Positions 1-64,000 of a stretch of 64,000 nt of DNA are shown here, piece after piece (position 1 is the first letter of the stretch; each line of letters opens with the position of its first letter). The stretch is from Trichoplax adhaerens (Eukaryota > Animalia > Placozoa). The notes beneath the pieces are model-generated. The model was not told the DNA's origin and did no database searches. It worked only from the letters and a program-made list of their open reading frames with translations. Location of the stretch: positions 6,006,575 through 6,070,574 of the forward strand of contig NW_002060945.1 of NCBI RefSeq assembly GCF_000150275.1, in the 5' to 3' direction. The position numbers and the translations under genes were made by a program.

Positions 1-796
1 ACCAGATATATCGGCCATATTGATCGAAAAATGTACGCGTGTATACCAATGTTCAAGATTAAATAGCAACGTTTCAATATTCAATCATGCCCTTGAAATA
101 GGACATTACATTGGAGGGTAAGTAACTCTTTGTATGTAGTGTATAAATGGATTAGCCCTTGATACCATTTGCTAAAATTGATCAGGCGATTTGATGGAAA
201 ATATTAACAATTGCTTACTATTAATAAGGTAAAGTTTGCAAGGATTATAATATTGATTCTAGTCTAATTTTAATTGATGCAGCCTCGAATCGTATCATGA
301 AATACAGTACAGTTAATTATCATCGAGTAAACTACAATATGACTATTATGATGAATGGCTAAGAAACTGAAGAGTAATTCTATAAGCCATATCAAAGACT
401 AACACAGGTCAAAAGCGAAGCAATTTTAAAAGTATAGGAACAAAGTTTCAGTATTAATGCTGGCAATGAATTGACTTTCGGATAACGTAATTAGTATCCA
501 CGACTAATAATAAATATAATCTAAGGCACTTTAGCGTAACAATTGAATTGAATTTATTAACGGTTTCAGTCGGTACTGTGCCGTTAACCATAGAAGTAGG
601 GAAAAGCTACAGTAAGAATCTCGTACGGTCCGTGTACTATTAGTTGTTGTTAGTCCTGACTGTACTCAGAGGGCTGTTTTGTAGTCCTACTTTGAAGTAA
701 CCTTAACAAATTTAAATCTTGGGTTTAACGGAAGGTCGGTACAAGTGTTTACAGTATTGTGCCATGCGCGGTACTGTACTGCAGCCATCACATTGT

Positions 797-820
797 ATAT
801 ATATATATATATATATATAT
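797..820. repeat. (AT)n microsatellite
   Basis: Perfect TA dinucleotide run; a similar run lies at ~7735-7758. Confidence 0.9.
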
Positions 821-2223
821 TAACAAATATATACAATTGTACTAATTCAGAGTGTGGCTGAATACAGGTCGAGACTATGCTGTTACGACATATTTTTGCT
901 TGAAACTTATTTGTTCAATGTAGTTAGTCTTAAATGGGTAAACGATTTCAGTAAACGTATACAGGATCACCATATAGCGCTGTATAATAAAGCAAGGATA
1001 GTGAACTTTTGTTTAGACGTCTACAAAGTAGAAGTAGACTAGCGCCAATTAGAGATGCTCCAATTGAAATAGTTACTATACTTTATAGTATCTACAGATA
1101 CTTTTCAATTTTTTCCTGTACACTTTGTAGCAATGACATGCAAAATAAGTTCCTATTGTTACCAATAATAGTGGACAACAGCACCGTTTGATTAAGGTGC
1201 TTAACTTTTTATAAAATTACTCTATTTTTAAACTCTCCCAATAAACCATCTTACGATAATACACCATAAAGCTTAAAACAAAAAAGAGGAATAAAGGCAT
1301 TTTTGCCCATGTTGAAACTTATTTTAATTAATTCATAAGAGCAATACGTACAATAGTAGTAAGTAAAATACTGTAACTCCAGTGACAGTCCATATAAACA
1401 TTTTACTCTTAATTAAATTACGATTTTAATGTCAACAGTTTTTGTAACCTTATCTACAAGTTGCAATTTCATACAACGTGTTTACAGTAAGTATCAACCT
1501 AAATAGATTAATACCTATGCGTTGAACAAGAAAAAAACTTATAGATTCCATATTGCAATCATTATTTGTTCAAATTATTCAAATACAATTCGTTTATACT
1601 TGCAAGTGAAAAAGTATCCTATAGTAGCTAAAAATGCTTTCTATACCTCAACAAATAGTATATAATGATTGACTTTCGATAGCTATCGCAGGGCAGCAAA
1701 AGCACAGTGTTTAAAAACACGCGATATGTATACATTGCATAAAATTCTTTGTAGAAAGGCAAATTTGTTACAATTCGAACATTTGTAGTGATTGTCTATG
1801 CGTGTACGCCTTCAACAAAGGCGAAGGCTAGCTGTGTCCAAGACCTTGCTAACAAATATGAATTAGAATATTGAAAATGTTGCATAAATGGGAACAATAT
1901 CAACATATAGAACTACTCGAGTACTCTATGGCCTAACTAGATAAGATAATTAACGTATAGATTTTGTTAAGCATTTAAATTCTTCCATAAGAATATGTAT
2001 CATATTATACAATGTTCACATGATGACGCATACAAATAAATTACAAGCATCTAGCAAGCGTTTTCTTAAATTATAGCTCTAATACAGTTATTATGGCACA
2101 CGTATCTAATTTAAGGAATAATTGTTGGTCTTCACCATTTGCATCCTAGGATTTGTGTACCAAATATCGTCCTCCATCATAACAGAATATCGTCTTTTAA
2201 CTTTCGTTTATATAAAAACTAAA

Positions 2224-5200
2224 TTACCGATGACGACTTTTATCCTTTCTTCGCCGCCGTTTCATGTAGCAACAAAGACATCTAAAGCAAGACAATAAAA
2301 ATTATGATAATTAGTATCTAAAAATTCGAAATACTCCTGGGTTACAACACTTTGAAAGATGGTATTTTAGATACAAGCATTTACTTAATATCATCACTAC
2401 TATCTGATTCTTGAGAATGTGTATCATTCAGAGCAGTGAGGGGTTCAGTTGGATTGGCGTCTAATCCACCATTATTGGGAGTATCTTGTCTATCTCCGTT
2501 ATATGCTTCTGTAGTTGGCTTTTCCGCCTTTTCTTCACGCCTTGTAGTTGCTGTCTGTGGCTGATTTGGCGCTTTCTTCGACGGATCAGCCCAAGGCTCC
2601 TTTTGCGACTGTTGATAAAGCCATCATAAGTATATAGCATTTAATTATAGTCTTAAAAGTATACAACTGTCAATTAAAACCTGTCGTGGTTGATTTTCCG
2701 TAGTTGTTGCTGTCCTTGCTGCAGATTCTCTAGGGTGAGTTGAGGGTGGTTTCCTTTCAATAGTGTTATTTGCTGGATCGATGACACCCTAAATTGAATA
2801 TAACAACAATAAATCTATGTTCTCAAAAAGTTATCCAAGTCGATAGCGGTCAATTACATATAAATATATATCATTACCACATTTTTACCAGACCAATCAA
2901 ATTTAGTTTCGTCTCCATATCCTCTCTTTTTGTATAATTCTTTAAAGAGATTTCGTAAGTGATCATAATCTGGCTTTTCAAAAAAGTCTAGTCTTCTCGC
3001 ATAGCGAAGATACGAAGCAAATTCCTCTGTATTTTAAGTGAAAAAAAATTAATTTAACTGACAAGGGATTAGAAGTTATCATTACAAAATAAATGAATCG
3101 CTCATGCATTTATAATTATAATAAATCCAACATACCTGGATAATTTTCGCAAAGAACTTCAATCGGTGTTGATCTTTTGGTATCACCAATCTTTTGATAT
3201 CTTTCCTTTAAATTAGCAGCCTGCGCGCAACAACGAACAACATAAGTATAGATAAGTTATTATCGTATCCTACTATTTTAATTTTTAGATATTCGGATAC
3301 ATATCATCAAGGTTGCTGTTGGTATAATTTATAAAAATGATATCGATATATTTACAATAGAACAACATAATATACGATATCAATATGACAGTCACTTTAA
3401 CTATTTTTTGAATTATTGTTTCGATTTTTTACTTACCGTAAGACCTTGCCATGGTAAACTACCGCGTAGGAAATACATAAACATATGACCTAATGCTTCT
3501 AAATCGTCACGCCTACTTTGCTCTTTGGGATTTCATAAGTAATACAAATGATATTTGTACATATTAAAACATTATCAATATAGCTAAGAAATTTTAGTCA
3601 CACATAAAAATCATAATGTAGACTATGTACGCGTATTACAAGTTTACTAACCTTTGCCAAGATGGGTATTTATACTCATATACCGTGCTGTTCCAGTAAG
3701 ACTTTTATGCTCTCTATATGGTATATGCTTATTCGTTTCAGGATCAATATATTCTTTGGCTAAGCCAAAATCAATGATATGAATTATATTTTCATGCTTA
3801 TGATTTGGGCGGCCAAGCACAAAATTTTCTGGCTTGATATCGCGATATATCACATTTTTCGAGTGAACGTATTCAATTCTATTGAGCTATAAAAGTAAGA
3901 TATACAATATTTTAGCCTTGTATAAAGTTGAGAAAAAAAAAAAATTTCAAACAATATGACAGAGTAGAATCATAAAATAATTTTTTTACAGTAAAAAACT
4001 TTACAGTACTAGATTTAGCAATTATACGTGCAATAACTAATCAGTCAATTATAACTACTTCTCTTAGAAATATTCTTTTTCCTACATTGTCTCATATATA
4101 CATATAGTTATTTAAACAAAAAAATCGATAGAGCTCTAAAAGACTACGATAATTAATGGATAGTCATTAAATCGATAGTATCACACTGTACACTAATAGC
4201 TATATACGTTTATTTATTGCAATTACACTAGATACATATCGCATGATCGATTTAAAAAAGCAGATGTATTAAACAACAGTATAACAATACTATGTTGCAA
4301 GAGAGAATAGAGTAATTAATTAAGATACTACAGAAAGCATATTAAACTATTTAAACGGATATAGAACATATAATGCAACTCTTTCTTCGTAAATCAATCA
4401 AATTAAAAGAGAGAAAAATTAATACAAATCTGTAGTATAGGAAAATGTTTATCTTTTATATTGATAACACATCAAGGTAGATAGTAAACTTTTTTGATAG
4501 AATTTCATAGTGTCGTACAATATTGCAAGATTATTTCACTATATTGCAAATATGCCAAAGTAAAAATTTCGATGATATTTTCTATAGTATTTATTTTAAA
4601 TATACTAACCAGTTGAATCGCCAAGAGAATGACAGTTTTAAGCGAGAATTTTCGGTTACAAAATTCGAAAAGGTCTTCCAAACTAGGTCCAAGTAACTCT
4701 AAAACCATAGCATTAAATTTACCACATGGTCCAAAGTAATAGACTTGAGGTAATCCAACTAATGTATGAGAAAGTGTTAAAATCACGGTAAATAAACATA
4801 AGTTACATTCAATATTAGCATGAATAACAAAAATAGTAGCGACAGTTTAACACATCAAGATGTGACACTTAGTTACGATATTTTATCAACATATACAGCG
4901 TTGTTAGAGAATAAAAAATAAAATAAAATTGCCTCTCTATTTTACTTAATACAACGAGATCATATACCATAATTGCCGATCGTCGATACAATTACATCAA
5001 AGAGTATTAATTATTAACTTATTGTTGTACTTGATTCACAATGTAAAATGATCATTTCTCAATAATTAATAAGATCACGAAGCCAACTGACGACAATACT
5101 ACATGACATGCCCGCAGTTCGGCTGAAAATTTTTTGAGTTTGTGCTATAAATCTGATTCTAATATAAATTATAATATCAATTTCTAATATTATATTTATG

Positions 5201-8200
5201 AGTATATATTAGCAATAATAACTAACTATAAGCTATTCGATTTTTAAGGTCGATTTTTATAGAAAGACCTAACTTTATCGATACCCCCCTAGTAGTTCAC
5301 AATGTCAATACCGTACATTCCGAGTTGTACGCTATACGCTATACCATATAGCGCACAAATACAGTACATACGGTATAACATAGCATCTTAGGTGAAATTC
5401 TGTCAAAACATTGGTGCTATATATTAAGCAATTAAGGTAAGAATACCTTCATGCGCTTTTTTCGTTGTAACTATAACTATGGCGATTTTAATATTATTAC
5501 AGATTACCGTCCTAATATACTGTACATCAAAACAGACATTGTCGTGCAATATTTCAATACAAACAATAAATATCAGCGATAAAATTGCAATATTAATTCA
5601 ATATTAATAACATAATCATAATTAACTACTTATTAAGTAGTCATTTTTACTGATGTTTAATATATAACTTAAAATGCCTTCATCAATCATTATACCTGTA
5701 TACTACAGCGTAGTTTAGTATGACATTGAGCATAGCTAATCACAACTCCAGCATTGTCTGATAGTCGCTGACGATTATAATACTTGTATAACTTAGTTAA
5801 TAGAGCGTTAACTACACAGCCAAGCTATATGTACGTATCTACTACAATAGACTATATATAAATCCTTTAAACATTATGTAGTATACCAAGATCAATGTAA
5901 TAATATTTGCAATTAGCTACGCTCGATTTATACATTGTGCGTAAATAAATGCTATTATAATTTTCTACCATAAATATGACAGTTTACCACTAATCAGGTT
6001 TAATTTTTAATACTATGTAAGTAGCATCTGCATGATTCCCTTGTTGGGCAGTATCATAAATAGATAAAAATAATTTCAATTATTATAAATGAATAAAAAA
6101 AAAACGGCCTTAAGAATAATCACTGCTTAACTGATAAATTTATAATAAATTAAAAGATATGTATACCCTACGAAAATTTTACATCTAATCGCGAGCCATT
6201 CATTATTCAGCTAATTAGAAATATTCCTAACATCTGAGATAGCAAATAGAGCTCAAAAAGAGAAGTGCAATAACGATATTTATATCTGCTTATCAACTTT
6301 CGCCAACTGTACCAGCATGGATATTTAGAATGCGTAAAAAAGTACAGATACACTATATCTGTTTCTTTTAGCGTTCAATATAAGAAATTTGGTAGAAAAG
6401 AAAATGAACGAAATGCTTAGAATAAAATTTAAGGCACTAATAAATTTGTACTAAGTTAAAAAAAAAAAATGAAGAGTAAAGTTAGTAAGCTGAAAATATC
6501 TACACTAAATTCCACATTATTATATTACACTAAAGTTATGAACAAGTAAGCGACAAAGTAAGTAATGTCAAGTACATTAATACCTATAGATCGTGTATCC
6601 ATAAACGGCACAACACTACAGTATATAGTACTATAATATAATTACTGCACTATCAGTGTGAAACAACGGCAAATTTAATACCGTAACATGACCATATTAA
6701 AATCCTATTATATTAATCAAATGATCTGTAGCTTTCACACTTGAAGCCAAAATTACTTTGCAACTCAGTAGTCACTATAGTAACTGTAACTTAATCGTCT
6801 AATAATACTTCATTGGAAGAAAATAGCTAAAAAATTCGGCATAAAAAATAGAAGTATAAATATTTTCTATACGTTGCGTATAATACAAAAATAGAATCAA
6901 ATGGATAGAATAGAGAAAAAAAAATTGAAAATATACCATAGGATATTGCATGTCATTATGAAAAGATGAAATTGATGACTGGCAGCGTACTAATTCGTAA
7001 GTATATTTGTGATTACTGTAGGATTATCTATCGTTCGGCAGTTTGTACCACGAATGATATAAAAATTGAAAGATAGAGGTATTTTGGATACAGTTTCGAT
7101 CGTATTTTATCTTGGATTCAGTTCATAATAATTATTGTCAAGAGACAATAATAATAGTAAAGAAATACTTCTCTATGAAAATAGTATCATCAGGAGTAGC
7201 GTCTTAATTTATTTACTTAATCACATATCGATAACGGTATGATTAATTATTAGCAATCAGATAAGACTGCAGCATTATCGATGAGCAAAACTTTCGAAGA
7301 TTAAACGGTAAAATACAGTGAGTACAAGTGTAGAATAATCAAAGGGAATGATAGTAGATAAACTAGAATGTTATACTCTTTACTGTATCAATTTTAGAAT
7401 ACAAACTTAAGTTAGTAAATCTCTTACCATTTTTGCCTAATACTTTATAGAAACGATATTCTAGATGCAATTGAGGAGCTCGTGTTTTCATTGCTTCCTA
7501 TAATGCATTTAAAATGGAAGATGATTTCGGTTAATGTAGTTAATTACGGCAAATAACGGTAACAAGTACACTGTAAATAATATCATAAAGGCTCACAGTG
7601 TCACAAAACGTTATAATCCGTACACAAGTATTAATCTGACGAAGATAGTAATTGAATGGAATAATCAAAACTATTCTTAGCTCCTTAAAAATTCGACCTT
7701 TTACTAATATATAATGGAGAATAACGCTCTACAGTATATATATATATATATATATATAGATCAAAAGGTAAATATTGTTGTAGGTCTAACGTTAGCAAGG
7801 TGGTTCAAAATTGTATGAAGCTACGGCTATAACATAAATATATCATATTACGCAGTACACGTAGTGGGAAAATAAAAACTAAACAATCATAGCAACTATT
7901 ACAAATTTGCGTATATCCTTTGTGCGCTTAAACTATTATCATCATCTATTACTGTACAGTACTGTATATAATAATTATTAGTTTGCGCGTATTTCCATCC
8001 ACATCTCATTTTATCAAAATTTGTTTACGCGCTTGATATCACTGATTACTAATCGCAACAAAAAGGTGAATAAACTTACCAATTTAATCGCCACTCGTTC
8101 GTTATTATAGAGATTTTTACCTGTCCAATGGAATTTCAATAAAAATACTATTTTAGTAAAAAACTTTCGAATGAGCAATACCATGGTGTCTCATCACTAG

Positions 8201-11039
8201 AATAATTCTATGTATGATACGTATTTAAAATTTGATCTTAATCAAGCTATATTGCATGCACAGTATCACAAAACTATTGTCAATCAGACAATAAATAAAA
8301 ATTCATCAAGTCGGATACATAAATCACAAATTATACATAGTACTGGTGTTCTCGATATTCAAGTGAAATTTTAGCATTGGTTAAGAAGCCTATACAGTAT
8401 ACACTCATGGAAAAGGGTCTTAACGTTGCTCGTTTGTAATTTTATTCAGTAAAATAGGCAGTTGTAACAGTTACGTATTTTGCCTTTAGTATCTAAAAAT
8501 GGTACATTCAGTAACATCATCATCCCATCCAAATTTTGCGGTCTTTGACTGTAGTATCGAATGTATTCGAAAGATTTTACAAGTGCTATACAAAACTAGT
8601 GTTATAGTAATTATTAGCTAGTTCTAAATTTTACGAGTGTACCTTTGTATACAGTACTATTATAATTTTAGTGTCGAGATATCGCTATCAACATGATATA
8701 ATTTCCCTATTCCATAAGTAAAATGTAGACTGAACTGATGTGAGAATATTGTAGTGTACATCCTGTCGATTATTTGAAAGCGTTATTTGAATCCAAAGTC
8801 ATTAGGAAGAAGTCAACTGCAATATAAAAGTCAGATTGAAGGAATTGCCATTACTCCCGCTACAATCTTAAGTACGGAATAACTTCTCATATTTTTATAA
8901 CAGCATGGATACGCTTGACAACGATCGATAGGAATTGAGTGATATCGTGTAGAAGATTCCGTAATCTAGTAAGTTAATGTGATAATTTTGCCCCATTTTT
9001 AGGGGGGGCCCGATTCGTCTTATAAAAAATAATATAATATAACGATCATTATGTCAAGACAATCACGTTGGTAACTAGAAAAGATAATTGGTTTCAATGC
9101 TGTAAGATAATGTGTAAATGAACAATATCATACTGTCATTCGTTTTAAAGTAAGTTAAATGTTGTACAATCTCAATAAAAGCATAGCAACGTACAGTAGT
9201 GAGCTGACTATATGATATCATTTGGCATACAAGGCAAAATTAAAGAAAGCAATTGTTACACAGATAGTATATTGGGTCGCTCATCAAGTAAATGTATCTT
9301 TTACATAGTATATTAGGTTTCAAATTGAAGGAATGGATAAAACAATAAAAGGAGAAAAAATAAAATTTTTGAATACACTTTTTTTACAAAGTGACTCAAA
9401 TAAGAAAAGGTAAATCACATCTGTAGCATGCCATTGTCGATTAAATCATTTTTTTGGACAGCATTGCTAGATTAAGGTTAATATATCAAGTTATATTCTA
9501 GTCGATGTATCATGAAGGCAAATAGCATTTCCATCTCGATCAGAATCCCCTCTTTAGACATCAACAAGTAAGTTATGGAATAGTGGGTGAATCAGTGACC
9601 ATTTGAGTCAAGAGTAGGAAGTGAAAAGAAGAAAAAAAAAAAAATATTAGGGATTTAGACTACAACTGTTTAAAATTTTTTATTTCAATCGGACATTAAG
9701 CTATTGTAAGCGATAGCCACATGCAGTACACAACTCTTCTGCCATACTGTGTAGTGTGTACTGTAGCGTGGTTATGTATTGTGTCGACTACTGTCTCTAT
9801 TAGTTGTTCCACTGCGAACAAAAAAAAATCAAGGCGAACGCTTAGAAATAGGAGCTTGGTTAATTCCATTTAGACTATTATTTCAACATGACTATTTAGC
9901 AAAGATAATTTATTGCAGTAGTCATGGTCTACAATTTGATGACAAGACCAAGCAAGAAGAGATTGGCAATCATGATTGATCGATCGATTAACTGAATCGA
10001 GTTGTATTGGAAGGTTTTTATTTGTGCATCTGGGAGTCGATTGAGTATGTTGAAATATTGGAAAGATGTTGACGGCACTTGTAGAAATTCCAGTTGATGC
10101 TAAGTGGATTTTCTATTTACAGTAGTAAGTGCTCAAACAGTCTATTGGATAGTAGGACTGTAGTCATTAGGACAATCTGCCGTCCATCATGCTTTGGTAG
10201 TTGACTATTGATTTCTACAATGGCCATGGTCAAAGTATTGGCATATTGTATCCAACACCGACACTATTTGTAATGATGACAGCCATCAAAATGGGAGTGT
10301 ACTACTGTAGTATCCACGATGCAGTACTAACTATAGCGATAAAAGTAATACCTCGATGGCACTCCTTGTTCACTGTCTATGTAACCATTGCCAACAGTAT
10401 ACTATTGCTTGTCAACGATCGATATTGCCCAACTGCAACGGCATGTAAAAACGAGCGCGGCTACAACATCAATGAAGATGGATTTGATCGTCTTGATTAA
10501 TGGTAAATGCTGCAAATACAATAATTGCCTTTCTATAAACGACATTAACAAGCGTGCAATGAGAAGTGATTGTGTTTTAGGAGAGTTGAAAAAGTACGGT
10601 ATGGAGGCTTTGTTAGAGGCAGAGTAGTACCTCTGAATACGTAAAGTACAACTCAATAAAGCTACGACAAGATTCCAACGACACAATCGGCGTCGGTAGA
10701 ATAAAACGAGTACGATTTCAATGAGTTGAAAAGAACTTGGTATTGGTTATTAGAACAAAATTGATATTGTCAGGCAGGCAGCAAGAATGAATCGACTAGT
10801 TTGGTTGGATGATAGAAATGAGTACGATATTGCCGTTGAATAACGATCATACCTAAATAAATTTCGCCAAAATTGCCCCGACCAATGCGTCTACCCACAC
10901 GAAAATTAGGTCCAACCATCAATACACTAGAATTGGATGAAGCTGAGCCAGCACGGGAAGCTTGACTACCACTATTTGTGCGTGTGCCACGCGGCTTACG
11001 TTGATGATGTTGATCGGTGTCTTTCTCGCGTCTTTGCAT
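2224..11039 (-). CDS. CSNK1G: Casein kinase I gamma (~463 aa, 11 coding exons)
   Basis: GT-AG exons joined in frame: 11039-10853, 8120-8080, 7497-7428, 4758-4610, 3886-3652, 3522-3437, 3220-3136, 3026-2878, 2788-2681, 2608-2385, 2281-2224. Kinase motifs [51 protein letters not shown]. The gamma-specific C-terminus [13 protein letters not shown] is present. Confidence 0.95.
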
Positions 11040-12799
11040 TGTATATTGTAGAGTGTCTTGATGGCGTGGATGAGTCAATTGGGTTGCAATATCGTCGATC
11101 TTTTTGGAAGAGTAATGGATGGACAAAATGTCAATACTGTATCAAGGATTAACTGTTATCGTATGGAATACAAGGTAGAAAAAAGTTCCAATTACACAAG
11201 CATATATCAACAGTAACACCTAAAGGCTTACAATAAAAATACTCTACAGTAGAGTTGTGTTGAATATTGCAAGGAAAATTCAAAACTACTCGTCGACGCT
11301 AGAACGGATTACTTGAAGATGTAATCCAATTAGTCCACAATATTACTGCGATAATAATGACTAGACAGTATACACAAGTCAAAATGGGGGTCTTCGTTTC
11401 CGATCTACTGTCAGTGAAGGAGAGTTGAATGGAAATCGCTATGGATGTCAAGGAAGAATGAAGCTAGCCGGCAAAGAGTGATTTGGTTTTTTGTCTATGA
11501 TGGCCTGCTGATATCAACTTTTTTTTTTTCCCCTAATAATTTTGATACCTTTGCTTCTTCTCCAAGTTCAAAGTGGTGCTTTTATGGACAAGAGATTGCA
11601 ATCAGCGTAAGTTAATTGGTAGCGTTAGCGATCTACTTGAACAATATTGTAATAGATCACGTTCAAATTCAAGAAATTGGAAAGTGATACTGCTGGACGT
11701 ACAACGCTAGCGTGAATGGAGATCGTCCAGTTACCGTGTTGTACAGTATGAGATTGCCTTGTGTTGAGAACTATGTCCACTCAGTCAGAGTTGAAGACTT
11801 GATACTTGAGCCAGTCAAGAATAATTTGCAAGTGATCTATGCTACACTATTCAATCACGGAGTCCATGTTCTCTCCTTTCCTCTTAATTCATATTACATT
11901 GCTTGTATCTCGCCAATAGATTGAAAAATAGTCCCACCACGTCGTTAAGTTCAATCTTCACCGTGGTGAAAGTTTTCTCTTTTGGGCTTGAGCGTTTTCT
12001 ACCGGTGTAGTTCTACTAGCAATAAGTTCAGCCTGTGCTGGCGCGTCTAGTCTACTACGCAAGTACCTCTCGATCGGTTATACTGTGCTCTAGTGTAAAA
12101 GGGGGCAGTCATGGTCTACTATTGTGCCAACCCATCTACTCTTACAGTGTACAGTATGTTTTACCAATGGCAAAGCAATATCGACTCGCGAGTGAGTACT
12201 GTAGACTGTAGACCATGTAGGTTTCCATGGCAAAACATACAGTACTGTATGGTGTCGAGTAGACACTGTGTTGGACTAGAGATGCGGTGAAGATGGCTGT
12301 TTATTCAAGTGTTGAATATGGTAGACCAAGTTTTTTTTTCCTTTATTACTGCCCATTTTAATGGATTGAACTTGTTCAATCAAGATGCACTTGTACAGTA
12401 TTGAATATCTTTTTCATCATGCATTTTCATCAGGCCTCCATCGTGATGAGCAGTAGTGTACTCAACTCTACCATATTGTACACACGGAAGGCGTAAAGTA
12501 TAGTACTGTTTTCTTTCTTCCTCACTTATTGTATTCTACCTTCTTTCTTTCTTTTTACAGTCCATTCTCCATCTTCCACAGTCGGCTGTCATGACCGTAG
12601 ACATGTACGCGTACTTGTCAACAAAGATTTTACTCTACCGATATAGTGTTTGTGAACATCTTCTACAGTATATACTCTACTCTATCCAACCAATGTAAGA
12701 TGCATACTGTACGTTTGCTTGTTGCTAAGTAGGCAAGGCGTAGCTGCCAATTGGCGACGCAAGAACAAATAGCAGAATACAGAAATAACTCATACCGAT

Positions 12800-13073
12800 C
12801 GTATGACATATGACTCAGGAGCAGTTATCATTCACTGGTTGAAATACTGTACCACAGTTAGAAGAAAAATGCTCCTACTCAACTTAGTCATCCAGTCTTC
12901 ACTGATCGATGATCCTCAGCAACCAATATACAAAACCCGTATGACATATGACTCATGAGTAGTCAGCATTCACTGGTTGAAATACTGTACCACAGTTGTA
13001 AAAAAAATGCTCCTACTCAACTCAGTCAACCAATCTTCACTGATAGATGATCCTCAGCAACCAATATACAAAA
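12800..13073. repeat. Two-copy ~138-bp tandem duplication between CSNK1G and NDUFA13
   Basis: cgtatgacatatgactca...gatgatcctcagcaaccaatatacaaaa occurs at ~12800-12935 and ~12938-13073 with scattered substitutions. Confidence 0.9.
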
Positions 13074-13199
13074 TGCCTCCCTCTCTACTTCTGAAAATAA
13101 CAGTACTCAAGTTGAAAGTTGGAATTGGGGGAATACTATTCAACAGTGTACTATCGAAGTTCAGACAAGGACTACTCGACCCCAATTCACTCATTGACT

Positions 13200-13631
13200 G
13201 CCTGTACAGTGTACAGTATACAGTAAGCCGCGGTGGTGCGCCTAGTGCCGTGTGGTGCGGGCTGCCAGTGCTGCGCAGCCGCATCAAATGCCGGTCGAGA
13301 TACGGTGTACAGTACAGAGTGCAGATACAATCAAACTGTACACTGTACACTGTACAGCACTACAGTATACAGTTACCGTGCTTAGTACTGCATACTACAG
13401 TTCAAGACACTGTAGCCGACGTCGAAAAAAGGATGACACAGTTAGACCTGAGAAAGGTTCGGTTCGGTTCGAAACTGTAGGATCTCATACTGACACTGTA
13501 CTGGTATTTAGTCTGTATTGCACTCATGGAAAATCTTACCCAGTGCTCGGTACAGTACACCAGCGAAAACACTTTCAGGTTAAAACCCGTTGGGTGTCAC
13601 TACCTGAGTACCGTCTGTACGGCAGAACAAT
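13200..13631. promoter_or_regulatory. Probable NDUFA13 promoter, divergent from CSNK1G: GC/CpG-rich patch plus TACAG/CTGTA clusters
   Basis: GC-rich stretch at 13226-13305 in an AT-rich background, and dense tacag/ctgta pentamers directly upstream of the ATG at 13632. Confidence 0.5.
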
Positions 13632-14855
13632 ATGGCGTCTGATGGAGTCAAGATGAGGCAGGAGATGCCGCCCAAAGGTGGCTATCCCATGGTAGAATAT
13701 CAACGAAATTTGCCACGGAGAGGTGTCTCTGGAGCAGCAATGATCATTGGTAGTGCTGCAATTATGTCATTTGGATTCTATCTAGTAATTAAAGGCAATC
13801 GACATCGAAGGTAATTACTGTCGATATCTTGTTATGCTTTGTTGCACAGGAGGTAACCTGTAAGCTTGATCAATCAGAATAACCTACGGTAATACGAAGA
13901 ATTGCATAATACTGACGGTGATATTCTAACTTCTATTATTGTATGGCTGTTTCATTCCAACAATTTTATCCAAACTAGAAAGTGTTAGCACTTGCTACAA
14001 CGGTTTTACTACTTTAATACATACTCTTGATAATCAGGTCTACTTGATATACATTTGCACCTACATACACGTATGGACCATTGAACCTACTGTATAAACT
14101 TCTCTTATCCTACTCAACTACTATATAATTCTAATATTAATGATATTGTGAAGTACTTATGATCGAGTAAGTCATTCCTTCAGTATTTGACCAGAGTTCA
14201 AAGAAAAAGCTTTTTCTCTCACCTCAATGATATTGACCGTATCCAGATGATGTCCCGCCGTGGACTCTCATCAAATACGTGTACAGTAATATAATTCGTA
14301 CTGTAGATTCGCTAATTTTACTACATCTTTACATGGTGTCCTGCAGTTGCATCTATCTCATATTTAATACTTATAAGGATTGTCCAAGCTCAGTCTACTT
14401 TACAATAACGCGTCATTTTTGTCCTTAATAATCATCTAATAGAGTGCTAAAACAAGAAAGACTAGAAGCCAGACACTTTGTAAGGCCGTTAATACAAGCA
14501 GAAGAAGATAGAAGGTATGTACAGTATACTACTGTATACGGTATACAGCACTTACCGTATACCATCAAATGATTTGTTACTTTCCTTAGTGATATCAACA
14601 GTGTTCAATGAACCTGCTGAACATGGATAGTTTTAACTAATACAATATTAAAGTCTAATGAATAAATATTGATATCATACATCATCTTACCGCTATCTTA
14701 TTTATAACAATGGCAGAATACTTCGCCGTCTCAAATGTTTAGAATATGAGGAAGCGAAAATTATGCAGAATGTACCAGGATGGGTTATAGGTGAAAGTGT
14801 TTATCATACCGATCGATGGGTGCAGCCACCTGCTGAACAATTATCTAGATTTTGA
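13632..14855 (+). CDS. NDUFA13: NADH dehydrogenase 1 alpha subcomplex subunit 13 (GRIM-19), 129 aa
   Basis: Exons 13632-13810, 14443-14514, 14717-14855. Translation includes QEMPPKGGY..RNLPRRG, a TM segment, PLIQAEEDRR and IMQNVPGWVIGESVYHTDRW. Confidence 0.95.
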
Positions 14856-15978
14856 GTTATTATTACGGTCGATATCATTTAGCTTATGGCTAAGTTAACC
14901 TCCCCTTGGAAGCTAATAGAAATTAAAATTGTTTTCTATGCCAATGATAAAATCAAATCTGTAAAGTTGATGTAAATTGTTGCTTGATGTTGACTTCATC
15001 TTCTGTCAACCGTTAAGATAAAGCCTTGCTGAGCTTTATAGGCCTGTTGATAAATCTTCATGTGATTTTTTATATGATCACCTTCTATCAAAATGGAAAT
15101 CCCTTACGGTATTTCAACGTCAACTTCCCAAATAAAAGCAGCTTTTATCGTATACAGAATCTGAGCATGCATAATACTACCTACCTGCATGGGGTTAAAT
15201 CTTCACTGTAGTTAACTTTAAAACCTGCTTAATTCTAGATGGGAGGGGTCGTCCTATACGGTACACTATTTTACATAGCAATTATATCATATGTGTCAGC
15301 AGCAGTTAATGCGTAAAATATTATTAATACCATTGCTTCAAAATATATAGTTGGCCCACTATCTCTGCCTTTTATATCTCGATATATTACATTGCATACC
15401 GCAGTACATGAACGTCAAGCAACAACTATAGTAATTAATAGTCATTGTACTTTAGAACAGTTCCTAATAGATAGTGCTTCAATAAAAACCTGAGAAAATC
15501 GCTCAAAAAGGATTAAGCTAAGGAATGGCATCAAGTTCGCTAACAATAACTTTATTCGTGATCACATGCATCACGTTAAAATACAAACATAAGTATAAAA
15601 CTATGTCCAATGGTATATGGAAGCATCAAAATAAAAATTTTCATTTCACGCCATCCGCACCTCATTATGACTTAGTGAGTAATTGCGAGCTTATCAATTC
15701 GTTAAACCTAATCATATCACAAGTGTAATAATGATTCGAGCATCGCTAGTTAACAGCTCAACGTCACTAAATAGAATTAGAATGGTTACTATTTCAAACA
15801 AATAATGAATTAAGAGTTATATGACTGGTATGTGTTCGTGTATTCTCATTTTGATTCTTTCAGTAAATGGCTTTATGTCATAGATCACAAATTTCTAATC
15901 TAGAGCACAATCTCTTATCCATCTGAAAGAAGTATATTTACCATAGAACAAAAGCAATTACTTGTTGTTATTCTATAT

Positions 15979-18900
15979 TTAAGAGTTATTCGATAAAGCA
16001 TCTGTCGTAGTCTTCTTCCTTTTTCTTGAGCTAACTTGTTGAGGATTTCTATATAACATATTAATTAAATGCAAAAAAATAAAGAGTTAATTTTATATTA
16101 AGTCACTGACAGATTCCAAAATCTAATGGTAAACCAAACATGTACTATAGGATAGACAGCCCTTACCTAGCTATAGTTGATAGAATGTTTTTACATACGC
16201 CTTTAGAGTTTGCAAATTCTGATGAGCTTACTAGTTTCTCAAGGATGATTTTGATATCATTCAAATCACATGATCTGCAAGCCTGCATACGAATATTAAA
16301 TCGTAATAACGTTACAGACTGTCATATTATACCATTCATCTTTAACTACCACTGACCTCGGCATTATTTCTCACATAGTTGGCGTACTTCAATACTAGCT
16401 TCAAAAAATCCTTTAAATGTTTCTTCTTTAACTCTGATTTCATCTCTACGATTTCATTCAACATCTTAGAGATTTACAAAAGAGAAATATACACATACAA
16501 TTAAAATAATATTCTTAGCAATATGAGAATTCAATACAGAAATTTTCGCTTTATCCCTACCGATGTAAAAAGCGCTTCAATTTTATTGCAGTAATCATTA
16601 AATGATTTCTTAAGAAGATCCTACACAAAGATACGATAACAGCAAACATGATATTTTCGGTAATAAGGTTAGGCCTAATAATACGTCATAAAATATATGT
16701 GTAATTACATAAGGCTGGATAGCAGTTATAATTGCTGAAATTAGGATAGAAGCTTGTGCCTAAAATATTCGAGATACAGTAAAACATACGTCAATTTGAA
16801 GCTTACACGATAAATTTAATTTCCCTCGGTTTATAATTATTATATGAAATCGTGTAATACCTTCCTAAAGCTATTAATGCTATTTTGAAGATGGTACAGA
16901 AAATCTTCAGTTAGATCAAAAGATATTTCCTAAACCAAACGAACGTACATCCACATTAACTAATAGAAAGCTTATAAATATTTGTTACATCCCAACTTTA
17001 GTGCCAGCATACATGCAGCAATTTAATTTAGTTTTTACCGGGTATCGTCTGATCATTTCTGTACAGAAAGTAGTTGTGACTTTTGTTTTTCTATCAAATT
17101 AAAGAATAAATATTCAGTACATAAATTTTTTATTATACAGTCTAACTAAATAGCACCATGCGAAAGAGTTATTACTTGCTGGTCATGAAATCCTTGAGTA
17201 TAAGACGGAATGACGATTCTATGTGCTGCAATACACAACGGAGAAATGTTTCGTTGAGTCTTAGTAATTTACCCAAACATATCAAGTAACTTAACATGCA
17301 GTTTTAACCGGCATTTTTACGTTCATACGATTTTACGCCAAATTTACCGGTATCATATATTCTTTATTAGCATTCGATTGATTTTTCTTTGCTTGAGATT
17401 GTCGCCTTGTCTTTAATGGGGACAGTCCGATTTCTGGATTAATTCCTCGCAGAACACGTATCTGAAAATTTATCAATTTATCATAGCCATTAGATACGAT
17501 TTATACTATAGCTAAACAAATCGCAAATCAATTAGTCAGTAACAATATCCAAAATTCATGATGAAACTTACTAAGAAAAAATATATTATACTATTCGTCG
17601 CAAAAGTGGCCTGGGAAGAAGCTATATTTTATGTTAGTAATTAATTTACGATATGAAATGGTATTGATAACAGTGTTAAAATAATTTTTAATACATTTTA
17701 AAAGCTTGTCTGTAACTTCATTGAAGATCTCTACAGCATGATCAACATTCATTTTATCGCCACGGCAATACTATGAGGTATTAAAGAGAAAAAAAATATT
17801 GTTGACTATTTCATCACAGGTATTACCTGGATACACGTATACTTTAGCGAGCCTATTATAACATACATCTTGAATTTTGCATAGCTTATTTTTTAATATG
17901 CTTCCCGTTCTTTCGATGAATTCTTTATTGTCTTTACTCTTAGAAGTTGTAGTTATACTCAATAATGGGAGGACTAGGTCCTATAAAAGCATAATTATTC
18001 CTTAAATTTAACAATTACCTGAACATGGGAATTGAACATAACAATATGCGCGTAACTTACCACAATTAAAGGACTAGATGGACATTGCTTAATGAATACT
18101 TCGATAAGATCCAGAACTCTAAAATAATTTACAGATTAATGAATTACCGAATGTTAAACTGATAGCTGCACTTATCACACTTAAATGTTTTAGTAAAAAT
18201 AACGACTAACCTTAGCTTGTAATACATGATTGTGCGCTTGGTTTCTAAAAACGATAAAAAGATACTGTACCTTAAGCAAATCTTACATGAAATACAAACT
18301 TGAGAAGTGAAAGAAACACTAATATCCTGCTGGATAAAATTTTATACATTACATTATACCTTTTTTTGCTTTTCCATGACTTGCTAACTCTAATCGTTTC
18401 TTGAAAGCGGCAGAAAGAGCATCATCAAGTTTTAGCATTGTTTCGTCATCATAATCTGACAGACTTGCATCGCTGTCATCCTGTACCAAAAGGCTGATGA
18501 CGTTAGTCATACACAAACAACAATCATATACCGTAGTATTGAAACTATCATCCTTATTATTTCCCTATTCCAAGCAAGGATACATTTACATTATATTAAT
18601 TGATTGTTAAGATTCAACAGGCAAATTTACCTCCATGTCATCAGCGGCATCACCTAAAGCAGTACGGACTTCCTGTCGAAATCCTTCATCTATCGTTTCA
18701 GTTTCTTCCTCACTTGATTCCTCTTCATCATTTGATTCCTCTTTATTACTTAATTCTTCATCAAGCTGAAATAGTAAAACGATTGGTTGAACCGATAATT
18801 ATACCAATGATGAATCATTGGAAATTCGTATAATTTATAGCTGTGGATTGTATGGTATATAATACAATGTGCAAAAGTTGTACATTAATGCAGTGCGTTT

Positions 18901-21900
18901 CTTACAGATTCAGCTTCGTCATCGTCTTGGAAACCTATATTCCAGAGTTCGAAAAACATAAAATTCATGCACTTTTCTATATTTAATATAAGGAAAATTT
19001 AAAGAATTTCCTCATACCTGATACAACTTCTACAGAAGATTCTTGACCCATTTCATTTTTAGGATCGATGATCTTCGAACGTAAGCAATTAATTGATTTT
19101 AGAAACAACGCTAAATCATTAAATTATAAAATTTCAACCACGAAAGATATGAAACTCACATCAGTTATAGATTTTAAGCCATCAGAAGTCAAGTGATTGC
19201 AAATAAGTTGAAATACGCTATTGCATAATGATCGTAGCATGCTAGATGGGTACGTCATAAGGCTAAGTAGGATCTCAGTCAAAACTTCAATCCATAGTGG
19301 TTCTATCGTGATATATAAAGTAATTAATTATGAGTTACATAAAGACAATATAACGTATAGGAAAATACAAGCTAAATTATATAAACCATTACATCTAACA
19401 AATACAGGTAATTAATCGATCAATCAATCAGCCTGATCTTACCTTTCTTTTTGCTATTAGCTTGTTTCTTTGCAGATAATTTATTATAGCAGACTTGCAA
19501 TTCCTACAAAACAGATACCTCAGTTATATTCAACAAATGACAAAATAAAATTGTAATCGGGTATAAAATGTATTTGAAAACTTAAGAATACACACTTTAA
19601 TTAGTTCAATAGAATTCTCGGTATTTTCAAAGATTGTAAGACCAAGATGAGAAAATAATACTTCAAAAGCAATACTTTCAGGTTTATTATCTTTAATAGA
19701 CTAATAAACAAATAAGAAATAAAAACGAGTAGGTCATTAATCTCTAAACGTTGTAATCCGGGATATCGCAACAGTTAAACATGTATAGATATTAATACGT
19801 ACTTTTTCGTGAATTCTTTTAATGATTGAGATTAAGTCATTGACGATATCATTTATCTAACCGCATAAAACAAAGTATTGTTTAACAAAATTCTAATAAT
19901 AATAATAATAATTGCTAAGAGAAGATGTTGCCGTACCGAATTAGAGTGCTCGACTGATTCAATTAATTTACATTCCTGTTGATACAATTCCTATCACAGT
20001 AGATGATATAATTAACGATTAAATTATTAAAGTAAATAATATGAGATAAGCCTAATCGCAAAATTCGCATTACTCTAGTTAGCAATAAGATTTCATATCC
20101 CCAGTAAAATCCGTTACTCATTCGACCAGCCATTGGAAGCTGCTTTGGAGCACGTTTATTTGTTACGGAAGAAGTCGAATCAGAACAGCGGTTTGATAAT
20201 TCGGCTAATGCACTTTGTAGACGTTCGCATAATACTTTCCTAACGACTTCCGAAATTTCCACAGCCTAAGGAGGAGCATCAATAAATACCAAAGATATAA
20301 TTACAATTTGACTTAAATTGGTTATTAATTATGAGTGGCTTAATTTTAATGCCTTACCTTAATTGAATCGTCAATATCATTAGTGGTTGTAAAAAATGAA
20401 TGAAATAATAAAAATTTTAAAACATCTACCACCCAACTTTCGTCAGTTGTTGATAACTTGTAGGACTTCATCAACGCTAACATCTGGACATAAAAAGAAA
20501 CGGTAAGAAACAAAATCTGCTAGTAAGGACTGAAGGTAACTTCCTACTTGATTTGCGACCCATATTCTTGACTGCTCTAGTCCACATTTTTCCCTGTTCA
20601 TTAAAACGATAACAGCATTATAATAGATATACATGCACACAAATATTTCGTACTATCAGCTACAAACCACCTACGTTGCCTGAAAAATAGTTTCATATCC
20701 AAAATTGAAGACGCTCTTTATCATTGAAAGATACGCCAACAAAGATTTCGACTGCATCTAGCAAGCCGCAAAGAGATTCGATATCTTTATTAATAACAGA
20801 CGTGTGAAATTCATGTTTCAAATATATCGTACCTTAGCAACAATTGACTGTACAGTTTTGGTATGGGTGATACTATCAAAATTGATATGACCCTGACTAA
20901 AGGTTAAATTGATAAAATTGAATGGGTTAAATTTTTGCATTCGCATGTCATATCTTCCACATGAAAGTTTTCTTTAAGTGAACAAATATAAATCATAAGG
21001 AAATCACTCACTTGCTAATAAGTTGCTTAACAATATGAAAAGATAGGAGTGAATCGTCCTTTTCAGCAAAATTTTCAAGAAATGTAGCCTAATTTCCAAA
21101 TCAGTGTCAATTAAGATATTAGGTACATCAACTAACTAATAACCTGTATTAGAATATCGTTTCAGACAATTTGAAGTGAAAATGACAGACCAAATGCTTA
21201 GCCGCATCATACAGATAGGCTTTAGTTGAGGATAACGAATTGATAAATGTCCGTAAAAACTCCTTAGATAGTACCACGTTAACCTAAGAATAGTAAATTG
21301 AATTTGAAAATCACTTACTAACGAACTAATCAAAATATAAATTCGATAGTGCAATTTATCGAAAGTAATAAATAAGAATTAAATGTTTTGTAAATTGCAT
21401 TTTATTGCATGTATTGCCTGATCATCGCCTATTTTCGGTATAATGGCTTGGACGATCTTAAAGACTAAAAACTTTCGCTCGTGACTTGAACTTAGTAAAA
21501 CATCTGCAAAAGATAAAAGCCACGTATACCGGAACATATTTACTATTCATTTATGGACCTCATGGATAATGATACATCTTACTTACTATTTATAACTGTA
21601 TCCCAGAATGTGGCTAGCACGGAAAAGGAATTTTTTATATTATCGAATAAAAAATCTAAAACTTCTCCCCAGATGTTATGTACGCGTGGATGTGTATATG
21701 TTGAATCCTACAGATTTTACGAATCGGTTGAACATTAGCAATTTCCTATAAATCATCCATTCATTTGGTACTTTTTCTATGTAAGCAGTGTTTTAAATTA
21801 GCCAATAAGAAATTGCTATGATCGGGATGATTTACTGGTATATATGATAATATTGATTATATGACATGGCGAAATTGCAGTAGCATCGTTCCTACCTTTA

Positions 21901-24863
21901 GAATATCAGCCATCTTTGCATAATTTTTAGTATCAAATACTGGTGTATCACCCCAATCTTTTGATAAGAGTTTCTGATATGGCTTGTTCTAGAAATTATA
22001 ATTATGCGCTATGATGAACCGTGTATACATACATGGTTAAGCTTATTGCGATAATAGTGCTTATAATGATTAACAAAACTGCTGTTAACGCAATTTTCTC
22101 CTATTATGACTAAGTGTTACATGGCGTAGCATTTGGAGACGATAACGTTTGTAGCGTCTCATAAGATATAGTCCAGTTTACTCATAATATGATATACCAT
22201 GGTAGCAATGGATGAGGATATGTGGATTTAACTGGGTAATAGCACCATTGCAAGCTGTTAGTGTATGAGTAATTGCGACTAAAATCATAATTACTCTACC
22301 ATTCATTACCTTATATGCTTTCTCGATGCAAAGAACAACCATTAGAGCCTCAGGTGTCGTTTCATTCCATCCTTTCTGAAGATCAGTTTGTAAAATAGGT
22401 GCAATATGCCTTACAAATAGCTTAAAAGGGACCTATTTAATAAATTATCATAAATTTTATCACGATGCAGATTTATAGAACCTGTAATAGTGACACTACG
22501 TGAAACACTAGATTGCGATTTTATTACCTTTTTAATTATATCAACAATTCCTGTAATAGCAATCTCTCGTATATAATTTTTCTCTTTGCTTAATTGGAAC
22601 AAATTCTTTGTCACCAGAACCAAGTCATTAGCATCGGCTTCCTACAATATTAAAACAGATAGGAGCTCTTTATTGGAAAATTTAGATTCTTACAAAATAT
22701 ATAATAAGATTAAATTACTTACAGTTCTCATATCAACTGTCAGTAAATTATCTAGCAGAGACATCTAAGCTACACGATAGTTTGTACATACGATACGGTA
22801 TTTTTATAACCTTGCCAGCTATGGTAAGTACTGATACGCCAGAAGACTTACTTTATCTTATATTTACGAACGTTGCTTTGATATCAATTTAATAAGTACG
22901 ATAGAATGCTAGTAAAGCCTTCGTGGTAAATTATGTAGGAATATTGAAGTATGGAAGCTGTTACATTATATTGCTATAGCGATAGGCTAATTAAATTTTT
23001 AGATTGTTGCATTTTATACTAATTCAGTAGTCTATGAGCTACGTTATTCACCATATGATTCAGGAGCAATGGCTCAATTAGGTAATAAATAGATCTACTA
23101 TTAACGTACCGTAAGATCAAATGTAATCGTACGTTAATTAGTATTTAATACCCGTAGTGATCATGACCAAGTAGTAAGTAACTACTTAAGATAGATAGAT
23201 TTATGCTTGAATTAATATTTGGTTATAATTATTTAAAATATTTAATAACACTCGTATATTGTACGAGTATAATATTAACGATTAAATAACAATATTTTTT
23301 TATGATTCTAGTAACTAACGTGGAAATGTTCTATGATTACATTTATTAATGAAAAGAATTAGACGAACCATATGATATAGTCTACCGGAAGAAATAATGC
23401 ATAAGTTCACGAAGACTTGGCCAATGTAGTTATTTCTTTTCTCCTAATAGGATAATTACGACAATAATGCATTCATTACTCATTAAATTACGGCTACTTA
23501 AGTATTGAACTACTAACGTATCAATGCACAACTTACTGGATAATACTATATATTAAGTATTCAAGCATCAACTTTTCGATATTACAATATGATTGCAAGT
23601 ACTCTAACCTCACTCTTAGCTGAATGGGTAACAATTAAATGTTCGGAAGACAGATGCAAGACACTTTCTATGGATACCTCGCGGAACTGTTTCAGTACCT
23701 GCCAATAAAATTAATCAATCAATCAATAGAAACTGAATGAGCTATCGGTAGTATAAAATGACGTAACTGGTTTACACATGTATAACTCACGTACTTCTGC
23801 AAGTAATGTAGAAAAGCCAAGTCTTGCAGCTTTCCTAAAGGATCCAAGACCTTTAACTAATCGCTGTACGGTATACTGGAGTTCGTTGCATAGCCGTTTG
23901 TCCAGCTAAAACAACATTATTAGACAAGATAGTTAATGCTCTATTGCAGAAATAGCTAAACTTCATTTATAAATGCTTTGATAAAGATGTTTTGCATTTG
24001 AGATATCTCTATGAACGCATCGTAGTTTATCTGATTACAACGTTCATAGGCTAACAGTAGTGCTTATAAGTTATCATTCCACTCGAGGTGAAATCAGCAC
24101 TGTACTTTGGATAATGCGGTCCGGTGAGATAGCGTACTGTATGAACATTAATTCATTATCATGAGGTCAACGATGTTGGTACAAGTACATCAGTATTCAT
24201 TCTCTAAACAGTTATTATTTATCGACAGTATTATGAAAAGAGAGCATTCATTGATGGAAAGATATCTACATGTATGTAATGTAATACGAGAGAATAATTG
24301 ATTATGCACTTTTAGTAGAAGAAATTCCTAGACCTTATCATAGTAATCATGCAATGTTAAATTATACTCATGCACAAACATGCGCGAATGTATGGCGCAG
24401 CGAAAAGCTGCAAACCAGGAAGGAACTATATGAAATGAAATTAGAACTACTGTCAACGTAATATCGTTCTTACTTTAATACTCCTCATCAGCTATGAGCT
24501 ACTATCCACATTTGAGAAAATGACAGTGTAGATATGCAGAAATATACTAAGGTACAAGGCTCATTACAGTTATTCGATGATTTCTTATTATAGCACATTG
24601 TATGTTAATGCAAATTTCGGTAAGCAGGATTTTCAATGCTAATGTAGCAATAATTGAAATTCATTATTACAATGTAACGTTAGTGTTGATACCTGCATGT
24701 TAGGCTGCTTTTGCTCGCTGTATTCTTTCTGCAGTCGTAAGACTACTGTAAGAATGTTTTCAGCAGATAGCAACCTTTCGTCTTCATCAACAGATGCTAA
24801 GGTCCAGAAATAGGGTAAGATGTCATTCTGTGCATCACTATTAAGGCGTACTTTCTTAGCCAT
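15979..24863 (-). CDS. MYBBP1A: Myb-binding protein 1A / Pol5 family nucleolar protein (many short exons)
   Basis: Exon 1 (24863-24693) gives FWTLASVDEDERL. Exon 2 gives LQYTVQRLVKGLGSFRKAARLGFSTLLAE. Later features are an acidic tract (~18400-19000) ending DDETMLKLDDALSAAF, then KLRVLDLIEVF, and a terminal exon with basic RKRKK and TAA at 15979. Not all internal exon boundaries were verified. Confidence 0.85.
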
Positions 24864-25777
24864 TTTGAATTCGTTGAAGGAGATACAAGATGTAGTGACC
24901 TCAACCGGAGCAGGTGACGTGCAATTCTTCAACCTTTTTGGTGTCAGCTCAAAGCAGAATCTGCAGTACTGTCCTATACAGTAGTACCAAAGCAGTACCG
25001 AGTCCTATACTGTGCTAACCAAATCATTGTGACCACAGTGGTTAACTTAGTACAGTACTAGTAGGGGGCAGATCGCGACTCACGTGCCTCATTCTGCTGT
25101 ACAATGTACAGTACCATCTTTTACAGTACTGTATACTGTGCACGAGTGACTTCTACTGTATACTGTACTGTACTGTAGAGTAAATTCATCTTATTAGGAG
25201 TTTCCGATTGCTAACTGCAACGTGGCTATTCGCCATTATAGCATTTCATAGATCTCTTGCATCTTTCGTGCATTTACCATTTACTGAATTCAGTTTAGTT
25301 AATGCACTACGTAGTACAAAGGCATTGAGAACAAGCCAAATCGTTGCAAACATACAAAAATTTTAATATTTCTCAGCGGCATCTAGCTGGTTTTATCGCT
25401 GGGTTTCGGCGTCAAACTATCGTTCGGTCAAATTTGTTCGATTTGACTGAAATAATCGTCTTCCTGGTGTAAAACGGTATCGTTCATAAACGTAAATTAA
25501 TGACATAGTAACAAAAATAGACTGATTTCACTCAACTTAGCAACAACAGATTAACATTTTCATATGGTTAACCGCTGATGCAACGCCCTCTTTCCGTCGA
25601 AAACCGAAATCTAGACCGACTACTATAGAGTTGATGATAATAATAATTTTTAGAGATAAGAACTCAAGAAACTCATTCATTCATGCGATACTTGAGAATT
25701 TAGTACTGTTAATGTAGCTGTAACAGTAGAGAGATGATTCCTATTGATGTACCGCAGATTTACTCTTCCATTCAACA
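24864..25777. promoter_or_regulatory. Divergent (head-to-head) MYBBP1A/NAGLU intergenic promoter region
   Basis: The two ATGs face outward ~0.9 kb apart; TACAG/CTGTA cluster at ~24960-25180. Confidence 0.55.
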
Positions 25778-28051
25778 ATGACCACTATTGCAAGTACTTG
25801 TATTTTGATATTTCTTTATCTATTCACTATTGCCTTTGCAACTGGAGACCGTTATCAACGGTTCCCATCGTTAAAGGCGATCAAACCATCCACAGATGAA
25901 ATTACTCAGCGAAATGCTGTGAAAGACTTAATTGCAACATTACTCCATGAAAGAGCTCAAGAATTAGATATTAAGATTAATAATAGTATTCCAAAGTTAA
26001 GTCCTGACGCTTTCGAGCTCGATTCAGATGATAAACAAATCTTGATTACTGGCAGTAGCGGAGTTGCTGCTGCTTTTGGTGTTCATCATTATCTTAAATA
26101 TTATTGTAAAGTTCATTTATCTTGGACTGGTGATCGATTGAAATTGCCTCAAACTCTACCAAAATTGAGTCAAAAAATTCATGTGGAGATTAATCAAAAA
26201 TTTCGATATTATTTTAATGCTTGTACTTTTAGCTATTCTATGGTATGGTGGGATTGGCAACGATGGAAAAAAGAAATTGATTGGATGGCATTAAATGGTA
26301 TTAATATGCCCTTAGCATTAACTGGTCAAGAAGGTATCTGGACCAAAGTATACAAAAAGCTGGGCTTAACGTTCGCTGATTTGGATAATTTTTTTACCGG
26401 CCCAGCATTCTTAGCTTGGAATCGAATGGGTAATATACAACGATGGGCTGGTCCACTACCTCATGATTGGATTAATAAACAAATAACGTTGCAAGTCAAA
26501 ATCTTAGATCGTATGAGGAAATATGGCATGTTACCGATCTTACCAGCTTTCAATGGTAATATTCCAAATGCTTTAACTAAAATCTATCCCAAAGCTAAAA
26601 TTGTCAAAAGTTCCCCTTGGTTCGGTTTTAGTAAGCGCTACGGCGAGACTGCTTTATTAGACCCTAGAGATAAGCTGTTTATAGTTATTTCAAAGTTATT
26701 TATTGAAGAAGAAATTAAAGCCTATGGTACTGATCATTTATATAGCCTTGACCTATTTAATGAAATTGATCCGCAATCCAAGGAATTAGAATATCTAACT
26801 GCTGTTAGTAAATCAGCATATTTAGCTTTAAATTCTGCCGATACTAAAGCTGTCTGGATTATGCAAGGATGGATGTTTTATAACGATAATTACTACTGGG
26901 AAAATAAACGAATACAAGCATTTCTATCGCCAATACCAAAAGGACGAATCGTTATATTAGATTTATTTGCGGAAGTTGAACCTCAATATCATCGTAGCAA
27001 CTCATTTTTTGGTCACCCATTTATTTGGTGTATGCTTAATAATTTTGGTGGAAATGCAGGGATGTACGGTACGTTTGAAACCATAACAGAAGGTGCAATT
27101 TCGGCCTACGATATGAAAAATTCAACCATGATTGGTACTGGTATGGCACCAGAAGGTATCGGAAATAATTATATTATGTATGATCTAATGGCTGAAATGG
27201 GATGGAGGAAGATTGCGGTTGATGTTCGCGATTGGGTTGTTGTCTATACGGAACGTCGCTATGGTGGACTAGACGAGAATATTATTAAAGCATGGCTTCG
27301 ATTAAGTGAAACGGTCTACAACTGTAATGATATGAGACAATACCATTGTCGAGCACTACCAGCTGTTAGACCGTCGTTAAAAATCGCCAACGATGTTTGG
27401 TACAGTGCTGATGATATTTTTTTTGCTTGGGAACATATGTTAAGAGCGAATAACGAATTCATCTCCGAAGAAACATTTCAGTATGACATCGTGGATGTGA
27501 CACGTCAGGCTTTACAAGAATTAGCATTTATAATGTATAAGAAGGTAACCCAATGTTACCATGATAATAATCAGGAAACGTTGAAAACAGCTGGAGGTGA
27601 ATTGATTGAATTATTCACTGATATGGATACACTATTAGGAACGAATTCACATTTCCTATTAGGGCGCTGGGTAGCAGATGCATTACAGCATAGTAATAAT
27701 ATATCAATTAAACAACAACTGCGATTTAATGCTCTAAATCAAATAACACTGTGGGGTCCATCTAAATCAATATTGCATGATTATGCTAACAAAATGTGGA
27801 ATGGGCTAGTTGATAAATTCTATAAAAAGCGCTGGTTAATGTTTATTAAAGCGCTATCAGATTCCATTTCTAATAATATTTTATTTGATCAGCAGAAATT
27901 TAACCTCGCTGTACAGAAATTTGAAGCGGCTTGGGCAAGTGAAAACAATACATATGCTACCACTAGTAGCGGTAGTAGCGTAACTGTATCGAAGCAATTA
28001 TTCTCAAAATATAAAAAAAACATCGAAAAATATCGACAATTGCAAACTTGA
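25778..28051 (+). CDS. NAGLU: Alpha-N-acetylglucosaminidase (GH89), single-exon ORF, 757 aa
   Basis: Signal peptide; RYYFNACTFSYS, WMALNGIN, FLAWNRMGN, WCMLNNFGGN, NQITLWG; both catalytic Glu motifs (DLFNE, GMAPEGI) intact. Confidence 0.97.
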   Translation: MTTIASTCILIFLYLFTIAFATGDRYQRFPSLKAIKPSTDEITQRNAVKDLIATLLHERAQELDIKINNSIPKLSPDAFELDSDDKQILITGSSGVAAAFGVHHYLKYYCKVHLSWTGDRLKLPQTLPKLSQKIHVEINQKFRYYFNACTFSYSMVWWDWQRWKKEIDWMALNGINMPLALTGQEGIWTKVYKKLGLTFADLDNFFTGPAFLAWNRMGNIQRWAGPLPHDWINKQITLQVKILDRMRKYGMLPILPAFNGNIPNALTKIYPKAKIVKSSPWFGFSKRYGETALLDPRDKLFIVISKLFIEEEIKAYGTDHLYSLDLFNEIDPQSKELEYLTAVSKSAYLALNSADTKAVWIMQGWMFYNDNYYWENKRIQAFLSPIPKGRIVILDLFAEVEPQYHRSNSFFGHPFIWCMLNNFGGNAGMYGTFETITEGAISAYDMKNSTMIGTGMAPEGIGNNYIMYDLMAEMGWRKIAVDVRDWVVVYTERRYGGLDENIIKAWLRLSETVYNCNDMRQYHCRALPAVRPSLKIANDVWYSADDIFFAWEHMLRANNEFISEETFQYDIVDVTRQALQELAFIMYKKVTQCYHDNNQETLKTAGGELIELFTDMDTLLGTNSHFLLGRWVADALQHSNNISIKQQLRFNALNQITLWGPSKSILHDYANKMWNGLVDKFYKKRWLMFIKALSDSISNNILFDQQKFNLAVQKFEAAWASENNTYATTSSGSSVTVSKQLFSKYKKNIEKYRQLQT

Positions 28052-29903
28052 TATTACAGATCATATAATACTTATTAATTTATAGAAACTGTAAACTTGA
28101 GAAATGTTGTATTATACTGTTATACACAAACATCAACAATCTTTAGCGCTCTTATCAAGCGTCCTTCATGATTACCGATATCAAATACAAGTATTTTCAG
28201 TAAATGCACCAAACGACAAAACAGAGTTAGGAAGAATTATAATTATTATTACCAAGATTCATAAATATGATACTAATGAATCAGATAAATTTGTAAGTTC
28301 GAATTCTGTACAGTCTAAATGATGGATGAACTTATTTGCCATTACTTAAAGTATCAGTTTATGCAGATTAATTAATTAATTATATACATTATATATATAA
28401 ATATATATGAATTACATATAATTACAGGTGAAGGTAATTAGTTACTCACACTGTTATCATAGTAAATCTATTAATAAAATATGCTCAAATATTTATGATT
28501 AATTTGATATAGACAGAACTCCGATATCGTATTATTACTGACTATATAAGACTATTTTCCTAGCTATAAATCCGCTAAATGGCTATTAAGAATAGTTAAC
28601 CTTCTGTAAGCATTATGTTGTAGCTTTAAATAATTAGAGTTACTTAATTAACGTGTTTGTTGGAGTAATTGTATGAGTACGTAGTTGACTACAGCATCAC
28701 TATTGTTTACAGTTAATACTATCTTACAAAGTGTATAGTTCATTTTATGCATGAACTAAAACCTCACGATAATAACCCAAAGTATGAGCGTTGTAGGTGC
28801 TTTTCAAAAAGCAGAAGGTAAATTTCGAATCTTTATGAAATAGGATACACAGAATCGATCCCTTAAACTTCAATAATTAATAAAGTAGTATATTGTGATT
28901 ACATACCACTGTTACTCTGAGTATGATAGACAAGCACAGTACTCGTACGCATAATTCATACACTAGGCCTTTCATAATTCTCTTAGTATTCTCGACGCTA
29001 CCTATGGATGCCCACCTCTAGATAGTGTACTGTATACTAATAAATATACATTTGCATGCAAGTCTATTATCAATTTGATTACGTGGTAAATTTGTCCAAT
29101 TTCACTTATAAAAATATCTTTTGCTATAAAGGTTTAAGTTACTGCCGATTTGAAATTAATATTAATAATATTAAGGGAACTAGTACAGTAATTACTGTAT
29201 AATACTGTTACTACAGTTTCTGCCTGCATTTGCATATTATTGTTTTATATAGTAGTGAGGCACTATTCAATACTGTGTGGGGTGGTTTAGTACCGTGCGG
29301 TAATGAGTACCTTTCATTTGTAGTAGTCCCAGATACAGTACGAAGTAAATCATCCCATAAACTGTATCATAGCAACAGCGCAAGCAGAGTATCTATGAAT
29401 GTTTTGTTAAACTGTGAAAACAAAATATGAATAACTTCTATAGAAGACTGCAATTCTGCAAATACATCATAGAGAATAAAGTGTAAATTTATCCGCTGTA
29501 TGCGTTAGTACACGAGTACATAGGTACATACAGTTGTAAAATTAATCCTTACTAATAGTGCAGTACCAACCTGATACTCGATGATCAGTTTACATTTTAT
29601 ATGAACTTCAAGGATACTATGTGCTAGACTGTGATTTCGAATTTCTGGGATACCTATACGGAATAATTACATAAAAACAAGTAAGTAATGATTGATAGTT
29701 TTTTAACTTAAAAGACCAGAAATCGTGTAAGTGCTAAACTATCATGTTAAGACGATTGCAAATTTAAATTCATTACATCAGCTAGTTCAATAACATATTT
29801 AAAGCACATCTTTCGTAGTAATTTCTTTAAATATGAAATAATTGACGCTTGGAATATTTCTAAACTCGATATTATAGGGATTGTAATATCCGTAAGCAGT
29901 ATA

Positions 29904-31475
29904 ATGGAAGCAAAAGAGGGTGTTGAAATAAGCAGTCGGGAATCGAACGATCTTGGAGCGTTATCTGAAGAACAGCAACAGAAATTGGATCAATTGAAAG
30001 TCAGTAATATATAGATAGTAACCGCCTATAGATAAATTTTTCCTTCAAATTATACAGCATTATTATTTAGAAAACGACTCGTTACAATTTGATTTCATAA
30101 AGTTATCTTGTTTCTATAATTATTATAATTTAATAGATTAAAATCAGACAAGAGAACGAACATTATTTTCGGAAGCATCCAGAAATACAGCTAATGACAG
30201 CTGGTGTAATGAGGTAATTTCCTTCTAGATTAACCATGAGGCTATCGATTATATTTACATTCTAGTATGAAGCTCTAAAGTAAAATTGATAGCTAAAAGG
30301 TACTTACACTACGAAAATTACCGAGATTGTACTGTCTTCATCACGAAGGCAATATGCGACTCGAGCATAATACTGTATTACAGTAATATAAAATAGTATT
30401 TAATACTTTGAAATACTGACATACTATAGATCAGACTTCATAGAATTATGCTATACAACTCATTAAATAAAGGATGTATCTACCGTATGCACATTATTTT
30501 TTATCGCATTTTATGCAATCTGTTTGAAAATAGTGTTTATGAAAGCTGTAATTTTTTGCACCGTCGGCGTTGTAAATCGTGAACACATAGTTAGTCCCCA
30601 ATATTTCGAGTATCTTCATAAAAGTGAAAAGAGAATTATAATGGAATAAGAGCAAGAAAGACACTTCTTTACATTAGCAGTTTATCGACATTTACATCAG
30701 AAATCAAATACGTAGTGGCAATTGCATCGTCAAAACGTTCAGAATAATCGTTTTATTGCGCTCAATAGACTGATTCTTTACATTTGCTTTTCATCAGTAT
30801 TTATGTGAAATTTATATCTTCTAACGATATAAGTTTATTGATTGCAACTATAGGCAGCTTCATAGCTTAATTATTAGTCTATTTATAGAAATTATGCCCA
30901 TAACTTTAAACAACAACAAATTTGGATCATTTGCAACCTTCGTATTATAGATGTGCAGTACAAGCAAAGTTATTTACTGTTCATTAAAGTATAGTTATTA
31001 ATTGACATAAACTTACTACAGCAGGTGCATTTTAATAGGTACAACTTTATTCAGTCTTTTATACTTTAAGTTATGCTCAATAAATCAATTATTATTAATT
31101 TCTTCTCAGGGACATTCTCAACAAGCAGCCAGATGATCCACAGACTTTTATTGCATGTAAGAGCGTCAGATTCAATATTGTACTCCATTCATTTGCAATG
31201 TATTAATTATCGTAATCGAGAAACCAGCAATATACGCGTATTATACTGTATCAAGTTATCCTTTTACTTTATTCTATTTAGCCTACATTAAGTTACGATA
31301 TCACGACTATCTTATATTGTGAATTTAATTTCTATATATTTTCGCTGAGGACTTAAGTTTCGCTTTTATTTTAGCTTATTTTACAGACCCAACACTAAAC
31401 GGTAGGATTAGTAACCAAGTACAAGAAAGATCATTAAATATTAGGAGAAACAGCCGCAAGTTATTGAATAAATAA
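29904..31475 (+). CDS. RIIAD1: RIIa domain-containing protein 1 (106 aa), absent from the ORF track
   Basis: Exons 29904-29999, 30137-30213, 31110-31156, 31375-31475 give ...DLGALSEEQQQKLDQLKIKIRQENEHYFRKHPEIQLMTAGVMRDILNKQPDDPQTFIASYFTDPTL..., matching the RIIAD1 pattern GALS..Q...K..R..NE.Y.R.H.E...P......A.YFTDP.L. Confidence 0.85.
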
Positions 31476-32238
31476 TCTGCTATCCTCAACTATTGAAGTG
31501 ATTGTACTGTCGTATCAATTATATAAATATTGGCTATGAATGCATAGAATACGATAAACTGATATGCAATATAACAAGGTAGTATACTGAATTTGCATTG
31601 TACAATATTACAATTATAGCCTACGTATGAAATGTAAAATGTACGGTAATGTCGTGTATCGTAAGATATGATGATACTGAATTACTGATGCTCTTTTAAT
31701 TTTCTGATGGCATATATATAATTACATGTAATCTAATTAAAATAGAATCAATTATAATTATTACGATTGAATAATTCCAGTGTATTGCTTTTCCGTTCAT
31801 CTAAAACTTTACATTATACCAAATAAATTAAGCACATGTATATTTCTATTTTAGCGATTTTTTATTAGTAATGATTAGCTTTGCATTTATATAGTGAATA
31901 TCCGCGAATTTAAGTTGGGTGTGATGCATAATATAAAATATAGATTATAGTATGCGCGTACGCGTATGAAGGGTCGTTTGGGGTTGTTTTATTATAGTGC
32001 ATAGTCATTCTCGAAGAAGTAGATAAAAAAAAGCATGCCTATTATCTCATCGTACTCTAACTATTGTACGATTATAAAGCATGTTATACCTGATAAATGA
32101 ATATTTTAACAATTCATCTACCTATTAAGTTTCATCTCCCATGGAATTCACGTCTGACCTGAAGTTGATAGTCAAATTATTATCTCTATCTATACTATAC
32201 AGTATATTCATATTTGACTGTCCGAATTTTGTACTTTG

Positions 32239-32660
32239 CAAGAAACTGACATACTGTATATATCCTGTATACTGATCGTGAGTAATTTATTCACCGGTCT
32301 TGTAGTTATTCTACAGTATATTAAATAACATGACACAGTACTCGTACTGACAGTCTATCACAATCAGAACGTGAAATAATCACTTACTCCATATAGTACG
32401 TATGAATTTAAGGAGTATGATATTATGATCGTATGAATTCTATATGTTCTTACAAGAAATTGACGTATATATCCCGTACACTGATCGTGAGTAATTTATT
32501 CGCCGGTCTTGTAGTTATTCTACGCTATATTACATAACATGACACAGTACACGTACTGACAGTCTATCACAATCAGAACGTGAAATAATCACTTACTCCA
32601 TATAGTACGTATGAATTTAAGGAATATGATATTATGATCGTATGAATTCTATATGTTCTT
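32239..32660. repeat. ~210-bp two-copy tandem duplication (unit A)
   Basis: caagaaa(c/t)tgac...actgatcgtgagtaatttatt...gtatgaattctatatgttctt at ~32239-32452 and ~32453-32660. Confidence 0.92.
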
Positions 32661-33205
32661 GCTACCCACTCTACAACTTTCTGTGTATGCTACAAACAAG
32701 GACTTCTAAACGAAAAGAGAGTGTATCAAGGATTTTGGGGTTATGTTCAGGCACTCGGAGCTACTTTGTGCTACTGTTGTGTGATCTTCACTCTCCGTTT
32801 AGTCTGTTGCATACTATTATGTGTAGTGTTGCGGGCCCCTCTAGCCCTAGAGTTCTAGTCATACAGCGCATATACAGTACTGTACACAGTACAGTACAGT
32901 ACAGTATGGTGACCATTTTTACCTCTGTAAGGAATATGATATTATGATCATATGAATTCTATATATATAACATATATATGTTCTTACTACCAACTCTACA
33001 ACTTTCTGTGTATACTACAAACAAGCACTTCCAAACGAAAAGAGAATGTATCAAGGATTTTGGGCTATGCTCAGTAATGCTCAGGCACTCGGAGCTTCTT
33101 TGTGCTATTGTTGTCTGCTCTTCACTCTCGGTTTAGTCTGTTGCATACTAATATGTTTAGTGTTGTAAGCCCTTCTAGCCCCTAGAGTCTAGTCATACAG
33201 CGCAT
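32619..33205. repeat. ~255-280-bp two-copy direct duplication (unit B), overlapping unit A, upstream of NCLN
   Basis: aaggaatatgatattatgatc...ctagtcatacagcgcat at ~32619-32871 and ~32929-33205. Confidence 0.9.
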
Positions 33206-33250
33206 GTACATGGCCCATCAAGGCTACAAGCTACAGTGCGCCTAGTGCTT

Positions 33251-33364
33251 TACAGTATACAGTACTGTACTTGTACTGTATGTACTGTACGTACTGTACA
33301 GTACAGTCCACTCAGTGTACAGTACAGCATTGTAATGGATGTACAGTACAGTACAGTACAGTAC
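33251..33364. repeat. TACAG/CTGTA pentamer array upstream of NCLN
   Basis: Includes gtacagtacagtacagtacagtac (33341-33364) and inverted tactgta runs. Confidence 0.85.
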
Positions 33365-33528
33365 GCATAGAGCTGCATATTCGTGTTCACTTCCCTTTCC
33401 TTCAGCCATTCAGGCCAGGTCGCAAGAAATTGCAATCCCTTGACTAGTAGATGCCTAACCAGTTCCGCTGATTGCTTTATATTGCTCTTGCTTTCGTCTG
33501 GCTAACTACAAAAACAAGCTTTACACTC

Positions 33529-36500
33529 ATGTTCATGGCCAAGGATGCAATGATGATGAGTTGGACAAAGACATTGACAGCCTTCCTTACAGCTGTCGTG
33601 ATTGTAATGTCTTGTATGACTCCATGTGATGGCTCATATGCTTTTCAAGCTTTTCGAATGCAGCAATATCAATTGCATGGAGTATCTTATGGTATTACCT
33701 TGAATAATATTGATATTTAAATCCTGTTTTTGACCGTTTTAACTTTTCCTCATGATGACAATGATTAATCTTGATTATCTATGCTTAATACCCTTCTTTC
33801 TTTTTGAAAAGATTGAATTCATGATGCCTTTTTTATTGCAATTTTATAAATCAATCAAACCATTCAATTGGAATTCAACTTTGTTTTTAACAGGCTGTAA
33901 AAGTGCTCTTGTCAATATGGAAGTACGTTTAGCAAATTCCGATTTAATTCTGCGCCGATGCATTTTTATACGTATAGCCGATTTGACTATTGATAAATTT
34001 CAAGCCCTAATCAATAATGGGGCTGGAGCGATAGTTGTACTATTACCGTCCGAATTCTACACCTCACCCATGGAAAATAGAAAGGTATGCACACTGTACA
34101 AATAGTGCTGGCTGCGCTAGATTGAATATTGGCCTAATGATTATTTCATAAAGGTTAACAAATACCTCTGTAGTAGCATAGTATGCTTGGTTCTAACACT
34201 GATCAATAATCCTACCTAAGGCTTCATTAGACATCGATTCGGTAGAATGTCAACTAGTAGGAGACTTTTCAATTTACAACCTACTCTATCGGCATAATGT
34301 AAACTTTAAAGTGATTCCAATGAACCTACAACCTCTCCAACAATTGCTATATTAATCATAATTATAAACTAGGTATCGTAGCACTGGAAAATAATTCTTT
34401 TACAGTAATACGATATGTACATTATACCTTTGTTTAGTCTCTACGACTATGCGACAAAAGATTATGGCTAAAACTTTGACCAATAAGCATTTTATTCCTT
34501 ATTTTCTCTTTATCAAAGCTGCTGGCTTTTGAGAAAAAATGTATTCATCTGTGTCTGTGTGCAAATACAGTAGCTTATATAATAAATTTATCGCCTTGTA
34601 GGACTGGCTGGAATTAGAGCACCAAATTATGGAAGAAGAAGTGCCCGTACCAGTGTATTTCACCGTTGAAGATGCAAACTTAACATCGATATATACAGAA
34701 ATACAACAGTCTGCAGATGCCACTTCTGGATCGACAGCAATAGCAGGTAATAATCCCTATTTACTATTGTTCATATAGTCAAGAACGTCACGTGAAAATT
34801 TGTCCTATTTTATGCTAACTCTTAAATTATCAAATAGAAGATTGAACTGCAGTACTAACATTTACATTTCAATTAATTCAATTTATCTTTAATTCTTCGT
34901 AGCCATTCTTGATTCCGTTGCAAGCTTTGGTTACCAAATCTACAGTGATGGTAAAGAATCTAAACCAGACAGCGATGCAAAATTAGTCAATTTTTACGTA
35001 AGTTATTTATTTAGAGCGTTTCTCAATATATTATAGTAAAACATGCATACTACAATATATAATTTAGTACTTTAATATCACGTATATTACAATGATACTT
35101 TGGCTAGTTAAGCTTTCCATTTAGTGATAAATAATAATAAAGGGCTATGTCTGCTTATGTATCATTCTAGGGCAAGCTGATAGGATTTGGTATAGAAGAA
35201 CAACTTCCTACTATAGCATTTGTAACACACTACGATTCTTTTGGAATCGCACCTGTAAGACTGTTTAACAATTTGAGCTTATGTAACTATTCTTTCCATG
35301 AAATACGGTTTATTTTTTAAAACTGCGCCTTTGATAGACATAGATAGTGATGAACAACATCTCAGTGCTGCAAGTAAAGCAGTTACATAAAATTAGGAAC
35401 CATTAATGCAATATATAAAATCTATTCTAACTATCAATTATACTATTACATGATTATTTGAAATATCACTTCTGCAACTCTAGATTCATTGTTGATACTT
35501 AAGAGTTACTTTATGTCGTTAATAACTTATTTCAATTGCTTCTGTAACACGAATAGGGACTGGCGTACGGTTATGATACTAACGGTAGTGGTGTTGTTGC
35601 TCTTTTAGAACTTGCTCGATTATTTTCAAGGTTTTATTTGCTTCGATCAATGATAGTGTTTAAGAGTTTTAAGTTTAATTATTTACCTAATTCCATATTC
35701 TGTATATTTCAGTATGTATAAATCTGGGAAAATGCGATCAAGGTATGATTTCTTGTGAAGAATAAGTTTACTGATGTATAGCGATAAATAGTATTGACGC
35801 TCACATATCTTCTATTAGATACAACTTACTCTTTGTCCTCACGGCGGGTGGAAATTTCAATTATCACGGAACAAAAAAGTGGATTGAAGAAGAATTAGAT
35901 TCTGCAGGTATTAGTGTAGATTGATAAATGGAAAGAGATACGTACTATGATGTAATCTCCGCTGAATCCTTTGTGACCTAGATTCCAACCTATTGACCGA
36001 CGTTGACTACGTTGTATGTATCGATTCCATTGGTCGTTCAGAAAATTTACATCTCCATGTATCGAAACCACCTAAGGAAGATACTGCTGGTTATGCTCTT
36101 GTAAAGGTTAATTTATATACGTGATTAGCATTATTTTTGTGAAGTCTACACGCTAATATCAGCAAGTACTATATCATGAACCGTTATAGGAATTCAAACA
36201 AACTGCTGAAATGCTTGGTATCAACTTCACGATGATACATAAGAAGATTAACTTAGGAGAGGATTTGCTTTCCTGGGAGCATGAAAGATTTTCACTCAGA
36301 CGTCTGCCTGCCGGAACAATCTCACACTTTAATCATCACGTAGATAAAGGACGGCGAACTATCTCGGATACTAGGTCAGCATTAGTGGTCTAAGCGATCA
36401 TGTAATAGTTAACTTGTTATCATGCTATTGTAATAATTTATAGCTAATCAGCACCTTCTCACGGCAGATTCGAAGCCAATGTTGATATCATTGAGAAAAA

Positions 36501-37657
36501 TGTAAAATTTATTGGAGAATCTGTTGCACGCTATATATTTAACCTTTCATCTCAGGTAAATTTTAATGAAATATTTTATAGTTCACTCTTTATCTCGCTG
36601 ATAATTATAACTTCAGTCATAACCCTACCTTTTAAGAATCTCCTACTTTTATCGTTACTTGTAGCTACAAGAGCAGCAATTTCAATTATTAACAGATGAA
36701 CTGGTTTGTGCTGAATTAATACATATGTATAGTGACTGCTTCATCTAACGCATATTTGATGGTTAAACGATATTGCATGCTACCTATTTAATGCAAATTT
36801 GTACAATTTCTATTTAAGTCATTACATCGTGATTTCATCGAAACCTGGATGCATCAACTTACAAAGCAGCCCAGAGGAGCGCAATTATTCGGAAAAGATC
36901 ATAATTTATTGAATGCTTTTGAACAGGTACCATAAGATTTTAACTTATTATTTCTGTCCGCCGAGTAAAATTTTTACACTTTAATTTTATTACTGCTTAG
37001 GTCATGACAGCCCACCTAAAAGATGTGAAAAAAATTATCATGCGCCCTGATAAAAAGTACAATTAATTTTTGATCAATAAATTAAAGTTACTGCATATAA
37101 CTATAATGATTTATTGATGATTATATAGTATTTTCTGCGTAATACTTTACTTAATTAATAACGTGAACGTACTAATAAAAAAATGTTTCAAATGTTGCAT
37201 AGGGACCCGGAATTCATATTTTATGATTCTTCACTAATGCAGTTACATGCATACAGGTAATATTTAGCTAATAAGCTCTTGTACAAGATACCTTGTTGAA
37301 TATATTAATGAAACAATCATTACATGTGACATTGACTGAATTTTTACGATTACACCATTGGTAGGGTCAAGCCAGCTTTATTTGATCTCTTCCTAGCTGT
37401 TGGAATTGCCGCATATGTTGGGATTGTATATCTCATCGTTCAGGTGATACTAATTACCAAATACATCACTCCCTAAAAGTCTCGCGATATGTGTATTAAT
37501 CGTCTAAAAAATGTTTTGGTCTAAAATACACCTGATATCACTCTTATTAACCTTAACCTTAATAACTAATTTCTGTCATTTGTTTCAATAGAATATGCCA
37601 ACTGTTGCTGGAATTCTGGCCTATTTTGCGATTAAGTCAAAATCAAAATCAGATTAA
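33529..37657 (+). CDS. NCLN: Nicalin (M28-fold ER membrane protein of the NCLN-NOMO-TMEM147 complex)
   Basis: Signal peptide, then [102 protein letters not shown] plus a TM helix, ending KSKSD* (KxKxx). The start could be any of several Mets at 33529-33558. Confidence 0.93.
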
Positions 37658-39254
37658 TGTAAAGTACGAATCCCTTAAATTAATCTGTTTAGTAAGTTAC
37701 GAATATTTCCGAGCTATCTGCTGTACTTTTTTATCCTTATGCGATAAGTGTAAATGATCACTACTGTTGTGGTACTTTTGTTATTGCAAATTTTTGTATA
37801 CAACCGAAACTATAAAACTACTTTGCATGCAGATAATTGTTTTACATAAATATTTAAAGCTGGAAAATGTTATACAGTGACATACACAGCTACGAGGGGA
37901 ATAAAATTGGACTACCGGAAGTAAAAATTATCTATTACTATGAAAGTCTACTCCGGCAGATGATCCGTATCTCGATAGATTTGAATCGTTACTGTGAACG
38001 CGATGACAATAAGTTCTGAATATGCGTTCAGGACTTTATCTCTATAAATTATAATTACTATAAGAGTGCGCTTATCCTATATAAGCAATGCAGTAAATAC
38101 CACTGCCTCCTCTATATCTCTGGCAGTAGTTCTACTTTCAGCATTTTAAGATAATTAATTGCAGAAAATTTATTAAAACAGCACGTATACAGGTTTGTGG
38201 GCAAATCTCATTATATATATATATCGGCCATTACGCGTATTGGCCAACTTCGGACATTGGCCGTAACCTATATGTACGCGTATGCTGTACTTCAGCGTTG
38301 TTAATAGAGTAGTCTAATTGCCTAACTTGATTCATTTTTTTGAGGCTATATACGGTGGTATGTGTACAATATTAATGAACAGCGTACTTGTACGTGTACC
38401 GTAGCTGGATATTGAACGATGATTAGTCATATTATGTTAGTAATAAAAGCCTCCAGCTAGAAGAAATCTTCGATGTTAACTAAATAATCGCCTCAATAGT
38501 TAATTTACAAGATTGAGAGTCTTGATTGTATCAATTGCACAAGACCCTGCAATAACAGCATAGTGTGTATTAGAGGTTCGGGTAGTGGTACAATATTGTT
38601 CATTGACATTTCTTAGATTTGGATAATCTTAAAGGCATGATCGGCCAGGCCAATCTTTGGACTAACGAGTAATACATACTGTATACTAGTATATCTACCC
38701 ACTCCTTCATCTGTGTTGTTCTTTGCAAAACAAAGCAAACAGCAATATCTTAAAACAGATAAATACATGGTTACTGCCTTGGAGTACCTGGATGGACTAG
38801 AACATTCCTTAGGATTATCCAATTCTAAATGTAGTCATACGTATGGACTCAACACTATTCGCTTCGTACATACAGTAATCGTATCGATGAGATCATAACT
38901 ACGCGTATTTACATACAATATAGAATGTCAATACTGATCTCTGATCAGAACCACGTCTATTTTGCCAGAAACTACAATAGTAGGAAAAAAAGATTTATAA
39001 AATCTACTGTCGTAGACTCAACACACATTCTACCCTGAGTATAGTATGACTACATGAAGCATTCCTTAAAGCGTTCGGCGCTTGTGGGAGTTTGAGGGTT
39101 GTACAATGGACACCATCAAGTTGGTAGTATCAAATGTATAGCATTAAATGCTGTGCAACTTTTCTTACTCACATGATTTTGACTACAATAGCAAAAGCCA
39201 TGCACCCCTGCTGCGTGTTTACAAAGATACAGTAACTGGACGCAAAGGATATGA

Positions 39255-39576
39255 CAGGGCCTACTAAAAAAAGAGACGGAAGAGGAAACGGTTGTTCACT
39301 CTAGTAATAATTTGGTGGCTGATTATTTTACTGGTCATTCCAACTGTATCGCATGTCTGTAATAGTACAGTACAGACACTATCCTGTCCGCGATTGATAT
39401 CCAAATTAGCTGCTATTAGCCCGCTAGTTGGTTTGAATTAGTTTTAACATTTAAGCAGTATAATACAGTATACAGTTTCCTCGGTAGCGTATAGTAAAAT
39501 CACCCCCCAAAATAATAAGCCTCTATATTATTTTGCACTGAAGCCGTCTCCTGCCCCTTCTTTTTAGTAGTCCATG
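39255..39576. mobile_element. Degenerate MITE-like element with CAGGG(A/C)CTACTAAAAA terminal inverted repeats
   Basis: Left end is cagggcctactaaaaa; the reverse complement of the right end is catggactactaaaaa. Weaker inverted similarity extends ~80 bp inward. No clear TSD. Confidence 0.5.
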
Positions 39577-39759
39577 ACATGGCCTATTATTAATTAAGTA
39601 AACACAAGAGGTGAAGAGGTAACAGCGTACGTACAGTGCAGTACCGTGTTGACAAAACCCCTGACAGCACAGCAGTAGTAAGTAGCTACCGTTGTGGACA
39701 GGTTGTCATTTAATTATCATCCAAGTTGTTGATCCGTACACGGGAAAAAAAAATCTACA

Positions 39760-42700
39760 ATGGCTTCTCCTTTCAGCCCAAATCCAGAGATCAAGTACAC
39801 TAAAGTAATTGCAATAAAGATAGTCGATAATATGTCAATGATTAGTTAATTGGAGATTGTTTGACATTATCAATTAACATTGTTTAAGATTTCTTTTTCT
39901 AAGACCTTGTGCCGTACTTGTCTAGACCTTTTTCTTGTCTTTATTCCATCCGGCTTATTAATTTAAGCGGATAGGCATCAATAACACTTAGATGGACTCG
40001 ACTAGTTTTTACAATGTTAGATTAAGGCTATCTATTCACTCCACAGTTGTTATTGCTTTTTGTAGATATTCATTAATAATGAATGGCACGACTCTGTTAG
40101 TGGTAAAACTTTTCCAACTTTTAACCCAGCAACTGGAGAGAAAATTTGCGATATTGCCGAAGGCGATAAGGTATCTCATTTTTTAAAGTATCATATTTAT
40201 TATTTTACTAAACTACAATCAGTAGACATAAACTACGCGTATTAAGTTCATTATAATTGAATGATGATAAAGCGTTCGCATACTACTGTAGTAAAATCGC
40301 CAAACTTGAATGTGGAGATGCTAAGCCGCTTCGCATTTGTAACGACCTACAGTACAGCAATATTATTTTCGTATCAGATATTTCAGTAAAAGTATAAATG
40401 AAATTTATTGCTATCTATCGGTATAAACTATTGTATTCGCACGTTAGTTTTAATTCCATTTTTTCCCAGTTATTAAAGTATCTGAAACGAAATTAAAGAC
40501 ACTGTAGTACGAGATGACTACATCATGTTCAATATGGGCGTGCCAACTCCGAATTAACAAATTATACAGTACTATACGTAACATTAAATTTATTTAGTAA
40601 TAATATTATTAACCGTAAATAATAGTAAGTAGAAAAAAAATCCTTAAGAGTTTGTACCCGCCGTCAGAGCGGATAGTTTTTAGCTTTTAAATAGTATATG
40701 GATATGGATGACTTATTGTAGCACTACTATCCATTATTATCCAACACACTAGTATTTGTACGCAGGGACTACTACTTCCTTTAATAGTCCCTGATTGTAC
40801 GCTACTGTATATCATGAAAGTAGCCCAAAGTTATATGCACGATACACCAACTCAGGCGTGCTCCAAAGAACTGCTAATAGAAATAAGATTATTATTATCT
40901 TTATTGCAAGGTCATGTGTACTTTTTTAGTCCCGTTGATATGCATTCGATTGAACAACTATATCGTAAGAATCTCCTCTAGTAGTGTTCTGTTCAAGTCT
41001 CAATCTACTGCAGTAGTGCATGACATCAGAATATGATTTCGTTGTTTTGAAGAGTATTCAACATGAAAATATAATTCAGTCAAGGTCGCAATGTTAAATA
41101 AATTTTTTACAACTAAGATCCAGCTATATGGTACTCGCATTAAGAGCTGAAAGTAGTTCAATTTTGATTTTTGCATTTATTGTATCGCACTGCAGAGAAT
41201 TATTATGTACCGTCTAATTTACTATGCTTAGTACATTCAAATCACATCATTCATACATGCGTCCGCAGAAATTATATTGAATTATTACTGCCAAGCGAAT
41301 AAAAATACTTCGACTTAATATCTACTTGGGTATTAATAATCTCAGTTACGAGAAAATCATACTCTTAAATACGTAACTTTTGATTGACTTTTTTGATAGG
41401 CTGATATTGATCTTGCGGTTGCTGCAGCCAAGCAAGCCTTCAAGAAAGGAAGTACTTGGCGAACTATGGATGCATCAAAACGTGGTCGCTTGATATCTAA
41501 ATTAGCCGAATTGATGGAAAGAGATCAACAGTACCTAGCGGTAAATACAAAAATTCGTTGATTAAACCTGATAACGTTATTATAAACTGATTTCTACCAT
41601 ATTAAAATCAGTAATAAATCCACTTTTACGACTCGATACAGTATGAAATTGCAGCTCAAATAGTACAAGAGTAATGCATAAAGTATTTTCAATGCAATTT
41701 ATTGTCTATTTACCTAATCCATTCATCGGAATAACTTAAATCATACGTAGTATAAAGAATGGTAATATATTATATAGTACATAGCATGTACGCACTTGCC
41801 TTAGCACTCGACAGCCGATACTGGGATAACACAGTAATTCATGATTTGTTATCGGCATATCGTTATTAATCATTGCTAACGAAAAGGGCTAGTGGCTCTA
41901 TCGATGTTATAGAATCAATCGTTATCATAATATTTATCTTCTTTGAAATGTCTTCAAGCGTGAATATAATCTTATTTACCGTTGTTTGGTGTTAACTTTT
42001 GTTGCTGTAATACTAAACAACAGTCTTTGGAATCCCTCGACAATGGAAAACCAGTCAGAGTAGCCAATTTCGCCGATTTACCGGGAGCGATGCTATGTTT
42101 CAGGTGCGGATTTCAATATCATATCTATTAATGCTATTTGGTATTAAATTAATATAGTACAGTTTATTTTAAAAGACACGTAATTTCGCATATCTATCTT
42201 CTCATGAATACGTACATAGTAGTGCGCTATGAGGATAGTATCAGCGACCTAGTCGCCAATGATGTCCGATATATGCAATCAATCATCATGACATGTGACT
42301 AATATTAATACGATTGCAATTAATCAGTAGAATACTTTCTATCATATTAGGTACTATGCAGGTTGGGCTGATAAAATTCACGGGAAAACCATACCAGTCG
42401 GTAATGTACTGTGTAATATTAATATTATATCGCAATTTATGATAAAAGCATTGAAAATAAACGTATGTTCTCATTCGGAAATTAACACGCAAAGTAACGA
42501 TAAGTCTTATTTGTTGACCTTAGATGGACCTTATATGACTTACACGAGACATGAACCCATTGGAATTTGTGGCCAAATAATTCCGGTAATGAAACATTTT
42601 TATCACTCTATAACTGATGTACTATAAAATTTTAATACTTTGCCTAAAATTCACTTTGAGGATAATCTCAAGCGTATGATTAATTAGCAGGACTCTTTAG

Positions 42701-45018
42701 CTATAAGACTTAGCAATAATTGCTTATAAATGATTCATGCTTACTGTACTTGTTACAATGATCTACAGCACGCGATGCATGTAATATCTAATTGATAAGT
42801 TAGCTAATTCAATGCTAATGGCAATGTTTAATTTTACGAATAACTAGTGGAATTTTCCATTGCTTATGGCTTCTTGGAAATTGGCTCCTGCTTTGGCATG
42901 CGGGAATGTAGTTGTTTTGAAACCTGCGGAACAAACGCCACTTTCTGTACTTTACCTGTGCCAGTTAGCTGTAGAGGTTATTCAGTGGCCTTTAAAGATG
43001 ACCTTTTAGCCTTACATGTAGCTATCCTGCCCTAAAACAAAATTTACTATTTACTGTAGGCTGGATTTCCACCTGGCGTTATTAACGTTGTACCTGGATA
43101 TGGGCCTACCGCCGGTGCAGCAATCAGTAACCATCCTGATATTGATAAAGTAGCATTTACTGGCTCAACTGAGGTATGCTATAGTGTTTTAACCAGTTGT
43201 AAAAGCTCAATTTTATGATATGAATAGACAAATTCTTGAATATCAGCATCCGGATATGAGTGCGTAAGCATATTTCATAATTTCATACTTAATTTGTGTC
43301 TATCCTATGTCATTAAATCACAGGTTGGTCAAATTATCGCACAAGCCGTTGGCGCAAGCAACTTAAAGAAAATTTCGCTTGAATTGGGAGGCAAGAGTCC
43401 AAATATTATTTTTGATGACGTCGATGGTAAGCTGTTTTGTTTTGATATCACAGCTTTTATCCTACATTTTTGTGCAGTTCTTACCTTCACTTAATCCAAG
43501 TATGGCACTGTAGCTACTGTTGACATATTGCGCAAATATTCTATTTTGTTTAGTTGACGAAGCTCTGCAATGGGCTCATTTGGGCGTCTTTTTTAACAAC
43601 GGCCAATGCTGTACTGCCGGCTCCCGTGTCTTTGTCCAGGATGCCATCTACGACGAATTTGTTGCTAAAGCTGTTGCAAAAGCTAAGACTGTTAGAGTCG
43701 GCAATCCATTCGATGATATCGACCAAGGTCCCCAAGTTAGTATTACCAATTGCAATGTCGCGTATTACCTTCACTGTGTACATTATTAGTCCCTCTTCTA
43801 AGATACTAGCTTCGTAATACCGTTGTAAAACGGGTATAGTCGAATCTAGCTTTGCTCAGCACGCTTCGCCGTACAGATCATTACCTAGTGCGCACTGACT
43901 CATTGTAATGGTAGACTGACAGCCCAAAATGCTTACAACTACAATAGTAGACTAACATGCTGGGTAAATTTCCAGATCGATGAAGAACAAATGAAGAAGA
44001 TTCTGGAGCTTATTGACAGCGGCAAAGCTGAAGGAGCTGATATGAAATGCGGTGGAAGCCGACATGGTGATCGTGGTTACTTTATTCAGCCAACTGTATT
44101 CACAGATGTAAAAGATGATATGAGATTCGCAAAGGAAGAAGTATGCTTTACTCTTTGCTTAGCTGCGTAACTATCATTTTTCCAGCTTATGCTCTTTTTA
44201 ACTGTTCTATAATTGCGTAATGATGATCTTAAATATGTATAATATCGATATAATATTTTCTTCAAAAATTAATTTAAAATCGCGCAGATCTTTGGACCTG
44301 TAATGCAAATCTTTAAATTTTCAACAATCGATGAAGTTATCGAGCGTGCTAATAATACAGTCTACGGATTGGCTGCAGCTGTTTTCACTAAAGACATAAA
44401 GAGGGCAATACATGTTTCCAATCACATACGAGCCGGCACGGTTTGGTAAGTCGCATCATATGTTCGAAGTCACCATTGTACTGTACTTTAATCAATTTAT
44501 TGTTAGTTATATTATTAGATGCATCGATAGACATATTTATCTTTAATTGCACCCTGATTACTCTTAATGTTAGTCTGGTTTAGTACCTATTTACTTAATT
44601 CAGTCAAACGTTGAGATTTGGTTGTGCTAGTTTTTATTGAGATTTTTTATTAAGCATGCTTGTGTTATTCGATAGGATCAATTGCTATCATATGACTGCG
44701 TGTCAAGCCCCATTTGGTGGCTACAAGATGTCTGGCTTCGGACGTGAACTGTAAGTACCGTGTACCAACACCGTTTGGTAAATGATGTATTGATTTAATA
44801 TCATATTATAATTTGTAAGATTCTTCAGCATCGATGAAGAGTGCTACTAAACAGGCTGAATACAGTTAAATTTATGTAATTGAGTAATTCGGTTTAGCAT
44901 AATGTATATTTTTTTTTTATCACCCTTAATTAAATATTACAGTGGAGAATATGGGCTTGAACTCTATTCCGAAGTTAAAACGGTCACTATTGCGCTTGAC
45001 TCCTTGGAAGCTAAATAG
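39760..45018 (+). CDS. ALDH1/2-family aldehyde dehydrogenase, copy 1 (494 aa, 14 exons, cytosolic-type, RALDH-like signature)
   Basis: Exons 39760-39804, 40066-40170, 41400-41540, 42024-42103, 42351-42400, 42524-42585, 42848-42976, 43060-43173, 43324-43426, 43554-43735, 43976-44140, 44288-44445, 44676-44750, 44943-45018. Motifs [34 protein letters not shown]. In-frame TGA 30 nt upstream of the ATG. Confidence 0.95.
40763..40793. mobile_element. 31-bp hAT-like mini element in ALDH copy 1 intron 2
   Basis: CAGGGACTA...TAGTCCCTG flanked by tttgtacg / attgtacg, a 7/8 match consistent with an 8-bp TSD. Confidence 0.55.
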
Positions 45019-45887
45019 ATTCATTTTAAACAAATTGTTTACACTTCTTATGTGATATCCGGTAATTTTGGGATTTTTAAGTAAAGGTGATTCCAGTAAA
45101 AACGAACAGGCTAATCTTATAATGCAATTGAACTTCTATTACAACTAATTGTTGTATGACCTACAGTAATTGACTACTATCTATAGTGCAACTTTAATAT
45201 CATGGTCTACATATGTTGTCCTGGTTTACCGTTGAGTTCTGCATTTAAACTACTTCAATTTAAAATCAGTCTAATTGCTGAAACACACTCGAACTGTCAG
45301 ATGATATCCTTCTTGTTAGGATAGCATGTTAACAGCTGGATGGCATATCAGCTGCTTGCTACTATGCAAACTTTACAATCAACGTCAGGCTCTATGCATT
45401 GTAATGAGTTTGGAACTACTTCGGAGGAAAGTCTTGCAGTAGCACACAGATTAACACGATATGCGAATGTCTATCTATCCGTAGTATTACGGTAATTTAC
45501 ATAGTAACTTGGATGCATTCTAATCTTAGTACAGTATGATGGAATACTTGGGCAGCATAATAATCATGATCATAATAGGGCATGTCATGAAAGCTCAACT
45601 AGCTTTAATATGACATGCCCTGCTATCCTGCATTGGCTTTAATTAATTCTATTTTTCTTCAAGATTTCAGCATGTTAATTGATCATGACAGCATAGTAAT
45701 AAGTGCTACTGTAATCTCAAGTATACGAATTTGCCTGTGTGTCATTTCACTGGCAGGCATATCAACTATGCTAGTAGTTCATTCGAGCTTTAGAATACTG
45801 CTGTATATTATGGAAATTAACCTGAACCCTATCATGACGGCTTATATAAGGCATGGATTACACTGTCTATGACAGAATAATCCGCGT

Positions 45888-46295
45888 ACAGTATAGTGTT
45901 GCTCATCATGATGAAATTGATGATAGTTTAGGGCTGTGACGATTTGCCTTATCGTAGTTGAAACAAGATCATGGATGAACGGTACGTCGGGTGGTGTGAC
46001 GCAGGAACGCCCTGCTGTCAATCACGATACACGACGATTTGCCCTATCGTAGTTGAAACAAGATAATGGATGAATTGATACGTTTGGTGGTGTGATGCAG
46101 GCAGGAACAGGGCCATGCCTTGCTGTCAATCACGATACAAATGACAGTATAGCATACTGTATCATGACAAAATTCATGATAGTTTAGTACAGTGACGATT
46201 TGCCTTATCGTAGTTAGTTACAACAAGATAATGGATGAACGGTACGGTACGTCCGGTAGTGTGATGAAGGAACGCCCTGCTGTCAATCAAGATAC
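45888..46295. repeat. Three-copy ~95-105-bp repeat, plus a twice-repeated ~50-bp leader
   Basis: gacgatttgcc(t/c)tatcgtagtt...caagat(c/a)atggatgaa...tgctgtcaatca(c/a)gatac at ~45938-46031, ~46033-46138, ~46194-46295. Confidence 0.9.
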
Positions 46296-46987
46296 CAAAT
46301 TAGATCATCAATCTTGCATTGCCTAATTATTATGATGCATAATTATAGTACATACTGTACACTACTGTATAACCTTGGTATAGTCATAATAATAATAATA
46401 AGGGAAAATTAATGTAATAATAATAATAATAATAGGGGCATATGGTTAATTTTCCCTAATAATAATACTTTAATATCGCAATACAGTACTGTATACTGTA
46501 CTGTACTGTACAATATAATCGATAGCCGTATGTTAATATACTGTACAGTACTGTAGCATGACCTCATCATTATTATGACAATATTATGAGCAAGAATATA
46601 TCATAACAACAAAAAGGCGAATGGCAGTCTGCTAGCTATCTTTAAAAGTTGCTACTGCAAATTCACGATCACTTCGCTTCCTTCCGATCATCAACGATAG
46701 AAATCGATAGTTTTCGGATTGAAGTAGCGCTTTATCAAGTGTGCAGATCATGAACATTGGCATTGAATACTGGATAGCCAATGTTTCATGATCTTATCTT
46801 ATTTTTAATCAATATCGCACTCTGCCTTTAATGACACTTGACTGACGTGAGAGTTTACTAGCTATACGTTATAATTGATCAATAATGATTGATTATTGAT
46901 ATTTTTATCATCGTTATGGTTGTCATCAGTGAATGAGTGTCGTCTGCTGTAGCCGCTTTTGCAAATGCAACATCATTTAACTTCCAT

Positions 46988-47020
46988 CATGGGCTACTAG
47001 TTATTACCTAGTAGTCTATG
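46988..47020. mobile_element. 33-bp hairpin element of the same TIR family
   Basis: CATGGGCTACTAG-ttattac-CTAGTAGTCTATG. Confidence 0.4.
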
Positions 47021-47754
47021 AGTGCATTTGGTTGCAAGTCAACGAATACAGTTCACATTTATATCATCCTTCTTGAACGATAAAAAAAAATCCCAGATTG
47101 ATACAATATTTTAGTATGTCGATCACTGACGTCAACACTTCAAGCAGTAACAACATATTACGTAAATACTATACGTATTTTCGTATCGTCATTTTACAAG
47201 ATGTTGTCAAATATCTAGTGTTTTAATTTACTTTTAACGATGTACACTGCGTTCTGCAGGGGGGTTTTTTTGCAGGACCTTGGATGCATAAGTACTGTGT
47301 CATTGTATATAGCGAATACAGAAGCATTACATGCTTATTTTGCCTTCAACTGTTGTTAAAGGAGAGATGAGTACTTTATTCGTTGTTCAACTAATGGTGC
47401 CATGAATACTGTACTTGGATGTCAATATAACAATTTGCGATGGATTAGTGAGCAATTGAGGACCGAAATTGTAACATTTGCTTCCATTGTATCAGATACG
47501 TGCTAAATTGGATTGTACAATATGGCGGAAAACCGGATCCTTTTTTTCACTTAGTTAATAATACCACATCCTAAACTGGATCGTCGATAACGTTGTAACA
47601 AGTCCTGTTTGATTGTTGACGTATGTTTTTCAACAATGCTACAATAAACAGACTTGGAAACACTCTAGTAGTGATTCTACTATATTTGTTTAGATATACT
47701 GTATCCCGCTGCAGTACAGTATGCTAGTCTTGACTTTTGAATTTTGCCGTAATC

Positions 47755-47972
47755 TAGACCGTCGCTTTATAAAAAGTTCTTACAATACTCAACTGAAACT
47801 ATCATCAACACCCTCACCCCAAAAATGATCGAAATTAATCCTATAAGAATATTCTATTTTTACTTTAATGTAGATCCGTCTCTCTATAAAAAGTTGGTTA
47901 GAATCCTTAGCCAAAACTATTGTCAACACCTCTGCAAAAAAAAAAACACATTGAAATTGATCCCATCAAGAT
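47755..47972. repeat. Diverged two-copy ~115-bp tandem duplication
   Basis: taga(t)ccgtc.ct.tataaaaagtt...aaactat..tcaacacc...gaaatt.atcc at ~47755 and ~47871. Confidence 0.7.
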
Positions 47973-48696
47973 TTGTTATAGAGTCACAGGGTCTACCGTA
48001 TCATAGGGGTAAAGTTTTCTTTCTCTTCGGTACACTCTACGTACCCAACTCAATAATACTTTTAAAAGATGAAGCCAAGCAACCAGGGGAGTCGAAATTC
48101 ATCAGCTGACTCAGTGTGAAGGCGTTCTTGCTGACCCCCTTCTTGAACTGGTTGAACTATTTTATTCCTGTTGCACAAGTTGGCTACACTACAGTCTGTT
48201 CGATTCGTGAACTTTTCTATAGATTTGTGTACACGCCATGTTCCAATTGGAAAGGCCAGCAAAGCATCATCGATGTAAACAAAACCTTAACCTGTACCTA
48301 CAGTACAGTACTGTGTAAACAAACCAGCAAACGAACTGTAGCATGCTACAGTATACTACTGTAGTACTGTACGTTAGCTGCATAGAGTACTGTACAGTCT
48401 GTACTGTACTTTAGTACCTGGTAGTGCCATGGTCGGCTGTACTGTAGTACTGCAGGGTATTGTACTGTACCTCCAGTTAATAAAAAGATCTGCAAACTGT
48501 TTTACCGTTCTCTTCCTTTTCTAACAGGTCAGGGTAAGACACATAAAACTTCGCTCCTTGCAATATTCTCTTTTTCAACCTACTGCAGGTGAAAATAACT
48601 TGCCAATTTAAACTAGTTACTATTTAATATGGATCAATTTCCCTATTTTAGCATTGACTTCTTGTCTTTTTTTACATTAGCGACTGAACTTTCATC

Positions 48697-51600
48697 ATGT
48701 CTTTTGATTCTAATCCAGAAATTAAATATACAAAGGTTAGCTAGCACTGCTGATTACTCGCAATTACAGTAAAAAAAAACATAAAAATCTATAGTTTTAA
48801 AGCGTTCTCAAGTTTACTGTTGTCTCATATACTTCGATTTATACATAATAATAATAATAATAATAATAGAATTAAACAAGCAATGCTGTAGCTCTCGATA
48901 GAATGTCATTTGCAATAGTCTGTAGCTTAAGCTACAGGTAGAGGATATTGATGACTTTGCAATTTTGCCTTAATGGGTCAGTTAATGATCAATTTTGCTG
49001 TACGACAAGTTGTGCAAGCCTTGAAATTCTGAAAGGGCACTGCAGTAGCACAGCAATACGGAAAAGACGGTAACGATTTCTCTTCTTCGATATATTAATG
49101 CATTGAAAAAAAATTTGAAAGATTTATTGTATTCTCTGGCCTTGTTCAAGGGACTATAAATATCATCGACCCAGCCGTCAGTGCAGTACTGGTAGCATAG
49201 TTGTACGTTTTGGGAGCAGTAGAGAACCAAAATTTTGCATCTGCTACGTCTAACGGCGTCGGTTCTCGTTGTACGCCTACGCCTTCAAGCAGTTCTTACA
49301 GCATATTCCTAGTAATAGTAATAATATAGTTATAGATATATATACGTTAATTAAATTAATTGTAACCATTTTGAAAGATACAATCATTGTACTGTAATTG
49401 CCACGCCATCATCAACTGATTACTTTACACAGCAAAATCATGTGGAGAAAGAATTACTAAAGATCTCCATATCCGTAGCGTGTTTATACTAATACAAAAA
49501 TAAATCTGTGTTCAGCATGTACTGATGCATCAACTGATAACATAATTAGGTTCAGTAAATTGTTTTAAAGGTCAAATCATATATACGTATGAACCAACAA
49601 GAAACCTTTTTAGTCCATCTCAACACCGTACAGACGCGTACACCAACAGTGCAATATTTTTGATATATTCCTCCTGACAATCTTTACAATAAAGTAGCGA
49701 ATGGAATAACAATGTATACTAGCAATGTGAACAGTGGCTATTATGGTCAGTAATAGAAAATGATAGATAATAGTTTGGCCTACACCTTTTAAGAGTTAAT
49801 GCCCAAGAGCTCAATTTAGTTAAGATATGATTTTACTGCAATGTTAGATTGAATATCAACTAAGTTATAGGTAATGCTATTCTATCCTAACAGGTTTTCA
49901 TCAATAACGAATGGCATGACTCTATCAGCGGTAAAACTTTTCCAACCATCAATCCTTGTACAGGTGAAAAGATTTGTGATGTTGCTGAAGGTGACAAGGT
50001 AAGCAATTAATTACAAAAGATTGAACCCTTTAATTTCAGGAGAGCAACAATCGCTTATCTGTCATATAGTCATTATATTGTATTTATCATCCACTACTAT
50101 ATCGTAATAGGCTGATGTTGAAATTGCAGTAGAAGCTGCAAAAAAGGCCTTTAAAAAGGGAAGCGTTTGGCGTACCACGAATGCTTCTCAACGTGGTCGT
50201 TTACTAAACAAATTGGCCGATCTAATGGAAAGAGATATAGACTACTTGGCGGTAAATTACAGTACTTATTATATCAATACTTGATATATACTTTCTCCTT
50301 ATAAGCGTTATGCTTAGCCGTAATTTTGAACATAACCTATGACCTATCCATAAAACTTAATTAGGGAAAAGCATATAGATTACCAGTCGATACTCTCATA
50401 CGTGTGTTCATGATAAAATCGAGTTGATTCGTATCACGCAATTTTATGTAAAGATAGTTTTTGCTCAGATATAGACTATAGTTCAAATTCTAAATCGCAA
50501 TTAACTAATTCATCTATGCTTTACGATTATGATTACAATGTTACTCATTTATCATATCTCTTAAATATGAGCTCTTTAACTGCTTAATAAGTTTAGCTTG
50601 TTCCTAATCGTAGTCTTTAGAATCTCTTGACAACGGTAAACCAGTAAGAGTCGCTAAAAGTGCTGATATAACGCTATCAATTGCATGTTTAAGGTAGGCC
50701 AACTATGAATGGGTTGATAATTATGCATGGTTATTAATGAAGTAATTTCGAAAGTCAGGTGATACGATTGCAACTTCTTCTATTTAGGTATTTTGCAGGA
50801 TGGGCTGATAAGATCCATGGCAAGACGATACCAGTCGGTAATTTACTACTAAAATATTTATTTACGAAATACGCATATTTACAATTAATTGTTTAATTAT
50901 TGTTAACCATTGCCATTTGATTCACTAACGGTTTTAACAACAACCTTGTTTAAGATGGACCATATATGACATACACAAGACATGAACCAATTGGTGTCTG
51001 TGGCCAAATAATCCCAGTAAATACGCCTCATTTTAATGTTGACTTAGTTCAAGCCTGTACTGAGCATAATTGCACTCAAGTTGAATTATCAGTACTTTAT
51101 CGCTTTACTTGAATAAATTCAATCTTTAATGACCACTGTTTTCAATTTTATTATAAATAGTGGAACTTTCCAATCCTTATGGCCTCATGGAAATGGGCAC
51201 CTGCTATTGCATGCGGCAATGTTGTTGTAATGAAACCCGCCGAGCAAACGCCTCTCACCGCTTTGTATCTTTGTTCACTTGTTGTAGAGGTAGGATACAA
51301 ATTGGGACTAACTAGTTTATTGACCAATATATGATGTGGAAGTCAACTCTTCGAACGTGCTATACTTCCGTTTTTAACTGGAAACTTTATATATTAATAA
51401 TGTAGGCCGGATTTCCACCAGGTGTTATTAACGTTGTACCAGGCTATGGACCCACTGCAGGTGCAGCTATCACTGGTCATCCTGATGTCGACAAAGTAGC
51501 ATTTACTGGCTCAACTGAGGTTCAAAAAAATTCTACAAGAATTTTATTACGCCGAGTTCAAAGTCGCGACACAAAAATTATGATTAATTCAGTTCATTGG

Positions 51601-53304
51601 AATTGTAGATTGGTCAAATTATCATGAAAGCCGCTGGTGCTTCTAATCTAAAAAAAGTTACGCTGGAATTGGGTGGCAAGAGTCCTAATATCATTTTTGA
51701 TGATGCCGACCGTAAGTTTTCATCATTTTAAAATATAATTTTCATTTACTCCTTTTAATATTTAGTTTTATTTCTTTAGTTTAAAATTGTTACGTCCATA
51801 TTAAGAGATTCCCTTGATAATTGAAGGCGTTGTTAAATTTTTAGTTGATGAAGCGGTGCACTGGTCTCACATAGGCCTCTTTCTCAATCAAGGCCAATGC
51901 TGCTGTGCTGGTACACGTATCTTTGTCCAGGATACTATCTATGACGAATTTGTTGCTCGGGCAGTAGCCAAAGCCAAAGCCATTTCTGTTGGCAATCCCT
52001 TCGATGACGTTGAACAAGGGCCCCAAGTTAGTATAATAACCACTGCTACTTGTGCCATCTCTACACAACACTAATCTTGTTACTAACTGTAAATTAAAAT
52101 TTCGGCCTATACGCCGTCCAATCATTAAATAGATTTAATGATAACTTTAAATTGTAATGGTGCATTCTTATCGTAGCTACTGAAGTAAGCCATTTTGTTA
52201 TTGAATTATGCATATTTAATTATAAGGGTTAAGGTTAACATTTCTATACTGCAACGACGTTAAGCACGATTTGCGCTATTATAGTTAACAGATTACGTTA
52301 AATTGTACTTACTACCTCTTAAAACAACCTATAGGTCGACGAAGACCAGTTTAATAAGATTCTAGAACTTATTGAAAGCGGTAAAAGTGAAGGAGCTAAC
52401 ATGAAATGCGGTGGATGTCGTTACGGTAGTCGTGGTTATTTCATTCAGCCAACTGTATTCACGGATGTACAAGATAATATGAGAATCGCAAAGGAAGAAG
52501 TGCGCATTGCATTTTGTTTAGCAGTATACCTATCTCATATACAGTTATATTATAACACTAAAATAATCTATAAATATAAATCTCATAGATTGACATATTT
52601 TTTATTGCTATCACGCAGATATTTGGACCTGTTATGCAAATTTTTAAATTTTCAACACTTGATGAAGTCATCGAGCGTGCTAACGATACGGCTTACGGAT
52701 TAGCTGGGGCTGTTTTCACTAAAGATTTGAAGAAGGCCTTGCATGTTTCTAATCATTTGAGAGCTGGCACTATTTGGTAAAATGCGTTTTTAAGCTCTGC
52801 TACTTAACTTTAACTCTACAGCACAATTATTAAGTAGAATTACTTCATTGCAGTATCTACTGAACTCCTGCTGCATTACTGTAACAAATGCACAACCAGC
52901 AGTAATTTATTAGTTACTATTTAATGCTTACAGGGTCAATTGCTATGATGTCTTTGCCTCTCAAGCACCTTTCGGCGGTTTCAAGATGTCTGGTATTGGG
53001 CGTGAATGGTAAGTACAATTACATGTTATTACTATTATGTATATGTGTATTAGATCTTACGAAACGTTTTTAAAGCCACAGCAGTTTTTACAGTAATTCT
53101 GATAGAAGTAGGAGTATCTTGTTGATAAATAATTTTCTACACTGCTAAACAGTGCAATATCAATCCTGTTAATTCATTCGATCTAAAAATCTATACTAAC
53201 TTTCTCCGTATAATTATAAATTTATTAGTGGAGAATACGCACTTCAACTTTATACTGAAGTCAAGACAGTTACCGTTGCCTTGGATTGCCAAGAAGCTAA
53301 ATAA
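48697..53304 (+). CDS. ALDH1/2-family aldehyde dehydrogenase, copy 2 (14 coding exons, cytosolic-type, ALDH2-like signature)
   Basis: [13 protein letters not shown]|VFINNEWH..., with the same intron positions as copy 1. Motifs GQCCCAGTR and [16 protein letters not shown]; ends LDCQEAK*. An in-frame TGA lies between the upstream acceptor (48680) and the ATG. Confidence 0.95.
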
Positions 53305-53779
53305 ACTACCTAAATACACACTTTTTAATAATTAAGTAGTGATGATGTTAATGCTAGGCCTATGTGTGTGCGAGTGTTCCTTTATTTAAAGTTAAATCCT
53401 TTCATGTAGCAGAATTTTAACTGTTTCTTCCGGTAATAAACTATAGTGTTATAATTGATTACTTTCATAGATTATCGTATGACCTATTGGGGGTATTGAT
53501 CTAACAATTTATCACAATTAATAGCTTTATTGCAGATGCCGTAGCTTTGTGGTGCGTTTTGTACCATATCAAACGATAGACTTACAATACAATAGTCTAC
53601 AGGCATGCGTTTTAATTCGTTTACTCAAGATAAACAAGATAATTATATCTGATGATCCGGTATTAATAACGTACAGTATAGCCACTAATTTATACGGCAT
53701 GGTAACTGCTGATGAGACGTGTGGTATATTCTACAATAGCGAGATCATTAGTTTATTTACCAATAATATTTGGCTCAGT

Positions 53780-54066
53780 CAATCTTCCATATTTTGCCCA
53801 TTTCGGAATAGCAAATCATATAATAACTATAATGTATCTGATGTAATCGAGGTACAAGCAACAGTCTACAGTAGATAGGCTTAGTTATGTGTGTAAGCCC
53901 ATGACTACCATACTGTGTCATTACTGACGTTGCAAGTTCAGCATGGCAATCTTCCATATTTTGCTTATTTCCAAATAGCGAATCGCATACGTAACATCTA
54001 TGATGTAACTAGTATGCTCGTATGACTCCCTGATTAATTCATAACCGAGGTACAAGCAACAGTATA
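53780..54066. repeat. Diverged two-copy duplication between ALDH copies 2 and 3
   Basis: caatcttccatattttgc...cgaggtacaagcaacagt at ~53780-53866 and ~53947-54063. Confidence 0.75.
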
Positions 54067-54953
54067 AATTCGCTAGTCCATAATGTGCTAGAACTATTGG
54101 TGTTGCAACACTTGGTAGAGGGTCGTACACCATGCCACTAAACCACGAATAGCTACATATCATTGAGAAAAGAAAATTAGTGTGCAGTGCGTGTCTACTG
54201 CTAATGAGTATCGTAGACGTTCGTGCTAGCGGCTAAGCTGTTAATAAAGGGATGTCATATCATCTGAATGAATGAAAATTATTGTAATTTAAATTTGTAC
54301 GTATTTATAATTATTATTGATTAGTATAGCAAATTCAGCATTTACTTACTCCAAAAATTAGTGAATTATACGCGTACAGTATACGAAATTAAAGTAGGAG
54401 GTATATACAATCAAGGTTTAGGAATGGTTCAGGCTACAATAATTTATCTAGCGTGAAACTTAACTCTTTCAAGATCTACTAAACATCAATGATGCAAGCA
54501 AATTATTTTAATGACAGAAGTAGCAGAACTTTAAAAGAGGATCAGAATGATTTCGACCTACAGCATATCACCATACCTATTGAGAATAAAATGAATTTAT
54601 TCTAAAGCACTTACCTAGCATAGATGCTTGATTTCGACCGATATTAACTTTCTTAGGAGGTGATCAAATACTCAGTTACAAAGGCTGATCGTAGTTATCC
54701 TACTGTACACGCGTATACAAGCATACGGTATTCATTAAAGTTTTGGAATAAGGATCATCGAAGGCAACGCCTACTCGATCATGAATAATTTTCTTTTAAA
54801 TTAATTATTTGGCATTGTTGATCCTTGTTACTGTATAATGAACCAAGATTGCAAGTTACTAGCACTACTAAACAACAGTGGTATCCATATCAATAGTGCT
54901 AGCTCATTTGCACTGTATCAATAAATTGCCCAGATACTACGATTATCGCTGCG

Positions 54954-57900
54954 ATGATGATCATCTCTGGAGTGAGACGTATAAACATCGGTAATCTCCA
55001 TCGGATTTCAAGGTGTTGGCTAAGCTCGAGAATGGCTGAAGTGACGTTTAATCCCAATCCAGAAATCAAATATAAGAAGGTATCATAGGAAATTGATGGC
55101 AAAAATCATTTTTCTGCCAACGTCTTATGATTGCATATGTTGAAGCTTTCCATATTTTTACTTTGACTTGGATAAACGATCAGTTTGTCCATGAGAAACT
55201 TATTCAATTACTGCACTGTACAGTGTACAGTATGTCGAAAAGATGGATAGGCTGCATCATCTTTTAATATCACTTTGACAGTGATATTGCCATCCAGAAA
55301 TATCATTCCCAATATAATGTATGCACCGTAGATCAACTGGATGCACTCGGTTGCAGTGGCGTATGTCCATAAAATGATCCTGATGTGAGATATTGCAGGA
55401 GTGAGTCAGCAAATTCTCGGCGGTACCATCATTACTCCATTTTGCAGCAGAATTGCACACAGGGATCAACATGGATATCCGACTTCTACAATATTAAGTG
55501 ATTTTTACCTCTAGCTGCAGATTTTAAGCCATCTAATACAGTCTCCAACTAAAATGGACTATGAATTTGCATTACAGATTCTCTTCTTCTACTATACTGT
55601 ACAGTAGTTTATGTACTTGTATGTGTCGAAGTTTCTACTTGTAAACTGTGCTGATAATCCTAGATCATAACGATAGGTCAAGTCTGCTTTATCGCTCTCT
55701 ATCGATAGTAGCGCAGCAAACAGGCAAAGTTTTTTTCTTGCAAATTCCGCCATCCAGAGATCACAGTTGTAAAATAACCTTGCTTTTACACTGGGAACAG
55801 CAATTTAATTAATCGTTAGTAAAGATTCAGAGTTGCTCGCTGATGCGAATGGTTGTGCTGTTTTCTCCTCGAAGAGTAGCGCAAACACAAGAACTAGAAT
55901 TGAAAATTAGTATACTAAGCATTTACTTCATCACTATTGTAAATAATTTATTTTTGATACTGACTAATACAGTACTTGGAATGTATTTTGTAGATCTTTA
56001 TCAATAATGATTGGCATGATGCAGTTAGTGGTAAAGTCTTTCCAACTATCAATCCGTCAACTGGTGAAGTAATTTGCGAAATTGCTGAAGGAGATGCGGT
56101 AAGTCAATGGCCAAAGGTATCCATGAATAAGATCTAACATCATTATCCGCTTTCTTCAAGTTTATAATTAAACCTTGTGGTGCATCTTGTGGTTGACTAG
56201 TGATACTTTTCATAAAATACAGCTCGCGCTTTGCTACTAGTTAATTGACTTTTATTGAAGGTTGTAGTGTACATACATTAGCAGAGTAATTGAATGATCG
56301 TGTGAAGCAATGCCGAAGAGGTCTTAAGACTTTCCTTTTTATAAGATTCTAACTGTAATAGTAACGGATCGTTTGTAACTTAGCAGCGTTGTACTATTCA
56401 GATATTGAAGTTGAATAATTCCTAGACACGACACAGACAAGCATTTTGATAACATAACATGTTGATAATTTGTAATCTATGATTATTAGAACTTAGAACT
56501 TATCGATTATAATTATAATTATCAGACATGATATTACCCTACGGTTCGGACTTAGTGTATTAGTGTAACGATACATATATTTGAATGATTATTGGCGACA
56601 AACCTTGAGCAATGCCGATATTACAAATGATTCGAAATTGAATAGTTTAACAATAATTAATATAAGACTAAGAATGTTGCAGTGCAATATATGCAGTTTC
56701 TATAATCAGCTTGATCGAACTGTGAAATATCAATGTGTCAGGATAGTTAACGCAATCGATAGATGACGACGAAGGAATGCTTATATCAATTGTTGTTCGC
56801 CAAGTATGCTTACGTAATCCTATGTTTCCAATGTCAAATGGAAAAGTATTTCCAAAATTTTCCTTTTATTCGTCTATAGAAAAAGAGCGAATGAATTAGT
56901 TTTTAGATCCAATCGATAGCTTAAGCAAATGCTATACAATCTTTGAAGACAGCTTAACAATGAGACTATTACAGAATACATTATTGCATTAGGTCCAGGA
57001 ATAGCCAAATTTTATACTCTATAATTACTAGTAAATATACTAATCCCTGTATTACTTGTACCAATAATTCAGGCCGATGTTGATCTCGCTGTCAAAGCTG
57101 CTAAAGATGCCTTTAAGAAAGGAAGTCCATGGAGAACAATGAATGCATCGAAACGTGGATTACTGATGAATAAATTAGCTGATCTAATCGATAGGGACAG
57201 AAAATACTTGGCTGTAAGTTTTAATCCAGCGATTACTTTCTTTGCATGATTATGACTTTACTTTTTCCTGATAAGTGCAGTATTTGTATCTCATATACCT
57301 GTAATATTCAAACTAGCTTATGTTATAATACAATAATAAACGGCTTGATTAAACAATAACCTTACTATGAAATTACTACTCCAAATTACATTTGGCAATG
57401 AAATATTATTATCGTAATTGGTAAAATTCTCATAGGAGTTAGAAACACTGGATAATGGCAAACCAGTCAGAAATGCTTATCTTGGAGATTGTCAAGGAAT
57501 TATTAATGTGTTAAGGTAAAATAATTTGATAGGCTTCAATTAAGCATTTCACGATATTGTACAATGAAAAATGTTCAACAAAAGAGTAACTTGCAAATTA
57601 CCCTCAGATATTATGCTGGATGGGCTGATAAGATTCATGGTAAAACCATTCCAATTGGTAAGTCATACATCTGTTTTTTAACTAGCTTGTAATTTCTCAT
57701 ATAACTATTCGTACTTTGTCTTATCCATCGTCTTGAGTTATTATAACTACGAATGTACTTCTAATTATAATCATTCACAGATGGAGCCTTCATGTGTTAT
57801 ACTCGCCATGAACCGGTTGGCGTTTGTGGCCAAATCATTCCTGTAAGGCTGAAATGTAATGTTTCGTCTATTTACCATTGCTGACTATACTTGATGTTGG

Positions 57901-60368
57901 ATTGTCCAGCTATAATTTGCTGTACACTTTATTAAACTACAAGACTTTAATACGTTCTGCTCATATTGATACGCTAAGCAAGATAATTCTGTAAATAGCA
58001 TATATTTTCCCCAGCGGTTATTTTCTCAGAGATAGCTTCGAATCTACTACTATTAATTAGTGTGTATTACCTTATAGCGATAGCAGGAACGTTGCAAATA
58101 TTATATGCTACTATTTCCTAAATAGCCATAGCTTTACAATTATTGACTAGTGGAATTATCCGATGGCAATGGCCGGATGGAAATTTGGTCCAGCTCTTGC
58201 TTGCGGTAATACAATTGTCATGAAACCAGCAGAGCAAACCCCTCTATCCGTCCTTTATATCTGTAGCTTAATTATCGAGGTAATAACTGATATTCATCAC
58301 ATCAAGACACCACAATTACATTTAAAATGATAAATACTACAGATGAAATTTATTAATCTAGATTCACTTAAATTTAGGCTGGTTTCCCTCCTGGCGTAGT
58401 CAATGTTGTTCCAGGATACGGTCCTACAGCTGGTGCTGCAGTTGCTAGACATCCAGATATTGATAAAGTTGCTTTCACTGGCTCTACCGAAGTAGGAAAA
58501 ATTATTATGGCAGCTGCCGGCGAAACTAATCTCAAGAAAGTAACCTTAGAATTAGGCGGAAAAAGTCCACATATCATTTTTGATGACGCTGACAGTATGT
58601 TAAGAAATAGACAATTTTATCAATTCGTATTCTCATACTGTAATGAAGAATTATTTTATTATAAAACGATGTTAACTGGGTAACTATTACATACGCAATT
58701 ATAGTTGATGAAGCAGTTAAAAATGCACATGAGGGCTTATTTGCCAACCATGGTCAAAATTGCTGTGCTGGCTCCCGAGTCTACGTACAAGACACCGTCT
58801 ACGATGAATTTGTAGCCAAGAGCGCAGCGTTAGCCGAAAAGAGAGTTGTCGGTGATCCATTTACAAATGTCCAACAAGGACCACAGGTATGCAATAAAAA
58901 TATTCTCGTTTTAAACAGCATATCTACTGACACTAAGTAAATAACAAGAAATACTATACAATCATTGACGATATGGATAACTTTTTCTATACTTTACTGT
59001 AATCACTTTAAATCAGATAGACTCTAATAATCAACGATAACATAAATGTGTTGCGATTAATTTCCACTCGTTCCAAATTCATTGAAGATCGATCAAGAAC
59101 AATTCAATAAAATTATGGGTCTAATTGAAAGTGGAAAAGAACAAGGGGCAACCCTTAAATGCGGCGGTAAGCGCTTTGGTACACAAGGCTTTTTCGTAGA
59201 GCCCACCGTTTTCGCTGACGTTAAAGATGATATGAGAATTGCTAGAGAAGAGGTATTTTAATAAGTGATGACTCAATATTGTTTTAGTTCATAGTTCAAT
59301 AGCTGTATAATAGTAAGTCTGAGGAGTAGACAAATAGCCAATTAATTATCTTGTGAGATCTGTTACCGAGATTGAATATTCTACTTACTATAGATCTTTG
59401 GACCCGTCATGCAAATTTTAAAGTTTTCAACCATTGATGAAGTTATCGAAAGAGCTAATGACACTCAATACGGATTAGCAGCAGGAGTCCATACGAAGGA
59501 TATGAAGAGAGCATTACATGTTTCCAATCATATAAGAGCTGGATCAGTCTGGTAAGACACCAAGCAATTTAATTTTACATTAAGAGATTTATGTACTGGA
59601 TATATCAAAGTTACCTTAAAACTACTCTAATGTCTTTTTTTTTCGCTAAGGATAAACACGTATGACTACGTTACTGCACAAACACCATTTGGTGGTTACA
59701 AAATGTCTGGAATCGGTAGAGAATTGTAAGTTAGAACAATACCTGAAATCAAAAATTAATAATGAAATAAAGTAGTATAAATTGTCTGTCGACACGGAAG
59801 TAAACTATTCGCAATATAGATTTTTTAATCCAAAATATAATGTGATATAATGTATTTGCTCTTAGCATAATTATTACTTGAGATAGAAGTATTGGAGATC
59901 TTTATTAGACAATAGTATCTGCAATGATATATCACATGTACGCGTATATACAATCATATATCACGAAACATGCAATCCTTAATTTAATTATTTATCGTAG
60001 CTACATTATGAATAATAAATTTGAAATTACGTATGTAGTTACATGCTGCAGAATATCTACACCATCATTTGTCTTAACTTTGCTATAAATTTATATTACT
60101 ATGGTTAGCTCTTATACATATTGCTAATACAGTAATTCTAGTTACCACTATAGATTGTAAATTAATATTTATTTACATATGTGATTACACACTGGAGAAT
60201 ATCTGCAGATCATAGCTATACTTTAAACGATAAATTCGATCTGATCAAATATGATGTTTAATAGCGCTAAGTAGAAAAATTTCTTTTAATAGGGGCCCCT
60301 ATGCTTTGGAACATTACACCGAAGTGAAAACTGTTACCGTCGCTCTTGATTCAAAAGCCGCTAAGTAA
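54954..60368 (+). CDS. ALDH1/2-family aldehyde dehydrogenase, copy 3 (13 coding exons; putative mitochondrial presequence; internal ATG at 55032)
   Basis: Exon 1 (54954-55079) gives [42 protein letters not shown]. Motifs [14 protein letters not shown] (uninterrupted), [33 protein letters not shown]; ends LDSKAAK* at 60368. Confidence 0.93.
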
Positions 60369-62514
60369 AGACTGATTTTTAGGGAAATTATCATTCACAT
60401 CATCAATAGTAAAAGCTATCTCTACACTTACTACATATTATTTTACTATTCGATTCTTACGTTGTAAGTACTGTCCACCATTTGCACTGTTTGCTTGTCT
60501 ATGGTACGCATATACAGTACCTTTACTTCGCTAAGCAATACAACATGTATCATTTTAGATACACCTTTTCTCGTATTTAGAACCATTGCATAAAAACTAT
60601 TATTCTACAATAAGACTAAGCTTTTAACAAAATTCTAGCCTTGCTACTACTGAGTTTTTATATCGGTACGTAGCCCTACGCCGAAATACTAATTAAAATT
60701 TTTAACAAAAATAGAACCAATTCATTGTATTGTCTCATGTACGGCGATCGCCATACACGCAGTCAAATTTCTTTCATTTGCAGCTAAACCTTTCATTGCA
60801 TATTATATCCAAGCAGCAAATGATACTAAGTTTGCGATATTCATCATCACAAGCATGTCGGTCAAGTTGTTAATGGCTTATAGTTGCTTTTAGCTCTCTA
60901 TTAGCTGCTTACGTACTGTCTACAGTATGTCAATATTTTCCTATTTACTTTTGATGGGAAAAGGCGTAAGAACTTTTTACTGGTGTTCTATAGCATTTAA
61001 TGAACTCCAGCAGTACATTCCTAATTATGGTAATGTTTGCTAAAGAGAGCTAAAGAGCAAAAGATCATCGAAAGAAAACTTTTTCTCTTAGTATTTAAGT
61101 TACTATCTACGATGTTCTTTTTATTTAGTTCATTAATCCTTATTTACTGTAGCATACCATCAAGTTCAACTTTATTCCACCTGCAAGAGTCCCTACGATT
61201 TGAACTTTACCGCCAATTAATGATACAGTACCATTTACTTTGTAAATGTCGTTTAGTTAAATTCGCTGCAATCAGATAGTTCATATGCTAATAGTATGGC
61301 TAATAAAGTAAGCATGAATACTGTTTAATAATTATCCCATTTTATCTCCTTCATCGCCTTTCTTCAGTACTTACTTTACTTTACTATGGTAAGGGTCATA
61401 AAGCAAGAAACAGGAGAAATTGAACATTATTTACGGTTCCTGTGGGTTTGTTACAGACAGAGACCAGAAAAATTCGCAACTGATTTATAACAGTAAACTC
61501 GGAATTATTCTTTTCTAGACAAGGATGAAATCCTCGCGCAATTTACTAGACTTCCTGACTATAAAGTATTCTATTCTCGATATTATTGTGGTTAATCAAT
61601 ACCGAGTGCAAGAGATGACGACCTGATTTGCGCGTATAAAAATTTCGGACTATCCTTTCGTCAGCGAGTATTAAATCCACGCTGGATTTGCAATACTTAT
61701 TGACAATAAAGCTTTCACTATATTTTCGTGGTTATTAAGTAATGCCGAGTCCAGGACATAACGTCGATTAACTTATGGCTTGATCCATAATCTGATTCAA
61801 TAATTGTATACAATACCTTCTACTCAGACTATCAAAGGTATTTGTTATACCATAGTCATTCCTATTAGTGCATTGCAGTTCAGCCAGCATAGTAACCTGG
61901 AGAAACTGTATTCTCGATAGAAATGAATTACTTAATGACATAGTAAATCCTTTGGGTGTACCGGTTATTATATTATAAGCCATTTTATTACAATTTTTCT
62001 TCAAGAAATGAGAGACCAAGCAAGGATTAACTAAAAAACTGTCATTTCAGCAACATTTATAGAACAAAAATTCAAATCTGTCCAACTCGAATGTCGAGTG
62101 TATCCTTTCTCTTTAGTAGCCCCTGATGGCTATACTCCCAATGAACGCCAAGTCAATTATATAATTAGTCGAGATTACATCTGGACTGTCTAACATTTCA
62201 CTTTTAAGTTAACAATCTAGTCAGGCTTGACCATAGAAGTTAAAAAATGACCTCGATCTTTACTATAGGGGGTAAAAGAAAAAATTGTACCTCTATAAAC
62301 TCAACTATGGACTGTACTGTAGTCTGCAGACAGCCATGTTGATTCAAAATATCAAGATAAAGTAAAGGATAAAACACTGAGCAGAATCAGTGCCGGCTAC
62401 AAACCCTAGTATACTGGGAGACAGCGAGCGTCGAAAAGCTATTTAGGACAACAAGCAAACCAGCAAGGCTGCACAAAAATTGCAAGATAAAGGCTACGGA
62501 GTAAAAGCAAGACC

Positions 62515-64000
62515 ATGGCGGAACCAACATTTAACCCAAAACCTGAGATTCAATTTACAAAGGTACGATCATTTTGTGACGCAATTGTAGCTTATAATTG
62601 GGAATAACAGTCTATGAAAGGATGCAATGATTAAGAAAGTAGAAGAATCATGTCTCACTTTATGCTAGTTGACTGTAAGTTTTCCTGCACTTGCATAGCT
62701 GAGTTTTTCTATAGGCATGCAATCGAAGTCGATTGAAGCATGCAATTATGAAATACAAGGCTATGATGAAGATGTTATGATAGAAAGTAGTTGTGTTATA
62801 TAACAACGAGTATCATGTCTACGTTTTATACTGTCTAAATTTTTCCTTTTACAATAACAATGTCGTACCATTTGTTTCGGAGGTACAAGGTTATGATGAA
62901 GATGTGATGATGAAAAGTAGTTATGTAATACACGTAAATATCATATCTACATTTTATACTATCGGAGTTTTCCTATATATTACGAATGACATCGTTACAT
63001 TCGATTGGCAAGAATAACGCTACGATGACGATACGATAGATAGTAGCTGTACAAGATCGAAGAGTTGTAGTATAAATTATATTTCAATTTTTCTCATCTC
63101 TGCACGAGATGCAGTTGCAGTTAAGAGACTTGTTTAATGCTTTTACTCAATTTTAGGCGTATATTTCTATTGACACTATGTTCTACTCCGTAGATTTTTA
63201 TCAATAATGAATGGCATGATGCCGTCAGTGGCAAGACTTTTCCAACTATTAATCCAACAAATGGCGAAGTCATTTGTCAAGTAGCTGAAGGAGACGCGGT
63301 TTGTAAATACCATGTAGATTTTATAGGTTTAACTAGATCTTGCAAGAAATATAAAATATAAACGATTTATATATTGTGCACCCTGCTATAACAAACATCA
63401 AGCAAAGTGTACTATCTATATTTGATTATATCATACAGGACTATGTAAGATATATGATATACTATGATATGCATTACTGTAATATGTATACTGTACTATG
63501 ATAAAGACTGCTATTACAGAATACAATATTGCATTAGGTCCAGGAATAGCCAAATTTTATACGCTATAATTACTAGTAAATACACTGATCTCTGTATTAC
63601 TTGTACCAATAATTCAGGCCGATGTTGATCTCGCTGTCAAAGCTGCTAAAGATGCCTTTAAGAAAGGAAGTCCATGGAGAACAATGAATGCATCGAAACG
63701 TGGATTACTGATGAATAAATTAGCTGATCTAATCGATAGGGACAGAAAATACTTGGCCGTAAGTTTTAATCCAGCGATTACTTTCTTTGCATGATTATGA
63801 CTTTACTTTTTCCTGATAAATGCAGTATTTGTATCTCATATACCTGTAATATTCAAACTAGCTTATGTTATAATACAATAATAAACGGCTTGATTAAACA
63901 ATAACCTTACTATGAAATTACTACTCCAAATTACATTGGTAATGAAATATTATTATCGTAATTGGTAAAATTCTCATAGGAGTTAGAAACACTGGATAAT
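62515..64000 (+). CDS. ALDH1/2-family aldehyde dehydrogenase, copy 4 (5' part; truncated by window end)
   Basis: Exons 62515-62562 ([16 protein letters not shown]), 63194-63298, 63618-63758, and 63980 onward (ELETLDN). In-frame TAA 27 nt upstream of the ATG. Confidence 0.9.
62753..62934. repeat. Short direct repeat in ALDH copy 4 intron 1
   Basis: tacaagg(c/t)tatgatgaagatgt(t/g)atgat..aaagtagtt at ~62754 and ~62884. Confidence 0.75.
63511..64000 (+). repeat. Near-identical copy of 56966-57456 (ALDH copy 3 intron 2 end, exon 3, intron 3, exon 4 start)
   Basis: About 9 differences in ~490 bp by eye, including the intronic sequence. Confidence 0.95.

What the first reader, a model, noticed from the sequence alone, without database searches (positions are those of the whole stretch)
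39760..64000. Tandem ALDH1/2 array whose paralogues carry different substrate-channel signatures, including a RALDH-like copy
Seen (human ALDH2 mature numbering): copy 1 has G124 (42084), T303 (43613), T459 (44695). Copy 2 has L124 (50674), C303 (51904), F459 (52953). Copy 3 has G124 (57496), C303 and V459 (59670). Catalytic C302 and E268 are intact in all three. Established: positions 124/303/459 line the substrate entry channel. ALDH2 has M124/C303/F459 (narrow, small aldehydes); ALDH1A retinaldehyde dehydrogenases have G124, T/I303 and V/L459 (wide), and QCCTAGSR is the ALDH1A2 loop. Inference: one locus encodes a divided aldehyde-handling toolkit, with copy 1 a candidate retinoic-acid-producing enzyme in an early-branching animal (Trichoplax RXR is reported to bind 9-cis RA) and copy 2 tuned to short aldehydes.
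Basis: partly seen in the sequence, partly recalled or inferred. Interest (0 to 1): 0.8.

Follow-up and report, generated by a model that had tools for sequence, protein, structure and literature searches.

The report
Placozoan tandem ALDH1/2 genes, diverged channels
Four neighbouring aldehyde dehydrogenase genes in a Trichoplax-like genome arose by local duplication and differ at the three residues that size the substrate channel, but the "retinal dehydrogenase-like" copy is a convergent look-alike, not a relative, of vertebrate retinoic-acid-making enzymes.

Summary
On the + strand lie three intact ALDH1/2 genes (c1 39760-45018, c2 48697-53304, c3 55032-60368). A fourth (from 62515) runs into an assembly gap at the window end. 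Residues 124/303/459 (human ALDH2 numbering) are G/T/T in c1, L/C/F in c2 and G/C/V in c3, at the stated codons, and catalytic and cofactor residues are intact.

- The copies are each other's closest relatives (ML clade 97/98).
- They share a one-residue deletion that every other aligned sequence covering that site lacks.
- AU tests reject c1 grouping with vertebrate ALDH1A (p 5e-5) and c2 with ALDH2 (p 4e-59).

So c1's RALDH2-like signature is convergent. c2 keeps the likely ancestral narrow signature, while c1 and c3 changed to smaller residues. c3 has the most altered channel.

No other ALDH1/2 gene was found in the 105.6 Mb assembly. No RPE65/BCO carotenoid oxygenase signal was found either, which weakens an endogenous retinal-to-RA route.

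Channel-size switching after ALDH1/2 duplication was described by Sobreira et al. 2011, as summarised in PMC8160307. This is a new member of a known kind. Substrate profiles remain untested.

The parts
39760..45018 (+). ALDH1/2 copy c1, 14 coding exons, 494 aa. Exons: 39760-39804, 40066-40170, 41400-41540, 42024-42103, 42351-42400, 42524-42585, 42848-42976, 43060-43173, 43324-43426, 43554-43735, 43976-44140, 44288-44445, 44676-44750, 44943-45018. Channel signature G124 (42084) / T303 (43613) / T459 (44695).
   Evidence: Hand-built GT-AG model with an intact ORF. Pfam Aldedh matches exon by exon. PDB alignments to ALDH2 and ALDH1A2. In-frame stop upstream of the ATG, so no presequence.
48697..53304 (+). 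ALDH1/2 copy c2, 14 coding exons, 492 aa. Exons: 48697-48735, 49894-49998, 50111-50251, 50614-50693, 50788-50837, 50955-51016, 51161-51289, 51406-51519, 51609-51711, 51845-52026, 52335-52499, 52619-52776, 52934-53008, 53229-53304. Signature L124 (50674) / C303 (51904) / F459 (52953).
   Evidence: It is 78.7% identical to c1, with dN/dS 0.07-0.10 and dS 1.3-2.0. It has the shortest branch of the three.
55032..60368 (+). ALDH1/2 copy c3, 13 coding exons, 495 aa. The intron between exons 8 and 9 of c1/c2 is absent. Exons: 55032-55079, 55994-56098, 57073-57213, 57436-57515, 57608-57657, 57781-57842, 58151-58279, 58378-58594, 58705-58886, 59088-59252, 59394-59551, 59651-59725, 60293-60368. Signature G124 (57496) / C303 (58764) / V459 (59670), plus G120, Y170, A173, E292, A296, N301, T455.
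   Evidence: About 72% identical to c1 and c2. Sister to (c1,c2) in the ML tree.
54954..55031 (+). In-frame upstream extension of c3. Two ATGs (54954, 54957) would add 26 residues that are Arg-rich with no acidic residues. This is a possible mitochondrial presequence. c1, c2 and c4 have nothing equivalent.
   Evidence: Its use as a start codon and any targeting function are untested.
62515..64000 (+). ALDH1/2 copy c4, partial. Exons 62515-62562, 63194-63298, 63618-63758, and 63980-64000, which runs into a 2,671-N assembly gap. No ALDH exons lie beyond the gap.
   Evidence: It matches c3 at 94 of 105 residues.
63511..64000 (+). Tract 98.2% identical to c3 56966-57456 (end of intron 2, exon 3, intron 3, start of exon 4). 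It has a sharp 5' edge: exon 2 just upstream is only 80.7% identical.
   Evidence: blastn. Either gene conversion or a mis-join next to the gap.

Best explanation
The locus holds the whole ALDH1/2 complement of this placozoan genome. It consists of four tandem, head-to-tail genes for NAD-dependent aldehyde dehydrogenases with short, cytosolic-type N-termini. They arose by DNA-level duplication within this lineage, after its split from the line leading to vertebrate ALDH1A and ALDH2.

All readable copies keep the full catalytic machinery and are under strong purifying selection, so they are working enzymes. They have diverged at the residues lining the substrate entry channel:
- c2 keeps the large, ALDH2-like mouth/neck/bottom set (L/C/F). 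This is probably the ancestral narrow channel, suited to short aldehydes.
- c1 (G/T/T) replaced these with small residues, as did c3 (G/C/V, plus A173 and A296), probably along with c4. By analogy with ALDH1 versus ALDH2, this should open the channel to bulkier aldehydes.

The most likely role is a size-partitioned detoxification and metabolism set for dietary and lipid-derived aldehydes. c1's resemblance to RALDH2 is convergence.

Shown here: gene structures, residues, monophyly, selection, and the absence of other ALDH1/2 genes. Inferred: channel widths and substrate classes.
For: - Gene models are intact and the signature residues are as stated.
- Catalytic and cofactor residues are conserved.
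- The three copies share all intron positions except for one intron loss in c3, and they sit in tandem.
- The ML tree (LG+C20) gives a Trichoplax clade at 97/98 and (c1,c2) at 97/95. Vertebrate ALDH2 and ALDH1A are each at 100.
- AU tests reject c1+ALDH1A (delta lnL 70.7, p 5e-5) and c2+ALDH2 (delta lnL 94, p 4e-59).
- A one-residue deletion near ALDH2 position 337 is shared by c1-c3 and is absent from the vertebrate sequences, the bacterial P0272 and the fungal-like sequence (the other bacterial fragment, P0270, ends before it).
- dN/dS for c1-c2 is 0.07-0.10 with saturated dS.
- Genome-wide exon searches find only the window copies above 60% identity; the next best hits are at or below 46%. 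The other ALDH loci are clearly more divergent, with local matches of 27-57%.
- The 124/459/303 signature-to-channel-size rule, and repeated switching after duplication, are summarised in PMC8160307, citing Moore 1998 and Sobreira 2011.
- Parsimony: C303 and F459 are shared by c2, ALDH2 and (at 303) one bacterial relative, so T303/T459 in c1 and V459 in c3 are derived.
Against: - No channel volume was computed and no substrate was assayed.
- The three-residue rule is a correlate, not a proof of specificity.
- The phylogeny lacks cnidarian, sponge, other placozoan and invertebrate bilaterian sequences. The duplications could therefore predate placozoans, and "lineage-specific" is shown only relative to vertebrates.
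- G124 is shared by c1 and c3, so the ancestral state at the mouth is ambiguous.
- c4 cannot be read past exon 4.
- No expression data were examined.
Confidence: 0.75

Rival explanations
1. c1 (or c3) is a genuine retinaldehyde dehydrogenase. It would make all-trans or 9-cis retinoic acid, or a related apocarotenoid acid, that feeds the Trichoplax RXR. Retinoid synthesis would then exist outside Bilateria, through a convergently widened ALDH1/2.
For: - c1 has G124 and T303 within the same QCCTAGSR motif as ALDH1A2.
- All three signature residues in c1 are small, and c3 is also wide-type.
Against: - c1 is not orthologous to ALDH1A.
- Residue 459 is Thr, and H457/T303 make the c1 channel more polar than the Val/Leu-lined RALDH channel.
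- T303 is common in the family.
- No RPE65/BCO carotenoid oxygenase signal was found in the assembly even at E<=10, so there is no evident endogenous source of retinal.
- There is no RAR; only four nuclear receptors are present (PMC5624297).
- Wide channels in ALDH1 enzymes also serve lipid aldehydes.
Confidence: 0.12
2. The signature differences are neutral or nearly neutral drift among redundant, broadly specific paralogues. Under this view the array is kept for dosage or for differential expression, not for substrate partitioning.
For: - Sites 124, 303 and 459 vary across ALDH1/2 generally. Vertebrate ALDH2 shows M, L, N and V at 124 and F, L and C at 459.
- Tandem ALDH1 expansions kept mainly for capacity are known, for example beaver Aldh1a1 (PMC8656434).
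- No functional data exist for these genes.
Against: - The duplicates are old (dS saturated) yet under strong purifying selection, which argues against simple redundancy.
- All three signature sites differ between the closest pair, c1 and c2, and the changes run in a consistent large-to-small direction.
- c3 combines several further large-to-small changes at pocket positions 120, 173 and 296.
Confidence: 0.13

Closest known systems
Vertebrate ALDH1A2 (RALDH2, retinal dehydrogenase 2; PDB 6alj, 1bi9)
   Same: - Same ALDH1/2 fold family.
- c1 shares G124, T303 and the QCCTAGSR segment around the catalytic Cys.
- Cytosolic-type N-terminus with the EIKYTK-IFINNEW motif.
   Different: - Not orthologous: clade and AU tests.
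- T459 rather than L459.
- H457/M458 rather than N457/A458.
- A one-residue deletion near position 337.
- Activity on retinal is unknown.
Vertebrate mitochondrial ALDH2 (PDB 1zum, 1o02, 3n80)
   Same: - The highest overall identity to the Trichoplax copies (about 67-69% for c1).
- c2 has the narrow-type signature L/C/F. L124 also occurs in some vertebrate ALDH2 sequences.
   Different: - c2 has no mitochondrial presequence: it has a short N-terminus with stops upstream.
- It is not orthologous (AU p 4e-59).
- It sits in a tandem array with wide-type paralogues.
Lineage-specific ALDH1/2 duplicates that switched substrate-entry-channel size (Sobreira et al. 2011 PNAS, as summarised in PMC8160307; e.g. 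amphioxus and ascidian ALDH1 duplicates)
   Same: The process is the same. [quoted passage not shown]
   Different: - Here the switch is in a placozoan and runs narrow-to-wide in two paralogues independently.
- The genes are still adjacent.
- I could not read the 2011 paper, which is not held. So I cannot say whether these very genes were already in its data set.
Beaver Aldh1a1 tandem expansion (PMC8656434)
   Same: A local expansion of ALDH1-type genes whose copies were modelled to differ in substrate-entry-channel accessibility. It was interpreted as broadened aldehyde detoxification.
   Different: That expansion is recent and lies inside true ALDH1A1. The Trichoplax copies are ancient (dS saturated) and make up the animal's entire ALDH1/2 set.

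Membership tests
Aldehyde dehydrogenase superfamily (Pfam PF00171) | Sequence match to the Aldedh profile above the gathering score | tested here: met
   Exon-by-exon matches of the window copies up to 99.5 bits, against a cut-off of 23.
Aldehyde dehydrogenase superfamily (Pfam PF00171) | Catalytic Cys302, general base Glu268, Asn169, and NAD-binding Lys192, Glu399 and Gly245/Gly250 | tested here: met
   All are conserved in c1, c2 and c3. c4 is not readable there.
ALDH1/2 clade (class 1/2 tetrameric ALDHs) | Closest relatives are ALDH1 and ALDH2 enzymes, and the genes fall inside that clade | tested here: met
   Best PDB matches are ALDH2 and ALDH1A2. c1 is about 67-69% identical to vertebrate ALDH2. 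In the tree the copies group with ALDH2+ALDH1A to the exclusion of the bacterial and fungal-like sequences (87/91).
ALDH1A retinaldehyde dehydrogenases (c1 as candidate) | Orthology: groups with ALDH1A1/2/3 in phylogeny | tested here: not met
   c1 is sister to c2 inside a Trichoplax clade (97/95 and 97/98). The AU test rejects c1+ALDH1A (p 5e-5).
ALDH1A retinaldehyde dehydrogenases (c1 as candidate) | Wide-channel signature: small residue at 124 (Gly/Ala), Thr/Ile/Val at 303, Val/Leu at 459 | tested here: inconclusive
   G124 and T303 fit. Residue 459 is Thr, which is small but polar and was not seen in the ALDH1A sequences sampled. No channel volume was computed.
ALDH1A retinaldehyde dehydrogenases (c1 as candidate) | Oxidises all-trans or 9-cis retinal to retinoic acid | not testable with these tools
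   This needs recombinant enzyme kinetics.
Mitochondrial ALDH2 (c2 as candidate) | Orthology with ALDH2 | tested here: not met
   The AU test rejects c2+ALDH2 (delta lnL 94, p 4e-59).
Mitochondrial ALDH2 (c2 as candidate) | N-terminal mitochondrial presequence | tested here: not met
   c2 starts 13 residues before the IFINNEW core, and in-frame stops lie upstream. Only c3 has a possible upstream extension.
Mitochondrial ALDH2 (c2 as candidate) | Narrow-channel signature: Met/Leu124, Cys303, Phe459 | tested here: met
   c2 has L/C/F. L124 also occurs in three of the ten vertebrate ALDH2 sequences sampled.
Canonical retinoic-acid pathway (genomic context) | A carotenoid cleavage oxygenase (RPE65/BCO family, PF03055) to supply retinal | tested here: not met
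   No candidate anywhere in the 105.6 Mb assembly at E<=0.001 or at E<=10. Caveat: the search is six-frame and exon by exon, and the assembly has gaps.

The most novel reading that the evidence does not exclude
One of the wide-channel paralogues (c1 or c3/c4) has convergently become a dehydrogenase for retinal or another dietary apocarotenal or isoprenoid aldehyde. Its acid product would be the natural ligand of the Trichoplax RXR. That would give a nuclear-receptor ligand-synthesis step in an animal that has no RAR and no detected BCO, fed by algal apocarotenoids rather than by its own carotenoid cleavage.
Probability: 0.12. Interest if true: 0.7.

Novelty: new member of a known kind. Interest (0 to 1): 0.33.

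Why it matters
Trichoplax RXR binds 9-cis-RA at nanomolar levels, and diet changes the response (PMC5624297). No source of a natural ligand is known. This work gives exact gene models and shows that the animal's only ALDH1/2 genes sit in one array with one narrow-type and at least two wide-type channels. That yields three concrete enzymes to express and assay.

The work also corrects the tempting reading that c1 is an early RALDH. The resemblance is convergent. It adds a non-bilaterian example to the known pattern of channel-size switching after ALDH1/2 duplication, here with the duplicates still adjacent. For annotation, it warns against naming c1 "retinal dehydrogenase 2" or c2 "mitochondrial ALDH2" on motif similarity alone.

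Tried and rejected
- **Full-length placozoan protein ids.** I searched the 1.84-billion representative library with c1 exon 10 by reference. It returned only fragments at or below 67% identity and no placozoan protein.
- **Exons plus a full-length scaffold as a profile query.** MAFFT scrambled the fragments unless at least five clean scaffolds were used. A local HMM simulation showed that such a profile would still rank the Trichoplax proteins below rank 120. I therefore did not spend the third word-index search.
- **Naming unnamed fragments close to c1.** They turned out to be unnamed metagenome proteins; the two whose contigs I examined lie in bacterial-type gene contexts. I used them only as outgroups.
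- **Sobreira et al. 2011.** It is not held by DOI or by PMC id. I relied on the summary in PMC8160307.
- **Position 124 via PDB.** The 26-aa exon 4 did not reach ALDH2 chains. I anchored it through the full alignment instead.
- **Literature on Trichoplax plus ALDH1A, carotenoid oxygenase or aldehyde dehydrogenase.** Nothing specific was found.
- The spliced proteins have no reference, so they were not handed to any database search, family scan, structure prediction or fold search. Tool searches were done exon by exon, by reference. The joined translations were assembled only inside scripts from /data/window.fa, for identities, alignment, dN/dS and the tree. As a result, no 3D model or channel volume was obtained.
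- **A further ALDH1/2 gene or pseudo-exons elsewhere.** Rejected for the window and for the genome.
Full report
**What the DNA is.** The window is G000:C1412:6006575-6070574 of a 105.6 Mb, 1,414-contig assembly. It is AT-rich and intron-rich. It is not human.

**Observation.** Three-frame reading of the + strand and inspection of every junction gave complete gene models with canonical GT-AG introns and uninterrupted reading frames.
- c1: 39760-45018, 14 exons, 494 aa.
- c2: 48697-53304, 14 exons, 492 aa.
- c3: 55032-60368, 13 exons, 495 aa.
- c4: starts at 62515 and can be read through exon 3 and 21 nt of exon 4. A 2,671-N gap begins immediately after window base 64000, and no ALDH exon follows it.

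Intron positions and phases are the same in c1-c3, except that c3 lacks the intron between exons 8 and 9. This points to DNA-level tandem duplication. No other ALDH fragment lies in the window.

**Signature residues.** In human ALDH2 mature numbering they are exactly as reported, at the reported codons: c1 G124/T303/T459, c2 L124/C303/F459, c3 G124/C303/V459. Numbering rests on three checks:
- HMMER alignments to solved human ALDH2 chains for 303 and 459.
- A full-length alignment anchored on Cys302 for 124. The 26-residue exon 4 alone did not reach ALDH2 in the PDB search.

Cys302, Glu268, Asn169, Lys192, Glu399 and the Rossmann glycines are conserved in all three. All nine vertebrate ALDH1A2 sequences have G/T/L. 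ALDH2 sequences are mostly M or L, C, F. ALDH1A2 chain 6alj shows the same QCCTAGSR segment as c1. The rule that 124 (mouth), 459 (neck) and 303 (bottom) set the size of the substrate entry channel is summarised in PMC8160307.

**Relationships.** The joined proteins have no reference, so all database and family searches were made exon by exon, by reference. The joined translations were built only inside scripts from the window file. They were never sent to a search, family, fold or structure tool; that joined step was left out.

Reference sequences came from two word-index searches seeded with fragments found earlier. These gave vertebrate ALDH2 and ALDH1A2/ALDH1A1. I added two bacterial-type metagenome relatives and one fungal-like fragment as outgroups.

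- Identities: c1 and c2 are 78.7% identical, and c3 is about 72% identical to either. c1 is about 67-69% identical to vertebrate ALDH2.
- ML tree (LG+C20+F+G4, 28 rows, 521 columns): the three copies form one clade (97/98), c1 and c2 are sisters (97/95), and vertebrate ALDH2 (100/99) and ALDH1A (100/100) lie outside.
- Independent support: c1-c3 share a one-residue deletion near position 337 that is absent from every vertebrate sequence, the bacterial P0272 and the fungal-like sequence; the second bacterial fragment (P0270) ends before that site.
- Selection: dN/dS between c1 and c2 is 0.07-0.10 with dS of 1.3-2.0, and dS to c3 is saturated. The duplicates are old and constrained.

**Direction of change (parsimony).** C303 and F459 are shared by c2, ALDH2 and (at 303) a bacterial relative. 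So T303/T459 in c1 and V459 in c3 are derived, and c2, which also has the shortest branch, keeps the narrow-type set. G124 is shared by c1 and c3, so the state at the mouth is ambiguous. c3 carries further large-to-small or polar changes at pocket positions (G120, Y170, A173, E292, A296, N301, T455). It is at least as strong a wide-channel candidate as c1. Using standard residue volumes, the three signature side chains sum to about 292 cubic angstroms in c1, 309 in c3 and 465 in c2. The comparison values are 461 for M/C/F and 343 for G/T/L. This is my arithmetic, not a model of the channel.

**Genome context.**
- Exon searches of the whole assembly find only the window copies above 60% identity; the next best matches are at or below 46%. 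The other Pfam-positive ALDH loci are clearly more divergent, with local matches of 27-57%. The array is therefore the entire ALDH1/2 complement.
- None of c1, c2 or c4 has room for a presequence, because in-frame stops lie upstream. c3 has two upstream in-frame ATGs that would add a 26-residue Arg-rich, acid-free extension.
- The RPE65/BCO carotenoid oxygenase profile finds nothing in the assembly at E<=0.001 or E<=10. The same tool recovers ALDH exons well. With the caveats of exon-wise search and assembly gaps, this argues against an endogenous carotenoid-to-retinal step.
- PMC5624297 documents high-affinity 9-cis-RA binding by the Trichoplax RXR, physiological effects at nanomolar doses, dependence on algal diet, and a receptor set of only RXR, HNF4, COUP-TF and ERR. 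That paper does not mention any ALDH.

**Interpretation.** The best-supported reading is a lineage-specific tandem family of working ALDH1/2 enzymes (cytosolic-type N-termini in c1, c2 and c4; c3 may carry an upstream presequence) that has partitioned channel geometry. There is one conservative narrow-type enzyme (c2) and at least two independently widened ones (c1, and c3 with its near-twin c4). The likely use is handling aldehydes of different size from algal food and lipid peroxidation. c1's likeness to RALDH2 is convergent.

That c1 or c3 oxidises retinal or another apocarotenal is not excluded. I give it about 0.12, because of the polar Thr459/His457 in c1, the frequency of T303 in the family (33 of 142 fragments), and the missing BCO. 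Pure drift among redundant copies is the other rival, at about 0.13. It sits poorly with ancient, strongly constrained duplicates whose changes run consistently from large to small.

**Novelty.** Switching between small and large channels after ALDH1/2 duplication, within a single metazoan ALDH1/2 clade with a narrow-channelled ancestor, is the published thesis of Sobreira et al. 2011 as summarised in PMC8160307. I could not read the original, so I cannot say whether these genes were in its data set. This locus is a new, or newly detailed, member of that known kind. Its points of interest are that the duplicates are still adjacent, that they are the animal's only ALDH1/2 genes, and that they give testable candidates for the unknown source of an RXR ligand.

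**Limits.**
- No invertebrate or other placozoan sequences could be brought in. The age of the duplications is therefore bounded only relative to vertebrates.
- There is no structure model, no channel volume, no expression data and no enzymology.

**Earlier scan notes.** The 98% tract between c3 and c4 was confirmed. The c3 upstream extension was confirmed as sequence only.

Noticed in passing
window 63511-64000 vs 56966-57456: c4 is 98.2% identical to c3 at DNA level across the end of intron 2, exon 3, intron 3 and the start of exon 4. Exon 2 just upstream is only 80.7% identical (35 of 153 coding nt differ in exons 1-2, against 1 of 162 afterwards). The tract runs straight into the N gap. 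It is either a gene-conversion tract or a mis-join at a gap edge.
   Followed up: partly
window 54954-55031: Only c3 has in-frame upstream ATGs (54954, 54957). They would add a 26-residue Arg-rich extension with no acidic residues, which looks like a mitochondrial presequence. c1, c2 and c4 have in-frame stops just upstream of their ATGs. If it is used, the wide-channel copy rather than the ALDH2-like copy would be the mitochondrial one.
   Followed up: partly
window 58378-58594: c3 has lost the intron that splits exons 8 and 9 in c1 and c2, giving a single 217-nt exon. All other intron positions and phases are shared.
   Followed up: yes
window 25778-28051 (+): A single uninterrupted 757-aa ORF encodes a complete alpha-N-acetylglucosaminidase (NAGLU_N, NAGLU TIM-barrel and NAGLU_C domains; E 2e-145). 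An apparently intronless gene is unusual in this intron-rich region.
   Followed up: partly
L008 6001-7163 (metagenome contig ERZ25039587:contig_65678); also L007: Metagenome contigs with compact, bacterial-type gene neighbourhoods carry ALDH genes 62-68% identical to the Trichoplax copies. That is as close as vertebrate ALDH2 is. The one on L008 is split into 237-aa and 54-aa pieces. It suggests ALDH1/2-type enzymes in bacteria, possibly by transfer.
   Followed up: no
whole genome G000: There is no RPE65/BCO-family (PF03055) signal anywhere in the assembly, even at E<=10, so the animal may lack any carotenoid cleavage oxygenase.
   Followed up: partly
window 45800-46330: The c1-c2 intergenic region contains repeated ORF-like units (similar peptide strings recur on both strands around 45.84-46.33 kb), which suggests a local tandem or inverted repeat.
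   Followed up: no
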